Source: an uncultured Methylomirabilota bacterium
GTDB lineage: Bacteria; Methylomirabilota; Methylomirabilia; Methylomirabilales; 2-02-FULL-66-22
DNA length: 64,000 nt
Reading direction: 5' to 3'
Assembly (NCBI GenBank): GCA_963705305.1
Contig: OY970067.1
Coordinates: 3,424,001 to 3,488,000, forward strand
Part shown: piece after piece, positions 1 through 64,000 of the stretch
How the letters are laid out: the number at the start of each line of letters is the position of its first letter
Numbering within the stretch: the stretch's first letter is position 1
Program-made: the position numbers and the translations under genes
Notes under the pieces: model-generated
The model's input: only the letters and a program-made list of their open reading frames with translations
What the model was told of the DNA's origin: nothing
The model's database searches: none

Positions 1-994
1 GGACGCGGCCGCGCTGCGAGGCCTGGCCGGAAAGCGACGCCTGGCCCGCCTGATTCGACGCGGCCGGTACGACGTGGCCCTCTGCCTCACACCAAGCCTG
101 GGACTGGCCGTGGGTCTGCTCTGGGGGCTAGTGCCTCGGATCGTCTTGCTGGTGCCCGATCCGGCCGGAGTCACGTTCCGGATTCTGGCCCGTCTCGCCA
201 TAAGGGTGGGCCACCGGAGGGGAGAGCCCCTGGCGCAGGCCTATGCACGGCTGGTCGCGGCCGCGGGGGTGGGCGGCGACATGCGGGTGCGCACGCTCGT
301 CCCGCCGTCCGGGGCGGAGGCCCGGGCAATGGATGTCTTGCAGAGCCACGGTGTCGGCCGGGAGACGGTCCTGGTGGGCATCGCGCCCGCAACCGGCAAT
401 CCGGTCAAGCAGTGGCCGCCGGGCCGGTTCGCCGCCCTGGCCGATCGGATCGCAGGAGATGGGCGCGCGCGAGTGGTTTTCATCGGCTCCGCGGCAGACC
501 GGAGTTTGGTGGGGGCAATCTTGAAGCGCATGGCGGAATCCTCGCGGGCTGCCTCCGTCGATGCCGCCGGGGCCGTCACCCTGCAGGAGCTGCCCGCCCT
601 CCTTTCCCGTCTCACGCTTGTCGTCAGTGCCGACAGCGGGCCGCTGCATATCGCCGAGGCCGTGGGGGTCCCGGCCGTCATCGTCGGTGGACCGGCGGAT
701 CTCCGCGAGCGGGACCTCAGGACGCCGCACATCCTGGTGCAGCCGGATCTTCCCTGCGTTCCCTGCGTATCGGCATTTGCGGCCCCCTACGCCTGCCCGC
801 TCCGGCACCATCGGTGCGTCGGGGACACCACGGTTGGCGAGGTGTGGGCCGCAGTCGCAACCCTGCTGGAGAAGCGGGGGGAGCGCCGCCCAGACCGGAC
901 GGCTTGCCGCCGGGAATCCCCCCGGGATCCCGCGCCGGGCCGCCGGGAGCGAATCGGCGCCGGCTCGACGAGACGATCCGGGCTACGCGGCTGA
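1..994 (+). CDS. Glycosyltransferase family 9 (heptosyltransferase-like), 5'-truncated by the window edge
   Basis: Frame open from position 2; motifs KQWP..RF, LVVSADSGPLHIAEAVGVP and C-terminal PCVPC...CP...C typical of GT9. Confidence 0.88.
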   Translation, partial: DAAALRGLAGKRRLARLIRRGRYDVALCLTPSLGLAVGLLWGLVPRIVLLVPDPAGVTFRILARLAIRVGHRRGEPLAQAYARLVAAAGVGGDMRVRTLVPPSGAEARAMDVLQSHGVGRETVLVGIAPATGNPVKQWPPGRFAALADRIAGDGRARVVFIGSAADRSLVGAILKRMAESSRAASVDAAGAVTLQELPALLSRLTLVVSADSGPLHIAEAVGVPAVIVGGPADLRERDLRTPHILVQPDLPCVPCVSAFAAPYACPLRHHRCVGDTTVGEVWAAVATLLEKRGERRPDRTACRRESPRDPAPGRRERIGAGSTRRSGLRG

Positions 995-1122
995 GGGGGC
1001 AAGCCCCCTATCTGCGAGAGATCCGGGGACGGAAGCGCGGGCGCGGATTGCGGCTCGGGCTCTGCGGAGGGCTGACCGCTCACTCGCGGGAATGCCCGGG
1101 CCGTAGATGCAGGAGACATGAT

Positions 1123-2217
1123 ATGGCGAATCTCCGGAGGATCCTCATCTCCTACTACCCGCGGCCTCCGATCATCGCCTACCTGAAGGATGCGTTTGCC
1201 AGAACGGGCGTGGAGGTCCACGGCTTCAATCCGGAGGTCAACAACTTATTTGACAGGCTTGTCATCCACAGCGTGAACAAGACGGCCCATAATCTCCGGA
1301 TCATTCCGAAGAGCAAGATGATCTTTAAGGACCATCCCCTGGCACACCTCCACTACCGGGGGCGGATGCTCCTGGAGGCGGTTCGGGCGGTCAGGCCGGA
1401 TGCGGTGCTCATCATCCGGGGGCGGAAGTTCACGGAGGAGGTCTATCGGGAGATTCGAAAAGAGGCGGTGCTCATGGGGTGGTGGATCGAAGGGGAAGAG
1501 GGGATGGAGGAGCGCTTTCAGGAGATGCCGCTGTTCGACCGCTACTTCGCCATGCACTCGACCTGGGTCGACGAGGGGCGTCGGCGGGGGCTCCCGAACC
1601 TCAGCCTGCTGCAGCACGCGGTGAGCCCAAAGGCCTTTCACCCGGTCGAGTGCGAAAAGCGGTACGACTGGTGCTTTGTGGGAGGGTGGTCCCCGGGACG
1701 GATGAGCCACATCGAGCGGGCCTACCGGATCTCGCGGAACGGTGTGGTGTATGGGCCCAAGTGGCTGAAGAAGAATTTCTTCAACAGGATGCTGCGCCGG
1801 ATCGTGAAGGGGAGCTATATTGCCGGGGAGGAGCTGGTCCGGTTGTACAATGAAAGCCGGGTGGTGTTGAATATTACCCGCTGGGGGGCGGAGAGCGGGG
1901 GACAGAGGAGCGGGCTGACGATGCGTGTCCTGGAAGTGCCCGCCTGCAAGGCCCTCCTCTTGACGGACGGCTCCCGGGATCTGGAAAAGGTGGTCACCCC
2001 CGGGGAGCACGTGGTGGCCCACGACGGCCTCGACGACTTCGGAAGGAAACTCGAGCACTACATTCGCCGCGGGGAAGACCGCGAGCGAATCGCGGAGCGC
2101 GGCTACCGGCACATCGTCGCCCATCATACGTACGATGCGATGGCGGAAAAGATCCGGGCGGCCTATTATGACGCGCTGGCATCAAAGGCCGTCGGAGAAG
2201 CATCCAGCCGGTCATGA
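1123..2217 (+). CDS. CgeB-like glycosyltransferase (Glyco_trans_1_2 type C-terminus)
   Basis: AGGAG at 1111 before ATG 1123; LYNESRVVLNI...TMRVLEVPAC...LLTD and RERIAERGY..I..HHTY motifs. Confidence 0.8.
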   Translation: MANLRRILISYYPRPPIIAYLKDAFARTGVEVHGFNPEVNNLFDRLVIHSVNKTAHNLRIIPKSKMIFKDHPLAHLHYRGRMLLEAVRAVRPDAVLIIRGRKFTEEVYREIRKEAVLMGWWIEGEEGMEERFQEMPLFDRYFAMHSTWVDEGRRRGLPNLSLLQHAVSPKAFHPVECEKRYDWCFVGGWSPGRMSHIERAYRISRNGVVYGPKWLKKNFFNRMLRRIVKGSYIAGEELVRLYNESRVVLNITRWGAESGGQRSGLTMRVLEVPACKALLLTDGSRDLEKVVTPGEHVVAHDGLDDFGRKLEHYIRRGEDRERIAERGYRHIVAHHTYDAMAEKIRAAYYDALASKAVGEASSRS

Positions 2218-2304
2218 GGCGGGCGAGGGCGGCGAGCCGGCGCGGAGGCGGAGCGTGGCGCCGATTGCCAGCCGGCGCCGGGCCGCAGCGGGGGAGCGAA
2301 GGGC

Positions 2305-3270
2305 ATGCATGTCGTCTTCTATTATCCCAAGAAGCTTCCGGTCCTGGAGTACGGGGGGGTTGAGCGGGCAATCGTCTGGCTCATCGAGGGCCTTCACGAA
2401 CTTGGCCACGTCGTGACCTTCATCGGGCCTCAGGGCAGCACGGTGCCTCAGTGCAGGAACGTGCCTTTCGCATGCGAGGGTGTCAAGGTGCCGTCACCAG
2501 AACAAATTCGCGGGTTCCTTCCGCGGGATGCGGACCTCATCCATTTCAATACCGACAGCCGGTTTGAGCATGAATATGGGATCCCCTTTCTCGTCACCGT
2601 CTACGGCGCCCTAAAGGACTTCCGGGGATTGGATGGCAGGTATTGTTTCATTTCCTATGCCCAGCGAAGCTATTGGGGCTACACCCGGAACCCCGTGGTC
2701 CACATCGGCCTGAACCAGGATGAATACATCTACCGGGAGGCGAAGGACGACTACCTCCTCTTTCTCTCGCGGGTGGATTGGGATGTGAAAGGCGTCGATT
2801 GGGCGATTGAGGTGGCGGCGAGGACGGGGAGGCGCCTCATCATTGCCGGGAATGTCCACCGGAAGACATTCATAAACTCCTACTGGAGAGGCTATCTGAA
2901 GAAGAGGCTGAGCGACAGGATTCAATACGTTGGGCCCGTGGGTGGCGAGCTGAAGGCCATGCTTTTGGCAAAAGCGAGGGCGCTCATTTTTCCGACGCAG
3001 TGGTGCGAGCCGTTCGGCATCGTGACCATTGAGGCGCTTGCGAGTGGGACCCCGGTTATCACGACACGCAACGGCGCGATGCCGGAGATCGTGGAGCACG
3101 GGCAGAACGGGTTTCTGTGCAAGGATGTGGAGGAAATGGCGGAGGCGGTAACGCACATCGACAGCATCAGCGCGAGAGAGTGTGTGAAGAGGATCCGGGA
3201 AGAATTCAACCATAGGCAGATGGCGAGCGAGTACGTCAAGTTGTATGGGGCTGCTCTCGGCAAGCGCTGA
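2305..3270 (+). CDS. Glycosyltransferase family 4
   Basis: YGGVER N-terminal motif and EPFGIVTIEALASGTPVI signature. Confidence 0.92.
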   Translation: MHVVFYYPKKLPVLEYGGVERAIVWLIEGLHELGHVVTFIGPQGSTVPQCRNVPFACEGVKVPSPEQIRGFLPRDADLIHFNTDSRFEHEYGIPFLVTVYGALKDFRGLDGRYCFISYAQRSYWGYTRNPVVHIGLNQDEYIYREAKDDYLLFLSRVDWDVKGVDWAIEVAARTGRRLIIAGNVHRKTFINSYWRGYLKKRLSDRIQYVGPVGGELKAMLLAKARALIFPTQWCEPFGIVTIEALASGTPVITTRNGAMPEIVEHGQNGFLCKDVEEMAEAVTHIDSISARECVKRIREEFNHRQMASEYVKLYGAALGKR

Positions 3271-3426
3271 CGGGAGGGTAATGGGGGCGGGCGATAGGGG
3301 CGGGCCCGGCGCAACCGCGCCGGCGCCGCCCCGGCGGGTGGGGAAATAGGTGCCCATGACCGAACGGGCGAGGGGTGGACAGGAGAATGCGTGCGAGGGG
3401 ATGGCGCAAGAGTAGAGAGCGATGGC

Positions 3427-4179
3427 ATGAATGACCTGGAGAAGTTCTTCGCCGGCAATTCGGGAAACCTCATCCATAAATGGGAGCATTATTTCGAGAT
3501 CTACGACCGGCATTTTTGCCGGTTCAAAGGCACTGAAGTGCATGTGGTGGAAATCGGCGTCAGGCACGGCGGTTCCCTACAGATGTGGAAGCGCTACTTC
3601 GGCAGCGGTGCGAAGATCTATGGTGTGGACATTAATCCCTATTGTCAGCAGCTGGAGGAAGAGCAGATAAGCATCTTCGTGGGGGATCAGGCCGATCGGA
3701 GATTCCTGCAGTCGCTGGCGGAGCGAATCCCCAGAATTGATATTCTGATCGACGACGGTGGCCACACCATGGAGCAGCAGCGAGCCACCTTTGAGGTACT
3801 GTTCCCTCATATCGAACCGTCCGGGGTCTATGTCTGCGAGGACCTGCATACGTCCTACTGGCGGCGGTTCGGGGGAGGTTACCGACGGCGGGGGAGCTTC
3901 ATCGAGTACACGAAGAATTTCATCGATCTGATGCACGCCTGGCACTCGGAGCAGCCGAAAAGACTGGCGGTGACCGACTTCACACGATCGGCCTATGCGC
4001 TGCATTACTATGACAGTCTCCTGGTGATCGAGAAACGACCGCGGGAGAAGCCGGTCGATTTGCAGACTGGATACCCTTGGGTGCCACCATTCTCTGACGC
4101 CCGCCCTTCGTCCTGGAGCGCCTTGCGAGACGGATGCGGATGGAGCGGGCGGTCGAATTCCTTTTGGAACGCGGCATAA
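3427..4179 (+). CDS. Class I SAM-dependent methyltransferase (sugar O-methyltransferase-like)
   Basis: IHKWEHYFEIYDRHF, VVEIGVRHGGSL, IDILIDDGGH, YVCEDLHTSYW motifs. Confidence 0.88.
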   Translation: MNDLEKFFAGNSGNLIHKWEHYFEIYDRHFCRFKGTEVHVVEIGVRHGGSLQMWKRYFGSGAKIYGVDINPYCQQLEEEQISIFVGDQADRRFLQSLAERIPRIDILIDDGGHTMEQQRATFEVLFPHIEPSGVYVCEDLHTSYWRRFGGGYRRRGSFIEYTKNFIDLMHAWHSEQPKRLAVTDFTRSAYALHYYDSLLVIEKRPREKPVDLQTGYPWVPPFSDARPSSWSALRDGCGWSGRSNSFWNAA

Positions 4180-4183
4180 ACGG

Positions 4184-4534
4184 GTGTCCATCCGGAGCCG
4201 ACCCAGTCTGCTCCGCACCTCAACACTGGAGGAATTGATCACAACGGTGAATCTGAGCCACTTTTTCCTGTCCACCGACGAAGAGGTGATGCATATCGCC
4301 GCCGCGCTGGATATTCCTCAAGTGATCCTGTTCGGAGGGAAGGATCCGGTGCAGTGGGCCCCGGTGAGCCGAAAAAGCGTTGTGCTTTTTGGGCGGGGCC
4401 GGGTGGATCGCATATCGGTGCAGGAGGTCGAGGAGGCGGCCGAATCCGTGCTGGCCGTATGGGGCGGGAAGCCGGTGCCTGTGGCCCCCGGATTCCCCGA
4501 GACCACTCCGGCGATTCCCGAGAGCGAAAAGTGA
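4184..4534 (+). pseudogene. C-terminal remnant of a GT9 glycosyltransferase
   Basis: 116-aa ORF aligns by eye with only the last third of 6201..7394 (LSTDEEVMHIAAALDIPQVILFG vs LSTDGGVMHIAAALGVPQVVLFG); N-terminal domain absent. Confidence 0.75.
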
Positions 4535-4593
4535 GGCGGAGCGCGGCAGGCTTGCCGTGTGTGACTCGTGGAGGATTGGCGGATGACGTCGCG

Positions 4594-6102
4594 ATGAGAG
4601 ATCCTTGGGAGGTTCTCGACCGCCACGCAGTGCTGCTGGTGGCGCTGATGACCGGCATTGTCGTGGCGGTCCACCTCGTGTATTGGGTGTACGCTCCGTA
4701 CAACGGAGACGAGGGCATCTACCTCTATGCCAGCCGGCTGGTGATGGAAGGGAAGATCCTTTACCAGGATACGTTCTTCCATCAGTTTCCCCTTTTCCCA
4801 TACTTTTACGGGAGCATCCTGGAGCCGCTTGGCGGCGGCCTGTATCTGGGCCGCCTGCTTTCCGTCGTCCTCGGCGTCTCGGCCTTCCTGCTCGTTCTGC
4901 CTGTGGCCCGGGCCGTGGCGGGAAACGGGGGGGCGGCCGCGTATGCCATCCTCTACGGCCTCAATTTCTGGGCCATCTCCAATATGGTGCGGGTCAAGCA
5001 CTACGCCTTGACCACCTTTCTCCTCTCCCTCGGCGCGTACTTCCTGCTGGCCTATGCGGGTCGCAAGACCGCGAGGGTTGTCGGGGCCCTCTTGGCCTTC
5101 GCCCTGGCGGCCGCCACGCGGATCAGCACGGCCCCCGTTCTCTTGTTCGCTTGGTGGTATCTCGTCAGGAGGGAGCGGGAAAACAGGCGCCTCACCTGGA
5201 CGGCCCATCTGACCTTTGTGAGCTCTGTCTTCCTGGTCTTTTCGTACGCCCTGTGGGTTCCGGTCCTCCACTTCCTCTACATGACCTTCGGCTATGCCCT
5301 TTCCAACTACGAGCGTCGCGGGGTGTATCGATACTTCACCTGGCAGCTTCGCGTCTTTCGGGGACTGGTCATCTTTCGCATTCCCACCATGGCGCTCCTG
5401 ATCTTGCTGCCTCTCGGCCGCCTTTCCCGCGAGTGGCGATCCCGCCTTCGGTCGGCGTGGCTCTCTCCCACACCGACGATCTTTCTAGGGGCGGTCTGCC
5501 TGACGCTCTTTGTCGTGCATTTTTTCGTGGGCCATGTGCACGAGGACTACCATGTCATTTACTTCCCGCTGCTGGCGGTCCTGGCGGCCCAGGCATTCCG
5601 CGGGCTCGCCGCGGAGGCGCGGCAGCGGGGCCGCCTCCGGGCCTTTTCCGCGTTCAGCGTGTTCCTCGCGATCCTGACCGTGTTCACAGGCGTCCGCTAT
5701 GGCTTTTTCAAGCGGGATGCCTTCCAGGTCCCCTCGACACTCCCCCATTTCTATGCCCAGGCGGAGGTTGTGGCCCGGCGCACCTCTCCGCAGGGTGCAG
5801 ACATCCTGACGTTCTATACGATCGTTCCATACCTGGCCCATCGCCAGGTTGCGCACGGCTTCGAGTACGGCGTGGATACCTACCGCCCGACGGCGACGCC
5901 CGAGGTGGCGAAGGCGTGGAATTTCCTCACGGCCGAGCAAGCCGGGGCCCTGATCCGCAGCGGGCGCGCCCAGGCCATCGGAAAGAAGTTCCTGCTCCAA
6001 TACCTCTGGCAGTCTGATCGGGACGGGACGGTGGCTGCGGCCGTCCGGGACCACTATGAGGAGGAAATGGGGTATTATTACCTGCGGTCGCCCGCCAGGT
6101 AG
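4594..6102 (+). CDS. ArnT/PMT-like (GT-C fold) integral membrane glycosyltransferase
   Basis: Many hydrophobic helices; DEGIYLY..G..LYQD.F.HQFP motif after TM1; start position approximate. Confidence 0.72.
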   Translation: MRDPWEVLDRHAVLLVALMTGIVVAVHLVYWVYAPYNGDEGIYLYASRLVMEGKILYQDTFFHQFPLFPYFYGSILEPLGGGLYLGRLLSVVLGVSAFLLVLPVARAVAGNGGAAAYAILYGLNFWAISNMVRVKHYALTTFLLSLGAYFLLAYAGRKTARVVGALLAFALAAATRISTAPVLLFAWWYLVRRERENRRLTWTAHLTFVSSVFLVFSYALWVPVLHFLYMTFGYALSNYERRGVYRYFTWQLRVFRGLVIFRIPTMALLILLPLGRLSREWRSRLRSAWLSPTPTIFLGAVCLTLFVVHFFVGHVHEDYHVIYFPLLAVLAAQAFRGLAAEARQRGRLRAFSAFSVFLAILTVFTGVRYGFFKRDAFQVPSTLPHFYAQAEVVARRTSPQGADILTFYTIVPYLAHRQVAHGFEYGVDTYRPTATPEVAKAWNFLTAEQAGALIRSGRAQAIGKKFLLQYLWQSDRDGTVAAAVRDHYEEEMGYYYLRSPAR

Positions 6103-6200
6103 GAGCGGGCGGCGGTGCGCAGCCGGAGTCGCGAGTCCGGGGGCGGGAGCGTGATGGGGAAATCGGGGCTGCCGGGCAGGGTGCGAGCAAGGACGCGAGC

Positions 6201-7394
6201 GTGAATCGTATCCGTCGATGGTTCGAGTGGGTTGTGGAACTGGGCGTCCACCGGCGCATCCCCCGGGAGGCCCCACCCTTCGCGGCGGAGCGGGTCAGGC
6301 GCATCCTGGTCGTCCGCAATGATAATATCGGAGATCTGCTGTGCGCCACGCCGGCCCTCCGGGCCCTGCGGCGGGCCTTCCCTGGCAGCGAGATCACGAT
6401 CCTGGTGCCCGAGCACTGCCGGCCCGCGGTGGAACGAAACCCGGATGTGGACTCCGTACTGGGCTACGCCAAGGCCAAGCATCGGGCCGGCTGGCTGGGG
6501 GTCGGGGCTCTCTGGGAGCTGACCCGTGTCCTGCGGGAGCTGCGGAGGCGCCGGTTCGACTTGGCGATCACCGTCCGCCGCCCCTTCAGCCGCACGAGCG
6601 CCTGGTTGGGGTATGCCAGCGGGGCGCCCTGGCGCCTCGGCTTTCGCGCGCCGGCTGGCCACCCGTTCCGATTCTTCCTGAATCTGGGAACGCCGGCCGA
6701 ACGGGCGGGCGACGAGCCGCACGAGGTTGACAGCTGCCTGGCGCTTCTGAGGTGCCTGGGCATCCCCCCGGCAGGCCGGGAGCTGACCCTCTTCCCAGAT
6801 CCGGAGGCGCAGGAAGCGGTGCGCCGTCGGCTGGCGGAGACTGGCATCGATCCTGCCGCCGGACTGGCGCTGGTGCACATCAGCAACCGGCGAGAGAGCG
6901 GCCGCTGGTCGCTGGATGCGTTCGCGCACGCTGCGGACGCCCTGCATGACCGGTTCGGCATGGTGGTGGCGCTCTCCTGGGCTCCAGGGGACGCGGCGAA
7001 TCCCCTGTTTCCGGGAGACGACGGGAAGGCCGACGAGGTCGCGCGCCAGATGCGGACGCTGCCCGTCCTGCTCTCCACCCCCCGGCTTGCGGAGCTGATC
7101 GCCGCCGTGAGCCTCAGCGACTTCGTGCTGTCCACGGATGGGGGGGTTATGCACATCGCCGCGGCCCTGGGCGTCCCCCAGGTCGTGCTCTTCGGCAAGA
7201 CCTCGACGGCTGTCTGGTCGCCGGTGAGCGAGAAAAGTCTGGTGCTCCAGCGCGGGAGCCACGTACGAAATCTTTCCGTGGAGGAGGTCGTGGCGGCGGC
7301 GGCCTCGGTGATTTCCCGGTGGGGACGCGGCGTCGGGTCGGCGGATGCGGGTGTCACGCAGCCTGCCGTCGATGGCGGGAGGCGCCCCCGGTGA
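6201..7394 (+). CDS. Glycosyltransferase family 9 (LPS heptosyltransferase-like)
   Basis: RILVVRNDNIGDLLCATPALRALRRAFP and STDGGVMHIAAALGVP motifs. Confidence 0.92.
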   Translation: MNRIRRWFEWVVELGVHRRIPREAPPFAAERVRRILVVRNDNIGDLLCATPALRALRRAFPGSEITILVPEHCRPAVERNPDVDSVLGYAKAKHRAGWLGVGALWELTRVLRELRRRRFDLAITVRRPFSRTSAWLGYASGAPWRLGFRAPAGHPFRFFLNLGTPAERAGDEPHEVDSCLALLRCLGIPPAGRELTLFPDPEAQEAVRRRLAETGIDPAAGLALVHISNRRESGRWSLDAFAHAADALHDRFGMVVALSWAPGDAANPLFPGDDGKADEVARQMRTLPVLLSTPRLAELIAAVSLSDFVLSTDGGVMHIAAALGVPQVVLFGKTSTAVWSPVSEKSLVLQRGSHVRNLSVEEVVAAAASVISRWGRGVGSADAGVTQPAVDGGRRPR

Positions 7395-7427
7395 TTGGCG
7401 CTTCAAGCGATTTCTCGGTTCGGAGCT

Positions 7428-7603
7428 AGTGTAGTGCGTCAGAAATCTCTCGACGTTTCGTCACCCCGGCGAACGCCGGGGTCCAGGCCGTGAGATCGAT
7501 CCTGGAGGGGCATGCTGGATGCCGGCTGGAGTTTACCCCGGTGAATACCGGGGCCGCTATGACGGCCGCCCAAAAGATAAAGAAGCGTTGGACGCATTAC
7601 ACT
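7428..7603. mobile_element. MITE family B copy carrying a REP-type palindrome pair
   Basis: Inverted ends AGTGTAGTGCGTC (7428-7440) / GACGCATTACACT (7591-7603); CTCGGTTCGG repeated at 7414 and 7602; internal GTCACCCCGGCGAACGCCGGGGTCCAG...CTGGATGCCGGC...TATGAC (7460-7563). Confidence 0.72.
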
Positions 7604-7655
7604 CGGTTCGGCGCAGGCCCAGGGGTCCCTTGAGCAGGAAACGGGAGCGGCACGG

Positions 7656-8915
7656 ATGGCCGATGACCTGAAAGCGCTGGCGCTGTTCGGCGGGCCGCCG
7701 GTCCGCCGCGAGTTCCTTCCCTTCCACCGTCCCAGCTTCGGCCCGGAAGAGGAGGCCGAGGTGGTGGACGCCCTCCGCTCGGGCTGGGTTACCATGGGAC
7801 CCAAGACCAAGCGGCTGGAGGCCGCATTCCGCGAGCGGCTGGCGACCCCCCACGCGGTGGCGGTGAGCTCCTGCACAGCGGCCATCCACCTGGCCTTGAT
7901 CGGGCTGGGGATCGGCTCTGGCGACGAGGTGGTGACGACGCCGCTCGGCTTCGCCACGACGGCCAACGTCCTGGTGCACGTGGGCGCCCGCCCCGTCTTC
8001 GCCGACGTGGAGCCCGACACCCTCAACCTAGACCCGGCCGCCGCCGCGACCTGCATCACGGCGCGCACCCGGGCCATCATGCCGGTCCACCTGCACGGCC
8101 ACCCCTGCGATATGGACCGGCTCCGGGCGCTGGCCGACCGGCACGGACTCCTCCTGATCGAGGACGCCGCCCATGCCATCGAGGCTACCTATAAAGGGCG
8201 GCCCATGGGCCGCGACGCCAGCGCGGCGGCATTCAGCTTCTACGCCACCAAGAACATCACCACGGGCGAGGGCGGGATGCTGATCACCTCCCGGCGCGAC
8301 CTGGCGGAAAAGGCGGAGATCCTTCGGCTGCACGGCATGAGCCGGGACGCCTGGAACCGGTACGGCTCGGAGGGCTACCGGCACTGGGACATCCTGCTGC
8401 CCGGGTACAAGTACAATCTGTCGGACGTCCTGGCGGCCATCGGGCTGGCGCAGCTCCCCAAGCTGGAGAAGTTCTGGACCGATCGGCAGCGGCTCTTCGC
8501 CGCCTATGATGCCGCGCTGGCGGACCTGCCCGAGGTGATCCGACCGGTCGTGCGTCCCGGGGTCCGGTCGGCCTACCACCTGTATAACATCCGGGTGAGG
8601 GTGGAAGAGCTCTGCTGGACCCGGGACCAGATCATGGCGGCGATCCAGGCGGAGAATATCGGCCTGGGGGTTCACTTCCGGGCCCTGCATCTCCATCCCT
8701 ACTACCGGGAAGTGATGGGCTTTCGCCGCGGGCTGTGCCCGGCGGCCGAGGCGGCGTCCGACCGGCTCTTCTCGCTGCCCCTGTACCCGGCTCTCGCGGA
8801 GGCGGATCTGGCCGATGTGGTGGCGGCGGTGCGCAAGGTCCTGCGCGCCGCCCGGGAGCATCCGTTCCCCGCGGCCACGGGCGCTACGGCGCCCCCGGAT
8901 GCGGCGGCGAGGTGA
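7656..8915 (+). CDS. DegT/DnrJ/EryC1/StrS family PLP-dependent sugar aminotransferase
   Basis: IEDAAHA and FSFYATKNITTGEGG (PLP lysine) motifs. Confidence 0.95.
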   Translation: MADDLKALALFGGPPVRREFLPFHRPSFGPEEEAEVVDALRSGWVTMGPKTKRLEAAFRERLATPHAVAVSSCTAAIHLALIGLGIGSGDEVVTTPLGFATTANVLVHVGARPVFADVEPDTLNLDPAAAATCITARTRAIMPVHLHGHPCDMDRLRALADRHGLLLIEDAAHAIEATYKGRPMGRDASAAAFSFYATKNITTGEGGMLITSRRDLAEKAEILRLHGMSRDAWNRYGSEGYRHWDILLPGYKYNLSDVLAAIGLAQLPKLEKFWTDRQRLFAAYDAALADLPEVIRPVVRPGVRSAYHLYNIRVRVEELCWTRDQIMAAIQAENIGLGVHFRALHLHPYYREVMGFRRGLCPAAEAASDRLFSLPLYPALAEADLADVVAAVRKVLRAAREHPFPAATGATAPPDAAAR

Positions 8916-8917
8916 GG

Positions 8918-9889
8918 ATGGAGCAGAAGGAGATCCTGGCGATTGCCAAACGGGTCCTCGTCATCGAGGCGGAGGCCATTCGGGCGCTGGTCCCCCGGCT
9001 GGGGGAAGGCTTCGAGCGGGCCATCGGCCTTCTCCTGGCCTGCCAGGGGCGCGTCGTGCTCACGGGCATGGGGAAGTCGGGATTGGTGGCCAAGAAGATC
9101 GCGGCCACGCTGGCCAGCACCGGCACGCCGGCGCTCTTCCTGCATCCCGCCGAGGGGGTCCACGGAGACCTGGGGATGGTGGTGCGGGGCGACGTGGTCC
9201 TGGCCGTCTCCAACAGTGGCGAGACCGGGGAGCTCACCCAACTCCTGCCGGCCTTCAAGCGTCTGGGCGTGCCGCTGATCTGCTTGGTGGGCAACCGGGA
9301 ATCGACGCTGGCGCGTGAGAGCGAGGTGGCGCTGGATGTGGGGGTGGCGGAGGAGGCCTGCCCGCTGAATCTGGCCCCCACGGCCAGCACCACGGCAGCC
9401 CTGGCGATGGGAGATGCGCTGGCCGTGGCCCTGCTGGAGCGTCGGGGGATCCGGACCGAGGATTTCGCGCTGGTCCACCCGGGCGGCACCCTGGGCAGAA
9501 AACTGCTGCTGAAGGTCGAGGAGCTCATGCACCGGGGCGCGGAGCTGCCCCTGGTGCATGAAGATGTCCCCATGCGGGAGGCCATCCCGGTGATCAGCGG
9601 GAAGCGGCTGGGCATGACGGCGGTGGCCGACGGCGCCGGGCGCCTGGCGGGCATCATCACCGACGGGGATCTGCGGCGCGCCCTGCAGCGCTGGCCCGAC
9701 CTGCTGGAGCGGCCGGTGCATTCCGTGATGACCCGCGGGCCGAAGTGCATCGCCAAGGAGGAGCTGGCGGCGAAGGCGGTGCAGCTCATGGAGCAGCACG
9801 CCATCACCTCTCTCCTGATCGTGGACGGGGCCGGGCGACCTGAAGGGGTCATCCACCTGCACGATCTGCTGCGGGCGGGCGTCGTCTGA
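8918..9889 (+). CDS. kdsD: Arabinose-5-phosphate isomerase (KpsF/GutQ; SIS domain plus 2 CBS domains)
   Basis: GMGKSG, HPAEGVHGDLG, EACPLNLAPTASTT, HPGGTLG; next to kdsC. Confidence 0.95.
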   Translation: MEQKEILAIAKRVLVIEAEAIRALVPRLGEGFERAIGLLLACQGRVVLTGMGKSGLVAKKIAATLASTGTPALFLHPAEGVHGDLGMVVRGDVVLAVSNSGETGELTQLLPAFKRLGVPLICLVGNRESTLARESEVALDVGVAEEACPLNLAPTASTTAALAMGDALAVALLERRGIRTEDFALVHPGGTLGRKLLLKVEELMHRGAELPLVHEDVPMREAIPVISGKRLGMTAVADGAGRLAGIITDGDLRRALQRWPDLLERPVHSVMTRGPKCIAKEELAAKAVQLMEQHAITSLLIVDGAGRPEGVIHLHDLLRAGVV

Positions 9890-9897
9890 GCCGAGCC

Positions 9898-9998
9898 CAA
9901 TGCGGAATGGGGAATGCGGAATGCGGAACGGGAAGTCGGGCCGGGCGTCGCGCCCGGTCAAGCAATTCGAATTTCGAAGTTCGAATTTCGAAATTTCC
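9898..9998. repeat. Two degenerate heptamer arrays (GAATGCG-type, then TTCGAAW-type) within the kdsC 5' end
   Basis: aatgcgg aatgggg aatgcgg aatgcgg aacggg followed by aattcga atttcga agttcga atttcga aatttcc. Confidence 0.8.
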
Positions 9999-10517
9999 CC
10001 GTCGGTCCTGCGACGGGCGCGGCACATCCGGCTGCTGGTCCTGGACGTGGATGGGGTCCTGACCGACGGGCGTCTGGTGTATGGCCCGACCGGCGAGGTC
10101 CAGATGGTTTTTCACGTGCACGACGGGCAGGGACTGAAATTGGCGCTGGACTGCGGCCTGGAGGTGGCCATCGTCACCGGCCGGGAATCTCCTATGCTGG
10201 CCCGGCGAGCGGCGGAGCTGGGCATCACGGAGCTGCATCAGGCCGTGGCGAACAAGCTGCCGGTGTGGGAGGAGCTGTTGAGACGCCGCGGCCTGGCCCC
10301 GTCCCAGGTCGCCTGCATCGGCGACGACCTGGGGGATCTCCCCATGCTGCGGCGGGCGGGCTTGGCCATCACCGTTCCCGGGGCCGTCACCGACGTGCGG
10401 GCAGCCTCCCACTACATCACCGGTCGGCCGGGCGGCCAGGGGGCGGTGCGGGAGTCGGTGGAGCTCGTGCTCAGAGCTGGCGGGCACTGGAAGAGGATCC
10501 TGGAGGGCTACCGATGA
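9900..10517 (+). CDS. kdsC: KDO 8-phosphate phosphatase (HAD family)
   Basis: LDVDGVLTDG, F.VHDG.G, IGDDLGD, GG.GAVRE motifs; alternative start 9921. Confidence 0.93.
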   Translation: MRNGECGMRNGKSGRASRPVKQFEFRSSNFEISPSVLRRARHIRLLVLDVDGVLTDGRLVYGPTGEVQMVFHVHDGQGLKLALDCGLEVAIVTGRESPMLARRAAELGITELHQAVANKLPVWEELLRRRGLAPSQVACIGDDLGDLPMLRRAGLAITVPGAVTDVRAASHYITGRPGGQGAVRESVELVLRAGGHWKRILEGYR

Positions 10518-12307
10518 CGCCTCTGCAGGTCTTCCGTGGGATCGGCGTGTCACCGGGAATCGCGGTCGGCAAGGCCTTGGTCCTGGAGATGCGGCGCCCC
10601 CGCGCCAAGCGAGTTCCGCTGGTGCCGGAGCAGGTCGCCGCGGAGGTGGCGCGTCTGCGCCAGGCCTTGGAGACCTCCCGCCGCCAGATTCAGGAGATCC
10701 AGGAGCGGATCGGCAACGAGATCGGAACGCAGTACGCTCGCATCTTCGATGCCCACCTGATGATCTTGCAGGATCGCCTGCTGGCGGAGGAGGCCACGGC
10801 CTACATCCAGTCCAGGGCGGTGAACGCCGAGTACGCCGTCCAGGAAGTGTTGGAGCCGGTGCGGCAGGCCTTCTCGCGGCTGGAGGACGGGTACCTGCGC
10901 GACCGGCGCACGGACGTGGACGATGTGGGGGATCGGATCCTGCGCAACCTGCTGGGCCAGCGCCCGGGGCTCAAGATCGACCGGCCCGGAGAGAGCATCC
11001 TGCTGGCCCAGGACCTCAGCCCCTCGGAGACGGCGCTCTTGCCCCGCGGGGCCGTCCTGGGCATCGTGACCGAGACCGGAGGGCGGACATCGCACAGCGC
11101 CATCCTGGCCCGCTCGCTGGAGATCCCGGCCGTGGTGGGGGTGGAGACCGTGTGCGGCCACGTCAGCAACCTCACCCCGGTGATCCTGGACGGGACGGAG
11201 GGTCTGGTCATCCTCAATCCCGACCGGGAGACGCTGGCGCACTACCACGGGCGCAAGCAGCACCTGGAATACGTGGATCGATCCCTGCACAAGCTGGTGG
11301 CCTTGCCGGCCGAGACGCAGGACGGCTATCTGGTGCGGGTCAGCGCCAACATCGAGTTTCCGGAAGAGGTGGGACAGGCCAAGGCCCACGGGGCCGAAGG
11401 GGTGGGGCTGTACCGCAGCGAGTTCCTGTATCTGAACCGCACCGATCTCCCGACGGAAGAGGAGCATGTGGCGGTCTATCGAGCGGTGGCCGCCGAGATG
11501 CATCCCCGCCCGACCGTGATCCGCACCCTGGACTTCGGCGGCGGCAAGCTGGCCTCCGCCATCCAGCTGCCCGACGAGGAGAACCCCTCGCTGGGCCTGC
11601 GCGCCATCCGCTTGTGCCTCCACCACCCGGATCTGTTCCGGACCCAATTGCGGGGGATCCTCCGCGCCAGCGCCTTCGGGACGCTGCGCATCATGTACCC
11701 GATGGTCTCCGGGGTGGCGGAGGTGCGGGAGGCCAACGCCATGCTGACGGAGGTCAAGGCCGAGCTCGCGCGGGAGGGGCTCCCCTTCGACTCGGACATC
11801 CGGGTCGGCGCCATGATCGAGATCCCTTCGGCGGCGGTGATCGCCGACCTGCTGGCCCGGGAAGTGGACTTCTTCAGCATCGGCACCAACGACCTGATCC
11901 AGTACGCCCTGGCCATCGACCGGATCAACGAGCAGGTCGCCTACCTGTACGAGCCCCTGCACCCGGCGGTCCTCCGCATGTTGCGCAACGTGATGAGCGC
12001 CGCCCACAACGAGGGGATCTGGGTGGCCATGTGCGGCGAGATGGCCAGCGATCCCCTCCACGGTCTGCTGTTGGTCGGGCTGGGCTTCGACGAGCTCTCC
12101 ATGACCCCGTCCTCCATCCCGTTGATGAAGCGGATCATCCGCTCCGTGACCTACGGCGAGGCTGCGGAGGTGGCCCAGCGCGTCTTCGGGTGCGCCACGG
12201 CGCCGGAGGTGGAGCACGTGTTGCGCCGGGAGATGCGGGCCCGCTTCCCGGAATATTTCGCCGGCGAGCCGCCCTCGGACGCGGACGCCGGCCCGGGTTT
12301 TCCTTGA
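10514..12307 (+). CDS. ptsI: PEP-protein phosphotransferase (PTS enzyme I)
   Basis: [12 protein letters not shown] phospho-His motif, [23 protein letters not shown] overlap with kdsC. Confidence 0.96.
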
Positions 12308-12331
12308 CTTTCGGTCACCCTGTGTTAGAGT
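12304..12331 (+). promoter_or_regulatory. Putative sigma70 promoter of metK
   Basis: TTGACT-N16-TAGAGT with extended -10 TG. Confidence 0.5.
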
Positions 12332-12386
12332 CACGCCGCTCGAAAAGGGGACAATGACCTGGTGCTCTCAGCAGGAGGGAATTTCC

Positions 12387-13547
12387 GTGCCGTCACGACA
12401 ATATCTGTTCACCTCGGAGTCGGTCACCGAGGGCCATCCCGATAAGATCGCCGACCAGATCTCCGATGCGGTGCTGGATGCCGTGTTCAGCCAGGACCCC
12501 TACGGCCGCGTGGCCTGCGAGACCTTGGTGACCACCGGGCTGGCCTTCATCGCGGGAGAGATCACGACCAACTGCTACGTGGATATCCCGAAGGTGGCGC
12601 GCGAAGTGATCCGCGACGTGGGATACACGCGGGCCAAGTACGGCTTCGACTACGAGACCTGTTCGGTGATCACCGCCATCCAGGAGCAGTCCTCCGACAT
12701 CGCCCTGGGGGTGGATGTGCAGGGGGCCGGCGACCAGGGGCTGATGTTCGGCTACGCCACCACCGAGACCGCCGAATTGATGCCCATGCCCATCATGCTG
12801 GCCCACAAGCTGGTCATGCGGCTCACCGAGGTGCGACGCAAAGAGATCCTGCATTACCTTCGGCCCGACGGCAAATCCCAGGTCACGGTAGAGTACACCG
12901 ACGGGAAGCCGAGCCGCGTGGATACCGTGGTGATCTCGACCCAGCACAGCCCCGAGGTGAACCTGAAGCAGATCCGGGAGGACGTGATCGAGACGGTCAT
13001 CCTGCCCGTGCTGCCCCCGGAGCTGCTGGATCCGGAGCGGGTCACCTACCACATCAACCCCACGGGCCGGTTCGTGATCGGCGGCCCCCACGGGGATACG
13101 GGCCTCACCGGACGGAAGATCATCGTCGACACCTACGGCGGGGTGGGCAGCCATGGTGGCGGCTGCTTCTCGGGAAAGGACCCGACGAAGGTGGATCGGT
13201 CCGCGTCCTACATGGCCCGCTACATTGCCAAGAACCTGGTGGCGGCGGGCCTCTGCGACACGTGCGAGGTCCAGCTCGCCTACGCCATCGGCGTGGCCGA
13301 CCCGGTCTCCATCATGGTCGACAGCCGCGGCACCGGCCGCATCCCCGACGAGGAGATGCAGAAGCTGGTGCGCGCGCACTTCGAGCTGACGCCGGCCGGG
13401 ATCATCAAGCAGCTCGACCTGCGGCGGCCCATCTTCCGGAAGACCGCCGCGTACGGCCATTTTGGGCGGAGCGAGCCGGAGTTCACCTGGGAGCGGACCG
13501 ACAAGGCGGACGCGCTGAAGAAAGATGCCGGACGCCTGGGCGCGTGA
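12387..13547 (+). CDS. metK: S-adenosylmethionine synthetase
   Basis: [36 protein letters not shown] before GTG 12387. Confidence 0.98.
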
Positions 13548-13554
13548 TCCGGGG

Positions 13555-13797
13555 GAATGGACAGTCTAAAACCCACAACGGACAATTGACAACCGGGCAA
13601 TTGGCCGGTTTTGAATTGTTGGGTGTCCATTCTTCATTGCAGAATGCAGGGCGGGGCCAGGGGATGAAGCGGTCTCCTGGCTTTTTGTGTGAACAGAACT
13701 GGAAAATGTAGAACGGACAACTGACAACCGTCAACCACGAACCAGACGCGGTTGGCCGGTTTTGAATTGTCGGTTGTCAGTTTTTCATTGTCGGCAT
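13555..13797. repeat. Two related AT-richer hairpin units built from ACAAYYG-like heptamers, flanking a terminator
   Basis: TTGGCCGGTTTTGAATTGT exact at 13601 and 13752; AACGGACAAYTGACAACCG twice; inverted pairs 13555-63/13624-32 and 13719-30/13771-82. Confidence 0.8.
13656..13686 (+). terminator. Intrinsic terminator after metK
   Basis: GCCAGGGGA/TCTCCTGGC stem followed by TTTTT. Confidence 0.6.
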
Positions 13798-13808
13798 TGG
13801 AGGCCGCC

Positions 13809-15065
13809 ATGAACTACGACGTGAAGGATGTCGGCTTGACCGAGAAGGGTGTGCGCCGGATCGAGTGGGCGCGGAGCAACATGCCGGTCCTCTGCATGAT
13901 CGAGGAGCGGTTTGCCAAGGAGCGGCCGCTGGCGGGCATGCGGATCTCGGCCTGCCTGCACGTCACGACCGAGACGGCCAATCTGATGCGCGCCCTGAAG
14001 GCGGGGGGAGCGGAGATCCGGCTGTGCGCCAGCAACCCGCTGAGCACCCAGGACGATGTGGCCGCCGCCCTGGTGCAGACCTTCAGGATCGCCGTCTTCG
14101 CCATCCGGGGCGAGGACAAGGAGACCTACTACAAGCACATCCACGCCTCCCTGGACTTGAAGCCCAACCTCACCATGGACGACGGCGCCGACACCATCGG
14201 GGTCATCCACAGCCAGCGCACAGATCTGGCCGCCGGGGTGATTGCCGGAACCGAGGAAACCACCACCGGCGTCATCCGGCTCAAGAGCATGGAGAAGGCC
14301 GGGGTCCTCCTGTACCCCATCATCGCCGTGAACGACGCCGACACCAAGCACTTCTTCGACAACCGGTACGGCACGGGCCAGAGCACGGTGGACGGCATCC
14401 TCCGGGCCACCAACCTGCTCTTGGCGGGCAAGCGGTTCGTCGTCTGCGGCTACGGGTGGTGCGGGCGCGGCGTGGCCATGCGGGCCCGCGGGATGGGCGC
14501 CAACGTCATCGTGGTGGAGACCGATCCCCTGAAGGCCCTGGAGGCGGTCATGGACGGCTACACCGTCCTCCCCATGCTGGAGGCGGCCCGGCATGGAGAG
14601 ATCTTTGTCACCGTGACGGGAAACATCCACATCCTCCGCAAAGAGCATTTCGCCGTGATGCGGGACGGGGCGGTGGTGTGCAATTCCGGCCACTTCAACG
14701 TGGAGATCGACATTCCGGCCCTGGAGGCCCTCTCCACTTCGCATGCCCGTATGCGGGACGAGGTGGAGGGGTACCAGTTCAAGGACGGGCGGCGCATCTA
14801 CCTGCTCTCCGAGGGGCGCCTGATCAACCTGGCGGCGGCCGAGGGGCATCCGGCCAGCGTCATGGACATGTCCTTCGCCAACCAGGCGCTGGCGTCGGAG
14901 TACGCGGTGAAGAGCCGGGGGAAGCTTGAGAAGAAGGTGCACCGGGTGCCGCGGGCGATCGATGCGGAGATCGCGCGGCTCAAGCTCCAGACCATGGGGG
15001 TGCAGATCAACGTCCTGACCGACGAGCAGCGGAAGTATCTGGAGTCGTGGGAGATGGGGACGTAA
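13809..15065 (+). CDS. ahcY: Adenosylhomocysteinase
   Basis: [58 protein letters not shown]. Confidence 0.98.
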
Positions 15066-15109
15066 GGGGCGCAGGGGCGCCGAGGCGCGGGGGAGAACCG
15101 GAGAACCGG

Positions 15110-15142
15110 AGAGCCGGGAGGCAATTGCCTGCCGGCTCTTTT
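15110..15142 (+). terminator. Intrinsic terminator after ahcY, preceded by GGAGAACC octamer repeats
   Basis: AGAGCCGG(G)AGGC-AATT-GCCT(G)CCGGCTCT then TTT. Confidence 0.65.
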
Positions 15143-15164
15143 GCGTTTGCGTGTGCGGGTGTCG

Positions 15165-15195
15165 CTTGACAAGAGGTCAAGGCCCGCGGTACGGT
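15165..15195 (+). promoter_or_regulatory. Putative promoter with a palindrome over the -35 box
   Basis: CTTGAC-AAGAG-GTCAAG dyad (15165-15181) containing TTGACA; TACGGT 18 nt downstream. Confidence 0.45.
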
Positions 15196-15206
15196 TGCTG
15201 CGATTC

Positions 15207-15327
15207 GGCGGTCCCCTGAGGCGCGCACGGGAGGGGAGTCGGAGATGCCGGCCGACCAGAATGGCAATGCGAGCGGCCCCCTGGGAGGTGAACCCCCAGG
15301 GGGCCGATCCGTTTTGACGGGACCGCC
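15207..15327 (+). ncRNA. Candidate structured RNA or leader, family not recognised
   Basis: 9-bp closing stem GGCGGTCCC/GGGACCGCC, inner GTCGG/CCGAC hairpin and 12-bp CGGCCCCCTGGG/CCCAGGGGGCCG hairpin, directly after a promoter-like sequence. Confidence 0.35.
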
Positions 15328-15381
15328 CCCGTTGCTGCCTCCCTGGGGGCGCAATCTGGCAGATGCGGGCGGGAAGATATC

Positions 15382-16134
15382 ATGAGCACGGCCAGGATTT
15401 ACGAGGCGGTGGTTGCCATCGCGCGGCGGGAGTGTCCGGGCGTCCAGGAACATCCGTTGAAGCACCTGGACATCGGCGCCGGCAGGGGAGAGCTCATCGC
15501 CCGATTGGCCACTGCGATACCGCTTGAATCGTTCGCGTGCGACTTTCACGTGGAGCGCTTTCAGGTGCCCGGGGTCCCCATAGAGCGAGTGGATCTCAAC
15601 AGCGAGCCCCTGCCATACGCCGGCGAGGAATTCGACCTCGTCACATGCTCCGAGGTTCTTGAGCATCTGGAGAATCCCCGGGGCGTGCTGCGCGAGATCC
15701 ATCGAGTGCTGAAGCCCGGCGGGCTTTTCATCGTCACGACGCCGAACGTCGCGAATGCCTACTCGCGGGTTCGCTATCTGGTCAGCGGATTTGCGAACCT
15801 GTTCGGCCCCCTGCCGGTGAGAAACGATAAGCGGTACTCAACGGGTGGCCACATCAGCCCGACCCCCTATTTCTATCTCGCCCACGCCCTCCTGGACGCA
15901 GGCTTCGAGGACATCGGGCTTCGCATCGACAAGGTCCAGAAGACGTTGGTGTTCTGGCTTGTCGTGTTGGCCCCGGCGATCGCTCTGGGCTGGCGTTGGT
16001 TTTGGAGTCGTGAGGAGAAGACGTACCGGACCTTGACCGCCGAGAATCGTGCACACGTGTCCCGGCACCTGAGCTGGTCGGTGCTGGTCGGTCGTACCAT
16101 CGTGGTCTCTTGCGGCAAGCGGACCGGCGGCTGA
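15382..16134 (+). CDS. Class I SAM-dependent methyltransferase (Methyltransf_11/23-like)
   Basis: LDIGAGRG, FDLVTCSEVLEHL, LKPGG..IVTTPN. Confidence 0.9.
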   Translation: MSTARIYEAVVAIARRECPGVQEHPLKHLDIGAGRGELIARLATAIPLESFACDFHVERFQVPGVPIERVDLNSEPLPYAGEEFDLVTCSEVLEHLENPRGVLREIHRVLKPGGLFIVTTPNVANAYSRVRYLVSGFANLFGPLPVRNDKRYSTGGHISPTPYFYLAHALLDAGFEDIGLRIDKVQKTLVFWLVVLAPAIALGWRWFWSREEKTYRTLTAENRAHVSRHLSWSVLVGRTIVVSCGKRTGG

Positions 16135-16231
16135 TCTCGATGGGGCCACCGATTTCGCCACACCCGTGATTGGTATCCGGGGGGAGAGGGGTAACAATTG
16201 GTCGATCTGGCAGGGGGAGGCTCGTCCCCCG

Positions 16232-17308
16232 TCAGCCGCGCAGCCGCCACAGCGAGAAGGTCCCGGCGGCCCCGAAGATCAGGTTGGGAAGCCAGGCGGC
16301 GACCAGGGGGGGAAGGACGCCGCCCCGGCCCAGCGCGATGGCCAAGGAGAGGAGCATCCAGTACAAGAATCCCATGGGAATGCAGACGCCCACCCAGATC
16401 ATGACCCCGGCCCGGCCCGTGCGCAGGCCGAAGCTCACCCCGATGAGGGCCATGATCAAGCTGACGAGGGCCGTGGCCACCTTAGCCTGCAGGTCCACCT
16501 GGTAGCGGCGGGTATCCACCCCGCTCTGCGCCAGTCGGCGGATATACCCTCGTAACTGCGTGTAGCTCATCTCTTGCGGAGCGCGCGCGACCCGCGCGAA
16601 CTCCTCGGGACCTTCGCTCAGGGAGGCGGTCATCTGCCGAAACGGCAGGACCCGGACGGGACTGGAGGTCAGATCGAGCTGGTAGCCGTCCCGCAGGATC
16701 CATCCGGTCTTGTTCCAGACGGCTTCCCGCGCGTCCAGCCGCCGCACCAGCTGGAAGTCCGGGGACAGTTCGAAGATGCTGATTCCCTGAATCAACCCGG
16801 ACCGGACCTCGATGAGGGAGATGTGCACAAAGCGGTTTCCCTGGGCTCGGTACCAGATGTCGCTGTCGCGGGTGACCTGGTGGGCGGGGAGGCGATTGAC
16901 CTGGGTGCGCCAGATATTCAGCGCCTGCTCGCTGGCGCCCGGGGCGACATACTCGGCGACACCCCAGGCGGCCAGGCTGGCGGCCACGCCGATGGCGATG
17001 CAGGGAGACGCGATGCGCAGGGTGCTGACCTGCCCCATCTTCATGGCCAGCACCTCGTTGTGGCGGGCCATGCCACCCACGCTCAGCAGCGCGGCCAGGA
17101 GCACTGCCACGGGGAGCACCTGGGTGAAGATGAGGGGGAGATTGGAAAGGTAGTAGGAGACGATGATGCCGAGATGGACTTGGGCCTCGAGAAAGTGGGG
17201 GAACTTCTCAAAGAGATCCACGATCACGTAGACCCCCACGAAGAGGATGAGGCACATCAAGAGCAGCTTCAAGCCTTCTCGGGCGATATACCGATCCAGG
17301 AGACGCAT
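16232..17308 (-). CDS. lptG: LPS export ABC permease LptG
   Basis: MRLLDRYIAR, NEVLAMK, AAWLPNL; 3 TM + periplasmic domain + 3 TM layout; paired with lptF. Confidence 0.9.
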   Translation of the reverse strand: MRLLDRYIAREGLKLLLMCLILFVGVYVIVDLFEKFPHFLEAQVHLGIIVSYYLSNLPLIFTQVLPVAVLLAALLSVGGMARHNEVLAMKMGQVSTLRIASPCIAIGVAASLAAWGVAEYVAPGASEQALNIWRTQVNRLPAHQVTRDSDIWYRAQGNRFVHISLIEVRSGLIQGISIFELSPDFQLVRRLDAREAVWNKTGWILRDGYQLDLTSSPVRVLPFRQMTASLSEGPEEFARVARAPQEMSYTQLRGYIRRLAQSGVDTRRYQVDLQAKVATALVSLIMALIGVSFGLRTGRAGVMIWVGVCIPMGFLYWMLLSLAIALGRGGVLPPLVAAWLPNLIFGAAGTFSLWRLRG

Positions 17309-17312
17309 TCCA

Positions 17313-18482
17313 TCAACCCCGGGAATGGGAAGCGAGGGCCCGGGACATCCATAGGTGCGGAATCGATCTCAGGCGGGCCGGCTGGGTTTCGGCGTGGAGG
17401 AGCAAGAGGGCTCCACCCAGGGCAACCAGGAGGTTGGGCAGCCACATCAAGAGATACTCGGGGGCCCAGCCTCGATCGCCCAGGCCTTCACCCGCCACGA
17501 TCAGCAGGTAGTACCCCAGCGCGCATGCGACCGAGATGGCCAGGCTGATGCCGCGGCCTCCTTTCCGGATCCGGCTGCCGAGGGCGACCCCCACCGCGGT
17601 GAACAGGACGCACGACATGGGAATGGCCAGCTTCTTGTGGAATTCGACCAGAGGAGGATGGTAATTTTGGCCCTGAGCCCGCAGGGACGCGGCCCGCTGG
17701 AGTAGGCCGCTCAGCGTGAGCTCCTGCTCACCCAATTGGCGCTGCATCGGGTCGCTGAGGGCTCGACCGAGATCCAGATTCAGCGCGTAGTCCGCAAAAC
17801 TGATGAGGCGGTAGCGACCGGCCGCCTCCGCCGCCGACAGGTGGATCGTTCCGTGATCCAGTTCGAGGCCCAGCCGTAGATTCGCCGGGTCCGAGGTGAA
17901 GCGGCCGCCCTGAGCCACGATCACCCGGGCCTCCTCGGGATTTCTGGTATCGACGAGGAAGACCCCCCGCATGGCGGATGTCTTGGGATCCAAGTGCTCG
18001 ACGTACAGGATGAGGCCGTCGAAGAGTTCGTTGAAGATGCCCTCCTCGATTCCTGCGCTCACCTGGCGGCGGGTCATGTCGAACACGAGGCCCTTGAAGG
18101 CCTGGTTGCTGTACGGTAGGATCCAGATGCTGATGACCAGGGTGAGCAGCGTGGCCACGCCGCCGAACAGGACGGCGGGTCGGGTGAGACGGGTCAGGCT
18201 CAGGCCGGCTCCGCGCAAGGCCAGGACCTCTCCATCGGCCGCCAGGCGCGTGAACGTCACCAGCGTCGCCAGGAGAACGGACATGGGGATAGTGACCACC
18301 AGCGAATAGGGGAGCATGTAAAGAAAAAGCTGGAGGACCGTCATCACCCCCACGCCCTTGTTGACGATCAACTCGACGAGGCGGAGGATCTTGTTGGTCA
18401 GCAGCACGAAGGTGAAGACCATGAGGCCGATGCCGAAGGCGGCCGTCATCTCCTTCGCGATCGCGCGGTCGAGAATGTTCAT
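17313..18482 (-). CDS. lptF: LPS export ABC permease LptF
   Basis: MNILDRAI.KE, RLAADGEVLALRGAG, GIFNE, EFHKKLAIP, MWLPN. Confidence 0.9.
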   Translation of the reverse strand: MNILDRAIAKEMTAAFGIGLMVFTFVLLTNKILRLVELIVNKGVGVMTVLQLFLYMLPYSLVVTIPMSVLLATLVTFTRLAADGEVLALRGAGLSLTRLTRPAVLFGGVATLLTLVISIWILPYSNQAFKGLVFDMTRRQVSAGIEEGIFNELFDGLILYVEHLDPKTSAMRGVFLVDTRNPEEARVIVAQGGRFTSDPANLRLGLELDHGTIHLSAAEAAGRYRLISFADYALNLDLGRALSDPMQRQLGEQELTLSGLLQRAASLRAQGQNYHPPLVEFHKKLAIPMSCVLFTAVGVALGSRIRKGGRGISLAISVACALGYYLLIVAGEGLGDRGWAPEYLLMWLPNLLVALGGALLLLHAETQPARLRSIPHLWMSRALASHSRG

Positions 18483-18505
18483 GCGTCTTTCCGGATTCCT
18501 TTCCA

Positions 18506-21043
18506 ATGCGCCGTGCGAATTCTACTGCAGCTTGGCGTCCGTATCTAGCGGTATTTCTTGAGGCCACGCGGAAGGCCGCCCGCCTCTCGGACGGCTGGAC
18601 GGCGCCTCCCGCCCGCCCGCTGATTCCGCTGACGGCAGCCTTTACCCTCGGGATCGCTGCGGAAACGTTCCTGCTTGTTGGCCCCCTGGGCTGGATAGGG
18701 ATCGTGGGGCTGGCCCTGCTGGGGGCGGCGGCTGCCTGGTGGCTGCGATCCCATCGCGTCTTTTGGCTGCTCGCCATCCTGAGCTTCTTCTGTGTGGGCG
18801 GTCAGGCGGCGGCCGTGGCCTTCCTTGGGAATCCTCCCCACCACCTCAGCCGCCTTCCGGAGGAGCTCCTGGCCTCGCCCGTGCGACTGGAAGGCTGGGT
18901 GTCTGCACCCCCGGACCCCCAGCCCGCAGAAGCCGGAGATGCGGGCGATCCGGAGTGGACGCGATTCACGGTCGAAGTCACGCGTCTCCAGGCGGACGAG
19001 CGCTGGGTCGACGTCACGGGCCGGGCCAGGCTGACCGTGGCGGGAGCGCCGCTGGATGTCGCCTACGGGGATGAAGTCCGTGGGCTCTTCCAGCTGCGCC
19101 ACCCCCGGAAATTCCGCAATCCAGGCGCCTTCGACTATCCGGCGTACCTCGCCACCCGGGGAATCTTTCTGGAGGGGTGGGCACGGGAGCCGCTGGAGAT
19201 CGCGGCGGGCTCGCGGGGGTCGCCCATGCTGTCCGGGATCTTTCACCTGCGCCGCCTGCTGCTCCGGCGCTTGGAGGCCGCCATGCCGGCCTCTCAGGCG
19301 GCGCTGTTGCGGGCGGTCGTCCTGGGTGACCGCTCGGGCCTCACGCCTTCGGTCAATCAACGCTTTTTGGACTCGGGAACTTACCACATTTTGGCCATCT
19401 CCGGCCTGAATGTGAGCCTCCTGGCCGGGACGCTGTTCGGGTTCTTTCGCCTCCTCCGCCTCTCCTCTCGGGTCGGGGCCGCCGCCGCCGCGCTGCTCGT
19501 GACCGGGTATGCCGTCCTGGCGGGAGCCGGGCCGTCGGTGGTCCGGGCCGCCGTGATGGCCGACGTGTACCTGGCGGCCGTGGTGCTGGACCGGCGCGCC
19601 GATCTCTTGAACAGCCTGGCTCTTTCGGCGCTGCTGTTGCTGTGGTGGAATCCCCGATTCCTGGGCGACGTGGGCTTTCAACTCACCTACCTGGCCACCC
19701 TCGGCATCATCCTCGTGCTTCCACACTGCCAGGCGTCGCTCCAGCGATTTCCGCGCCCCCTGCGATTCGTGGGAGACTCCGTCGCCATCACCCTGGCAGC
19801 CACGGTGATGACGCTGCCCGTCCTGGCCGGGGCATTCAATCGTGTGGCCCCCGTCAGCATAGCGGCCAACATTGCCATCGTGCCCGTGAGCGGGATGATC
19901 ACGGCCCTGGGGGTTGCCGCCAGCGCCGCCTTCGCGGTGCTCCCCTCCGGGCTCTCCTGGCTCAACGTCGCGAACGGCTGGCTGGCGGATCTGCTCGTGG
20001 CGCTGGCTGGCTGGTTTGCCTCCTGGCCATGGAGCAGCGTGCGTGTCTATACCCCCATGCCGGGGATGGTGATCGCCTACTATGCCGGGGTGGCCGCCTG
20101 CGTTCTGGCGGCTGCCTCCCGAGGCAGGCAGGCGCGCCTGCGTCGGCGCTGGGCGTGCTGGCTGGCGCTGGCCTGCGCCCTCCTGCTGGCGGGCCAGGTG
20201 GTGCATCGGCTCTTTCCCGGACAGGAGCGCGCCGGGATCCGCCTCACCCTCTTGGATGTGGGGCAGGGGGAAGCCATTCTGATCGAGGCGCCGGGGAAAC
20301 GACGGATGCTGGTGGACACGGGCGGCCTGCCCGGCATGGGCCCGGACACCGGCCTGCAGGTGGTTGCCCCGTACCTCTGGCATGAGTGGATCGGCCGCCT
20401 GGATGTCCTGGTGCTCACCCACCCGGAGAGGGATCATGTCGGGGGAGTTCCCGCCGTGCTCCGGACATTCGAAGTCGGGGAGGTGTGGAGCGGCGAGATC
20501 ACCTCTGCCAGGTCGTTTGGTGTCTGGGTTCAGGAGTACCTCCGTTTGCGCAAGATTCCGCTGCGCATCGTGGCCGCGGGATCGCCCGTCCTCCGCTGGG
20601 GGGACACGGCCGTTGAGGTGCTACATCCCGGCGGGACGCCGGGCGGGGACATGCCGGCGGGCGGCCGTCGGAGGCTCAGCGCCAATGACCAGGCCCTGGT
20701 GCTCCGGATCAGCCTTGGAGACCGGACGGCCCTCCTCACCAGCGACATCGAGCGGGAGGGGGAGGCCGCCCTCCTGCGCGATGGCGGCTCCATCCGGGCC
20801 CAGGTCCTGACGGTGCCCCACCACGGCTCGCGCACCTCCAGCACCTGGCCCTTCCTCGATGCGGTCCGGCCGGAGGTGGCCCTGCTCTCGGTCGGGTACC
20901 GGAATCGCTATCATCATCCGCACCCGGAGGTTCTGGATCGCTACGCCACCCTCGGGATTCGGCTCCTTCGCACGGACCGGGACGGTGCCATCCGGGTAGA
21001 GATGAACCACGGCCGCGTCTGGGCCCACCCGCTCCAGGAGTAG
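18506..21043 (+). CDS. comEC: DNA uptake competence protein ComEC/Rec2
   Basis: NPGAFDY, HILAISGLNV, GFQLTY, LDVGQG, THPERDHVGG, VPHHGSRTSS, HPHPEVL..Y, RTDRDGAI. Confidence 0.95.
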   Translation: MRRANSTAAWRPYLAVFLEATRKAARLSDGWTAPPARPLIPLTAAFTLGIAAETFLLVGPLGWIGIVGLALLGAAAAWWLRSHRVFWLLAILSFFCVGGQAAAVAFLGNPPHHLSRLPEELLASPVRLEGWVSAPPDPQPAEAGDAGDPEWTRFTVEVTRLQADERWVDVTGRARLTVAGAPLDVAYGDEVRGLFQLRHPRKFRNPGAFDYPAYLATRGIFLEGWAREPLEIAAGSRGSPMLSGIFHLRRLLLRRLEAAMPASQAALLRAVVLGDRSGLTPSVNQRFLDSGTYHILAISGLNVSLLAGTLFGFFRLLRLSSRVGAAAAALLVTGYAVLAGAGPSVVRAAVMADVYLAAVVLDRRADLLNSLALSALLLLWWNPRFLGDVGFQLTYLATLGIILVLPHCQASLQRFPRPLRFVGDSVAITLAATVMTLPVLAGAFNRVAPVSIAANIAIVPVSGMITALGVAASAAFAVLPSGLSWLNVANGWLADLLVALAGWFASWPWSSVRVYTPMPGMVIAYYAGVAACVLAAASRGRQARLRRRWACWLALACALLLAGQVVHRLFPGQERAGIRLTLLDVGQGEAILIEAPGKRRMLVDTGGLPGMGPDTGLQVVAPYLWHEWIGRLDVLVLTHPERDHVGGVPAVLRTFEVGEVWSGEITSARSFGVWVQEYLRLRKIPLRIVAAGSPVLRWGDTAVEVLHPGGTPGGDMPAGGRRRLSANDQALVLRISLGDRTALLTSDIEREGEAALLRDGGSIRAQVLTVPHHGSRTSSTWPFLDAVRPEVALLSVGYRNRYHHPHPEVLDRYATLGIRLLRTDRDGAIRVEMNHGRVWAHPLQE

Positions 21044-21154
21044 CGGTCGAACGCTGCTGGCAACCGGGGCCGCGGACTTGGAGGCGGCCAGAGCCCTATT
21101 CACGGGATGTGCCTTGCCCTGCCTGCTCCCTGCCGCCAGGCGTCTGCAGGGGGG

Positions 21155-21721
21155 CTATTCGTAGATCTCCTCAAAGATCTTCCAGCCAAGCGGCGTCCGC
21201 CTCAACCGCCAGGTCACATCGTTCAGAATAAGGTCCTTGTCCCCTCCCTCACCCCTCGCATGCTCCCGTGTCACGCGGAGCTCCATACGGGCTTGAGCCG
21301 CGGCCAGATCTCCGGTGACCGTCAGGTGAAAATCTATCAAGGACACGGAGAGATCCTTGGCGGCACGGAAGAGGTCCACGTAGGCCATCATCAGTTCCTT
21401 TTTGCCGACGCTGATCTCGGACAGTGGCCCCGCCACGCCCAGGTATCTCTGGAAGCTCCCGACGTACAGGTCGTCGGCGTAGGGCTGCCTGAGGATGTCG
21501 AGAGACTTGTTTTCAATGCCCGCGGGGATCTTCTTCAGCGTGGTGAGGATCTGCTCCTCGTCCCGATTCTTCGGTCGGTAGAGCTGCATGGAGGTGGCGT
21601 TCAGGCATCCCCCCAAGATGAGAATGCCCACCAGGCCCACGAACATCCACGCCCGCCAGGCTGGGGCAGTCCTCGAGGAGGAGATGTTCAGTTCCGGAGA
21701 CAGCTTGCAGCCATTCAGCAT
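21155..21721 (-). CDS. Hypothetical lipoprotein, possibly NTF2/SnoaL-like fold
   Basis: GGAGG 5 nt before ATG 21721; hydrophobic stretch ending ILGGC lipobox; C-terminal VTGDLAAA...WRLRRTPLGWKIFEE resembles NTF2-like proteins (fold is inferred). Confidence 0.65.
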   Translation of the reverse strand: MLNGCKLSPELNISSSRTAPAWRAWMFVGLVGILILGGCLNATSMQLYRPKNRDEEQILTTLKKIPAGIENKSLDILRQPYADDLYVGSFQRYLGVAGPLSEISVGKKELMMAYVDLFRAAKDLSVSLIDFHLTVTGDLAAAQARMELRVTREHARGEGGDKDLILNDVTWRLRRTPLGWKIFEEIYE

Positions 21722-21738
21722 TCGAACCTCCTGTTTGT

Positions 21739-21924
21739 TCAGCGATGCATCAGGAAGCGCACCACGCAGCTCGGGCATCGCTGGAGGACCCGCACCAGTT
21801 CCGGGTTCTTGCCGGGCTTGCCAGCCGCCATCAGTGGAAGAGACTGGTACTGGGTCGGGATGGGCGCCCAGTCGACTCGGTGGTCCGGCACCGCCGGGCA
21901 AGAGATGGCATAGATCTTGGGCAT
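21739..21924 (-). CDS. Small 61-aa hypothetical protein with CPxxxxH and CxxC
   Basis: MPKIYAISCPAVPDHRV...LQRCPSCVVRFLMHR; GGAGG RBS; strong promoter upstream; stop lies just before the next gene's RBS. Confidence 0.6.
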   Translation of the reverse strand: MPKIYAISCPAVPDHRVDWAPIPTQYQSLPLMAAGKPGKNPELVRVLQRCPSCVVRFLMHR

Positions 21925-21957
21925 GGGGACCTCCGCCTCGATGAATGATCTCGTCTT

Positions 21958-21986
21958 TTTATACCCGAGACAGGCCCCTCTGACAA
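21958..21986 (-). promoter_or_regulatory. Sigma70 promoter
   Basis: TTGTCA-N17-TATAAA on the minus strand. Confidence 0.65.
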
Positions 21987-22052
21987 GGGGCCGCGCGCAG
22001 TTTGATCCGGAATCCGGCCTGGGCAGGCGGCGGACCTCGGGCGGGGGCACCG

Positions 22053-22913
22053 TCACGGCGAGGCGCGCAGGAGAATCCCGACGCCGAGGAGGGTGAGGCA
22101 GGCGCCCAGCAGCGCGTTCCAAGGAGGCAACTCTCCCAGGAGCAGCCACGCCAGCAGAATGCCGAAGGTGACCTCTTGGGTGGCGATCAGGTTCGGGAGA
22201 CTGGGATGAAGTCGTCGCAGCGCGGCGTTGTAGAGGGTGTGGCCAAGCGCCATGGGGAAGAGGGCCATGGCGACCACCGCCTCGACAGCCGGCACAGGAA
22301 TCGGCCGGGACAGGATGCCCAGGGCGAAGGGGGCCGTGGCGACCCCGGCGAAGAGGTATACCCAGCAAGCGTAGGCCAGCAGCGGGAGCCGGGCGCGCTC
22401 CCGGCGTCCAAAGAGGGAATAGAGGGCGAACGTGACCGCGGCTCCCAGGGCCAGAGCGTCTCCGAGCAGCATTCGGCGGGTGAGGGAGGGCCCGAAGCCG
22501 GCCAGGATGGCGACACCGACCAAGGCCACCAGGGCGCCCAGGAGCGTTCGGCGGGGGAGCGGCTCCCGCAAGACAAAACGGGACAGGCCGGCGATGAACA
22601 GGGGCGCCGTGTACGTCAAGGTCAGGCTGTGGGCCACGGTCGTAAAATAGAGCGATGCGATGAAAGTCAGAAAATGGAGAGCGGCAATGAGCCCGATGGG
22701 GATGAGCCGCCGACAGTCGGCGGCGCGGAGGGACAGCCGGTTGCCTACCGTCCAGGCGGCCAGGCCGACCAACAGCCCGCCCAACAGCATGCGCAGGCTG
22801 GTGACCTCTACGGGGGTCAGGGCCTCGGCCCACCGGACCAGGATGGCGCCCGTGGAAAAAAATCCGGTGGCGGCCACCGCCTGTCCCACCCCCACCCACT
22901 CGTCGCGCGTCAC
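22053..22913 (-). CDS. DMT/EamA family transporter
   Basis: About 10 TM helices; ASLYFTTVAHS..L.YTAPLF, GDALAL, GHTLYN.AL; start approximate. Confidence 0.88.
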   Translation of the reverse strand: MTRDEWVGVGQAVAATGFFSTGAILVRWAEALTPVEVTSLRMLLGGLLVGLAAWTVGNRLSLRAADCRRLIPIGLIAALHFLTFIASLYFTTVAHSLTLTYTAPLFIAGLSRFVLREPLPRRTLLGALVALVGVAILAGFGPSLTRRMLLGDALALGAAVTFALYSLFGRRERARLPLLAYACWVYLFAGVATAPFALGILSRPIPVPAVEAVVAMALFPMALGHTLYNAALRRLHPSLPNLIATQEVTFGILLAWLLLGELPPWNALLGACLTLLGVGILLRASP

Positions 22914-23039
22914 GGAGGGTGACGGTACCACATTCTGCGCCGGGAACCAAGGACTCCCGGCGGCCGCCGTGACGCCTTGGACCCGGTGGCGGGGGAAAGG
23001 GTTTGACATCCGAGAAGATCGCGTGTTACAAGGGATTTC

Positions 23040-24263
23040 ATGGGCCAAAGCGTGGCGCGCCAGGTCTACACCGTGAGCGCCCTCACCACCGGGATCAAAG
23101 CCGTCCTTGAGGACGGCTTTTCTGCCATATGGGTGGAAGGCGAGCTGTCCAACTTCAAACACCACACCTCCGGGCACATGTACTTCACGCTGAAAGACGC
23201 CCAGGCGCAGATCCGGGGGGTGATGTTCCGAGGGAACAACCGCCTGTTGAAGTTTCACCCCAAAGACGGCCTGGCGGTGCTGGTGTTCGGGGCGCTGACG
23301 GTCTACGAGCGGCGCGGCGAGTACCAGATCGTCGTCGAGTTCATGGAGCCGAAAGGCCTGGGGGCGCTCCAACTCGCCTTCGAGCAGCTCAAGGCCAAGC
23401 TGGAGGCTGAAGGGCTCTTCGACCCGGCGCGGAAGCGCCCGCTGCCGCGTTTGCCCCGGCAGGTGGGCATCATCACGTCCCCCACGGGCGCGGCGATTCG
23501 GGACCTCCTCACCATCATCGGGCGGCGGTTTCCGGGGCTGGCGGTGCTGATTCACCCGGTGCAGGTCCAGGGAGATCAGGCTGCGCCCGAGATCGCGGCG
23601 GCCCTCCGGCGGCTGGGCGCGCGCGCCGACCTGGATGTCCTGATCCTGGCTCGCGGGGGCGGGTCCCTGGAGGATCTGTGGGCGTTCAACGAGGAGGTCG
23701 TCGCCCGGGCCATCGCGGACTGCCCCCTCCCGGTGATCTCGGCCGTGGGGCATGAGACGGACGTGACCATCGCCGACTTCGTGGCGGATCTCCGGGCCCC
23801 CACCCCTTCGGCGGCGGCGGAGCTGGTCTCCGCGCAGCGGAACGAGCTTCGCCAGCGCGTGGATGAGCTGGCGGCCAGAGGCGCGGCCGCGGTCCAGGGG
23901 CTCGTGGCGGCGCGCGGCCAGCGCGTGCGAATGCTGGGGCGCCATCTGGCGCTTCTGAATCCCGTCGCCCAGGTGGGGCGACAGCGCGAGCGGGTGGTGC
24001 AGCTGTCGCGGCGGCTGGGGCTCTGGTGGCAGACCGCGCGGGCGCTGTACTGGGAGCGGCTGCGCCGCCTGACCGGAACGCTGGAATCACTCAGCCCCCT
24101 GGGGATCCTGGCGCGAGGATACAGCATCTGCTTTGCCCTCCCCGATCGGCGCGTCCTGAAGGGCTCGGAGGAGAGCGCGGTCGGGGAGGATGTGGTGGTG
24201 CGGCTGCATCGCGGGGAGCTGGAGTGCCGGGTGCGCGTGGTTCGCGCCGGCGGGGAGGGTTAG
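23040..24263 (+). CDS. xseA: Exodeoxyribonuclease VII large subunit
   Basis: WVEGELSN, SGHMYFTLKD, RGGGSLEDLWAFNEE, SAVGHETD, RAPTPSAAAE. Confidence 0.97.
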   Translation: MGQSVARQVYTVSALTTGIKAVLEDGFSAIWVEGELSNFKHHTSGHMYFTLKDAQAQIRGVMFRGNNRLLKFHPKDGLAVLVFGALTVYERRGEYQIVVEFMEPKGLGALQLAFEQLKAKLEAEGLFDPARKRPLPRLPRQVGIITSPTGAAIRDLLTIIGRRFPGLAVLIHPVQVQGDQAAPEIAAALRRLGARADLDVLILARGGGSLEDLWAFNEEVVARAIADCPLPVISAVGHETDVTIADFVADLRAPTPSAAAELVSAQRNELRQRVDELAARGAAAVQGLVAARGQRVRMLGRHLALLNPVAQVGRQRERVVQLSRRLGLWWQTARALYWERLRRLTGTLESLSPLGILARGYSICFALPDRRVLKGSEESAVGEDVVVRLHRGELECRVRVVRAGGEG

Positions 24264-24509
24264 GTGGGGGAACCGACCTTCGAAGAGGCCTTGGATCAAC
24301 TGGAGACCTTGGTGGCGCGCCTGGAGGCCGGGGATCTTCCGCTGGAGGAGGCGCTCAAGACCTTCGAAGAGGGAGTCCGGCTGACCCGGCTCTGCTCCGC
24401 GCGCCTAGAAGACGCCGAGCGGCGCGTCCGGCTCCTCGTTCCGTCGCCCGACGGGACGGAACGGGAAGTTCCTTTCGACGTGGGGACAGAAGGGGAGACC
24501 CATGAGTGA
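24264..24509 (+). CDS. xseB: Exodeoxyribonuclease VII small subunit
   Basis: TFEEALDQLE.LV.RLE.GDLPLEEAL..FEEGV.L. Confidence 0.95.
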   Translation: MGEPTFEEALDQLETLVARLEAGDLPLEEALKTFEEGVRLTRLCSARLEDAERRVRLLVPSPDGTEREVPFDVGTEGETHE

Positions 24510-25410
24510 CGTGGGGCCGGGGGACACCCTGGCTGGGATGATGACAGAGCGGCGGAAGCTCGTGGATGCGGCTCTGGACCGCTGGCTGCCGGAGGCGGGG
24601 GATCGCCCGCCCAAGATCCATGAGGCCATGCGATACAGCGTCTTTGCGGGCGGCAAGCGCTTGCGGCCGTTGCTGGCCCTCTTGGCCTGCGAGGCCGTGG
24701 GGGGGAAGCCCGAAGATGCCCTGCCCGCCGCCGCGGCCCTGGAGATGATTCACACCTATTCGCTCATTCACGACGACCTGCCGGCCATGGATGACGACGA
24801 CTTCCGGCGTGGGCGGCCGACCTGTCACAAGGCCTTCGGGGAGGCCATCGCCATTCTGGCCGGGGACGCCCTCCTGACCCAGGCCTTCCAGGTGCTGGCC
24901 GACCCGGCCGCCGGCGGCGTGCCGCCCGCCCGCCGGCTCCAGATCATCGCTGAGATCGCCGAGGCTGCCGGCAGCCTCGGGATGGTGGGGGGGCAGGCCC
25001 AGGACATTCTGGCCGAGGGTCAACACATCGATCTGGCCACGCTCCTGTATCTGCATACGCACAAGACCGGGGCGTTGATTCGCGCTTCCATTCGCGCGGG
25101 GGGGATCGCCGGTGGGGCGGAAGGGGACCGGCTGGAAGCCCTCACACGGTTTGGTGTTAAGGTCGGTCTGGCGTTCCAGATCGTGGACGACATTCTGGAC
25201 ATCGAAGGCAGCAGTGAGCTGCTCGGCAAGACCGTCGGGAGCGACGCGCGAAAGAAGAAGGCCACCTATCCCGCCGTGGTGGGTATGGAGGAATCCCGGC
25301 GCGAGGCGGCCAGCCTGCTGGCGGAGGCCAAGGAGGCCTTGCGGCCTCTGGGTCCCGCCGCCGAGCCGCTCCTTGCCTTGGCGGATTTTGTGGGTCAGCG
25401 GCGGCACTGA
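24502..25410 (+). CDS. ispA: Farnesyl/geranylgeranyl diphosphate synthase
   Basis: GGKRLRP, SLIHDDLPAMDDDDFRRG, FQIVDDILD. Confidence 0.95.
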   Translation: MSDVGPGDTLAGMMTERRKLVDAALDRWLPEAGDRPPKIHEAMRYSVFAGGKRLRPLLALLACEAVGGKPEDALPAAAALEMIHTYSLIHDDLPAMDDDDFRRGRPTCHKAFGEAIAILAGDALLTQAFQVLADPAAGGVPPARRLQIIAEIAEAAGSLGMVGGQAQDILAEGQHIDLATLLYLHTHKTGALIRASIRAGGIAGGAEGDRLEALTRFGVKVGLAFQIVDDILDIEGSSELLGKTVGSDARKKKATYPAVVGMEESRREAASLLAEAKEALRPLGPAAEPLLALADFVGQRRH

Positions 25411-25446
25411 ATCGCATCGCCGCGAGGGAAAGGGAAGGAGAACGTC

Positions 25447-27351
25447 GTGTACCTGGAGCTCATCGAATCGCCGGCCGACCTCAAGCGGCTGAACCGGTCG
25501 GAGTTGCAGATAGTGGCGAAGGAGATCCGCACCCTCATCATCCAGACGGTGGCCCGCACGGGGGGGCATCTGGCCTCCAACCTGGGGTCGGTGGAGCTGA
25601 CCCTGGCGCTCCACTACCTGTTCGACTCGCCCCGGGACAAGATCATCTGGGATGTCGGGCATCAGGCCTACGCCCATAAGATCCTGACCGGGCGCCGGGA
25701 CCGCTTTCATACACTGCGCCAGGAGGGGGGAATCAGCGGCTTCACCCGCCGCAGCGAGAGCCCGCACGATCCGTTCGGAGCCGCCCACGCCGGCACGGCG
25801 CTGTCCGCCGCCTTGGGGGTGGCCGAGGCCCGCGACCTGGTCGGGCAGGGCTTCCACGTCGTGGCGCTGGTGGGAGACGGGGCCCTGACCTCCGGCCTGG
25901 TCTGGGAAGGGCTAAACCAGATCGGCGACCTGCGGCCCGATATCCTGGTCGTCCTGAACGACAACACCATGTCCATCTCGCCCAACGTGGGGGCCGTCTC
26001 TGCCTACCTGAACCGGGTGATGACGGGCCGTCTGGCGACCCGGGTTCGCCAGGAGACCAAGAGCTTCCTGGGACAGATCCCGCGGGTGGGCAGCCAGATC
26101 GCGGACATGGCCAAGCGCGTCGAGGCGATGGCCAAGGGGTTGGTGACGCCGGGCGTCCTGTTCGAGGAGCTGGGGTTCACCTATGTGGGGCCGCTGGATG
26201 GACACAACCTGGGGCATCTCCTGGATACTCTGGAGAACGTGCGGCGGCTGCCGGGACCTGTCCTGATGCACGTGGTCACGGTCAAGGGAAAGGGCTACGC
26301 CCCGGCGGAGGGGGACTCCGTGACGTGGCACGGCGCCGCCCCCTTCGAGGTGGAGACCGGTGCGTTCCTCAAGAAGCCCGGCCCCAAGACCTATACCGCG
26401 GCCTTCGGCGAGGCCATGATCAAGCTGGCCGGCGAGGACGAGCGGATCGTGGGCATCACGGCGGCCATGGCCGAGGGGACGGGCCTGGCGAAGTTCAAGG
26501 AGGCGCATCCCGCCCGCTGCTACGACGTTGGGATCGCGGAGCAACACGCCGTGGTCTTCGCGGCCGGGCTGGCCACGCAGGGCCTGCGCCCGGTCGTGGC
26601 CATCTACTCGACGTTCCTCCAGCGGGCCTACGACCAGGTGATTCACGATGTCTGCCTGCAAAATCTCCCCGTCACCTTCGCCATGGATCGGACCGGGATC
26701 GTGGGGGACGACGGACCCACGCACCAGGGGCTGTACGATCTCGCCTATCTCCGCACGGTGCCCAACCTCGTCATCCTGGTCCCGCGCGACGAAAACGACC
26801 TGCAGCACTGCCTGAAGACGGCGGTGTCGCATGCGGGGCCCGCCGCCGTCCGCTATCCGCGGGGGCAGGGAGACGGGGTGTCCATCGATCAGGAGGCCAG
26901 GGTCTATCCGCTGGGGACGGCCGAGCTGCTCCGCGAGGGGGAGGACGTGCTGCTGTTGCCGCTGGGGACCATGGTCCAGCCCGCCCTGGAGGCGGCGGAG
27001 GCGCTCCAGGAGCGAGGCATCTCGGCGGCGGTCGTGAACCCCCGCTTCGTGAAGCCGCTGGACCGGGCGCTCATTCCGGACGTGGCTCGCCGGGTGGGCC
27101 GGGTGATCACGATCGAAGAGCACGCGCTGGCCGCCGGTTTCGGCTCCGCCGTGTTGGAGCTATTTCAGGAGCTGGAGCTCACCCGGGTGCAAGTCCACCG
27201 CCTCGGCATTCCGGATGTCCTGGTCGAGCAGGGGAGCCAGCAGGCGATGCGCCGCCGCTACGGGCTGTCATCCGAGGGGATCCAGGAGGCGGCGGAGGCG
27301 CTGGTGAAGGTGCGGCGGTTCGGCCTGCAGCGGGGGGAAATCGTGGCGTGA
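25447..27351 (+). CDS. dxs: 1-deoxy-D-xylulose-5-phosphate synthase
   Basis: GGHLASNLG, WDVGHQAY.HKILTGR, GIAEQHAV, YSTFLQRAYDQ. Confidence 0.98.
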   Translation: MYLELIESPADLKRLNRSELQIVAKEIRTLIIQTVARTGGHLASNLGSVELTLALHYLFDSPRDKIIWDVGHQAYAHKILTGRRDRFHTLRQEGGISGFTRRSESPHDPFGAAHAGTALSAALGVAEARDLVGQGFHVVALVGDGALTSGLVWEGLNQIGDLRPDILVVLNDNTMSISPNVGAVSAYLNRVMTGRLATRVRQETKSFLGQIPRVGSQIADMAKRVEAMAKGLVTPGVLFEELGFTYVGPLDGHNLGHLLDTLENVRRLPGPVLMHVVTVKGKGYAPAEGDSVTWHGAAPFEVETGAFLKKPGPKTYTAAFGEAMIKLAGEDERIVGITAAMAEGTGLAKFKEAHPARCYDVGIAEQHAVVFAAGLATQGLRPVVAIYSTFLQRAYDQVIHDVCLQNLPVTFAMDRTGIVGDDGPTHQGLYDLAYLRTVPNLVILVPRDENDLQHCLKTAVSHAGPAAVRYPRGQGDGVSIDQEARVYPLGTAELLREGEDVLLLPLGTMVQPALEAAEALQERGISAAVVNPRFVKPLDRALIPDVARRVGRVITIEEHALAAGFGSAVLELFQELELTRVQVHRLGIPDVLVEQGSQQAMRRRYGLSSEGIQEAAEALVKVRRFGLQRGEIVA

Positions 27352-28143
27352 CGGTCGCCCGGCGGCGGATCGATCTCCTGCTGGTCGAGCGCGGCCTGGC
27401 CGCCAGCCGCGAGGACGCGCAGCGGCTCATCCTGGCGGGCAAAGTGCAGGCGGCGGGGCGGCGCGTCGAGAAGGCGGGCACGCCGGTGCCGCTGGAAATC
27501 CCGCTTCAGGTGGCAGGGCCCGCCCACCCGTTTGTGAGCCGGGGCGGCCTCAAGCTCCAGCACGGACTGGAGGCATTCCGGCTGGATCCGTGCGGCCGCG
27601 TCTGCCTGGATGTGGGGTCCTCGACCGGCGGCTTCACCGACTGCCTGCTGCAAGCGGGAGCGCGCCGGGTGATCGCGGTGGATGTGGGGTACGGCCAGCT
27701 GGCCGCACGCCTGCGGGCCGATCCCCGCGTGCAGGTGCTGGAGCGGACGAACATCCGGCACCTGGAGCCTTCCCGTCTTGCGGATCGCCCCGACCTGGCG
27801 ACCATCGACGTGTCGTTCATCTCGCTGGCGCTGGTGCTGCCGGCGGTGCGCCGGCTGCTGGCCCTCCCCTCCAACGTCGTGGCGCTGGTCAAGCCGCAGT
27901 TCGAGGTGGGGAAGGGGCAGGTCGGGAAACGGGGAGTCGTTCGCGACCCCGCGCTGCATCGGGCGGTGCTCGAGCGCACCGCTGCCGTTGCGAGGGAAGA
28001 GGGCTTCACGGTGTCCGGGATGGCGGCCTCTCCCCTCCTCGGTCCCATGGGCAACCGGGAATTCCTGATGTATCTCTGTGTCGGAGGGGTCGGGTCCGAA
28101 CGTCGGCGGGCTCATCGATCGGGTCCTGGCCCCTGCCGGGTGA
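27348..28143 (+). CDS. tlyA: TlyA rRNA methyltransferase; apparent frameshift near 28080-28090 (as sequenced the frame runs to 29123)
   Basis: S4 domain, FVSRGGLKL, DVGSSTGGFTDCLLQ, DVSFISL, KPQFE, GNREFL; the +1 frame gives ...VGGLIDRVLAPAG* ending at 28143, just before the nadK RBS. Confidence 0.88.
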
Positions 28144-28149
28144 GGAGCC

Positions 28150-29007
28150 ATGCAGCGCATCGGCATTGCGGTCAAGCCGCACAAACCCGAAGCCGCGCCG
28201 GTCCTCCGGGCGCTGGTGGACTGGCTGCGCAAGCGGGACTGCGCGGTGCTGTGGGACCGGGAGGCGGAGGCCCTCTGCCCCGACCTGGGGCCCGGTGCCC
28301 CTCGAGCCAACGTCGTGGCCGGGGTGGACCTGATGATCGTTCTGGGAGGGGACGGGACGCTGCTCTCGGTCGCCCGGCTCACGGGACCGCGGGAGGTGCC
28401 GATCCTGGGGGTGAATCTGGGCGGCTTGGGGTTCCTCACGGAGGTGACCCTCCAGGAGCTCTTCCCCAGCCTGGAGGCGGTCCTGGAAGACCGGTTTGCC
28501 GTGAGCCGGCGGCTGACCCTGCGGGCGGAGGTGCAGCGCGGCGGGGAGGTCATCGCCGGCTATCAGGCCCTCAACGATGCGGTCGTCAACCAGCGGGCCC
28601 CCTCCCGCGTTGTGGACCTGGAGGTGCACGTCAACGGCGAGTACGTGGCCACCTTCCGGGCCGACGGGCTGATCGTCGCCACGCCGACCGGCTCCACCGC
28701 CTACTGTCTCTCCGCCGGCGGTCCCATCATCTATCCGTCGCTGCCGGCCGTGGTGATCATTCCCATCTGCCCCCACACGTTGACGAATCGTCCGCTGGTC
28801 CTGTCCGATACGGCCCTGGTCGAGATCCGGCAGGGCTCGGCCGGCGACAACGTCCACCTGACGGTGGACGGGCAGGAGGACGTGCCGGTGCGCTTCGGGG
28901 ATGTGGTCTCCATCCGGCGCTTGGATCGAACCATCACGCTGGTCAAGTCCCCCAAGCTGAACTACTTCGAGCTGCTGCGAACCAAGCTGCGCTGGGGGGA
29001 GCGCTAA
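28150..29007 (+). CDS. nadK: NAD kinase
   Basis: GGDGTLL, GVNLGGLGFL, LND, DGLIVATPTGSTAY.LSAGGP. Confidence 0.97.
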   Translation: MQRIGIAVKPHKPEAAPVLRALVDWLRKRDCAVLWDREAEALCPDLGPGAPRANVVAGVDLMIVLGGDGTLLSVARLTGPREVPILGVNLGGLGFLTEVTLQELFPSLEAVLEDRFAVSRRLTLRAEVQRGGEVIAGYQALNDAVVNQRAPSRVVDLEVHVNGEYVATFRADGLIVATPTGSTAYCLSAGGPIIYPSLPAVVIIPICPHTLTNRPLVLSDTALVEIRQGSAGDNVHLTVDGQEDVPVRFGDVVSIRRLDRTITLVKSPKLNYFELLRTKLRWGER

Positions 29008-29013
29008 CGAAGG

Positions 29014-29150
29014 CAGCCAACAGCTATCAGCCATCAGCTGGGGATACGGAAGGGCACGGGGCAGCAGGCCGGCGGCAGTTGGCCTCACGGCCAACGGGAA
29101 TTTGCTCTGTTCGTATTCGCTGAGCGCCGAATGCCGAATGCTGATTGCTG
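29014..29150. repeat. Inverted pair of heptamer arrays
   Basis: CAGCCAA CAGCTAT CAGCCAT CAGC (29014-38) and GCTGAGC GCCGAAT GCCGAAT GCTGATT GCTG (29119-50). Confidence 0.65.
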
Positions 29151-29164
29151 GATTGGACAACACG

Positions 29165-30874
29165 ATGCTCCGCGAGCTCACCATCCGCAACGTCGCGATC
29201 ATCGAGACGCTGCATCTCGTTTTCCGGCCGGGGCTCACCATCCTTACGGGAGAGACCGGCGCGGGCAAGTCTATCTTGATCGACGCCCTGCAGCTCGTGC
29301 TGGGGGCCAAGAGCAGCGAAGACCTTCTGCGGGCCGACGCCGAGGAGGCGGTCGTGGAGGCGGCCTTCGACCTGCCGGCCGGCGCCAGGGCCCTGCTGGA
29401 CGCCGAGGACATCCCGGCCGAGCCGGGAGAATTCCTGATGCTGCGCCGGCATCTGCTGCGCGAGGGGAAGAGCAAGGCGTACGTCAACGGACGGCTGGCC
29501 TCGGCGGCGAGCCTGCGGGCGCTGGCGGAGCGGCTGGTGGACATCCACGGGCAGCATCCCGGGCAGCCTCTCCTGGACCCGCGCCGGCACCGCGAGGTCC
29601 TGGACGCCTACGGGGGGGCGACCGAGGAGGTCCGGGCCTACCGCCAGGCCTATGGACGCTGGCAGGCGCTGCGGCGCGAGCGGGACGACCTAGCGGCCGA
29701 CGAGCGGGATCGGGCCCAGCGCCAGGATCTGCTGGAATTTCAGCGCCGCGAGATTGAGGGGGCGCGGCTTGACCCGGAGGAGGAGGACGTCCTCTCTGCG
29801 GAGGCCACGATCCTGGCCAATCACGAGCGGCTGTTCGGGGCGGTCGAGCAGGCGTATGCAGAGCTCGAAGAGTCGGAGGGGGCCGTCCTGGACCGCCTGG
29901 CCGCCGGCACGGCCCGCGTGCGGGAGGCCGCGGCCATCGATCCGCGCCTGCGGGAGATCCTGGAGGTCCTGGAAGCGGGCGTCGTCCACGTCCGCGAAGC
30001 CGCCCGGGGGCTGCGCGACTACCGGGCCGACATCGAGTTCGACCCGCGGCGGCTGGAGGTCATCGAGGCCCGCCTGCACGAGATCGGCAAGCTCAAGCGG
30101 AAGTACGGCGCCAATGTGCGGGAAGTCCTGGAGCACCTGGAGCGCGTTCGGAAGGAGCTCGACGCCGTCGGCCGCTCGGAGGCCCGCCTGACCGAGCTGG
30201 ACCAGGCCCTCTCGGCGATCCAGCGGGAGCTCGTGGAGCGGGCTGGACGGCTGTCGGGGACCCGGCAGCGTGCCGCCCGCGCTTTACGGGATGCCATCCT
30301 GGGCGAACTCCAGGAGCTGGGCATGGCCAAGGCCGCTTTCGAGGTGCGGGTGGCGACCGACCGCCCGGCGGACTCGGAATTCGGGCCGCACGGGATCGAC
30401 GAGGTCGAGTTCCTGATCTCGCCAAATCCCGGTGAGGCGTCCAAGCCGCTTCACAAGATCGCTTCGGGGGGCGAACTGTCGCGGGTCATGCTGGCGATCC
30501 GCACCATCCTGGCCGCTGCCGACGAGACCCCGACCGTCATCTACGACGAGATCGACGCCGGGATCGGCGGGAGCATGGCCGAGGTGGTCGGCCGCAAGCT
30601 GGCCGCCGCATCCCGCCGGCACCAGGTCTTCTGCGTCACTCACCTGCCCCAGATCGCCTGCTTTGCCGACCAGCACCTGGTGGTCGCCAAACGAGCGCTT
30701 CGCGACCGGACGGAGACGTCGGTGCAGGTCTTGGCGGATGCAGGACGCCCTCAAGAGCTGGCCCGCATGCTGGGGGGACCCAGCGGCTCCACAACGGGAT
30801 TGCAGCACGCCGCCGAGCTGCTGGAAGCGGCCGGACGCCAGAAACGGCGACTACGACCCTCCTCTTCCCGGTGA
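29165..30874 (+). CDS. recN: DNA repair protein RecN
   Basis: TGETGAGKS, IASGGELSRVML, DEIDAGIGG, VTHLPQIA. Confidence 0.97.
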   Translation: MLRELTIRNVAIIETLHLVFRPGLTILTGETGAGKSILIDALQLVLGAKSSEDLLRADAEEAVVEAAFDLPAGARALLDAEDIPAEPGEFLMLRRHLLREGKSKAYVNGRLASAASLRALAERLVDIHGQHPGQPLLDPRRHREVLDAYGGATEEVRAYRQAYGRWQALRRERDDLAADERDRAQRQDLLEFQRREIEGARLDPEEEDVLSAEATILANHERLFGAVEQAYAELEESEGAVLDRLAAGTARVREAAAIDPRLREILEVLEAGVVHVREAARGLRDYRADIEFDPRRLEVIEARLHEIGKLKRKYGANVREVLEHLERVRKELDAVGRSEARLTELDQALSAIQRELVERAGRLSGTRQRAARALRDAILGELQELGMAKAAFEVRVATDRPADSEFGPHGIDEVEFLISPNPGEASKPLHKIASGGELSRVMLAIRTILAAADETPTVIYDEIDAGIGGSMAEVVGRKLAAASRRHQVFCVTHLPQIACFADQHLVVAKRALRDRTETSVQVLADAGRPQELARMLGGPSGSTTGLQHAAELLEAAGRQKRRLRPSSSR

Positions 30875-30990
30875 GGGGTCGGCACTTCTCCTTTCCCATA
30901 CCCCAAATCGTGCGCCCATCGACGCAAATGGGATGCATGCGCGGTAGGAGAAGGATCTTCCCCCTCTGCTTTTGATGGCTAGGAGAGTTT

Positions 30991-31056
30991 TAACCCATTG
31001 AAAATACGGGGGAGGGAATTTATGCCATGGCCGGGCCGTTTGGCCGGGTTGTTGCA
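30991..31056 (+). promoter_or_regulatory. Putative sigma54 promoter with an upstream IHF-like site
   Basis: TGGCcgggttgTTGCA (GG-N10-GC) at 31041-31056; TTTCAAtgggTTA on the minus strand at 30991-31003 (1 mismatch to WATCAAN4TTR). Confidence 0.5.
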
Positions 31057-31120
31057 CTTGTTCCATACGAGTCTTTATGTATCCGAGACCGATTATCCAT
31101 TGAAAGGAGGTGAAACTCGA

Positions 31121-31348
31121 ATGAAGAAGCTCGCGACCATGATCATGGCGGCCATCTTTGCAGTGACGTTCACCGGTTTTGCGTTCGCGCAGGCCCCGGC
31201 GACGACGCCCGCCCCGACGCCCGCTCCGGCGACCGCTCCGGCTCCTGAGAAGAAGGTCACGAAGAAGAAGGCCACCAAGAAGGCCACCAAGAAGGCCACC
31301 AAGAAGGCCACCAAGACGACGGAGAAGAAGGAGGAGAAGACCCAGTAG
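31121..31348 (+). CDS. Small exported Pro/Ala- and Lys-rich protein (75 aa)
   Basis: AAAGGAGGTG RBS; signal peptide MKK...AFA|Q; (KKAT)4 repeat; own terminator. Confidence 0.85.
   Translation: MKKLATMIMAAIFAVTFTGFAFAQAPATTPAPTPAPATAPAPEKKVTKKKATKKATKKATKKATKTTEKKEEKTQ
31265..31312 (+). repeat. 12-bp tandem repeat AAGAAGGCCACC x4 (coding KKAT)
   Basis: Four exact copies. Confidence 0.95.
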
Positions 31349-31375
31349 CCCTTCTCCATTCCTTGGGTGTTGGTT

Positions 31376-31415
31376 CATCGAGGGCACCCCAGCAGGGGTG
31401 CCCTCGATGTTTTTT
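31376..31415 (+). terminator. Intrinsic terminator
   Basis: Perfect 15-bp stem CATCGAGGGCACCCC/GGGGTGCCCTCGATG followed by T6. Confidence 0.9.
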
Positions 31416-31537
31416 CCGGGGAGCCGTCCGGGGATTGGCCTTGACTTTGAGCCCGGGTTGGACTAGAAATCCACCCCACGAGCGCCGATGGACAGCGAGC
31501 GGCGCCGGAAGGAGGATGCCGGCAGAACCGAATAGGC

Positions 31538-31742
31538 AAAGCTGAGTGGTCCCACCGGGGGACCCTCGAGGGAAAATGGTGCATCCCTGGCCAGCCGAGA
31601 TCGACGGCTAAGGGAGACTCCATTGCTGCCCCGCAACTGTGAGCGGCGTCGAGAAATCTGCACAGATCACTGTTCCGTGCAGTACGGAACGGGAAAGCGC
31701 AGAGAGCACGCGGAGCCGCGAGCCAGACACCTGCTCAGCTTT
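31538..31742 (+). promoter_or_regulatory. Cobalamin riboswitch 1
   Basis: AGGGAA..TGGTG, GCTGCCCCGCAACTGT, CACTG, GGGAA, GAGCCAGACACCTGC (B12 box); P1 AAAGCTGAG/CTCAGCTTT; upstream of btuF. Confidence 0.9.
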
Positions 31743-31826
31743 CCGGGTTTTACGATCCTTCCGCGGGGAAGGGCAGCCCACCATCTACCGGTCCTCCGGT
31801 GATTGCCCGGGACTGTTGGATTCTGG

Positions 31827-31860
31827 AGCCTCGTTCCCCCAGTGGGATCGGGGCTTTTTG
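31827..31860 (+). terminator. Terminator, probably the riboswitch expression platform
   Basis: AGCCTCGTTCCC/GGGATCGGGGCT stem plus T run, between the aptamer and btuF. Confidence 0.7.
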
Positions 31861-31868
31861 TGTCTTAG

Positions 31869-32118
31869 CAGGCTGCTGAAAAAGGCCCATCTGCTGCGTT
31901 GGCCCGCTCGGGCACTCGTTGCGGCGTACCGGAAGTACGCCTCACTTGGCCCCGGGTACCCATCCCGAGGGATGGGTGAGGCCGCCTTGCCGTTCGGCGG
32001 GCCCTTCGACAAGCTCAGGGCGGTGAGCACAGTCGAACCGCTCACGGTCCCGAGCGAAGTCGAGGGACATCTGGACCTTTTTGAGCAGCCTGGGGGAAAG
32101 CGGGTTTTCAGCACCGTG
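31869..32118 (+). mobile_element. MITE family A copy 1
   Basis: CAGGCTGCTGAAAAA left end, internal TTTTTGAGCAGCCTG, degenerate right end TTTTCAGCACCGTG; TTAG duplicated at 31865 and 32119. Confidence 0.85.
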
Positions 32119-32133
32119 TTAGAGGGAGGCGGC

Positions 32134-33067
32134 GTGCAGCAGTCGCGGATTCGATACATTTGGCGGCTGGCGGGATTGATCCTCTGGCTGTGTTTCGGAG
32201 CGATGCCCGTCCGGGCCGCAACCGTTCCCGACATGCTGGGACGATCGGTGATTGTCCCCGCCGGCCCGCTGCGCGTCGTCTCGCTGGCGCCCAGCCTCAC
32301 GGAGACGGTATTTGCCCTGGGGCGGGGAGACTGGCTGGTGGGGGTGACGGACTACTGCGATTATCCCCCGGCGGCGCGGCGCAAGCCGAAGATCGGAGGG
32401 CTGGCCGCGCCGGATCTGGAGCGCATCCTCCAGGCCCGGCCCGATCTTGTCCTCACCACCGCCGAGGGGAACTCCCGCGAGACGCTCCTCCGGCTGGAGC
32501 GGCTGGGCGTCCCCGTCTTTGCGGTCACCCCCGAGGGGTACACCGGCATTCTCCGCTCGATCGAGCGCCTGGGGGACGTCCTCGACGCCGAGTCGACGGC
32601 CGCCGCCCTGCTGCGGGACATCCGGGGGAAGATCGACGCCGTCCGCCGTCGTGTGGATGGGCGGCCGCGGCCGCGGGCACTGTTTCTGCTGTGGACCGAT
32701 CCCCTGATTGCCGCCGGGCCGGGGACATTCATTCACGATCTTCTGGAGATGGCGGGAGGTTCGGAACGTCCTGCCGGCGGGCGGCGTGCCCTACCCGCAC
32801 CTTGGCTGGGAAGAGGTGGTCGCTCGTGCGCCGGACGTCATCCTGGTAGCGAATCATCGGGAGCGCTTCGGGGCGGCACCGGCCGCTCTAGAGTCCGTCG
32901 ACGCCGGATGGCGGACCTGGCAGAGCATCCCCGCCGTCCGGGCCGGCCGGCTGGTGGCCGTGCCGGCCGACCCGCTTCTCCGGCCCGGCCCGCGGGTGGC
33001 GGAGGGAGTGGAGCGGCTGGCAGCGATTCTCCACCCCGACCTGTTCGAGCCGGAGCGGACGCCATGA
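32134..33067 (+). CDS. btuF: Cobalamin-binding periplasmic protein; extra base near 32760
   Basis: Signal peptide; RVVSLAPSLTE, VGVTDYCDYP, PDLERI; continues in the +1 frame as RNV...YP...EEVVARAPDVI...RPGPRVAEG to TGA 33067, overlapping the btuC ATG. Confidence 0.88.
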
Positions 33068-34104
33068 GCCGCGGCCGGACGGTGGCGCTTCCGCCGAGGC
33101 GGGTCGGCGCCTTCGTGGCCCTCGCGGCCCTCCTGGTGGTCGGGTTGCTGCTGTCCCTGATGGTCGGCAGCGTGCCGGTGCCGCCGAGCCAGACCCTCCG
33201 CATTTTGGCGGGCGGGAGGACCGGACCGGATGATGTCGCCGCCGCGGTCGTCCTCCGCATCCGCCTGCCGCGCGCACTCCTGGCCGGCCTGGTGGGCGCC
33301 TGCCTCTCCCTGGCCGGCCTGGGCTTTCAGGCCATCACGCGGAACCCGCTGGCCGACCCGACGGTCCTGGGCGTCTCCAGCGGGGCAGCCTTCGGGGTGA
33401 CCACGGCGATGCTCCTCGGGATCCTGGGGCCGCTGGGATCCCCGGCGCTCGGCCCGCTGTGCGCCTTTGCGGGGGCGCTGGCGGCAGCCGTCAGCGTCTA
33501 CGCCATTGCCCGCGTGGAGGGCCGGCTCCCCGTGGCCACCCTGCTGCTTTCGGGGGTGATCGTGGGCCTCTTCTTCAGCGCCTGCGTGATGCTGATGACG
33601 GCGCTCCTGGCCTCCTCGGAGCTGCAGGGGGTGGTGTTCTGGCTGATGGGGAACCTGGGGCCGACGGACGGGGCGACGCTGGCCGTCCTGGCAGGGAGTC
33701 TGGCCGTGGGCCTGGCGGTCCTGGCCGGCCAGGCCGGCCGGATGAACCTGCTGGCCCTGGGCGAGGAACAGGCACTGCAACTGGGGGTGGAGGGGGAGCG
33801 GATCAAGCGGCTGGTGTTCGTGGCGGCCTCCCTGGTTACGGGAGCCGCCGTATCCACGGCCGGCTCCATCGGGTTCGTCGGGCTCATCGTTCCGCACGCC
33901 GCCCGCATGCTTCTGGGGCCGGATAACCGCCGGCTCATTCCGGCGACCGTCCTCTTGGGGGCCGCCTTCCTGATCCTGGCGGATCTTTTGGCACGGACCA
34001 TCGCCTCGCCCACGGAGCTGCCGGTGGGAGTAGTGACCGCATTCTGCGGAGCGCCCCTCTTCGTCTATCTGCTGCGGCGAAGGCGGGGAGGGGGATCGCT
34101 GTGA
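33064..34104 (+). CDS. btuC: FecCD/BtuC family ABC permease
   Basis: IRLPR, QAITRNPLADP..LGVSSGA, LGEEQALQLGV, IGFVGLIVPH, ELPVG; riboswitch context. Confidence 0.92.
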   Translation: MSRGRTVALPPRRVGAFVALAALLVVGLLLSLMVGSVPVPPSQTLRILAGGRTGPDDVAAAVVLRIRLPRALLAGLVGACLSLAGLGFQAITRNPLADPTVLGVSSGAAFGVTTAMLLGILGPLGSPALGPLCAFAGALAAAVSVYAIARVEGRLPVATLLLSGVIVGLFFSACVMLMTALLASSELQGVVFWLMGNLGPTDGATLAVLAGSLAVGLAVLAGQAGRMNLLALGEEQALQLGVEGERIKRLVFVAASLVTGAAVSTAGSIGFVGLIVPHAARMLLGPDNRRLIPATVLLGAAFLILADLLARTIASPTELPVGVVTAFCGAPLFVYLLRRRRGGGSL

Positions 34105-34916
34105 TTGCGGTGGAGTGCTGGGAGGTGACCTATCGGTACCGCAGCGGCCGCGGTGTGGCGGGCGTGACGCTCCAGGTGTCGGCGGGCGAGCTGGTGGGCG
34201 TCGTGGGGCCGAACAGCGCGGGCAAGAGCACCCTGCTGCGCCTCCTGAGCAAGGTCCTGGCCCCGCAGCGCGGCCGAATCCTCATCCAGGGCCGGGATAT
34301 TTCATCCCTCAGCCGCCTGGAGGTGGCCCGGCTCGTCGCTGTCGTCCCGCAGGAGCTTCAGGTGGCCTTTCCGTTCACGGCGGCGGAGGTTGTTTTGATG
34401 GGCCGCTTCCCGCACACCGGGGGGCGCCGCAGCGCGACGGACCGGGCGGCGGTCTGGACGGCCATGCAGGCGACCGGGATCACCGACCTGGCGGGCCGGC
34501 GCATGGACGAGCTGTCGGGCGGAGAGCGGCAGCTGGTGTCCGTTGCGCGGGCGCTGGCCCAAGAGCCGGAGGTCTTCCTGCTGGACGAGCCCACAGCCCA
34601 CCTGGATCTCCAGCACCAGCGGCGCGTCCTGGAGATCCTGCTGGAGGAGCGGCGCGTCTCGCGACGCGCCACGATTCTGGTGTCCCACGACCTGGCTCTG
34701 GCGGCCGAGCACTGCGACCGCCTGATTCTCCTGGCGGACGGCTCTATCCTGGCCGCCGGCCTCCCCGAGGAGGTGATCACCACCCGAGCATTGGAATCGG
34801 CATTCGGCTGTCCCGTGGATGTCGAGCGGCATCCCCTCAGCGGGCGCCTGCATGTCCGGGGGCGCCTGTTCTCCCGGGACAGCCTCGTCGATCACGGCAC
34901 CACCCCCCGAATGTAA
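34101..34916 (+). CDS. btuD: Cobalamin/iron-complex ABC ATPase
   Basis: GPNSAGKST, LSGGERQ, LLDEPTAHLD. Confidence 0.9.
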   Translation: MIAVECWEVTYRYRSGRGVAGVTLQVSAGELVGVVGPNSAGKSTLLRLLSKVLAPQRGRILIQGRDISSLSRLEVARLVAVVPQELQVAFPFTAAEVVLMGRFPHTGGRRSATDRAAVWTAMQATGITDLAGRRMDELSGGERQLVSVARALAQEPEVFLLDEPTAHLDLQHQRRVLEILLEERRVSRRATILVSHDLALAAEHCDRLILLADGSILAAGLPEEVITTRALESAFGCPVDVERHPLSGRLHVRGRLFSRDSLVDHGTTPRM

Positions 34917-35090
34917 GGGAAGCTGGTTGGTCCGGGGGAAGGCGCGCAGCCGCCCACCCGGAGAATCCAGCACGGTCCCGCCACTGTGCGTGGGGAGCGA
35001 CCCCGCAGGATGCCACTGTCCCAAGCCGGTCGAGGGATGGGAAGGCGCGGGTGAGCGAGGATCCACAAGTCAGGAGACCTATTCGGGGGG
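34903..35090 (+). promoter_or_regulatory. Cobalamin riboswitch 2 (operon-internal, overlaps the btuD stop)
   Basis: AAGGGAAGCTGGT...GAATCCAGCACGGTCCCGCCACTGT...GCCACTG...GGGAAGGC...AAGTCAGGAGACCT; P1 CCCCCCGAAT/ATTCGGGGGG. Confidence 0.92.
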
Positions 35091-35124
35091 CTGGCCCACG
35101 ACTTCGCGGAGAGGAGAGTGGCGC

Positions 35125-37062
35125 ATGTCTCCAACTAGCGTACGGTTTCTGCCCGCAATCATGGCCGGCATGCTGCTCTGGGCGTCGGCGCTCTGTCCCG
35201 GGCGGGGGGAGGCCCAGACCCCGTCGGATCAGGGGCCGGAACTGCCCCTGGAGGAGGTCGAGGTCACGGCCGCCCGCGTCCCCGAGACCCTCGCCCGGAC
35301 CGCGGCGGACGTGACGGTGATCACCCGGGCCCAGCTGGAGCAGCAGCAGATCACCACCGTGGCGGACGCGCTCCGCATGGTGCCGGCCCTGAATGTGGTC
35401 GAGTCGGGAACTCCCGGATCCGTGACCAGCGTGTTCGCCCGGGGGGGAAATTCCGACCACACGCTGGTCCTGATCGACGGCGTCCGGGTGAACAGTCCGA
35501 CCACCGGCATGTTCGATTTCGCCAACCTGACCACGGCCGGGGTGGAGCGGATCGAGGTGGTCCGCGGGCCGTCCAGCGCCCTGTATGGATCGGAGGGGCT
35601 CACGGCCGTCATCAACATCATCACCAGGAAGGGGGAGGGCACGCCTCAGGGCGGCATCGAGACGGAGGCAGGGTCCTACCAGACATTCCGAGAGCGGGGA
35701 TGGAGCGCCGGCGCGGCGGGTCCGCTGCGGTATTCCGTGGACGTCGCGCGGGATGACAGCAGCGGGAAATTCGCCCACGACGAGTACAACAATACCGCCG
35801 CGGCCGCCCGCCTGGACGCAGAGGTGCTGCCGACCCTCAGCCTGGATCTGTCCGCCCGCTACACCGATGCCTTCAAGAACCTGCCGGGGGTTACGGGCCG
35901 AACGGATTTCTTGACCGGGCAGCCCGATGCCACGCAGAGCAACCGGGAAGGCCTGACGACGGTGAGCCTGGGGGCAACGCACACCCCGACGGACTGGTGG
36001 AGCCATCGCCTTCAACTGTCGTACGTGGAGGACGACGTGGACTTCCGCGATCCGCAGGAAGACCAGGAGCTGGCCCAAGGACTGCTGACCTCGTCGGCAA
36101 CCGGCAAGACACATACGACCCGCCTGGCGGCGGACTGGCAGCATAACCTCCGGCCGGTCTCGTGGGATGCGTTGACCCTGGGCATGCAGGTGGAGCAGGC
36201 GAAAGGGGACCAGACAGATGTGTCCGGGGCCACGGTGCTGAACAAGACGTTCACCAACTACGCCTTCTACGGGCAGAACCAGGTGACGGTGTGGGACCGC
36301 CTGATCCTCACCGCCGGGCTGCGGGAGGACGACTACAGCACCTTCGGCAGCCATCTCAGCCCGAAGTACTCGGTCGCATACCTCCTGCCGGAGACCAACT
36401 CCAAGCTCCGCGCGAGCTACGGGGAGGGGTTTCACGCGCCGACCATCAACGATCTGGCCTACCCGGGCTTCAGCAATCCCAACCTGAAGCCCGAGCAGAA
36501 TCGCAGCCTGGAATTCGGCGTGGATCAGAGCCTGTGGACGGAGCGCATCCTGGCAAGCCTCACCTGGTTCCAGAGCCGCTTCCGAGACCTGATTCAATAT
36601 GATTACGCGACCAGCAAACCCGAAAACATCGCCCATGCCCGGACCCAGGGGGTCGAGGCCGCGCTGACGATCCGCCCCGGCTACGGGCTGAATGTCGTCG
36701 CCGGGTACACCTACCTGGAATCGCTGGATGACAACGGCCAGCCCCTGCTGCGGCGGCCGGAGAACAGCTGGAACTTCACGGTGAATTACGCGCCGCTGAA
36801 GCGGGTGAATCTGTATTCCACCCTTCTGTACGTGGGGAAGCGGGCCGACACGGATCCCGTCACGTACGCGGATGCCGAAAACTACAAGTACGTGACCTGG
36901 GGGGCGGGGGCCTCGGTCACGATCCTCGAGCGGGCGGGTTTCCTCCGGAACCTCCGCGCCCACGGCAAGCTGGACAATATCCTGGGGGTTCATTACCAGG
37001 AAGCCCTGGGATTTCCGGCCCTGGGACGCCGGTATACGCTCGGACTCTCGGGGGAGTTCTAG
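35125..37062 (+). CDS. btuB: TonB-dependent cobalamin receptor
   Basis: Signal peptide, TonB box EEVEVTA, plug HTLVLIDGV, ERIEVVRGPSSALYGS, NPNLKPE, C-terminal F; riboswitch upstream. Confidence 0.92.
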   Translation: MSPTSVRFLPAIMAGMLLWASALCPGRGEAQTPSDQGPELPLEEVEVTAARVPETLARTAADVTVITRAQLEQQQITTVADALRMVPALNVVESGTPGSVTSVFARGGNSDHTLVLIDGVRVNSPTTGMFDFANLTTAGVERIEVVRGPSSALYGSEGLTAVINIITRKGEGTPQGGIETEAGSYQTFRERGWSAGAAGPLRYSVDVARDDSSGKFAHDEYNNTAAAARLDAEVLPTLSLDLSARYTDAFKNLPGVTGRTDFLTGQPDATQSNREGLTTVSLGATHTPTDWWSHRLQLSYVEDDVDFRDPQEDQELAQGLLTSSATGKTHTTRLAADWQHNLRPVSWDALTLGMQVEQAKGDQTDVSGATVLNKTFTNYAFYGQNQVTVWDRLILTAGLREDDYSTFGSHLSPKYSVAYLLPETNSKLRASYGEGFHAPTINDLAYPGFSNPNLKPEQNRSLEFGVDQSLWTERILASLTWFQSRFRDLIQYDYATSKPENIAHARTQGVEAALTIRPGYGLNVVAGYTYLESLDDNGQPLLRRPENSWNFTVNYAPLKRVNLYSTLLYVGKRADTDPVTYADAENYKYVTWGAGASVTILERAGFLRNLRAHGKLDNILGVHYQEALGFPALGRRYTLGLSGEF

Positions 37063-37064
37063 AC

Positions 37065-38287
37065 GTGGCTAGCAGGCTGCTGAAAAAGGCCCATCTGCAG
37101 CGTTGGCGTGCTCCCGCGACGCTGCGGCGTACCCGTCAGTACGCCTCGCGTCTCGGATCGCGCGCCGCCTTGCCGTTCGACGGGCTCACGGTCCCGAGCG
37201 AAGTCGAGGGACATCTGGACCTTTTTGAGCAGCCTGGACAAAGGCGAATTCTTCAGCGTCTTGCTATGCGCCGGCGGAGCGAGGGGGGAGGGCTCGGGTG
37301 GTGGGCCGTCGTGTCGCTGGGCCTCCACGGCGCCCTTCTGACCGGCGTTCTCTCGCTGACTGCTCCGGCGCCCATCACCCACCCGGCGAGCCTGCGGGTG
37401 CGTCTGCTGCAAGAGGCGCCCGAGCCCCCGAGGCTGGCGCCTGCCCCAAAGGCCGCCGTGCCCGCGCCCCTGCCGCCTGTGGCCGGGAAGCCGGTCCTGC
37501 GGAGAGCGCCGGTGCCCGGCCCGACCAGGGCATCGGCAGCGGCCCGCCCGCCGGTTCTGGCTGCTCCACCGAACGACCCGCCCGAGGCGCCCCGGCCGGA
37601 GACCGCTGCATCGTCCAACCAGGGGGAGATGCCGGGCAGTGCGCCGGGGCCGCCGGCTCAAAAACACCTCGTGGGTGCCGAGGCATCGCCCGCGCGGGGG
37701 AGCCCGGGACGCGGGGCGGGCGGTCGCGTTGAATCGCCAGGGGGATCCGGGGAGCCCGCCGCCGGACCCGTCCCGCCCGAGGTGCCTTTGCCGGCTCGCG
37801 CGGAGATCGGTGCGTCAATCGTTCGCCTCGTCCCGCCGGGTAGCGGCGGGATGGGCGGGGTCGGATTCGGGGCGGCCGGCCACGGATCAGGGGACGGCGG
37901 CAGGGGTGGAATGGCCGGGGCGCTCGCGGCGGCGGGTCCCGGAGGCCGGGGGACCGGAAGCGGCGCCGGCGGTCTGCTGGCGTCCGGCGGCGGGGGGGAG
38001 GGCCAGGCGGCGGGGCCAGCCTGTCCGATCTCCTCCGCACGATCCGCCGCCGGATCGAGCAGGCCAAGAGTTACCCACAGGGTGCCCGCGAGCGGGGATT
38101 GGAGGGGACGACGGAGCTGCGCTTCCGCATCGCCCCGGACGGCCGCGTGGCGGCCGTGGAGATCGTGCGCTCTTCCGGCTCGCCGCTCCTGGACGAGACC
38201 GCCAAAGCCACCATCCTGCGGGCGGCTCCCTTCCCCGTGGTGGCGGGCTGGATCCGCATCCCGCTGGCCTTCCGTCTCACGGAATAA
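37065..38287 (+). CDS. tonB: Energy transducer TonB; in-frame MITE at the 5' end and a frameshift probably at the G7 run 37992-37998
   Basis: TM with SLGLH, Pro/Gly-rich linker, TonB_C in the -1 frame (IEQAKSYPQGARERGLEG...RSSGSPLLDE); alternative start ATG 37266. Confidence 0.8.
37073..37263 (+). mobile_element. MITE family A copy 2
   Basis: Same ends as copy 1; flanked by CTAG (37069) and CTAT (37264). Confidence 0.85.
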
Positions 38288-38490
38288 CCGCCCCCTCTCT
38301 GAGGAGACGCGCTTACGCAAGGTGACTCTTGCTTGACCGCTCGCCCCATCTTCGCCGCCGCTCCCAGCCACCTCCATATACCGTTTTCGTATCTCGGTGG
38401 TGATCCCCGCTCGCGCCGGACCGGTCGGCGTATGCCGCGGTCGCGGTCGGAAATGGGGCGATGGGAACCCGGGATGGGCCGGGAAAGCGC

Positions 38491-38526
38491 TTGTTCTGCC
38501 CCGGAAGCTTCCCTATAATTGGGAAG
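38491..38526 (+). promoter_or_regulatory. Sigma70 promoter with the -10 box inside a palindrome
   Basis: TTGTTC-N17-TATAAT; CTTCCC-TATAATT-GGGAAG dyad at 38508-38526. Confidence 0.6.
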
Positions 38527-38575
38527 ATTTGTCGCTCGTTCGGGCGGCCGCTCTTGCTCTTGAGGCTGTTTGACG

Positions 38576-39636
38576 ATGACCCAATCGACGTTCGGAAAAA
38601 CGTTCCTCATTTCACTGGTGCTGCACGCCGGCCTCCTGGGGGCCGTGTTGTGGCTGGCCTCGCGGGCCCCGGTTCTCCCCCAGGCACCCCTCCGCATCCG
38701 AATCATCGAGCCACCGCCGGTCGCCCCGGGGCAGGAGACGCGAGGCGCTCCGGCGGAGAAGCCCGCCCCGCTCGAGATCCCGGGGAAGGGGACCCAGGCC
38801 GGCCGGCAGCCGCTCCCGACAGAGCGGGTGGCGCCGCCGCGGCGCGCGGCACGGGTTCCGGAGGTCCAGGGGTCCCGCCAAGCCAAGCCGAGCCCGATCG
38901 AGGGGCCGGGGAAAAACGCGGGCGCCCCCAAAGGCTCCGTTCCCGCCGAGGTGATGCGGCCGGCGACTCCTCCGTCGGCGGGCCAGCCCGTTCCGTCCCA
39001 GCAGTTGGCGATGCGCTCGACGGCCCCCCCGGCCGCTCCGGCAGCGCCGAAGGTCACGGCGCCGGCTCCGCCGCCGCTCACGGCTCCCCCCCGGACCGGC
39101 CGCGGGAGACGCCGCAGGCGCCGACATCGACAACCCCGCCCGATCAGAGCGGTCTCCGGCTGGGAGGGCCCACGGCAACCCGGGTCCAGCCGTCGCCGGC
39201 TCCGGCATCGCCCCCGGGCGCGGCCGGCAGGCGGCCCTCGCTCCGCGAGCAAATCGACCAGCTCGGCTCGGGGCTCACGGCGGACGCAGGCGGCCCGGCC
39301 AAGCAGACCATGGACCTGGACAGCCGGGATCCGCTGTATGTCTCCTATCTGGCCCAGGTAAAGCGACGCATCGAGCGGGTCTGGACCTACCCCCCGGAGG
39401 CCCAGGCCGAGGGGATCGGGGGCGAGCTGTTCCTGACCTTCACGCTGAACAAATCCGGCACGCTGACCAACGTGCGGCTGCTGCAGAGCTCCGGTTTTCC
39501 CATCCTGGACGAGGAGGCGATCCAGGCCATCAAGGAGGCTGCTCCCTACGATCCGTTCCCCCCCCAGCTGGGGGGCGAGCCGTGGAATATCCGCGCCTCG
39601 TTCAGTTACTTTCCGTATTATCGCTACCGTAGGTAA
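38576..39636 (+). CDS. Second TonB-family protein; frameshift probably at the C7 run 39086-39092
   Basis: TM with SLVLH, Pro-rich linker; TonB_C in the -1 frame (YLAQVKRRIERVWTYP...QSSGFPILDEEA...AAPYDPFP). Confidence 0.82.
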
Positions 39637-42086
39637 TGACGCCACCCGTGGACATCCCCCTGGCGGCACGCCTTGATTTCCTGGCCTCGGCCCTCTGGCG
39701 GCGGATCGCGGGGCGTCCGCCCTCGAGACGCCCGGCAGGCGGCCGGCTGCAGCTCGCGGGCTTGGACGGTGAGGTGTGGATCTGCCGGGATGCCGCCGGC
39801 TCGGCCGAGATCTACGCCGACACGCTGCGGGACCTCGGACGGGGGCTCGGTGTGGCCATGGCCCAGGACCGCCTGGGACAGATGGAGATGCTTCGCCGCC
39901 TGGCGGGGGGGCGTTTGGCCGAGCTCTTGGGAGATCGGCCGATCGCCCGCTCCCGCCCGAACTTCCCCGGGCCCACGCTTCTGGCGGTGGATCGGCTGTA
40001 TCGCAGCCTCCGCATGTACCCCGTGGGGCAGCAGGAGGTCGACCGGCTCTCGCCCGACGCGGCAGATCTCCTGGCCGGCTTCAGCCAGGGGGTCACCGCC
40101 TGGGCGACCGAGTGCCCGCCCGCACACCTTCCACCCGAATGCCTTCTCACCGGGACACGCCCCGCGCCCTGGATGCCCGCCGACTCGCTGGCCGTGGGAC
40201 GCCTCATCGGGTGGATGCTGGGACTCGCCTTCCTGGCCAAGCCCGTCCTCAGCCTCCTGGCGGCCGATCCTGTGCTGCGCCCCATGCTGCCGCCGGATCA
40301 GGCCAATGCAACCTGCATCGCGGCAGATGGGCCGCCGGCGGAGGCCGCCTGCCTCGACCTGCTGGCACGGCAGGCGCTTGGCCTCGCGGGACCGGGGGCG
40401 GGGAGCAACAGCTGGGCGCTGGCCGGCCGGCGAACGGCCTCCGGCCTCCCCCTGCTGTGCAACGATCCACACCTGGTCTTCGGCCTGCCTCCCCTCTGGT
40501 ACCCGGTGGCCTTGCACGGTCCCGAGCACGAGGTGATCGGCGCCACCATCGCCGGATTACCGGCTGTCCTGATCGGGCACAATGGGAAACTGGCCTGGGG
40601 ATTGACCGCCACGATGGCGGATGACGGGGATTACTACCGGGAGACGCTGGATGGGCCGGGGGAGCGGTACCTGCGTGGATCGACCTGGCACCCTGTCGAG
40701 GTGGTGGAGGAGCGCTTCCGCGTCCGCGGGTCGCAGGACTCGATTCGGGAGCGCGTGCCGTACGTTCGCCATGAGGGAGTCCTGTGCCCGCTGGTCCCGG
40801 CCGCCGCCAGCCGCTCGCCGATTTCCTTCCGCTGGGTCGGGCTGGAGCCGTGGCGCGGACTGGACGCCCTCATCGGGATGAACCGGGCCCGCAGCCTGGA
40901 GGAGTTCGAGGGGGCTGTGGCCGAGTTTGCACTCCCGGCCCAGAACGTGGTGGTGGCGGATCGCCGGGGGAACATCGCCTACTTTTGCGCCGGGAGGTTT
41001 CCGCGGCGGCCCGGGCTGGCCGGCTGGCCGACGATCCTGGACGGGGCCCTGCCGCAGCACGCCTGGGGAGGCTATCTGTCCTGGTCGGAACATCCCAAGA
41101 GCGTCAATCCGCCGGCCGGCTACCTGGTGACGGCCAACAACCGGCCCGCGACTAGCCTTCCGCCGACGATCGCGGCCGGGTTCTGGGAGCCCCCCTATCG
41201 CGCCACCCGCATCGCGTCGCTCCTCACCCGGTGCGTCGACGCCCGCGTGGAGGATATGGCCCGCATCCAGGAAGACGTGGTGTCGCTCCAGGCGGCCGGC
41301 ATCCTGGAGGGCGTTCTCCGACCGGTGGCGGACGCCCTTCGGGATCCACGCAGCCGGCAGGCGGCCTCCGCGCTGCTCGCCTGGGATTGCCGGCTGGGAG
41401 AGGAGAGCGCGCCGGCCGCGTTGTACGGGTTGTTCTATCAGGCGCTCCTCCAGCGGTGCATGCGCCCGCCGCTGGAGGCGCGGGCCCCGGGTCTGTTTTC
41501 GCAGTATCTCTCCATCCTCCACCTGGCTGTTCCCGCCGTCGATACGCTCCTGCTCACGGGCGCGAGCCCGCGCGATCCTGCGGGGCACGCGGCGACCGTC
41601 GAGGACTGCCTCCTGACGGCCTGGGAGCAGGCCCACGACCGGATGGGATCGGAGCCGGAACGTTGGCGGTGGGGGGCGCTGCACACCCTGACCCTCTCCC
41701 ATGGGTTCGGGCGGACGGGGCACCGGATCCTGCGCGGACTCGCCTGGCTGCTCCGGCTCAATCGGGGCCCGTACCCTCGACCGGGAGACGGGATGACCGT
41801 CAACCTGGGAGCCTTTGCCCTGACCGAGCCGTTCGACGTCCAGGTCGGCCCGGCCTACCGGCAGCTCGTGGACCTCGGGACGCCCGAGGCGTCCCGCTGG
41901 ATCATCGCCGGCGGGGTGTCGGGCGATCCGCGTTCGATGCACTATGCGGATCAGATCGAGACCTGGCGGCGGGGCGCCACCCGCCCGATGCGCCTCCGGC
42001 CGCGCGCCGAGGCCGCCGGGGACGTGTTCCTGCGACTGGTCCCGGCCGGCCGGGGCGATTGCGTCCCGCCAGCTTGCGTGTTATAA
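39636..42086 (+). CDS. Penicillin acylase family (Ntn hydrolase, peptidase S45)
   Basis: AQDRL.QME, GSNSWA nucleophile, LLCNDPHL, QNVVVAD..GNI, TANNR, HYADQ. Confidence 0.93.
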   Translation: MTPPVDIPLAARLDFLASALWRRIAGRPPSRRPAGGRLQLAGLDGEVWICRDAAGSAEIYADTLRDLGRGLGVAMAQDRLGQMEMLRRLAGGRLAELLGDRPIARSRPNFPGPTLLAVDRLYRSLRMYPVGQQEVDRLSPDAADLLAGFSQGVTAWATECPPAHLPPECLLTGTRPAPWMPADSLAVGRLIGWMLGLAFLAKPVLSLLAADPVLRPMLPPDQANATCIAADGPPAEAACLDLLARQALGLAGPGAGSNSWALAGRRTASGLPLLCNDPHLVFGLPPLWYPVALHGPEHEVIGATIAGLPAVLIGHNGKLAWGLTATMADDGDYYRETLDGPGERYLRGSTWHPVEVVEERFRVRGSQDSIRERVPYVRHEGVLCPLVPAAASRSPISFRWVGLEPWRGLDALIGMNRARSLEEFEGAVAEFALPAQNVVVADRRGNIAYFCAGRFPRRPGLAGWPTILDGALPQHAWGGYLSWSEHPKSVNPPAGYLVTANNRPATSLPPTIAAGFWEPPYRATRIASLLTRCVDARVEDMARIQEDVVSLQAAGILEGVLRPVADALRDPRSRQAASALLAWDCRLGEESAPAALYGLFYQALLQRCMRPPLEARAPGLFSQYLSILHLAVPAVDTLLLTGASPRDPAGHAATVEDCLLTAWEQAHDRMGSEPERWRWGALHTLTLSHGFGRTGHRILRGLAWLLRLNRGPYPRPGDGMTVNLGAFALTEPFDVQVGPAYRQLVDLGTPEASRWIIAGGVSGDPRSMHYADQIETWRRGATRPMRLRPRAEAAGDVFLRLVPAGRGDCVPPACVL

Positions 42087-42124
42087 CCGGATCAGCTGGC
42101 TTCGAGCGCACCGGGGAGCCGCTG

Positions 42125-43249
42125 ATGTCAGACCGGACCATGCACACAGAGCTGGGACCATACCTCCTCTCCCACGAACTGGAGGGACTGTTCGCCGTGG
42201 ACGAATGGCAGCTCACGGACGGCACGGTCCGCTTCCGGGGGCGCCTCCTGGTCGAGTCCGATCGGGCCATGACGGCCCTCACGGCCCGGGTCGAGCCATA
42301 CGGCTACGTCCCCATGCTGCGGAGCGCGCAGGAGATCGTCTTGGTTCGACTGCCGGCGGTCCGCCGTGCGCAGGCGCGGGCCGGCTGGCGGGGCTGGCCG
42401 CTCAATCTGGCCCTCTTCCTGGCGACCGTCGCCACCACCGTCCTGGTCGGCACCGGCGTGGACATCACGACTCCCTTCTTCAGCGGGATTTCGGCTTGGC
42501 TGGCCTTCCTGTGGACGCCGGAGAATCTCCTGCGGGGCGTGTCGTACTCGGCGGCCCTGCTCTTCGTCCTGGGCCTGCATGAGCTGGGGCACTACCTCAC
42601 GGCGCGGCGCTACGGAGTGCAGGTCAGCCTTCCCTACTTCATCCCGCTCCCCCTGTGGCCGATCGGCACCATGGGGGCCGTCATCCGCATGCGGTCCGTC
42701 ATTCCCAACCGCAAGGTGCTGTTCGACGTCGGCATCGCGGGACCGCTCCTGGGCCTGATCGTGGCCGTGCCGGTGCTCGTCGTGGGCCTGATCCTTTCCC
42801 CGGTGAAGCCCCTGGCGGGGGCGGGGCTGCAGGAGGGGAATTCCCTGGCCTATCTCCTGCTCAAGTGGATCATCAAGGGGCCGATCCCCTCCGGGTACGA
42901 TGTCATGCTGCACCCCGTGGCGCTGGCCGGCTGGCTGGGGCTCTTCGTCACGGCCCTGAACCTCATGCCGCTGTCCCAGCTGGACGGCGGCCATATCGTG
43001 TACGCCCTCTTGGGGCGGAGGTACCGGAAGGCCATCTGGGTCTTCGTGGGGGCCCTGGTCCTGCTGTATGTGATCTCGCAGTGGCCGGGCTGGCTGGTGT
43101 GGGTGGCCCTGGCGGTGGCCCTGGGCCTCCGTCATCCGCCCCCGCTGGACGACGTGACCCCGCTGGACGGGCGCCGGCGGGTCCTGGCCTTCGTGGCGCT
43201 GGCTCTGCTGATCCTCCTGCTGCCGCCGCTCCCACTCTATGAATACTGA
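42125..43249 (+). CDS. Site-2 protease (M50 family)
   Basis: HELGH, PYFIP, GTMGAVI, AGPLLG, LNLMP..QLDGGH. Confidence 0.93.
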   Translation: MSDRTMHTELGPYLLSHELEGLFAVDEWQLTDGTVRFRGRLLVESDRAMTALTARVEPYGYVPMLRSAQEIVLVRLPAVRRAQARAGWRGWPLNLALFLATVATTVLVGTGVDITTPFFSGISAWLAFLWTPENLLRGVSYSAALLFVLGLHELGHYLTARRYGVQVSLPYFIPLPLWPIGTMGAVIRMRSVIPNRKVLFDVGIAGPLLGLIVAVPVLVVGLILSPVKPLAGAGLQEGNSLAYLLLKWIIKGPIPSGYDVMLHPVALAGWLGLFVTALNLMPLSQLDGGHIVYALLGRRYRKAIWVFVGALVLLYVISQWPGWLVWVALAVALGLRHPPPLDDVTPLDGRRRVLAFVALALLILLLPPLPLYEY

Positions 43250-44330
43250 GATGGGACCCCCCGGGAGCTCGCCGCCGCTCCTCCCCGGAAAGCCGCCGCT
43301 GGAGCTCTTGGACCGGCTCTTTCGCGCATACGAGATCCGCGACCCCCGCGTGGTCATGGGCCCGAGCGTCGGAGAGGATGCCGCGGTCCTGGATCTGGGG
43401 GATCGCTACCTCGTTGCCAAGGTCGACCCGATCACCTTCGTGACGGAGGAGATCGGCTGGTACGCGGTTCACGTCAACGCCAACGATCTGGCCGTGCGGG
43501 GCGCGCTCCCGTGCTGGTTCCTCATGACGCTGCTCCTGCCGGAGCGGGGGACCACGGAGGGGCTGCTGGCGTCCATCCTCGCCCAGGTGCAGGACGCCTG
43601 CCGGACCGTCGGGGCGGTGCTGGTGGGCGGCCACACGGAAGTCTCCCGCGGCCTGGATCGGCCGATCCTGGCCGGCACCATGCTGGGGGAGGTGGACAAG
43701 GACCGCTTGGTGACCACGGGCGGTGCCCGGCCCGGGGACGCGCTGCTCCTGTCTAAGGGTATCGCTGTGGAGGGCGCCTCGATCCTGGCACGCGAATGCG
43801 ACGCCCTTCTGGCGTCCCGCGGCCTGCAGGCCAGTGTCCGGGAGCAGGCCCGGGCCCTGCTCCACCAACCGGGGATCTCGGTGTTGCCGGAGGCCCGGCT
43901 GGCCCTCCGCGCGGCTCGGGTGCGCGCCATGCATGATCCCACGGAGGGCGGGCTCGCCACCGGCCTGCTGGAGCTGGCCGTGGCCGCCGGGGTGGGGATT
44001 CGGGTCGAGCGGGAGGCCGTCCCGGTCCTGCCGGAATGCGACGCGATCTGCCGCGTGCTGGGCCTGGACCCGCTGGGAGTGATCGCGTCCGGGGCCCTGC
44101 TGCTCGCCTGTCCTCCCGAGGCGTCGGACCGGGTACTGGCCGCCTGGAAGGAAGGCGGGATCGCCGGAGCCGTGATCGGTCGAGTCACGTCCGCCGAGGA
44201 CGGGTGTGTGCTCGTGTGCGGGAGAGAGACCCTTCCGCTGCCCCGGTTTGCCCGGGACGAGATCGTGCGCTTTTTCGATCAGACGCCGCCGCCGGCCGGC
44301 GGCTACGGGTTCCGGGGATCGCAGCCGTGA
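43239..44330 (+). CDS. AIR synthase-related protein (HypE/PurM-like fold)
   Basis: GEDAAV, DPIT, NANDLA, GGHTEV, MHDPTEGG. Confidence 0.88.
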   Translation: MNTEMGPPGSSPPLLPGKPPLELLDRLFRAYEIRDPRVVMGPSVGEDAAVLDLGDRYLVAKVDPITFVTEEIGWYAVHVNANDLAVRGALPCWFLMTLLLPERGTTEGLLASILAQVQDACRTVGAVLVGGHTEVSRGLDRPILAGTMLGEVDKDRLVTTGGARPGDALLLSKGIAVEGASILARECDALLASRGLQASVREQARALLHQPGISVLPEARLALRAARVRAMHDPTEGGLATGLLELAVAAGVGIRVEREAVPVLPECDAICRVLGLDPLGVIASGALLLACPPEASDRVLAAWKEGGIAGAVIGRVTSAEDGCVLVCGRETLPLPRFARDEIVRFFDQTPPPAGGYGFRGSQP

Positions 44331-44404
44331 GGGGGCGCCGCGTCTGAACCGATCCGTCTGAGGCCAAGGAGAAGCCCATGAGCCTGTCAGGTCCCGTCCC
44401 CGCC

Positions 44405-45139
44405 ATGAAAGCCCGCATCCTGATCGTGGAGGACGACCCCGTCCAGGCGGCCCTGATCGGCGAGATCTTGAGCGAGCAGGGCTACGAGGCGAACGCCAAG
44501 GAGACCTTGGCGGAGGCGCGCCAGGTCCTGGACGTGGAACTCCCGGACCTGCTCATCCTGGATCGGGTGCTTCCGGATGGGGACGGCAGCATCCTCTGCG
44601 AGGAGCTGAAGACGGATCGGATGCGGCGGGAGATGCCCGTCATCCTCCTTACCGCCCGCGATCGCGTGGAGGATCGGGTCGAGGGGCTGCTGCGGGGAGC
44701 CGACGACTACATCCTGAAGCCATTCCATCCGCAGGAGTTCCTGGCCCGGGTCTACGGAGCCCTGCGAACCCTGTCCCTTCAGCGGGAGCTCAGGCGACAG
44801 GCCGAGGAGCTGGAAGAGAAGCAAAAGGCGCTGATGATCGCCCAGAGCCGCCTCATCAAGGCGGAACGGCTGGCAGCCATCGGGGAGATCGGCTTGGCCA
44901 TCCGGCACGAGATCAACAATCCGCTCGGGACCGTCCTGGGGTTTGCCGACCTGCTGCTGGCCAAGGGGGAGGAGTTTTCGCCGGACGTCCAGAAGAAGCT
45001 GGAGGCGATCCGGCGGGCCTCGCTCAGAATCCGGGACGTGGTGAGGCGCCTGGAGGACATCCAGGAAGATCGAACCATCGAGTACATTCCCGGCATCGCC
45101 ATGACCGACCTGGGCGAAGAGAAAGCACCGCCGGGCTGA
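44405..45139 (+). CDS. Response regulator receiver fused to a HisKA dimerisation domain, no ATPase domain
   Basis: ILIVEDD, LLILD, GADDYILKPF; H-box RHEINNPL; protein ends about 75 aa later; alternative start 44378. Confidence 0.85.
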   Translation: MKARILIVEDDPVQAALIGEILSEQGYEANAKETLAEARQVLDVELPDLLILDRVLPDGDGSILCEELKTDRMRREMPVILLTARDRVEDRVEGLLRGADDYILKPFHPQEFLARVYGALRTLSLQRELRRQAEELEEKQKALMIAQSRLIKAERLAAIGEIGLAIRHEINNPLGTVLGFADLLLAKGEEFSPDVQKKLEAIRRASLRIRDVVRRLEDIQEDRTIEYIPGIAMTDLGEEKAPPG

Positions 45140-45185
45140 GGCCGATTCGGTTGTCGGACTCGCCGGCTGGCGGAGCGCGACTCAG

Positions 45186-45399
45186 GAGGCTCTGAAAGAC
45201 CTGGCTTCACTCAGGCTGCTGAAAAAGGCCCAGATGCAAGGCGCCGTCACCCATCCCTCGGGATGGGTACCCGGTGCCCATCCGCAGGATGGGTGCAGGC
45301 GCGAGACGTCCTTTGTGCGTACGGCGCAGCGCCGTGGGAGCGCGGGGGGTACCCGTCCCCAGGACGGGTCCCTGCAGGTGGGTCTTTTTCAGCAGCCTG
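45186..45399 (-). mobile_element. MITE family A copy 3
   Basis: Family A ends; TCAG duplicated at 45182 and 45400, the latter containing the hpnD stop; three ACCCRTCC-type hairpins inside. Confidence 0.82.
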
Positions 45400-46323
45400 T
45401 CAGGCGGGGAGGAGGCGGTGCCGTGCCCAGCAGCCCAGGGCCAGCCAGAGTCGATGGATGTCGGAGAGGCGGATCCGGCGCGAGAGCACCTCGGCGGGGG
45501 CGGCGGCAATCCGGTCCAGGATACGGGAGTAGATGGTCCGCATGACCTCTGCGGCTAGCATGCTGCGGCGATCCTCGACGGGCAGGGCCGCCCGGGCGGC
45601 CGCGTAGAACTGGCGGGCGCGCGCCACCTCGAATCCCATGAGGTCGAGGAATGCCGGGGTCACCCGGCCCTGAAGCAAATCCTTTTGGCCGTAGCCAAAT
45701 CGATCGAGATCCTCCTCCGGAAGGTAGATCCGGCCCCGCTCGGCGTCGCTCTTGAGATCGCGGAGAATGTTGGTGAGCTGAAAGGCCGTGCCCAGGTGCT
45801 CGGCATACGTTCGGGTCTCGGGCCGCGTGTACCCGAAGATCTCGATGCAGATGAGGCCCACGACGCCGGCGACCCGGTAGCAGTACTCCTCTAGCTCGGC
45901 AAACGTGGCGTACCGCCCCTTCACGAGGTCCATCTCCACGCCCCGCAGCAGCTCCTCAAAATAGACACGGGGGATCCCGTACGTCCGGATCACTTCAGCC
46001 AGCCGCCGGGTCACGGGATGGCTGGCCTCACCGCGGAAGCAGGCGTCCAGCTCGGCACGCCAGGCTTTCAGGCGTTCCATGGTGGCGGCGCCATCCGGGC
46101 CGTGGCCGCGCGCGTCGGGGGGGGCGGGCCGATCCATCGCATGGGGAGACGCCTGGAGCTCGTCGACCAGATCATCGGTAACACGGCAGAAGGCGTACAC
46201 CGCAACCAGCGCCTCGCGCTGCGGGCGAGGCAAGAAGAGAAAGGCGTAGGCGAAGTTCGATCGGCTGGCCTTGGTGACGGCCTGGCAGATCTTGCGAGTG
46301 GCAGACGTGCCGGAATCAGGCAT
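45400..46323 (-). CDS. hpnD: Presqualene diphosphate synthase / phytoene-squalene synthase family
   Basis: SNFAYAF, YAFCRVTDD, YCYRVAGVVG, AFQLTNILRD, RGRIYLP. Confidence 0.85.
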   Translation of the reverse strand: MPDSGTSATRKICQAVTKASRSNFAYAFLFLPRPQREALVAVYAFCRVTDDLVDELQASPHAMDRPAPPDARGHGPDGAATMERLKAWRAELDACFRGEASHPVTRRLAEVIRTYGIPRVYFEELLRGVEMDLVKGRYATFAELEEYCYRVAGVVGLICIEIFGYTRPETRTYAEHLGTAFQLTNILRDLKSDAERGRIYLPEEDLDRFGYGQKDLLQGRVTPAFLDLMGFEVARARQFYAAARAALPVEDRRSMLAAEVMRTIYSRILDRIAAAPAEVLSRRIRLSDIHRLWLALGCWARHRLLPA

Positions 46324-46410
46324 CGGGCATGCCTTCGCCTCCGGTCGGTCGGGACCCGTCCGGAGCGCCTGCGAGCGGCGGTCGCGCCGCGGCCTCCGCC
46401 GTCGAACGGA

Positions 46411-47367
46411 TCAGGCCGCGTCCTTGGCGGCGCGATCGCGGATCAGTTCGGGCGGAAGGGCGAAGTTGACCTCCTCGGTGACGGCCTCGACCTCCTCGAT
46501 CTCGGACACTCCCCGGGTGCGGAAAAATCGGACGACTTCCTCCACCAGATACTCGGGGGCGGAGGCTCCCGCTGTGATGCCCAGGGACTCCACGTTCTCG
46601 ATCCAGGCGGGGTCGATCTGCGACATGTCGTCGATGAGGTACGCCCGCGCGCCGGCGTCCCGGGCGACCTCGGCCAGCCGGTTGCTGTTGGAGCTGTTCT
46701 TGGAGCCGATGACCAGGATCACCGGGACACGCATGGCCAGCGCCTTGACGGCCTGCTGCCGGTTCTGGGTGGCGTAGCAGATGTCGTCCTTGGCCGGGGC
46801 GGAAAGGTTGGAGAAGCGCTGGCGCAGCGCGCCGATGACCGAGGACGTGTCGTCCAGGCTCAGCGTCGTCTGGGTGATGACGGCGACGCGCTCCGGTTCG
46901 GAGATCTGAAGGGTCTGGGCTTCCTCGACCGACCCGATCAGGTGGATGTGCTCGGGCGCGTGTCCCATGGTGCCGACGACCTCATCGTGCCCCTCGTGGC
47001 CCACCAGGACGATGGGGCGCCCTTCGCGGGCAAATCGGATCGCCTCGTGATGCACCTTGGTGACCAGCGGGCAGGTGGCGTCGATCACCTTGAGGCCCCG
47101 GGCCGCTGCCTGCTCCCGGACCTCGGGGGAGACGCCATGGGCGCTGAAGATGACCGTCGCCCCGTCCGGGACCTCGTCCAGCTCGTCCACGAAGATGGCG
47201 CCTTTGGCGCGGAGCTCGTTCACGACATGGACGTTGTGCACGATCTCCTTGCGGACGTAGACGGGCCCCGGGTACAACTCGAGCGCGAGATTAACGACGT
47301 CTATCGCACGATCGACCCCGGCACAGAAGCCTCGCGGCTTGGCCAGGAACAGCTTTCTGACCGGCAT
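46411..47367 (-). CDS. ispH: 4-hydroxy-3-methylbut-2-enyl diphosphate reductase
   Basis: PRGFCAGV, IVHN, DATCPLV, QTTLS, DICYATQNRQ, SSNSNRL, TAGASAPE. Confidence 0.97.
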   Translation of the reverse strand: MPVRKLFLAKPRGFCAGVDRAIDVVNLALELYPGPVYVRKEIVHNVHVVNELRAKGAIFVDELDEVPDGATVIFSAHGVSPEVREQAAARGLKVIDATCPLVTKVHHEAIRFAREGRPIVLVGHEGHDEVVGTMGHAPEHIHLIGSVEEAQTLQISEPERVAVITQTTLSLDDTSSVIGALRQRFSNLSAPAKDDICYATQNRQQAVKALAMRVPVILVIGSKNSSNSNRLAEVARDAGARAYLIDDMSQIDPAWIENVESLGITAGASAPEYLVEEVVRFFRTRGVSEIEEVEAVTEEVNFALPPELIRDRAAKDAA

Positions 47368-47417
47368 GACCACTCCCTCGAGATGGGTGAGATTGGGTGA
47401 CATGGCCTGCAAAATGG

Positions 47418-47446
47418 AGGCTATTCATTTTGCCGGAGGTTGTCAA
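47418..47446 (-). promoter_or_regulatory. Putative sigma70 promoter of ispH-hpnD
   Basis: TTGACA-N17-TAGCCT on the minus strand. Confidence 0.55.
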
Positions 47447-47517
47447 CCACTATTGTCCTGATCCATCGCCGCGGGGGCCGGCTTTCCGATCGGCTGCGGC
47501 CGGGCGGCGGCGGGCGA

Positions 47518-47546
47518 TTGACAGGCCTCGGATTCCCCCGTATAAA
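47518..47546 (+). promoter_or_regulatory. Sigma70 promoter of the ABC-2 operon
   Basis: TTGACA-N17-TATAAA. Confidence 0.7.
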
Positions 47547-47638
47547 GGCGACGAGGCCGCTTTCAGGAGGAGCGCCGGCGCGGCGGGGGTGCCGGGAGGG
47601 CGAGCGGGGGCGGCGCTGGGAGCGGGGTGTCATCCGAG

Positions 47639-48580
47639 ATGGACCTGGCCATCGACACGACGAATTTGAGCCGTCAATTCGGCACGGTGCAGGCGGTGTC
47701 GAATCTCTGCCTCCACGTCCGGACGGGGGAGATCTTCGGATTTTTGGGTCCCAACGGCGCGGGCAAGACGACCACCATCCGCATGCTGTGCGGACTCCTC
47801 CTGCCCAGCGCGGGCACAGCCCGGGTGGCGGGATTGGATGTCTCCCTGGACCCTGAGGGGGTGAAGCGCCGCGTCGGGTACATGCCCCAACGGTTCAGCC
47901 TGTACGGGGACCTGACGGTCGGGGAGAATCTGGATTTCTTCGCCGGGGCGTACCGGCTCTCGGGACGCCGGCGGCGGCAGATGGTGGCGGAGACGTTGGA
48001 GCGGGTGGGGCTGGCCGAACGGCGTCGGGAGCTGACGGATCACCTCTCGGGCGGGTTGAAGCAGCGCCTGGCGCTAGGCTGCGCCCTGGTGCACGCCCCG
48101 ATCCTCCTGTTCCTGGATGAGCCCACGGCCGGCGCCGACCCCGCCTCGCGCCAGCGGATTTGGGACCTGCTGTACGAGGTGGGGGCGGAGGGCCGCACCA
48201 TCCTGGTTACGACCCATTATGTGGAGGAGGCGGAGCGCTGCCAGACCATCGGGTTCATGCATCGGGGGCGCCTGATCGCCTCCGGGTCGCCCGAGCGCTG
48301 CAAGGCGGAGCTGCGCGACGTCATCCTGGAGGTGGACGCCGCCCCCATCATGCCGGCCGCGGCGGCGGCGCGGGCGCTGGCCGGGGTGGCCGGGGTCACG
48401 GTCTACGGACGCACGCTCAGGGTGTTCAGCCGGGCCTCCGCCGATCTGGCCCAGCCGCTGCAAACGGCGCTGGCGGCCCGCGGGGTCGCGGTGCGCGGCC
48501 TGCGGACCGTGGCGCCCACGCTGGAGGATGTGTTCATGTCGCTCACCCGGGGGCTCCCGGAGGAGACGGAGGACTCATAG
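47639..48580 (+). CDS. ABC-2 type exporter ATP-binding protein
   Basis: GPNGAGKTT, LSGG, LFLDEPT, TTHY; alternative start 47627. Confidence 0.93.
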   Translation: MDLAIDTTNLSRQFGTVQAVSNLCLHVRTGEIFGFLGPNGAGKTTTIRMLCGLLLPSAGTARVAGLDVSLDPEGVKRRVGYMPQRFSLYGDLTVGENLDFFAGAYRLSGRRRRQMVAETLERVGLAERRRELTDHLSGGLKQRLALGCALVHAPILLFLDEPTAGADPASRQRIWDLLYEVGAEGRTILVTTHYVEEAERCQTIGFMHRGRLIASGSPERCKAELRDVILEVDAAPIMPAAAAARALAGVAGVTVYGRTLRVFSRASADLAQPLQTALAARGVAVRGLRTVAPTLEDVFMSLTRGLPEETEDS

Positions 48581-48582
48581 CG

Positions 48583-49728
48583 GTGCTGTCGGTTATCATC
48601 CACATGTCACTCAAGGAGCTCCGCCAGATCCTGCGGGATCGGCGGACCCTCATTCTGATTCTGGTGATGCCCATCCTGCTGACCTTCCTTTTCGGCAAGG
48701 CGCTGGAGACCGGCGAACTGCGCCAGATCCCCTCGGTGATCCTGAACCTGGACGGATCCCCGGAGAGCAACGTCATCGCCACCGCGTTCAGCACCTATGA
48801 CGAGGTCGACATTCGGCGGGAGGTGCACTCGCTGAAGGAGGCGCAGGATCTCATGGCGCAGGGGAAGATCAAGGCGGCCATCATCATCCCGAAGGGGTTC
48901 ATGCGGGATATCGAGGCCGGCCGGGAGGCCCAGCTCCAACTCTTGTTGGACGGGACCGATAACAGCTCGGCCCCCATCGTGGAGGGGGTGGCGCAGCGGG
49001 TGATCCAGCGCTACAACGCGCAGCAGGCGATCAAGGGGCTGTGGGAGCGAGGGGTGCGCCCGGACCGCGGCCTGCGGCTCATCCAGCCCGTCTATGTGCA
49101 GACCGAGATCCGCTACAACCCCGGCCTCCAGTATCTGGGCTATGTCATGCCCGGGGTCATCGGGCTGACCTTGCAGCTGATCACCGTGATGCTGATGGCC
49201 ATCACCATCCCGCGCGAGCGCGAGCGGGGGACGCTGGACCAGCTCATGGCGACGCCCATCACCCGGACCGAGCTGATCCTCGGCAAGCTGCTCCCCTACT
49301 TCGGCATCTCGCTCCTCAACGTGGCCACCATCCTGTACGTCGCGGACCGCTGGTTCAACATCGCGGTGGGAGGACAGCTGTCGCTGCTGCTGAGCCTCTG
49401 CGCGCTGTTCGTCCTCTCCTCCCTGGCCACCGGCCTGCTCATCTCGGCGGTGTCGCGCTCCCAGTTTCAGGCGGTGCAGATCGCGGTGTTCTATGTGCTC
49501 CCCGTGTTCCTTCTCTCCGGGGCTTATGCCCCCATCGAGGCCATCCCGGAGTACATCCGACCCATCTCCTACCTGTTCCCTCTGATGTATTTCTCGCGAG
49601 CGGTCCGCGCCGTGACCCTGCGCGGGGCGGACATCCTGCTGGTCTGGAAGGACCTGACCATCCTGGGAGGATTCGCGGTCGTCTTCCTCTACTGGGCCAT
49701 TCTGGCCTTTCACAAGCGGGTGGCGTAG
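48583..49728 (+). CDS. ABC-2 type permease (YbhR/YbhS-like)
   Basis: KELRQILRDRR, RYNP, RERERGTLDQL..TP, GKLLPY. Confidence 0.92.
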   Translation: MLSVIIHMSLKELRQILRDRRTLILILVMPILLTFLFGKALETGELRQIPSVILNLDGSPESNVIATAFSTYDEVDIRREVHSLKEAQDLMAQGKIKAAIIIPKGFMRDIEAGREAQLQLLLDGTDNSSAPIVEGVAQRVIQRYNAQQAIKGLWERGVRPDRGLRLIQPVYVQTEIRYNPGLQYLGYVMPGVIGLTLQLITVMLMAITIPRERERGTLDQLMATPITRTELILGKLLPYFGISLLNVATILYVADRWFNIAVGGQLSLLLSLCALFVLSSLATGLLISAVSRSQFQAVQIAVFYVLPVFLLSGAYAPIEAIPEYIRPISYLFPLMYFSRAVRAVTLRGADILLVWKDLTILGGFAVVFLYWAILAFHKRVA

Positions 49729-49881
49729 CAGGCTGTTCAAAAAGGCCCATCTGCTGCGTTGGTCCGCTCGGGCACTTGCTGCGGCGTACTGGAAGTACGC
49801 CTCACTCGGCCCTTTGCGGACCGCCTTGCATCTGGGCCTTTTTGAACAGCCTGAGCGAAGGGGCAGACTTTCCGCATCCTG
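49729..49881 (+). mobile_element. MITE family A copy 4 (minimal form without passenger modules)
   Basis: CAGGCTGTTCAAAAAGGCCCA...TGGGCCTTTTTGAACAGCCTG perfect 21-bp inverted repeat, then degenerate TTTCCGCATCCTG; starts right after the permease TAG. Confidence 0.85.
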
Positions 49882-49914
49882 CCTGGTGAGGTGTGCGGCC
49901 GGACCGGGAGGGAG

Positions 49915-51036
49915 TCAGCCGGCCAGGACGTCCCGGTAGTAGCTCTCGTACTGCGGAACGATCAGCTCGCTGTCGAACTGTGTGACGGCCCGCGCGCGCG
50001 CAGCCGCTCGGAACTCGGCGTGGCGGGCGGAATCCTGCAGTAGGCAGAGGGCGGCGCGGGCCATCCCCTCCACGTCCCCGACCTCCAGCAGAAAGCCGCT
50101 TTTTCCATCTTCCACCACCTCCGGCACCCCGCCCACCCGTGTCCCGATGACGGGGACGCCGCAGCTCATGGCCTCCAGCGCGGCCAGGCCGAAGGCCTCC
50201 TCCTCGCTGGGCAGCAGTAGGAGATCCGCCACGGACAGCAGGCTCTCCACGTCATCCTGCTTTCCGAGGAAGATCACGTCCTGGGCCACGCCCAGCGTCT
50301 GGGCCAGGTGAAGGGCCTGCGGCCGGTCCTGCCCGTCCCCGATGAGCAGCAGGCGGGCGGGCATCGTGGCCCGCAGGGCGGCGAACACCCGCACGGCGTC
50401 GGGGACGCGCTTGACCGAACGGAAGTTGGAGAGGTGGACCAGGATCCGCTCCCGCCGGGGGGCGAGGTGCTCGCGCAGGGTGGGACGGTCCGCCGGCGCG
50501 AAACGCCGGGTGTCCACAAAATTGGGAATGACCTTGAGGGGGCGCGCCAGGTCGAAGACCTCCCGCGTCCTGGCGGCGAGGTAGTGCGAGACGCAGGTCA
50601 CCCCGTCGGACTGTTCCAGGGCGAAACGGGTCATGGGGAAGAGCGACCGGTCGTTTCCCACCAGCGTGATGTCCGTCCCGTGCAGGGTGGTGACGATCTT
50701 CGGCCGCGCCCGGCCAAGGATGGACTTGGCCAGGAAGGCCGAGACGGCGTGCGGGATGGCGTAGTGCACATGGAACAGATCGAGTCCGCTCTGGCTCCCG
50801 ACCTCGGACATCTTGGCGGCCAGGGCGATGGCGTAGGGCGGATGCTCGAGGAGCGGGTAGTTCACCATCTCCACTTCGTGGAAGAAGATATGCTCGTCGT
50901 AGTGCTGCAGGCGAAAGGGCAGGGCGTAGCTGATGAAGTGGACCTGATGCTGCCGCTGGGCCATGGCCTTGCCCAGCTCGGTGGCGACGACGCCGCTCCC
51001 CCCGTAGGTGGGGTAGCAGGTGATTCCGATCTTCAT
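49915..51036 (-). CDS. bshA: N-acetyl-alpha-D-glucosaminyl L-malate synthase
   Basis: MKIGITCYPTYGGSGVVATELG, HVHYAIPHA, TTLHGTDITLVG, SNFRSVKR. Confidence 0.96.
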   Translation of the reverse strand: MKIGITCYPTYGGSGVVATELGKAMAQRQHQVHFISYALPFRLQHYDEHIFFHEVEMVNYPLLEHPPYAIALAAKMSEVGSQSGLDLFHVHYAIPHAVSAFLAKSILGRARPKIVTTLHGTDITLVGNDRSLFPMTRFALEQSDGVTCVSHYLAARTREVFDLARPLKVIPNFVDTRRFAPADRPTLREHLAPRRERILVHLSNFRSVKRVPDAVRVFAALRATMPARLLLIGDGQDRPQALHLAQTLGVAQDVIFLGKQDDVESLLSVADLLLLPSEEEAFGLAALEAMSCGVPVIGTRVGGVPEVVEDGKSGFLLEVGDVEGMARAALCLLQDSARHAEFRAAARARAVTQFDSELIVPQYESYYRDVLAG

Positions 51037-51094
51037 GGCCGCCTCTCCGCGCGGCGCGGCAGATCGCGGGCGGGCCGCCGCGTTCGCGATGGGC

Positions 51095-52723
51095 TCAGGC
51101 GCCGCGCAGGCTCACCAGCTGGTGATCCCATCCGGGCCCGTCGATGTGGCGGCCGAGGACGGCCAGGAATGCCGGGCCGTACTTGGCCAGGTAGGGCAGG
51201 GCGGGCAAACCCCGCTCCTGCGGCTTGCCGCCGGGCATGAGGGCCTCCCGGACGCGCTGCACCTGCTGGCGGGTCTCGCCCTCCCGCCGCTTCAAGGCCT
51301 GAACGACCTTGCGCTCCAGCTGGTCCAGATGCCCCTTCAGGTGTCCTGCCGTCTGGCCCACGGTGGCCTGCAGGGTCGGGTCGATCCCGGAGACGACCGC
51401 CCCCACGCCCCGGAAGATCTCCTCCAGGTCGGCTCGCGCCCGGGTCAGGGTGGTCTCGGCGTCCGGAGGGAACTGGGCGCGCAGCACGCGACTGGCAAGC
51501 TGCTCCGGCTCCAGCACCAGGTCCGGCAGCTCCAGGTGGAACCGCTCCATGAATTGGGCGATGCGGGGCTCCACCAGGGTCAGGGTGGCGCGCGGCAGCA
51601 CCAGCGGCATGGGGACCTGGAACGCCTCGTACACCGGCCGGAGCTGGGCGAAGTAGCTCAGCTCTCCGGGGCCGGCCACGTAGGCCAGCGTCGGAAAGAG
51701 GGAGTCCTGGACGATGGGCCGCAGGGCCACGTTGGGACTCAGCCGCTCGGGCTGCGCCTCGGCCAGCCGGAGCAGCTCCGCGGCGGGCATGGGGGCGGCG
51801 CGGTCGCGCACCCGGAACGCCGATCCGTCGCGGGTCAGCGCCCGCCGCCCCTCGTCCAACAGAAAGCAGTTCACCCCGTCGGGACGCGCCTCGATCTGGG
51901 CCGGGTACCCCAGGTGCCCCAGGGACCGGCTGACCTGCAGGATCGCTTGCGACGAGCGGGGGGCGGTCTCCAGCTCCTGGCGAAATACGCCCGCGGCCAG
52001 TCGCTTCAGCGCCGGGTCTGCGGCATCCACCAGCACCAAGCCGGTATCTCCCAGGAGGTGGACCATCCAGCAGGCGAAGGCGTCCGCCAGCGTGCGCTCG
52101 GGCGTGTATGCCCGGGTCAGCGCCTCCCGGAGTGGAGAGAGGAGGTCGGTCGCCGGCAGGAGGTCCCAGGCCTGACGCAGCGTCTCCTGAACGGCCGTGC
52201 CCAACCGGAGGACGGACGGCATGAATCCTTCCGGGTTCTCCCACTGCGTGTGGCGAAGGGTGACCAGGGTGCCGCTGCGATCCAGGAGGTGGATGTGGTC
52301 CGCCTCGGCCACGTCGTGGTCCTCCGAGGCCATCCAGAACAGGGGGACCACCGGCCGCCCGAGCGTATGGCGGAACCGCTCGGCCAGCGCGACGGCGGTG
52401 AGGGCCTTGTACAGAGTGTACAGCGGCCCGCCGAAGAGGCCGGTCTGCTGCCCGGTCACCACGGCCAGCGTGCCCGGCTGGGCCAGCTCCGCGATGCGCT
52501 GCCGGACGATGGCCGGGATGCCCCAGGCCGCGTGGCGAGCCAGGAGCGCCGCCTGCAGCCCGCTCCGGCGGTAGGTGCGGGCCACGCAGGTTTCGGCCTG
52601 GCGGTGCGGCGAGTCGGGGTCATGGGGGTCCCAGGCGTAGAAGGGGGCCAGCGTCGAGAACGCATGGGCGTAGTCGCGAACGAGCGGAGAGAACCCCGGG
52701 AGTTGCCGGATGTCGAGGTGCAT
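51095..52723 (-). CDS. bshC: Bacillithiol biosynthesis cysteine-adding enzyme
   Basis: VVTGQQTGLFGGPLY..YK, FWMASEDHD, SPNVALRP, GPGELSY.AQL, PQER; start approximate. Confidence 0.94.
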   Translation of the reverse strand: MHLDIRQLPGFSPLVRDYAHAFSTLAPFYAWDPHDPDSPHRQAETCVARTYRRSGLQAALLARHAAWGIPAIVRQRIAELAQPGTLAVVTGQQTGLFGGPLYTLYKALTAVALAERFRHTLGRPVVPLFWMASEDHDVAEADHIHLLDRSGTLVTLRHTQWENPEGFMPSVLRLGTAVQETLRQAWDLLPATDLLSPLREALTRAYTPERTLADAFACWMVHLLGDTGLVLVDAADPALKRLAAGVFRQELETAPRSSQAILQVSRSLGHLGYPAQIEARPDGVNCFLLDEGRRALTRDGSAFRVRDRAAPMPAAELLRLAEAQPERLSPNVALRPIVQDSLFPTLAYVAGPGELSYFAQLRPVYEAFQVPMPLVLPRATLTLVEPRIAQFMERFHLELPDLVLEPEQLASRVLRAQFPPDAETTLTRARADLEEIFRGVGAVVSGIDPTLQATVGQTAGHLKGHLDQLERKVVQALKRREGETRQQVQRVREALMPGGKPQERGLPALPYLAKYGPAFLAVLGRHIDGPGWDHQLVSLRGA

Positions 52724-52843
52724 CAGCGTGTGTCCATTAGTCACTTGCCTATTGGCAGGTTGCTGAAAAACCCCTTTAGCCGCCTGAGGGTAGCAGAGCA
52801 ACACGGGAACGGCAAGGCGGGGGCACGGGTGCAACGTTGCGGG

Positions 52844-53121
52844 CTAGTCACATGTGTCCGAAATCTGCCGACTTTCGCCCCGGCTCCGCGCCGCGGCACC
52901 TAGGGTCTACACCCACCCTTCGGGCGGGTACCCGGAACCGGCCAGCCTTGCTCCGGCGGCGATGCCCCGGGAGGGCACGCCGCGCCGCGGAGCGCCTGTC
53001 GATAGGCCACGTGGTTCCTGCGAGGCCGCGGCGACCGGACCCGGCTGGCCCGCGGACCCGGTGCCTTGGTGCAGAGCCGGAGCTCAAGATAAGTAAGAGG
53101 ATTTCGGACAGGGTACACTAG
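52844..53121. mobile_element. MITE family B-like long palindromic element
   Basis: CTAGT....TGTCCGAAATC / GATTTCGGACA....ACTAG ends; nested inverted arms CCGGCTCCGCGCCGCGGCACC / GGTGCCTTGGTGCAGAGCCGG and GGCCAGCC / GGCTGGCC; right-end CTAG contains the upstream gene's stop. Confidence 0.72.
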
Positions 53122-53786
53122 GGATGGCGCGCGAGGAAGGCGGCCGTCCACGGACAGCGATGGGGAGCGGAGGCCAGTTCCGCCTGCAGCCGGACGAGGT
53201 CCGCGGACGTGTCCACATCGAACCAAGGGTCGAGCAGGCGCACGGAAAGCCCGGCCCCCGAAGCCTGCGCCAGGGTCTGTTCCAGGACGCCGATCGTGCC
53301 CCAGGCGATCTCCTCGAAGAGCCTCGGGGCTGGGCGGCGGAGGCCCACCAGGTAGTATCCCCCGTCCTCGGAAGGTCCCAGCACGACATCGACGGCCGCC
53401 GTCCGCAGACAGCGGACGGCGGCTGCCAGATGCGCGTCGGGGAGGTTCGGGCTGTCGGTTCCGATGATCACCACGCCGGCGTGGCCGCGGCAGAGCAGGT
53501 CTCGGGCAAGACAGTCAAGACGCGTCCCCAGGATGCCGTCTGCCTGCGTGAGGAGGTGGATGCGGGGACCGGCGAGGCGGCGGAAGTACCCCTCGGCCTC
53601 CGGCGGGGTGTAGGCCAGATAGGGGCTCGCTCCCTCCAGGCGGTCCAGCTGGGCGATCTTGTCCAGGAGAAAGGCCCGGGAGAGATCGGCAGCCTCCTGG
53701 AGGGACAGCGGAGGGCAGAGCCGCGTCTTGACCCGGCCGGGCGCCGGTTCCTTGGCCATGACCGCAACCGCGACCGTCAACGCCAT
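53118..53786 (-). CDS. TIGR04282/DUF2064 family glycosyltransferase-like protein
   Basis: MAKEPAPGRVKTRL, Q..G.LG.RL, IIGTDSP, VLGPSEDGGYYLVG, WFDVDT..DL. Confidence 0.9.
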   Translation of the reverse strand: MALTVAVAVMAKEPAPGRVKTRLCPPLSLQEAADLSRAFLLDKIAQLDRLEGASPYLAYTPPEAEGYFRRLAGPRIHLLTQADGILGTRLDCLARDLLCRGHAGVVIIGTDSPNLPDAHLAAAVRCLRTAAVDVVLGPSEDGGYYLVGLRRPAPRLFEEIAWGTIGVLEQTLAQASGAGLSVRLLDPWFDVDTSADLVRLQAELASAPHRCPWTAAFLARHP

Positions 53787-54057
53787 CCCCCGCGACCACC
53801 GCGTGTCTTTTCGACAGCGGAAAAGACGACCCCCGTGCCATGCTAGCCGTATTGTGGAGCCAAGGTCAAGACGCAGCCGGGGATGGATTGGCGGCGCCCC
53901 GGAGAATCCGGGAACCTTCCCCCGCAACACGTGTCAAACATGACAGGAGGACAACAGTAAGGACGGCGGACCGCCCACGACCGCCGCGGCCGGGGTGTCA
54001 GGGAAGGCGCTTCCATCCAGAGCGCGACCGGATTCCTCAAAGAGGTCGCGCTTTTTC

Positions 54058-54087
54058 TTGACGGGTGTTTTCTCGATTTGCTATAAA
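54058..54087 (+). promoter_or_regulatory. Putative sigma70 promoter of the tol-pal operon
   Basis: TTGACG-N18-TATAAA with extended -10 TG. Confidence 0.6.
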
Positions 54088-54107
54088 GGACCAATGGGTC
54101 CAGCTCG

Positions 54108-54827
54108 ATGAACGCAGCCACTCTTGTCCTCCAAGCCGGGGTCGTCGTCAAGGTCGTCCTCACCGTCCTGCTGTTTTTCTCTCTCACCTGCTGGACCATC
54201 ATCTTTCTGAAGCTCCGGGCGCTCGGCCGGGCGGACCGGCAGGACGGGCGGTTCCTGAGGCTGTTTCGGGACAGCAAGAATTTGTATGCGGCCTTCGAGG
54301 AAAGCCGGCGCTTCCCCCAGAGCCCGTTGGCAGCCCTTTTCCGTGAGAGCTACCGCGAGCTGAGCCTGGCCGTCAAGGGCGGACCGGCGGGGGGCGCAAA
54401 TCCCGGGACGGCGGACGCCTCGAGCCGCGGGCTGGAGCTGCCGCCGGAGGACCTGCTCTCGCGAATCACACGCACCCTGCGCCACGCCAGCCTGCGGGAG
54501 ATTGCGGCCCTCGAGCGGGCGCTGATGTTTCTGGCCACGACGGGGAACACCACCCCCTTCATTGGGCTGTTCGGGACGGTCTGGGGCATCATGGATGCGT
54601 TCCACAGCATCGGGATCACCGGCTCCGCCAACCTGGGGGCGGTGGCGCCCGGCATCGCCGAGGCGCTCATCACCACGGCCGCCGGGCTGGTCGTGGCCAT
54701 TCCGGGGGTCATCGCCTACAACTACTTTCTCAACCGGATCAAAGGGGCGGCCACGCGTATGGATCTGTTCGCCCTCGAGTTCATTGGGATGGCCGAACGG
54801 ATCATCCTCAAATCGGGACGGCAGTGA
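54108..54827 (+). CDS. tolQ: Tol-Pal proton channel TolQ
   Basis: FLATTG..TPFIGLFGTVWGIM, VAPGIAEAL..TA.GL; operon context. Confidence 0.94.
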   Translation: MNAATLVLQAGVVVKVVLTVLLFFSLTCWTIIFLKLRALGRADRQDGRFLRLFRDSKNLYAAFEESRRFPQSPLAALFRESYRELSLAVKGGPAGGANPGTADASSRGLELPPEDLLSRITRTLRHASLREIAALERALMFLATTGNTTPFIGLFGTVWGIMDAFHSIGITGSANLGAVAPGIAEALITTAAGLVVAIPGVIAYNYFLNRIKGAATRMDLFALEFIGMAERIILKSGRQ

Positions 54828-54874
54828 GCGCGCCGCTCTCGGTCTCCACGGGTTCCAGATGAGGCGGGACGGCC

Positions 54875-55309
54875 ATGGCGCCCAGAGCGATTGAGCCCGG
54901 CGGCGAGAGCCGGTTGGGGCCTGCCCTGGCGGAGATCAACGTCACGCCCTTCGTGGATGTGGTGCTGGTTCTGCTGGTCATCTTCCTGATCACCGCCCCG
55001 ATGATGCTGGGGGGCATCGACGTTCGGGTGCCCAAGACCGAGACCCAGACGGTTCGCCCGGACGAGCGTTTGGTCCTCACGGTCACCCGGGATCGGGGGG
55101 TCTTCCTGGAGAATCAGCCCATCAGCCTGTCCCGGCTGTCGGCGGTCCTGCGTGGCATGGTCCGCCGGAACCCCAAGGCGGCGGTCTTCCTGAAGGCGGA
55201 CGAGGCCGTGAGCTACGGGGTTGTGATGAAGGTCATGGATGTGGTGAAGAAGGCCGGGATCGACCGCGTCGGCATGGTGACCGAGCCGGTCAGGTCGAGC
55301 GGGGGATGA
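54875..55309 (+). CDS. tolR: TolR/ExbD
   Basis: EINVTPFVDVVLVLLVIFLITAP, KADEAVSYG. Confidence 0.93.
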   Translation: MAPRAIEPGGESRLGPALAEINVTPFVDVVLVLLVIFLITAPMMLGGIDVRVPKTETQTVRPDERLVLTVTRDRGVFLENQPISLSRLSAVLRGMVRRNPKAAVFLKADEAVSYGVVMKVMDVVKKAGIDRVGMVTEPVRSSGG

Positions 55310-55312
55310 CCC

Positions 55313-56176
55313 ATGGCGGCTGCGGCCGGGCCACTGCTGGCGCCTGGACCCAAGCCCCGCGAGGTGTGGCTCACCGTCGGCCTGTCGGTGCTGCTCCACG
55401 GGCTACTCACGGGCGTCGTTCTCATTGTTCCGCACTTCCAGATCGGACACTACATCACCGTGCCGGTCACCTACACCGTGAATCTCGTCGACGCCCCGCC
55501 CGGCGAGCAGGCGGCCGGACGATCCCGTCCGGCCACGGCTCCGCCCGCGGCGCCGCCGGCTTCAGCCGCTCCGGCGAGCCGCCCTGTGCCGCCGGCGCCG
55601 GCCGTGGTGCCGCGTTCGGCTCCGGCCAGTCCTCCTCCTGCAGAGGAGCTAACGTTGCCCGGACGGCGCCCCGTCCAGCCGGCCCCGCGGCGGCCGGAGG
55701 CCTCGCTCCGCCTGCCGCCCGCCCGCCCGGCTCCATCGCCGCCGCCGGGCCCGATCCAGATGGGACAGCTCGTCCCTGAGACGCCGCTCACCCCGGCTGC
55801 GCCCGCGCCGACCGTCGCATCGGCGGGGACCGAGGGGTCCAGCGCCAAGACCGGCGGGGCGGAGCTGGTGAAAGAGGGGGCCGGCGGGGGCACCGCGCTG
55901 GCGTATTACCTCACACTGGTGGACCGCAAGATCCAAGACTTCTGGGTTCCCATCGGGGCCGGCAAGGGATCCGAGTCGGTGGTGAGTATCCAGTTTCGCG
56001 TGCTGCGGTCCGGTCAGGTGCAGAACGTGCAGCTGGAGACGAGCTCGGGCGATGCATCGCTGGACGCATCGGCCATGCGGGCCATCCGGCAGAGCATTCC
56101 GCTGCCTCCCTTTCCCAATCTGCTGACCGACCCGTACCTGGACCTTCGATACCGTTTCGTCATGGAGCGTGGATGA
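55313..56176 (+). CDS. tolA: TolA/TonB-like protein
   Basis: TM with SVLLH, Pro-rich linker, C-terminal domain with SSGD..LD.SA.RAI; lies between tolR and tolB. Confidence 0.8.
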   Translation: MAAAAGPLLAPGPKPREVWLTVGLSVLLHGLLTGVVLIVPHFQIGHYITVPVTYTVNLVDAPPGEQAAGRSRPATAPPAAPPASAAPASRPVPPAPAVVPRSAPASPPPAEELTLPGRRPVQPAPRRPEASLRLPPARPAPSPPPGPIQMGQLVPETPLTPAAPAPTVASAGTEGSSAKTGGAELVKEGAGGGTALAYYLTLVDRKIQDFWVPIGAGKGSESVVSIQFRVLRSGQVQNVQLETSSGDASLDASAMRAIRQSIPLPPFPNLLTDPYLDLRYRFVMERG

Positions 56177-57501
56177 TGCGTGGACGGACGTGGATCGCCC
56201 TCGGGGCGATTGGATTGATGGGATGGGCCGCCGCCCTTCCGGCCCGGGCACAGGTGATCCAGCGCGAGCTGCGCGAGCGGGTCGTGCCCAAGGTCACCTT
56301 GGCCATCGCGGGGTTCGGCCCCTTCGTCGAGCAGGGACAGGACCTCGGAAAGCTGGGTGCCTCCATCCTGGCCGGCGACCTGACGTTCACCACCGTATTC
56401 GACGTGATGGATTCGGCCACACTGCCCTTCGATCCGCGGACCGTCCAGCCGGATCAGGAAAAGGTGCTGTTTCCGGGGCTCAGCTCCCTCAGGGTGCAGC
56501 AGCTGGCCGAGGGCCAGGTGTCCAGCCGGGGGCCCGAGGTCGTGGTGGAGGGACGCCTCTTCGATGTGGGCACGGGGAACATGATTTTCGGCAAGCGGTA
56601 CGTCGGGGATCCGAAGTTCTTCCGGCTCATCATTCACCGCTTCGCGGACGACATCCTGTTTCATGTGACCGGAGAGCGGGGGGTGGCCCAGACGCAGATC
56701 GCCTACGTGTCGGCTATCAGTCGCACCGAAAAAGAGCTTTACGTCATGGATTACGACGGGGCCAACCCCGTCCCCATCACCGGGAATCACTCGATCAACC
56801 TGTCGCCCCGCTGGTCGCCGGACGGCCACCTGCTAGCATACACGTCGTACCAGCTGGACCCCAAGACCCGGCGGGACAACCCGAATCTCCTGGTGCTCAA
56901 TTGGGACAGCGGCCGCCGGAGCGTCCTGTCCGCCCGGCCCGGCCTCAACATCACGCCCGCCTGGTCCCCCGACGGCCGGTGGATCGTCCTGGCCATGAGC
57001 GCGGGGGGCGGGACCAATCTCTTCCTCATGCCCAAGGGCGGGGGCAAGGCGACGCCGCTGACCGCCGGGACCGCCGTCTCGGTGTCCCCCTCCTTTTCCC
57101 CCAACGGCCGGCAGATCGTCTTCAACTCGGACCGCGGGGGGACGCCCCAGATCTACGTGGTGGATGTGGACGGCTCCAATCTGCGCCGGATCACCTTCCA
57201 GGGGAGCTACAACTCCTCTCCGCGCTGGTCGCCGCGGGGTGACAAGATCGCCTTCATGTGCCGCCTGGCGGGAAACCAGATCTGCCTGATCGACCCCGAC
57301 GGATCGGAGCTCGCGCAGCTCACCACCCTGGGGAGCAACGAGGATCCGGACTGGTCCCCCGACGGCCGGCACCTCGTCTTCAGCTCGACACGGATGGGCC
57401 ACCGGGATATTTTCGTCATGCACGCCGATGGAACGGAGCAAACCCGCCTGACGAACAACGGCAGGGACAACTACCTCCCCGACTGGGGTCCGGCCCCCTA
57501 G
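56173..57501 (+). CDS. tolB: Tol-Pal beta-propeller protein
   Basis: HRFADDI...TGERG, repeated P.WSPDG (PD40) units. Confidence 0.95.
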   Translation: MMRGRTWIALGAIGLMGWAAALPARAQVIQRELRERVVPKVTLAIAGFGPFVEQGQDLGKLGASILAGDLTFTTVFDVMDSATLPFDPRTVQPDQEKVLFPGLSSLRVQQLAEGQVSSRGPEVVVEGRLFDVGTGNMIFGKRYVGDPKFFRLIIHRFADDILFHVTGERGVAQTQIAYVSAISRTEKELYVMDYDGANPVPITGNHSINLSPRWSPDGHLLAYTSYQLDPKTRRDNPNLLVLNWDSGRRSVLSARPGLNITPAWSPDGRWIVLAMSAGGGTNLFLMPKGGGKATPLTAGTAVSVSPSFSPNGRQIVFNSDRGGTPQIYVVDVDGSNLRRITFQGSYNSSPRWSPRGDKIAFMCRLAGNQICLIDPDGSELAQLTTLGSNEDPDWSPDGRHLVFSSTRMGHRDIFVMHADGTEQTRLTNNGRDNYLPDWGPAP

Positions 57502-57533
57502 CGGCTTTCCCGACCGAAGGAGGTGGACTGGTC

Positions 57534-58172
57534 GTGCCACACGGACGATGGGTGAATGGGCTGCGGCTGATCGGACTCTGCCTCCTGGTCGGCGTGGCCC
57601 TCCTGGGGTGTGCCAAGCAACCCGAGCTGGGGACGGCCGGGCCCGCTGGCATGGGACCGTCAGCCGTGACGGCGCCTGCCGGCCCGGGCAGCCCCGCGAC
57701 CGGGGCGCCGGGATCGAGCGGGGGCGAGATCGCGGTGACCCGGCCCACGCTGCCCACGGAAACACCCATAGAATCCCGGCCCTCCCTCTCCTCTCCGGCT
57801 GCGGGGACGGTCTCGGGAGCGGGCGCCCAGGCCGCCTCGGCCCTCCAGGATGTGTTCTTCGACTACGACAGCTCTGCCATCCGCGGGGACCAGCAGAGCG
57901 TGCTGGCCGCCGACGTAGCCTGGCTGCAGGCCAACCCCGGGGTGCGCCTGAGCCTAGAGGGGCACTGCGACGAGCGCGGCACGCCGGAGTTCAACCTCGC
58001 CCTGGGAGATCGTCGCGCCAAGGCGGTGAGGGCGTACCTGGTGGCCGCCGGCGTCGGGGCGGATCGGATCACGACCATCAGCTACGGAGAGGAACGTCCA
58101 TTTGTGCCGGGCCACGACGAGAGCGCCTGGCGGTGGAACCGCCGGGTCCACTTCGTGGTCGCCGTGCCCTGA
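57534..58172 (+). CDS. pal: Peptidoglycan-associated lipoprotein
   Basis: AAGGAGG RBS; LLGC lipobox; FFDYD, EGHCDERG..EFNLALG.RRA, SYGEERP, NRRV. Confidence 0.95.
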   Translation: MPHGRWVNGLRLIGLCLLVGVALLGCAKQPELGTAGPAGMGPSAVTAPAGPGSPATGAPGSSGGEIAVTRPTLPTETPIESRPSLSSPAAGTVSGAGAQAASALQDVFFDYDSSAIRGDQQSVLAADVAWLQANPGVRLSLEGHCDERGTPEFNLALGDRRAKAVRAYLVAAGVGADRITTISYGEERPFVPGHDESAWRWNRRVHFVVAVP

Positions 58173-58264
58173 CGGCAGCAGTGAACAACTGACCCACAGG
58201 CCGCCTGCGCCGCCTGCTTGGGCGGCGCCCAGGCGCGACGAGGGAGAGAACCTTGGACGCAATC

Positions 58265-59383
58265 ATGATCAAACGGACACGCAGCGCATGGCGAACGGGG
58301 GCTCTGCTCCTGGGTGCGATCAGCCTCCTCGGCGGCTGCGCAACCCCCGAGGACATTACCACCCTCCGCCAAGACATGCTCCGCCTCCGCCAGGACATGG
58401 CCGGCCTGGCCAAGGCCGACGAGGGGGCCCGCGCCTTCACGGACGAGCGGCTGAGCAAGCTGGAGACGGAGTTCCGCAACCAGTTCGAATCCTCGGTGAA
58501 GGAGAGCGAGGGATCGCGCGTCGCGCTGAACCAGCGGCTGGACGAGCTGTCCACGGAAACCAGCTTCGTCCAGGGAAAGCTGGAGGAGAACGCCTCCACG
58601 CTGCGTGACCTGAACACCCGGCTGGACGACATGAGCCAGCAGGTCCGCCAGACCGGGCAGCGCCTGGACAGCATGGATCAGCAGGTGCGGACCCTCGACC
58701 AGGAGGTCAAGGCCTGGCGGCAGCCGCCGCTGGTGGCTCCGGCGCCGGGACAGGTCTTCGGTCAGATGCCGACCACCGCGCCCGGACAGGCCACGCCGCC
58801 GCCCTCCGGCTCGCCGGCGCTCCCCACAGTGCAATCGCCCGCCGCGGCTCTCCCGCTCCATCAGGCGGGCGTCCCGCAGCCCCCGGCGGTGCAGCCGCCG
58901 CCGGCGACGTTTCCGTCCTCGCAGTCGCCGATGGCATCGCTGCCCTCGGCCACCCTTCCGTCGGCGCCGCCGACACCGGCAGCTCCGGCGCCCGCCCCCC
59001 CGGCCGTCCTGCCGCCCGAGGATCTGTACAAGAGCGCTCTGAGCGATTACACCCGAGGGGATTACGACCTGGCCATCGCCGGCTTCCGCAGCTACATCCA
59101 GAACTACCCCAAGACCAGCCTGGTTCCGAACGCCGAGTACTGGCTGGGCGAGTCCTACTATGGCCAGAAGAGCTACACCCAGGCCATCGAGGCATTCGGC
59201 GGCGTCATTCGTGACTATCCCGACAGCCCCAAGGTCCCCAGCGCGATGTTCAAGCAGGGGGATGCGTATCTTCAGCTGGGGGATGCCCAGAAAGGGACGA
59301 GTGCGCTCTGCGAGTTGATCGCCAAGTTTCCGAGGACCCGGGAGGCCCGGCTGGCGCGGGAGCGCAACCTGAAGTGCCGGTGA
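58265..59383 (+). CDS. cpoB: Tol-Pal associated CpoB/YbgF (lipoprotein; coiled coil, Pro-rich linker, TPR)
   Basis: LGGC lipobox; F..YI..YP....PNAEYWLGESYY, YPDSPKVPSAMFK. Confidence 0.9.
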   Translation: MIKRTRSAWRTGALLLGAISLLGGCATPEDITTLRQDMLRLRQDMAGLAKADEGARAFTDERLSKLETEFRNQFESSVKESEGSRVALNQRLDELSTETSFVQGKLEENASTLRDLNTRLDDMSQQVRQTGQRLDSMDQQVRTLDQEVKAWRQPPLVAPAPGQVFGQMPTTAPGQATPPPSGSPALPTVQSPAAALPLHQAGVPQPPAVQPPPATFPSSQSPMASLPSATLPSAPPTPAAPAPAPPAVLPPEDLYKSALSDYTRGDYDLAIAGFRSYIQNYPKTSLVPNAEYWLGESYYGQKSYTQAIEAFGGVIRDYPDSPKVPSAMFKQGDAYLQLGDAQKGTSALCELIAKFPRTREARLARERNLKCR

Positions 59384-59408
59384 GTTGATTCGGGCGGGGA
59401 AACAGCAA

Positions 59409-59450
59409 CGGCGGCGCCTTCCTCAGGGGAGGGCGCCGCCGGATTTTTTT
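59409..59450 (+). terminator. Intrinsic terminator of the tol-pal operon
   Basis: CGGCGGCGCCTTCC/GGAGGGCGCCGCCG stem followed by T7. Confidence 0.88.
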
Positions 59451-59475
59451 GGAGGCTGGGCGGGGGACCGCTTAG

Positions 59476-59747
59476 CAGGATGCTGAAAAACCTGTCTTCG
59501 CCCAGGCTGCTCAAAAAGGTCCAGATGTCCCTCGACTTCGCTCGGGACCGTGAGCGGTTCGACTGTGCTCACCGCCCTGAGCTTGTCGAAGGGCCCGCCG
59601 AACGGCAAGGCGGCCTCACCCATCCCTCGGGATGGGTACCCGGGGCCGAGTGAGGCGTACTTCCGGTACGCCGCAGCGAGCGCCCGAGCGCGCGGGGCAC
59701 CCATCCGAAGGATGGGTCTCGGCAGATGGGCCTTTTTCAGCAGCCTG
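59476..59747 (-). mobile_element. MITE family A copy 5
   Basis: Nearly identical to copy 1 in reverse, with one additional hairpin; TTAG duplicated at 59472 and 59748, the latter containing the dnaA stop. Confidence 0.88.
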
Positions 59748-61121
59748 TTAGGGGGTCAGCCGCACGCTCAACTCTTCGATCTGCTTGCGAAATACCTCTT
59801 CGCCGGCGATCATCCGCTTGACCTTCTCGCAGGCATGGATGACCGTCGAGTGATCCTTGCCGCCAAAGCCGTCCCCGATGTCCGGCAGGGACGCCTTGAC
59901 GATCTCCCGGCACAGGTACATGGCGATCTGGCGGGGCAGAACGATGGACTTGTTCCTCCCGCGGGAGCGGAGGTCGTCCACCCGCACTCCGAAGAACTCC
60001 GCCACGGCCTTCTGGATAGCCGAGATCGTCGGCAGGCGCTGCTGTTCCGCGGTCAGCTCTTTCAGGACCTCCTGGGCCAGCTCCAGGCTCACCTCCCGGT
60101 TGGTGAAGGAGGCATGGGCCACCAGGCGCACCAGCGAGCCCTCCAGCTCGCGGATGTTGGACTTCACGTGCTTGGCGATGAAGAGCGAGACCTCGTCCGG
60201 CAGGCGTACCCCTTGGGCCTGGGCCTTCTTCCGCAGGATGGCCGCCTTCGTCTCCAGGTCCGGCGGCTGGATGTCGGCGATCAGCCCCCACTCGAACCGC
60301 GACCGCAGCCGCTCCTCCAGCGTCGGGATCTCGCGAGGCAGGCTGTCGGAGCTGATGACGATCTGCTTGGAAGAATCGTACAGATCGTTGAAGGTGTGGA
60401 AGAACTCCTCCTGCGTCCGCTCTTTCCCCGCGATGAACTGGATATCGTCGATCAGGAGGAGGTCCAGGCTCCGGTAGCGGTTGCGGAACTCGACGGTGGC
60501 ATCGAAGCGGATGGCGTTGATGAGGTCGTTGGTGAACTTCTCGGAAGAGACATACGAGACCTTGATCCGCGAGTCCCGCGTTCGGGCCAGGTTGCCGATG
60601 GCGTGCAGCAGGTGGGTCTTGCCCAGCCCCACCCCGCCGTAGATGAAGAGCGGGTTGTACGTCTTGGACAGCTGCTCCGCCACGGCCATGGAGGCGGCGT
60701 GGGCGAACTGGTTGCTGGTGCCCACGACAAAGGAGTCGAAGGTGTACTTCGGATTGAGCTGGGACACCCCTTCGCGCTGGCGCCGCGATGTGCGGCGGTC
60801 GGCGGTCTCCTCCCGGGGAAGGGAGATCACCGGTGTCTCCCGGTCCCGGTCCGGCAGGACCAGGGTCAATTCGACCTTGGTGAACATGAGATCTTCCAGG
60901 GCGGACCGCAACAGACCCAGATAGTGCTCCTCGAACCATTCCTTAAAGAAGCGGTTGGGGAGCAGCACCCGAAATCGGTGATCCTCGATGGCCCCCAAGG
61001 TCAAGGGACGGAACCAGGCTTCGAAGCTCTGCCGACTGATGCGGCTGCGGATGACCGCCAGTGCTTCCTCCCAGAGATCCCGCCCATTCCGCGCCGACAC
61101 CGAAGCGTCCGTGCCCGGCAT
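59748..61121 (-). CDS. dnaA: Chromosomal replication initiator
   Basis: LNPKYTFDSFVVG, YNPLFIYGGVGLGKTHLL, LLIDDIQF, RLRSRFEWGL, KDHSTV.HA; GGAGG RBS. Confidence 0.98.
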   Translation of the reverse strand: MPGTDASVSARNGRDLWEEALAVIRSRISRQSFEAWFRPLTLGAIEDHRFRVLLPNRFFKEWFEEHYLGLLRSALEDLMFTKVELTLVLPDRDRETPVISLPREETADRRTSRRQREGVSQLNPKYTFDSFVVGTSNQFAHAASMAVAEQLSKTYNPLFIYGGVGLGKTHLLHAIGNLARTRDSRIKVSYVSSEKFTNDLINAIRFDATVEFRNRYRSLDLLLIDDIQFIAGKERTQEEFFHTFNDLYDSSKQIVISSDSLPREIPTLEERLRSRFEWGLIADIQPPDLETKAAILRKKAQAQGVRLPDEVSLFIAKHVKSNIRELEGSLVRLVAHASFTNREVSLELAQEVLKELTAEQQRLPTISAIQKAVAEFFGVRVDDLRSRGRNKSIVLPRQIAMYLCREIVKASLPDIGDGFGGKDHSTVIHACEKVKRMIAGEEVFRKQIEELSVRLTP

Positions 61122-61140
61122 GCCCAACCCTCCGATCAAG

Positions 61141-61380
61141 TTATCCACAATCCATCCAATAGGCAAACATCCTGCAATTTCAAGGTCAATTGGCTGCTGA
61201 AGTCCGTGGAGGCCCTCCCAGAGCGGGCTCGGAGTTATCCACAGCTTTCTCCACAGATGTGGATAACTGGAAGTCCTCTGTTTCGTTGGATCTTCGGGAG
61301 TTGTCCCCAAACACGACGGGATGTTGGATGTACCGATAAGTATACAACATATTGAAAATAAATAGTTTCTTAGATCAATG
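61141..61380. promoter_or_regulatory. DnaA-box cluster plus AT-rich tract (probable oriC or dnaA autoregulatory region)
   Basis: TTATCCACA at 61141 and 61235, TTCTCCACA at 61247, TGTGGATAA at 61258; AT-rich segment at about 61337-61378. Confidence 0.8.
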
Positions 61381-61598
61381 AGACGTTGGGCCCCCCTTTT
61401 AGCGCACCCTTCCAATGGGTGTCAAGCCTCTTTTTAGGAAAAAAAATCATCACCGGAAGTCCTTGTATTCTTGGCAGTTTCGCAGGGAGGAAAAAGGAGG
61501 GGGGCGGGCTGGCGCGGCTGGACGCCCCGGGTCCACGCCGAATCGCCCGTCTCAGGGAGAATGGGGTTCTGGTCCGGAGCGCCCGGTGGGCATTTCCC

Positions 61599-61628
61599 TT
61601 GACACCCCCTTTCAAGCTGAAATAAATT
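61599..61628 (+). promoter_or_regulatory. Putative sigma70 promoter of the ABC importer
   Basis: TTGACA-N18-TAAATT. Confidence 0.55.
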
Positions 61629-61752
61629 GAGACTTCTTTCCGGGGCTCCGTAGCGTCGGGGCCCGCCGCATGGACGGATCTTCGCCGCTTGAGCCGCAGA
61701 ATGTGGCCAGGGGTGGAAGTCGGGGGTGGGTCGGCGGGACAAGGAGACGCGT

Positions 61753-62970
61753 GTGAAGGCATCCAGCGTGATCATCATGGTAGGGCTCGGCCTGTGGCTG
61801 TGCGGGTCCGCGCCGAGCGCGGCGGCCCAGACGCCCATCCGGATCGGCGAGATCAACTCCTACACCGGCATCGCCGCCGGGTTCACCCTCCCCTACCGGG
61901 AGGCGATCGAGATGGCAGTGGACGAGGTGAATTCGGGCGGGGGCCTCCTGGGCCGGAAAGTGGAGGTGCTCTTCCGGGACGACAAGGGGAGCCCCCCCGA
62001 GGCGATCCGCCACGCGCAGGAATTGGTCGGGGCGGAGAAGGTGGCCCTGCTGGCAGGGACCTTTCTCAGCAACGTGGGGCTGGCCGTCTCCGACTTCGCC
62101 CGCCAGAACAAGACCCTCTTCGTGGCCGCCGAGCCTTTGACGGAGGCGCTCACCTGGTCCAAGGGGCACCGCTATGTCTTCCGTGTCCGCCCCAACACCT
62201 ACGAGCAGGGGCGGATTCTCGCCGAGCGCGCGGCCAAGCTCCCCTACCGGAAGTGGGCGGTCATCGGGCCCAACTACGAGTACGGCCGGCGTGCCTGGGA
62301 GACGTTCTGGGAGCGGCTCCGGGAGCTGAAGCCGGATGTCGAGCTGGTGGGCGAGCACTGGCCGACGCTGGGCAAGATCGAGCCCTCGGGCTACGTCACC
62401 GCCCTCCTGGGCCAGCGGCCGGAAGCCGTCTATGTCTCGCTCTTCGGCAGCGACTGGATCGCCTTCGTGCGCGAGGCCGGCAAGCGGGGCCTCTTCCGGC
62501 AGGCCTTCTTTGCCGGCCCCCTTCTGGGCGAGCCGGAGTACATGGACCCGCTCGGCCTGGAGGCCCCGGAGGGGGTCCTGGTCACGGGCTATCCGTGGTA
62601 CGACATCCAGACACCGGCCCACCGGGCGTTCGTCAAGGCCTTTACGGCCCGGACGGGGCACCATCCCGTGATGGGGAGCCTGGTGGGCTACATCACCTTT
62701 TCGTCCATCTTTCAGGCCATCCGGAAGGCCCGGAGCACCGACACCGAGCGGCTGATATCCGCCCTGGAAGGGCTGCGCGTCGAGACTCCCATCGGGCCCA
62801 TCACCTATCGCCCCTTCGACCACCAGTCCACCATGGGGGTCTGGGTGGGCCTGACCCGGCGGGATACCGCGCGGGGCGTCGGGGTGATGGCGGATTGGCA
62901 GTACGTCCCCGGCGAGAAGATGCTTCCATCCGAGACCGAGGTGATGAAGATGCGGCAGGCGGCCCGCTGA
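61753..62970 (+). CDS. Liv-type (branched-chain amino acid family) ABC substrate-binding protein
   Basis: AAGGAG RBS; signal peptide; IRIGEINSY, GGLLGRKVE...RDD, YVFRVRP, PNYEYG. Confidence 0.92.
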   Translation: MKASSVIIMVGLGLWLCGSAPSAAAQTPIRIGEINSYTGIAAGFTLPYREAIEMAVDEVNSGGGLLGRKVEVLFRDDKGSPPEAIRHAQELVGAEKVALLAGTFLSNVGLAVSDFARQNKTLFVAAEPLTEALTWSKGHRYVFRVRPNTYEQGRILAERAAKLPYRKWAVIGPNYEYGRRAWETFWERLRELKPDVELVGEHWPTLGKIEPSGYVTALLGQRPEAVYVSLFGSDWIAFVREAGKRGLFRQAFFAGPLLGEPEYMDPLGLEAPEGVLVTGYPWYDIQTPAHRAFVKAFTARTGHHPVMGSLVGYITFSSIFQAIRKARSTDTERLISALEGLRVETPIGPITYRPFDHQSTMGVWVGLTRRDTARGVGVMADWQYVPGEKMLPSETEVMKMRQAAR

Positions 62971-63033
62971 GTCCGGCATCCGGCCGGGGGTGACCGCGGG
63001 CCGCCCGGCGTGATTGGCCGCATCCTTTATTCC

Positions 63034-64000
63034 ATGTCCCTCATCGCTGTCCAGTTCCTCACCGGCCTGACCAACGCGATGTTCCTGTTCCTCATCGCCT
63101 CGGGTCTCTCCCTCATCTTCGGCGTGACCCGCATCCTGAACTTTGCGCACGGCTCTTTTTTTATGCTGGCGGCCTATCTCACCGCCTCGCTTGCCAGCGG
63201 CTTGCCGGTGGGGGTAGGGGGCTTCTACGGCGGGGTCCTGCTGGCTCCCCTGGCGGTGGCGCTCCTGGGCGGGGCCGTCGAGGTCTGCCTCTTGCGCCGG
63301 ATCTACCGGGCGCCGGAGCTGTATCAGCTTGTGCTGACGTTCGCCCTGGTCCTGGTGATCGGCGCCGGGGTGCGGTTCTTCTGGGGAGCGGAAAACCGGA
63401 CCGGGCCCACCGCGCCGGGCCTGACGGGGGCCGTCCCCATCCTGGGCCAGCTGTTCCCGACCTACGATCTGGCGGTCCTGGCGCTCGGTCCCCTGGTGGC
63501 CTTGGGGCTCTGGGGGCTGCTATACCACACCCGCTGGGGGATCCTCATCCGCGCAGCCACCCACGACCGGGAGATGGTGGGCGCGCTGGGCGTGAACCAG
63601 GCCCGGCTGTTCACCGGCGTGTTCATCCTGGGGTCGTGGCTGGCTGGCCTGGCGGGGGCGCTCCAGGCGCCCCGGCAGGCCCTCAGCACGGTGATGGACG
63701 CCCGGGTGATCGTGGAAGCCTTCGTCGTGGTCGTCATCGGAGGGATGGGCAGTGTGTGGGGGGCACTTCTGGGGGCCCTGCTGATCGGCTTCCTGCAGGC
63801 CTTCGGGATTCTCTGGCTGCCGCGCGAGCTGCACCTGGTGCTGGCCTCGGTGCTCATGGCGGCCGTCCTCATCCTGCGGCCATGGGGGCTCTTGGGCCGG
63901 CCCATGATCACCGCCCGGTCGGCTGGCGCCGAGACGCCTCTCTTGCCTGCAGCCGGACCGCGGCCCGCCCGCTGGGGGATCGTCGCCCTGGTGCTGCTGC
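63034..64000 (+). CDS. LivH-type ABC permease, probably fused to a LivM-type domain; 3'-truncated
   Basis: MSLIAVQFLTGL...LIASGLSLIFGVTRILNFAHG, TRWGILIRA, VVIGGMGS, RPWGLLG, then continues without a stop into another TM helix; absent from the ORF track because it has no stop in the window. Confidence 0.9.
   Translation, partial: MSLIAVQFLTGLTNAMFLFLIASGLSLIFGVTRILNFAHGSFFMLAAYLTASLASGLPVGVGGFYGGVLLAPLAVALLGGAVEVCLLRRIYRAPELYQLVLTFALVLVIGAGVRFFWGAENRTGPTAPGLTGAVPILGQLFPTYDLAVLALGPLVALGLWGLLYHTRWGILIRAATHDREMVGALGVNQARLFTGVFILGSWLAGLAGALQAPRQALSTVMDARVIVEAFVVVVIGGMGSVWGALLGALLIGFLQAFGILWLPRELHLVLASVLMAAVLILRPWGLLGRPMITARSAGAETPLLPAAGPRPARWGIVALVLL

Follow-up and report, generated by a model that had tools for sequence, protein, structure and literature searches.

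Tn7 carries unequal numbers of transposase sites at its ends and inserts just past the glmS stop codon in one orientation, with a dedicated protein reading this one specific gene end. The IS1380 family makes 4-5 bp duplications. YTAR is the duplication motif of IS5, as given in PMC10359306. Correia elements (NEMIS) of Neisseria are foldback MITEs with long inverted ends that adjoin genes, and their transcribed hairpins have been proposed to be RNase III substrates that modulate neighboring mRNAs (PMC2229807).

We analyzed a family of repeats, MITE-A, from a 64-kb window (the whole stretch of DNA presented here) and from the genome that contains it. MITE-A may resemble Tn7 in its unequal ends and in insertion past a gene stop with a preferred orientation; unlike Tn7, it adjoins dozens of genes that are unrelated to one another, and its 4-bp target is generic. 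The IS1380-family element of the same genome, present in 25 copies, ends in CCCTAATCTCCGGCTAAG, which is unrelated to the MITE-A end CAGGCTGCTGAAAAA, and a related genome (G005) has no match to PF13701 yet holds about 170 MITE-A copies. With IS5-group MITEs, MITE-A shares small size, absence of coding sequence, terminal inverted repeats and duplication of a 4-bp YTAR target. It differs from them in a right end with an extra spacer and a third terminal 15-mer, in its polar placement at stop codons, and in that no IS5-type transposase with MITE-A ends was present in any genome examined. Correia elements are similar in being foldback MITEs with long inverted ends beside genes, but they have TA at their ends and are A+T-rich, whereas MITE-A is G+C-rich with a 4-bp YTAR duplication and a third end; stop-codon docking and gene-relative polarity are not mentioned in the available part of PMC2229807. 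A full-text literature search, not exhaustive and with subscription journals outside it, returned no account of MITE-A, nor of any bacterial MITE that docks on stop codons in a polar manner. MITE-A is ordinary in kind and puzzling in its polarity. Its new features are a third end that makes it asymmetric, a biased orientation, and conservation that is far better in the ends than in the tails.

Anatomy and distribution of MITE-A

When searched with up to two mismatches, the 15-mer CAGGCTGYTSAAAAA matched 13 times in the window, against 0.18 matches expected from shuffles. Twelve of the matches belong to five MITE-A copies and a remnant (Table 1), which is most likely a truncated copy. The remaining match, at 19604, falls within a coding sequence and is apparently due to chance. 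A sequence-only reading of the window had listed five copies and a solo end, and both the 15-mer search and reading of the sequence found all of them in place, with the flanking 4-mers it had given, those of copy 4 being degenerate. The same reading had noted stop codons in the flanks of three copies, all in the same relative orientation, and we found that copies 3, 4 and 5 indeed each have their tail-less end toward the gene. It had also reported no transposase in the window; matches to PF01609, PF13701, PF05598 and PF13358 in this genome all lie outside it.

Table 1. MITE-A copies in the window and features beside copy 1. Copy extents include both flanking 4-mers.
Feature	Position	Strand	Parts	Context
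MITE-A copy 1	31865..32122	+	TTAG 31865-31868; L-TIR from 31869; core to 32092 (224 nt); tail 32093-32118; TTAG 32119-32122	3' of riboswitch terminator, 5' of btuF/FecCD-like ORF; not a gene end
MITE-A copy 2	37069..37267	+	CTAG 37069-37072; core 37073-37236 (164 nt); worn tail 37237-37263; CTAT 37264-37267	7 nt beyond TAG stop (37060-37062) of TonB-dependent receptor gene
MITE-A copy 3	45182..45403	-	TCAG 45182-45185; tail 45186-45211; core 45212-45399 (188 nt); TCAG 45400-45403; CTGA/CTGA in element orientation	Right-hand TCAG includes TGA stop of SQS_PSY (squalene/phytoene-synthase, hpnD-like) gene 45400-46323, - strand
MITE-A copy 4	49725..~49885	+	GTAG 49725-49728; core 49729-49853 (125 nt, basic form); degenerate tail/right flank, right boundary approximate	GTAG 49725-49728 includes TAG stop of ABC-2 permease gene 48160-49728
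MITE-A copy 5	59472..59751	-	TTAG 59472-59475; tail 59476-59502; core 59503-59747 (245 nt); TTAG 59748-59751; CTAA/CTAA in element orientation	Right-hand TTAG includes TAA stop of dnaA (59748-61415, - strand)
Remnant	52756..52830	-	Tail-like third end 52756-52784, then internal fragments (CGGCAAGGCGG motif); no inner end	
Cobalamin riboswitch aptamer	31527..31752	+		Context of copy 1
Riboswitch terminator hairpin	~31826-31862			Ends 6 nt before copy 1

The genome holds 112 paired copies, dispersed along the whole chromosome. Each has two 26-bp inverted ends, and 94 of the 112 carry an extra 27-nt tail, closed by a third occurrence of the terminal 15-mer. The layout is asymmetric, with a single 26-bp inverted repeat on one side and the same repeat, a 12-nt spacer and the third 15-mer on the other. 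These 94 copies show genome-wide the three-end arrangement seen earlier in the window, in which an outer end is followed by its near-perfect inverted counterpart inside and, about 27 nt farther on, by a degenerate third end. Core sizes range from 79 to 301 nt, from which alone we judged the elements to lack coding capacity. Lengths are quantised and, as had been proposed, vary through internal modules, with a module size of about 20 nt.

The closest pair of cores was 96% alike. Nearest neighbors by core (mean core identity 0.886) had a tail identity of 0.72, compared with 0.70 for random pairs. This absence of coupling speaks against co-inheritance of tail and core, but the left and right halves of the core were equally uncoupled, so the result says nothing specific to the tail and the whole element is a mosaic. 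We also rejected the idea that hairpin modules are independent mobile units, because 48 of the 56 strict ACCCATCC..GGATGGGT hairpins lay within paired copies; four of the other eight were in unpaired copies and three had a different common flank. Similarly, pre-existing solo tails were rejected as the insertion target, since just 11 of 62 tail-like matches lacked an adjoining inner end at the threshold used, and these were mostly worn, shifted or truncated copies.

MITE-A was found in 19 of the 20 same-genus genomes searched and in one genome of another family. The latter has about 600 copies, and related genomes span 0 to about 600, in agreement with the earlier description of a high-copy, non-autonomous element. 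A distant-mode search of a plasmid collection gave no MITE-A match, viral contigs gave 0 matches, and joints that skip the element were absent from the one DNA run (low-depth contigs).

A transposase sharing the MITE-A ends was sought with eight Pfam families and with scans of end pairs, and none was found in the genomes examined. No match to PF01609, PF13586, PF13701, PF13359, PF05598, PF13546, PF13358 or PF00665 was bounded by MITE-A ends in this genome and/or in four or five high-copy genomes, and none of the eight families was common to all high-copy genomes. No inverted end pair 500-4000 bp apart in this genome enclosed a transposase, nor did any end pair among 80 public loci examined. 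The sole public locus with an end but without a mate within 2.5 kb (L191) was discarded as a candidate, as it runs on into ordinary genes. The single IS5-group relic of this genome is without MITE-A ends, and the IS427-like element found here and in G022 has unrelated ends. We conclude that MITE-A is a genuine family of small non-coding mobile elements, and we think it likely that this is a non-autonomous DNA transposon family, and an old one, in Methylomirabilota (Rokubacteria-type) genomes.

Target duplication and placement at gene ends

The flanking 4-mers were identical in 30 of the 94 tail-bearing copies, compared with 12.65 in shuffles (0 of 20000 shuffles reached 30), and flanks covaried at positions 1 and 4 of the 4-mer (p = 0.025 and 0.0007). 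The left flank was YTAR in 69 of 112 copies, CTGA/CTGA was seen as a perfect pair in a few, and the extended target consensus was the symmetric Y-YTAR-R. With these results, we conclude that the 4-bp flanks arose by genuine duplication of a Y-YTAR-R target, which upholds the YTAR-type duplication first suggested from the window. The duplication was imperfect in 64 of the 94 copies, and this, together with closest cores that are only 96% alike, indicates that movement has not been recent in this genome.

We compared filled and empty sites among relatives that are only 70-89% identical, so that exact empty alleles cannot be reconstructed. The dnaA site was filled in one of 21 genomes; all 20 relatives were empty there, each with a single stop 4-mer and no element, as a duplication at insertion had led the sequence-only reading to expect. 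The hpnD-like and permease sites were also filled in G013 and G014 and were empty in the remaining relatives examined, and the copy 1 site was shorter by about the length of the element in at least nine relatives.

All stop and orientation counts rest on our own crude GC3-based gene predictions in place of annotation. By these predictions, the tail-less end was flush with a gene stop in 60 of the 112 copies, and six further genes terminate at a TGA inside the tail-less end, whereas the tail was flush with a stop in 12 copies. One G013 ortholog also ends at a TGA inside the element end. Counting either side, 68 of 112 copies were stop-flush, compared with about 18% expected from the available YTAR sites (p = 1e-23). 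The earlier claim that copies concentrate at gene ends was thus borne out. Its explanation, that target preference steers the element there, held in part: the target is YTAR and gene ends are in excess, but the excess is larger than target preference alone would give.

The orientation of gene-end copies was strongly biased, with 66 having the tail-less end toward the gene and 12 the tail (p = 3.5e-10, about 5:1). Because the target is palindromic or symmetric, this bias cannot stem from it; at CTAG-only (palindromic) sites, the counts were 24 tail-less and 5 tail. Between convergent genes, 20 copies had only the tail-less end at a stop, one had only the tail, three had both and seven had neither. 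Non-flush copies between co-directional genes showed no orientation bias (12 vs 13). Stop docking was 14/32 vs 4/30 in G022 and 15/30 vs 4/30 in G005, and we conclude that the orientation bias recurs in these two other genomes. Co-orientation with the leading strand inferred from GC skew held for about 65% of copies on a rough reading of bins, and we rejected a replication-strand rule for orientation on account of this low agreement.

Movement, polarity and the conserved ends

From the anatomy, we infer a DDE-type reaction with a 4-bp staggered cut at Y-YTAR-R, occasionally CTGA, by an enzyme that would be supplied in trans and is probably missing from most present-day genomes. The middle of the target is TAG or TAA, and because the duplication regenerates it, insertion exactly at a stop codon leaves the protein intact. 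Such insertions would survive and most others would be purged. A symmetric target and harmlessness at stops leave the polarity unexplained. Its cause, which we infer along with that of the near-invariant 26-bp ends beside decaying tails and duplications, may be selection on the gene 3' end, our favored explanation, for example through a 26-bp RNA duplex meeting the terminating ribosome or a double-strand RNase; alternatively, the insertion step itself could be polar. The ends may be held by recognition by a protein or by continuing homogenisation among copies.

A further reading, compatible with transposon origin and in our view rather unlikely, is that the host keeps the copies as 3'-end hairpins (a terminator, an mRNA stabiliser or a double-strand RNase processing site), so that placement and polarity reflect function beyond tolerance. 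In support, the core forms a single long hairpin (-91 kcal/mol, z -7.05; 0 of 200 shuffles equally stable), whose stem has an A5 run on one arm and a T5 run on the other. As to a terminator, a stem and a T5 run are present, but the T5 run is paired with the A5 run, and a simple consensus terminator scan called none of copies 3-5, the copies that it covered. In addition, copy 1 lies between the cobalamin riboswitch and the ORF under its control, and 42 of the 66 copies at gene ends have a co-directional gene next, in some cases within 4-60 nt, compared with a baseline of 72%, so copies do not avoid probable operons. For these last two reasons, the terminator role that had been suggested from sequence is mildly disfavored. 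A promoter scan of copies 3-5 was also empty, and with no sigma-70-like -10 box visible by eye we rejected the idea that the tail carries an outward promoter. In support of a kept module, both arms had changed to the same letter 10 times, against about 1.3 expected, yet such paired changes are far exceeded by 161 one-sided ones. Conservation of the 26-bp ends was at least 0.9 at most positions across the 112 copies, compared with 0.4-0.89 in the tail, and although it is inflated because the ends served to find the copies, it includes nine positions that were not used for this. Matching duplications in G022 were found in only 3 of 22 copies with perfect 26-mers, which, like the restriction of polarity to flush copies, favors a kept module, whereas the range of 0 to about 600 copies among related genomes argues against an indispensable copy set.

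Polarity could instead be fixed at insertion, which we also consider unlikely. The two-site end would make an asymmetric complex that senses a polar feature of gene ends, such as the shift in composition from coding to spacer sequence, a polymerase that has paused, or a terminator close by. The asymmetry of the ends in 94 of 112 copies suits this proposal, as does the strong bias between convergent genes, a setting without a downstream promoter to be affected. G+C over 15 nt was higher on the gene side of flush copies (0.717 vs 0.666, p = 0.015), but in non-flush copies both this asymmetry and the orientation bias relative to transcription were absent, the target consensus is symmetric, and we know of no polar DNA feature common to stop codons. 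Two further identities for MITE-A seem to us highly improbable: a REP-like element whose movement depends on a tyrosine (Y1/RAYT, IS200-type) transposase, and an element of the IS630/Tc1 type, with duplication of TA only. In their favor, the left flank is GTAG in 12 of 112 copies, which we take to resemble the REP tetranucleotide, and IS630-type genes have 12 matches in this genome. Three genomes with 125 to 210 MITE-A copies each (G005, G013 and G014), however, gave no IS630-type genes, and orientation tracks the adjacent gene more than replication direction, as would not be expected of REP elements. Covariation of both outer letters of the 4-mer contradicts both proposals, because Y1 makes no duplication and TA-only duplication would put the outer letters inside the element. 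We conclude that the Y1/REP and IS630/Tc1 readings are largely refuted by the duplication statistics.

Possible consequences for gene ends

Annotation can be misled by elements with YTAR targets at stop codons, since these elements are crossed by long false ORFs. Two features of MITE-A stand out. A symmetric target predicts no strong gene-relative polarity, yet polarity was seen in three genomes, and the ends are conserved far beyond neighboring element sequence with no transposase found. The 26-bp ends are near-invariant over hundreds of old insertions and across genera, whereas tails and duplications decay, and docking is 5:1. On this basis MITE-A might go beyond a parasite that the host tolerates and be, from the outset or by later change, a polar gene-end module recognized by a sequence-specific factor that sets the mRNA 3'-end fate of about 1% of genes, a proposal that we consider doubtful. 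The candidate factor might be a transposase that the host has domesticated, or an activity that processes RNA duplexes and is coupled to the terminating ribosome. By analogy, the Correia hairpins suggest a way in which a 26-bp RNA duplex could have an effect at a stop codon. If selection causes the polarity, each genome would offer about 60 natural experiments on the effect of a perfect RNA duplex at the stop codon on expression. If the insertion step causes it, MITE-A would be a DDE element with a novel means of sensing the direction of genes.

Anatomy of the MITE-A elements

The 15-mer CAGGCTGYTSAAAAA, with up to two mismatches allowed, matched 13 times in the window against 0.18 matches expected. 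Reading the sequence bore out the five MITE-A elements and the one remnant that the sequence-only reading had placed there (see table), and its three-end layout was confirmed in all five. An outer end, CAGGCTGCTGAAAAAGGCCCATCTGC, is followed by a near-perfect inverted copy, and about 27 nt past this inner end lies a third, worn terminal 15-mer, after which a 4-mer repeats the one before the first end. Contact with a stop codon had been claimed for three copies, and Pfam scans of the flanking ORFs confirmed it, with the tail-less end facing the gene each time. Copy 1 sits just past a riboswitch terminator, whose hairpin is conserved in relatives, and is therefore upstream of a btuF/FecCD-like ORF; it separates this ORF from the riboswitch that presumably controls it. 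The dnaA gene next to copy 5 is at about 3.48 Mb; by cumulative GC skew, which is lowest near 1.3-1.8 Mb and peaks near 4.1 Mb, this is a long way from the inferred origin and about 0.6 Mb away from the inferred terminus.

MITE-A copies in the window and the features next to them
Feature	Position in window	Surroundings	Support
Cobalamin riboswitch	31527-31752	its terminator hairpin directly precedes copy 1	Rfam match
Copy 1	31869	directly after terminator hairpin of cobalamin riboswitch	
Second cobalamin riboswitch	34892-35100	precedes the TonB-dependent receptor gene with copy 2 at its end	
Copy 2	37073	7 nt beyond stop of TonB-dependent receptor gene	
Copy 3	45186	against TGA of squalene/phytoene-synthase (hpnD-like) gene	Pfam scan
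Copy 4	49729	against TAG of ABC-2 permease gene	Pfam scan
Remnant	52756		
Copy 5	59476	against TAA of dnaA (59748-61415)	Pfam scan

The window's genome (G000) is one contig of 5.65 Mb with 66% G+C. A 17-nt end motif (up to two mismatches) matched 264 times in it, giving 112 inverted pairs and leaving 40 matches unpaired, most of which are outer tails of near-perfect sequence or copies that are worn or truncated. The cores comprise a central hairpin, optional 20-nt hairpin modules and a larger CTTCGACAAGCTCAGGG... module, and fall into length classes of 125-126, 145-147, 164-167, 183-186, 204-206, 224-226, about 240 and about 262 nt. Variable nested cargo had been proposed; the length variation through internal modules stood, but 48 of 56 strict small hairpins lay within paired copies, so the modules are parts of MITE-A and not separate cargo.

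The tail (consensus GGCGAAAACGGGTTTTTCAGCAGCCTG) was recognisable in 94 of the 112 copies, and in the other 18 it was either worn, as in window copies 2 and 4, or missing. Orientation read from small differences between the two 26-mers matched the tail side in every clear case (45 and 30). Some tail-less copies have a YTAR-like 4-mer directly after the inner end, and solo tails are rare and have the appearance of truncations. Four copies (G000 2114027, 2254632, 3815411 and 5618481) have exact direct repeats of 8-13 nt at the gene-end, tail-less side and at the tail terminus, where the repeat takes the place of the tail's consensus letters. Two further copies (4075773-4075919 and 4090521-4090667) are inverted, 14.6 kb apart and identical in both flanks; they border a large inverted duplication and have an IS1380 fragment between them.

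Target sites, stop codons and polarity

Flanking 4-mers were identical in 30 of the 94 tail-bearing copies, compared with 12.65 (sd 2.8) under random re-pairing, and 0 of 20000 shuffles reached 30. When CTAG left flanks were removed, 10 of 62 were identical versus 3.4. Letters 1 and 4 also covaried between the two sides (Fisher p = 0.025 and 0.0007). This identity and covariation fit the 4-bp duplication first read from the window. Duplication of TA only, or a mechanism without duplication, is not compatible with them. The 4-mer is immediately preceded by Y in 73% of cases and followed by R in 78%, and the target is therefore a symmetric Y-YTAR-R. Perfect CTGA/CTGA pairs were few, namely window copy 3 and one in G022, a genome from another family of the order.

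Genes were called as ORFs of 80 codons or more in which the last 120 codons had GC3 above 0.72, GC3-GC2 above 0.2 and GC1-GC2 above 0.08, a crude home-made procedure that yielded 5374 candidates covering 80% of the genome. The tail-less end was flush with a predicted stop, that is, directly against it, in 60 of the 112 copies, and in six more the gene enters the element by 11 nt and stops at a TGA inside that end. The tail side was flush with a stop in 12 copies, four of them flush on both sides. Outside the elements there were 7246 YTAR sites, of which 879 coincided with predicted stops, another 4014 fell in uncovered DNA and the remaining 2353 were within ORFs. The suggestion that target preference steers the element to gene ends holds for the YTAR target and for the enrichment at stops, but stops make up 18% of the presumably harmless YTAR sites, against 68 of 112 copies observed (binomial p = 1e-23, with crude gene calls), so target preference explains the effect only in part.

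The tail-less end faced the gene in 66 cases and the tail in 12 (p = 3.5e-10, on the same crude calls), and this polarity was also seen at palindromic CTAG sites (24 versus 5). Between convergent genes, 20 copies touched a stop with the tail-less end only, one with the tail only, three with both and seven with neither. A scan of all offsets found no pile-up of near-misses on the tail side, and non-flush copies showed no orientation bias relative to co-directional neighbours (12 co-oriented, 13 anti-oriented). G+C in flush copies was slightly higher on the gene side (0.717 versus 0.666, p = 0.015), and this difference was absent in non-flush copies. The polarity recurs in other genomes: in samples of loci, coding ORFs ended at 14 of 32 tail-less ends versus 4 of 30 tails in G022, and at 15 of 30 versus 4 of 30 in G005, a same-genus relative.

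Site occupancy, age and mosaicism

Of 20 other same-genus genomes searched, 19 carry the end motif, in copy numbers from roughly 1 to 210. Among 20 same-order genomes of other families, one had about 600 copies and one a single match, and a reversed-pattern control gave no match in any genome searched. Exact 26-mers in a public genome collection fell, among the matches listed, mostly in records with Methylomirabilota, Rokubacteria or Methylomirabilia in the title; a single set of records titled Sulfotelmatobacter contributed many of the matches listed, and isolated contigs bore other labels, which may be the result of mis-binning.

At the dnaA site only the window's genome has a MITE-A copy; in each of the 20 relatives the gene ends there in a single stop, mostly TGA or TAG, with a shared terminator behind it. 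Copies at the permease and hpnD-like sites occur in the window's genome and in the same-genus relatives G013 and G014, and the two sites are empty in the 16 and 15 further relatives whose ends were readable, where the stops are mostly TGA. Judged by flanking-gene identity, other relatives are closer to the window's genome than G013 and G014; the shared filled sites reflect either recurrent insertion at favoured sites or old insertions lost elsewhere. The copy-1 site is 227-260 nt shorter in at least nine relatives. Flanking genes are only 70-89% identical between relatives, and exact pre-insertion sequences are therefore not readable. In G013 the hpnD-like ortholog (locus L278) has lost the duplicated 4-mer and stops at a TGA inside the element's end, a natural case of MITE-A supplying a stop. 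In relatives that lack MITE-A at the permease or hpnD-like gene end (loci L119-L137 and L266-L285), the 3' spacers of these genes contain other palindromes, made of short tandem GACAGGG/GACAGCG or ATTTCGG units. The same spacers in another relative, G008, hold a repeat with a CCCTTCGACAAGCTCAGGG motif that is also found as a MITE-A module.

Insertions in the window's genome are old, because even the two most similar cores agree at 96% and 64 of the 94 duplications are no longer perfect. The 26-bp ends are nevertheless conserved at 0.9 or above at nearly every position; copies were ascertained through their ends, and the conservation extends to positions 18-26, which were not used in finding them. 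Tail positions are conserved at 0.4-0.89. Matching duplications were present in 3 of 22 G022 copies picked for near-perfect 26-mers (at most two mismatches), and the 26-mers were exact in all G022 loci extracted. A left core's nearest neighbour predicted neither the right core (0.66 versus 0.61 at random) nor the tail (0.70 versus 0.70), so the elements are mosaics. The orthologous permease copies of G013 and G014 have a rare core variant in common and quite different tail spacers. The two arms changed to the same letter 10 times versus about 1.3 expected, with 161 one-sided changes. Taking the conservation, duplication-decay and mosaic results together, we conclude that constraint acts on the ends, exerted by transposase recognition in long-lived lineages, by a host factor or by both, that copies recombine with one another, and that the tail is largely free to vary except for its T-run and CAGCA.CCTG motif.

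Transposase partner, class and possible function

A transposase bounded by MITE-A ends was sought genome-wide and in high-copy relatives and was not found. In the window's genome no inverted end pair 500-4000 bp apart enclosed one. Family searches covered that genome and four or five high-copy genomes, and none of the transposase loci extracted had MITE-A ends around the gene. PF01609 had 32 matches in the window's genome, mostly a 25-copy IS1380-type element with ends CCCTAATCTCCGGCTAAG, and none in G005. PF13586, searched in the window's genome only, gave one IS427-like element with ends unrelated to MITE-A. PF05598 gave one relic, in the window's genome only; PF13546 matched in G013 only, and PF13358 in the window's genome and G022 only. 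There was no match to PF13701 in G005, to PF00665 in G014, or to PF13359 in any of five genomes. In 80 public loci the mate end lay 120-220 nt away in 77 of 82 cases; of the remaining five, four meet a contig end or have a mate that has diverged, and the fifth is truncated.

IS1380-type elements share the YTAR 4-bp duplication property. The IS1380-family element (1521 bp, a 493-aa frame, about 25 near-identical copies in G000, for example 747476-748996) is the most active insertion sequence of this genome and is unrelated to MITE-A. The IS427-like element, with ends GCTTATCCGTAAATA, has two ORFs that are apparently joined by a frameshift (G022 locus L006, 1049-1960; G000 about 1668630-1669530); in G022 it has TTAG on either side of it and is inserted within a MITE-A copy. 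IS630 prefers CTAG, and an IS630-type gene (G000 2959351-2959937) lies at most about 150 nt upstream of the CTAG preceding a MITE-A end. Only the 4-bp YTAR duplication points to the enzyme class; YTAR is named as the IS5 duplication motif in PMC10359306.

We conclude from structure, duplication, copy number and filled and empty sites that MITE-A is a MITE, one without the usual partner. Described bacterial MITEs differ from it in that MITE-A has a three-ended asymmetry, docks on stop codons with polarity and combines near-invariant ends with decaying tails. The literature searched contained no description of the family or of such stop-codon polarity.

As RNA, the 125-nt core is predicted to form one hairpin (-91 kcal/mol, z -7.05) whose ascending arm carries an A5 run and whose descending arm carries a U5 run, a modelled shape that would suit a two-way terminator. 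A consensus terminator scan covering copies 3-5 called none, and gene-end copies were followed by a co-directional gene in 42 of 66 cases (baseline 72%), ten within 60 nt and two of these overlapping. Given these results and the placement of copy 1, strong termination seems unlikely. The terminating ribosome would melt part of a perfect 26-bp RNA duplex that starts at the first base after the stop; in the tail-first orientation the duplex would lie 31 nt further away and escape this melting. If such duplexes are cut by a double-strand RNase, as PMC2229807 proposes for Correia elements, this difference between orientations could give selection a handle.

Follow-up and report, generated by a model that had tools for sequence, protein, structure and literature searches.

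The two 39-nt inserts, called A and B, that interrupt several copies of a MITE in the window (the whole 64-kb stretch of DNA that was analysed) are probably members of a widespread family of non-autonomous double-hairpin elements that are mobile separately from their host. We show that these units reach new sites by insertion at a G^C step (the caret marks the insertion point), with no duplication of the target, and that box b of another unit is among such sites, which generates nests. We also show that members of the family are found across phyla and, in frame, in coding genes.

Insert states of the MITE in the window

The ~125-nt MITE is found five times in the window and insert states 0, 1 and 2 are all represented (Table 1), just as a first-pass annotation of this DNA had described them, with all the sequences that it quoted present. 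A and B each measure 39 nt, and their junctions are ambiguous by 1-2 nt (C or GC). In copy 1, B is inserted at G^C in the box TCGNCNNG^CTC of A. The nest that had been placed there at 31991-32068 is real, its coordinates being one base off, and the 78 nt run from 31990 to 32067. The hairpin pattern proposed with it has 2 matches in the window versus 0.02 expected, and the MITE terminal repeat CAGGCTGCTGAAAAAGG has 13 (up to 3 mismatches) versus 0.06 expected. Copy 1 is bordered by TTAG on both sides (31865-31868 and 32119-32122), its 26-nt tail finishing in a third terminal-repeat-like box, and copy 3 bears several small ACCC..GGGT hairpin modules.

Table 1. Positions of the MITE copies and of their inserts in the window.
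Feature	Position	Strand	Content
MITE copy 1	backbone 31869-32092, with 26-nt tail to 32118	+	A(B) nest
Outer unit A, left part, copy 1	31990-32002	+	CCGTTCGGCGGGC
Inner unit B, copy 1, first-pass boundaries	32003-32041	+	39 nt
Inner unit B, copy 1, structure-based boundaries	32002-32040	+	CCCT..ACCG
Outer unit A, right part, copy 1	32042-32067	+	TCACGGTCCCGAGCGAAGTCGAGGGA
Separate small hairpin module, another hot spot of MITE copy 1	31958-31977	+	ACCCATCC-CGAG-GGATGGGT
MITE copy 2, one-insert state	37073-37236	+	
Intact unit A (39 nt), MITE copy 2, at CCTTG^CATCTGG	37173-37211	+	
MITE copy 3, unit site empty between 45236 and 45237	45212-45399	-	
MITE copy 4, bare 125-nt backbone, unit site empty between 49828 and 49829	49729-49853	+	
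MITE copy 5	backbone 59503-59747, tail 59476-59502	-	CTAA flanks, A(B) nest
MITE copy 5 inserts	A 59593-59605 and 59528-59553; B 59554-59592	-	

Logan contigs of a public run, X1, reproduce 31961-32029 and 32000-32069 with zero differences, this run being possibly the source sample and hence not independent. Among public runs, the locus is present only in X1 (share 0.32). In the other runs, the MITE ends occur at very high summed depth, and joints that skip the nest or hold B only are not assignable to this locus.

The surroundings of copy 1 were also inspected. A cobalamin riboswitch lies at 31527-31752 (78.4 bits, E = 2e-19), and the MITE stands between it and the downstream open reading frame; in same-genus genomes, the riboswitch is followed by the downstream gene within ~100-350 nt, without MITE. 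An Rfam scan of 31500-32500 (E up to 10) returned the cobalamin riboswitch only, with no match on the MITE or the units. Comparing the locus with 20 same-genus genomes, we found flanks of only 70-79% identity and, at this place in the relatives, no MITE.

The host MITE and its other small modules

The source genome, a single 5.65-Mb contig of 66% G+C, contains 125 MITE loci, counted from terminal-repeat pairs and from BLAST searches with two backbone references: the site is empty in 93, A stands there alone in 22 and B is nested in A in 10. The 125-nt host element has the classical features of a MITE, i.e., terminal inverted repeats (CAGGCTGCTGAAAAAGG), target duplication, many copies and no coding capacity, and its empty backbone folds far better than shuffled sequence (z = -10.6). 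It reaches ~27 nt past the 125-nt backbone, up to the third terminal-repeat-like box TTTTTCAGCATCCTG (32093-32118 and 59476-59502). The four nucleotides that precede it are CTAG, CTAA, GTAG or TTAG in 72 out of 105 cases, and they are repeated 26-27 nt past the backbone, behind the tail, in 32 out of 105. From these letters, the end repeats look like a 4-bp YTAR target duplication, which is typical of IS5-group elements. A quick scan of terminal-repeat pairs for an autonomous IS with the same terminal repeats gave only neighbouring MITE pairs enclosing host genes.

Several side observations concern the MITE itself. Other tiny hairpin modules that it hosts measure 18-23 nt, follow the pattern ACCCxxCC-loop-GGxxGGGT(A/G)C and are found in the window at 31958-31977, 45245-45375 and 59690-59715. 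They occupy at least four further hot spots, including backbone positions ~25-35, ~75 and ~82-91, and a MITE has 0 to 3 of them, single, nested or in tandem. Changes in one arm of their stems are compensated in the other (ATCC/GGAT, GTCC/GGAC, AGCC/GGCT, GCC/GGC). Across the 125 MITE loci, 32 of which have none, 182 blocks of this kind were delimited by the aligner. At locus L004 of genome G010, a MITE copy has its central hairpin replaced by the half-unit-like GGTCGACAGGCTCACCACGAGCGG and bears in addition an A unit at site 100. In Desulfobacterota-type MAGs (loci L034, L041, L048, L054, L109, L124), the 5' part of a repeat (..GGCTGTCGGAAAACGCCCATCTGC..GGCGTTGCC..TGCGGCGTA..) resembles the 5' part of the MITE, with a unit inserted at CATCTG^C; judging from this resemblance, the host MITE family itself may cross phyla. 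Contigs matching the MITE ends (31866-31965, 32044-32111) reach summed depths in the thousands in wetland, sediment and soil metagenomes, and thus the MITE family is very abundant in these environments.

Structure of the 39-nt unit

The two inserts had been annotated as hairpins. The conserved structure is a double hairpin of layout a-b-a'-c-b'-c' and not a simple one, and the free 39-mers are not unusually stable. Two boxes of 11-12 nt, b (TCGAC-NN-GCTC) and b' (GAGC-NNN-GTCGA), are conserved and mutually complementary. What had been taken for an 8-nt loop pairs with both flanks, its first half with the 4 nt before TCGAC (a/a') and its second half with the 4 nt after GTCGA (c/c'). These segments of 4-5 nt pair and covary. 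Of the 106 distinct units, 85 have full c/c' complementarity, where shuffling gives 14 on average and 24 at most; for a/a', the figure is 73, versus 30 on average and 45 at most with shuffling. Over 105 aligned rows, all four c/c' pairs show compensatory double changes, in 22 to 43 cells each, counts that are inflated by the shared descent of subfamilies, and the variable a/a' pair is GC in 32 rows, CG in 28, AU in 13 and UA in 11. The covariation score is 0.237 versus 0.084; it is reached by none of 500 shuffles, and slid controls stay at or below 0.095. The b/b' helices are fixed by the search pattern and, being invariant by construction, bring no covariation evidence.

Read on either strand, the layout is the same, which suggests an element at the level of DNA. 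As a free single strand, A does not exceed shuffled sequence in folding stability (-6.6 kcal/mol, z = 0.13), and B and the 78-mer do so only moderately (z = -2.07 and z = -2.10, respectively).

Target site and nesting

With structure-based boundaries, the unit has a G on its left and a C on its right in every empty/filled pair: TTG^CAT in the MITE of the source genome, GGG^CTC in A, ACTCG^CTG in the MITE of the same-genus genome G002, ARG^CTC in the nests of other phyla and TTG^C in heptamer arrays. No target duplication was seen in the empty/filled pairs of the 39-mers, just the 1-2-nt ambiguity (C or GC). The preceding base is G in 61 of the 106 units and the following base is C in 91; this flanking preference may partly reflect a fifth base pair. 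In other phyla, nests reach a depth of four, and there is also a second insertion point, behind GTCGA.

Units outside this MITE

The MITE backbone is present in 19 of the 31 relatives searched and in 0 of 3 genomes of another family, f4. We ran the fixed-spacing pattern TCGAC-N2-GCTC-N8-GAGC-N3-GTCGA over 251 genomes of the phylum. It has 26 matches in the source genome and 22 in G002, and it occurs in 10 of the 14 genomes of g4, a genus of f4; the reversed control pattern has one match in all 251 genomes. Hence, units are present in g4, where the MITE was not found (0/3 searched). A-type and B-type units stand there in unrelated contexts, and B-type units are again nested in another element at ..GAG^CTCA...

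We examined 15 units in 14 loci of G002. Twelve are in the same MITE, where they occupy backbone position ~49 (ACTCG^CTGCGG) and never position 100, one of them being a tandem pair; for three truncated MITE copies, the insertion site was read from the flanking letters. Two others are located in heptamer arrays, and one lies in frame in an E2 acyltransferase, in the linker that connects its E3-binding domain to the catalytic one. Genes are also entered in other relatives. Compared with the source genome, a 66-nt nest adds 22 aa to YbeY in G012 and a 63-nt nest adds 21 aa to ThyX in G006, with the frame intact in both cases. The extra residues are wholly unit sequence, the source genome genes are uninterrupted and the flanks are conserved. 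The G012 nest is found as well in G015, in the linker of an Amidase_3 protein.

Beyond the phylum, a slightly stricter pattern matched at least 118 stretches in contigs of species-representative genomes, from at least nine phylum-level groups as given by the record titles. Among the matches listed are Verrucomicrobiota, Thermodesulfobacteriota and 'Deltaproteobacteria', Planctomycetota, Nitrospira, Acidobacteriota and Omnitrophota, as well as Zixiibacteriota, Binatia, Ignavibacteria, Kiritimatiellia and Gammaproteobacteria. We also found 16 units in 13 predicted viral contigs, and B is identical at 38 of 39 positions to a unit of a Solibacteraceae MAG. An unpublished genome, G044, supplied loci L015, L029 and L179, and no claim hangs on these alone.

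It had been proposed that the 39-mers are separate from the MITE and insert precisely into other hairpin-forming elements. The other MITE site of G002, the genomes devoid of the MITE, the genes and the many phyla bear this out, with clean insertions in other hairpin-forming repeats. A census of the 39-nt architecture finds it widely, with the MITE-borne copies of the source genome at one MITE site only. On the other hand, the intrinsic frame preservation that had been suggested from the length of the units finds no support here. All unit copies of the source genome are non-coding, and selection would leave only in-frame copies in genes, so the latter do not demonstrate such a property.

Ancestral state and insert history

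In the source genome, 29 of the 30 delimited unit-bearing blocks are at backbone positions 97-101, and the 30th is the misalignment of a deleted MITE copy whose letters read the same CCTTG junction. At one locus, a tandem A adjoins an A(B), and further unit-bearing sites are three degenerate MITEs. Outside MITEs, we found only a decayed nest at 1627180, a single unit at 2397319 and lone half-units at 1588558 and 1260868.

The relatives give a polarity to these states. Three MITE-rich genomes of the same genus, G005, G013 and G014, contain 100, 87 and 137 instances, respectively, of the empty junction GCCTTGCAYCTGGRCC and none of the filled one; empty and filled junctions number 63 and 31 in the source genome (filled being the right junction) and 28 and 1 in G002. 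With 324 empty junctions versus 0 filled in the three relatives, the short MITE form is, on the evidence of these junctions, the ancestral one, and the long forms are putative gains in the source lineage. A MITE backbone tree, which had been advocated as a means to polarise gain and loss, was also built. It includes 107 of the 125 loci, 11 having been dropped for fewer than 110 aligned backbone bases and 7 for an alignment score below 130, three internally deleted A(B) copies among the latter. One clade with 99% support is informative: it groups the two A(B) copies of the window with an empty one, among bare 125-nt copies. The tree is otherwise poorly resolved (2 of 103 inner branches are well supported), which prevents the counting of gain and loss events. 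A unit confined to one MITE position, together with an ancestral long form, had been named beforehand as what would speak against mobility. The first is nearly what we find in the source genome; the second is contradicted by the junctions, and relatives carry the modules elsewhere.

Within the source genome, we saw no direct sign of fresh transposition, every MITE-borne unit being at the same site. B is found in three left-arm variants of A, namely GACAGGC (7 copies), GGCGGGC (the window's 2) and CCATTCGACGGGC (1), and the first two variants also occur without B; this pattern is suggestive of repeated entry of B, or of conversion. Among the ten A(B) copies, pairwise identities are 0.979 for B, 0.959 for A, and 0.936 and 0.963 for the rest of the MITE, so that these copies are too alike for B to be dated against its host. 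Most of them share a related backbone with the same small modules, and hitch-hiking on MITE transposition thus explains most of the ten. Since the units occupy a single MITE position, the three states of the window are explicable by hitch-hiking or conversion, without fresh transposition, and spread within this genome looks mostly passive, through MITE hitch-hiking or conversion between copies.

It is even possible, although it is not the history that we favour, that homology-driven exchange alone produced the states of the source genome, gene conversion or nuclease-triggered homing having brought A into empty sites and B into A, with no fresh transposition since one founding event each. Besides the single site, several observations fit such an exchange. 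Both backbone subfamilies include copies with A (17 of 49 for r1, 15 of 76 for r2), and A is almost unclustered on the backbone tree, where its presence needs 20 changes versus 25.1 with shuffled labels (1 of 300 shuffles is as low). Eight of the ten B copies are identical in sequence although their backbones differ, and the MITE flanks would provide ~100 nt and 25 nt of homology. However, exchange leaves unexplained the units found in unique genes, in heptamer arrays and at other MITE sites of relatives, and also the covariation of a/a' and c/c'. We consider it compatible with separately mobile units, as the within-genome phase of their history.

That no dedicated enzyme exists, and that units are copied by template switching at the fork between hairpin-forming repeats, with quasi-palindrome correction restoring complementarity, seems improbable to us. 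The nesting at the shared box b could be read as microhomology, the targets are other hairpin- or repeat-forming DNA (the MITE, heptamer arrays, other units) and no linked transposase was found. Nevertheless, the insertion junctions of ybeY and thyX are without evident homology, stems of 4-5 bp with loops of 11-12 nt are poor substrates for spontaneous fold-back, and boxes that are letter-conserved across phyla, next to short stems that covary, look like protein recognition.

There is very little to commend the idea that the units are not selfish DNA and that selection has multiplied them as sites with a function for the host (protein-binding sites, terminators or RNA elements). The strong conservation of the boxes across phyla and the position of MITE copy 1 between a cobalamin riboswitch and a gene would agree with it; against it, the architecture is the same on both strands, as for a DNA-level element, unrelated proteins have copies within their coding sequences, units can be present in one species of a genus and absent in another, and no Rfam family matches. 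Least credible of all, and strongly disfavoured, is a history in which the long A(B) MITE is ancestral and slippage between the 1-2-nt junction repeats gave the A-only and empty forms by stepwise precise deletion: the C or GC at both junctions could let slippage excise a unit precisely, and internally deleted MITE copies do occur (e.g., genome positions 1521001, 2056141, 4971731), but the junction counts of the three relatives, the empty site 100 of G002, in which the unit occupies another backbone site, the grouping of the window's A(B) copies with an empty copy inside a bare 125-nt clade and the clear gains in conserved genes all oppose it.

Candidate enzymes and proposed mechanism

In the explanation that we favour, that of separately mobile double-hairpin units, A would have entered one site of this MITE in the source lineage and B would then have entered A. 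The composites would have multiplied mainly passively, through MITE transposition and conversion between MITE copies. Primary insertion would proceed through a unit folded as a single strand or extruded as a cruciform, and a structure-specific enzyme acting in trans would cut and join it at exposed G^C steps.

The source genome has 16 Y1_Tnp (PF01797) and 6 GIY-YIG matches. Five of the latter are small GIY-YIG loci, and the sixth, in a 626-aa frame, is presumably UvrC. The first-pass annotation had expected a GIY-YIG or Y1/RAYT gene flanked by the modules. In this genome, no full unit flanks a Y1 gene (0/16) or a small GIY-YIG gene (0/5), and a single GIY-YIG gene has a half-unit just upstream. 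The nearest box motif is 198 nt away for one Y1 gene and at least 1.5 kb away for the others. Among the relatives compared, the presence of Y1 does not track that of units, and G013 has strong Y1 genes and zero units. Likewise, giy4-like GIY-YIG genes give no signal in two genera, being present in 13 of 17 genomes with units versus 13 of 18 without. Orientation relative to replication does not differ either (21:11 for unit-bearing MITEs versus 57:36 for empty ones, Fisher p = 0.83).

The half-unit just mentioned, GGCCCC-GAGCGATGTCGA-GGGGCC, stands alone directly 5' of the start codon of a Pfam-confirmed GIY-YIG gene (1260572-1260859). Boxes with such stems are specific, since stems of at least 4 bp accompany 71 of 323 box occurrences versus 4 of 402 reversed control boxes. 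In the order, strict boxes are found within 250 nt of 3 of the 29 GIY-YIG homologue loci, and looser unit-like repeats were seen by eye at L158, L159, L160, L165, L167 and L179. Near the 29 loci (up to 250 nt), 11 box motifs occur in 14.2 kb versus 6 in 66 kb further out, an excess that is weak because it comes from only 3 loci and because the near zones are more intergenic. The link between GIY-YIG genes and units, drawn from gene neighbourhoods, is thus only suggestive.

Some features of these loci were noted in passing. Two small GIY-YIG genes are situated at tRNA-Asn (L157, G000:C1:1259072-1262359, and G000:C1:1350953-1351600), and one tRNA-Asn GIY-YIG gene has the intact tRNA on one side and a duplicated 5' tRNA fragment on the other. 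The gene with the half-unit adjoins tRNA-Asn fragments that are split by small TCCGCC..GGCGGA hairpins. Around a third small GIY-YIG gene (G000:C1:902700-903750), another palindrome family, CATTCCGGC-loop-GCCGGAATG, is present in at least five copies.

As for the trans-acting enzyme, we tentatively put forward a small GIY-YIG nuclease, and give the same limited weight to an enzyme of some other kind. Insertion by host replication or repair only is slightly less plausible, and a Y1/HUH transposase is unlikely. A more ambitious reading would make the unit a new class of pan-bacterial, horizontally spreading element, among the smallest known, which a small structure-specific GIY-YIG nuclease carried on tRNA-linked cassettes would cut and join at G^C in extruded hairpin loops, the a/a' and c/c' stems serving as recognition structure; we regard this as speculative and rather doubtful as a whole.

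It has long been asked how REP-like and smaller palindromic repeats move. For this question, the 93 empty, 22 single and 10 nested sites of the source genome form a natural series within one sequence context, to which the relatives give polarity. The structural signature (two conserved boxes and two covarying short stems) and the target rule (G^C, no duplication) are directly usable in assays. Moreover, the near letter-for-letter recurrence of units in distant phyla and viral contigs, together with the in-frame lengthening of housekeeping proteins, makes them a widespread source of small gene insertions in bacteria, one that is apparently unnamed, and a source of spurious 'hypothetical proteins'.

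Comparison with known systems

Full-text literature searches found no description of the 39-nt unit family. The units resemble the REP/REPIN-RAYT system, as Bertels & Rainey 2011 (PMC3116915) and Di Nocera et al. 2013 (PMC3733652, which also mentions the Rickettsia palindromic elements, RPE) present it, in that they measure tens of nucleotides, are palindromic and non-autonomous, create no classical target duplication, and lie between genes and sometimes inside them. According to the same papers (PMC3116915; PMC3733652), a REPIN consists of two inverted REPs that form a larger hairpin; here, the half-units are inverted with b and b' complementary, but their stems are unlike and the spacer is zero. 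The GTAG or CGTC tag described there for REPs (PMC3116915; PMC3733652) is absent at the ends of the 105-unit consensus, in which CGTC appears only when the variable NN is GG. Stems are short and variable and loops long and conserved in the units, whereas the reverse is the case for REPs as these texts portray them (PMC3116915; PMC3733652). A RAYT (Y1_Tnp) gene flanked by repeats, which is a feature of REP/REPIN systems, was not found among the 16 PF01797 matches of the source genome. The units fail these defining features of REP/REPIN, having neither a GTAG or CGTC tag nor a unit-flanked RAYT in this genome. The 39-mers were rejected as classical MITEs because they leave no target duplication in empty/filled pairs.

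PATE of the IS200/IS605 type have subterminal hairpins at both ends, no duplication, a short target sequence and an orientation bias relative to replication. In the units, we saw two short hairpins, no duplication and a G^C target; orientation did not differ between unit-bearing and empty MITEs, and no TnpA is linked in the source genome. Short GC-rich double-hairpin elements, apparently mobile in intergenic DNA and genes, are said to have been described by Paquin et al. in 2000 in the mitochondria of Allomyces. To our knowledge, these fungal elements have no conserved loop boxes; they are organellar and unrelated in sequence to the units.

The RPE are reportedly palindromic selfish DNA of ~100-150 bp inserted in frame in genes, as Ogata et al. 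are said to have found in 2000. The in-frame units in YbeY, ThyX, the Amidase_3 protein and the E2 linker of relatives, none such occurring in the window, recall them. The RPE differ in being longer, confined to Rickettsia as far as is known and of another sequence family, and we know of no nesting or cross-phylum conservation among them.

In behaviour, the units are also like the cyanobacterial SDR (small dispersed repeats), tiny hairpin repeats that Elhai et al. reportedly described in 2008 as nesting within each other and within MITE-like repeats and heptamer arrays, and as occurring in conserved genes, with no target duplication. Our units also nest and occupy MITEs and heptamer arrays. 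They probably differ from SDR in sequence family, and in size (39 nt versus reportedly ~21-27 nt). The units are further distinguished by spanning many phyla and by the covariation of their a-b-a'-c-b'-c' layout.
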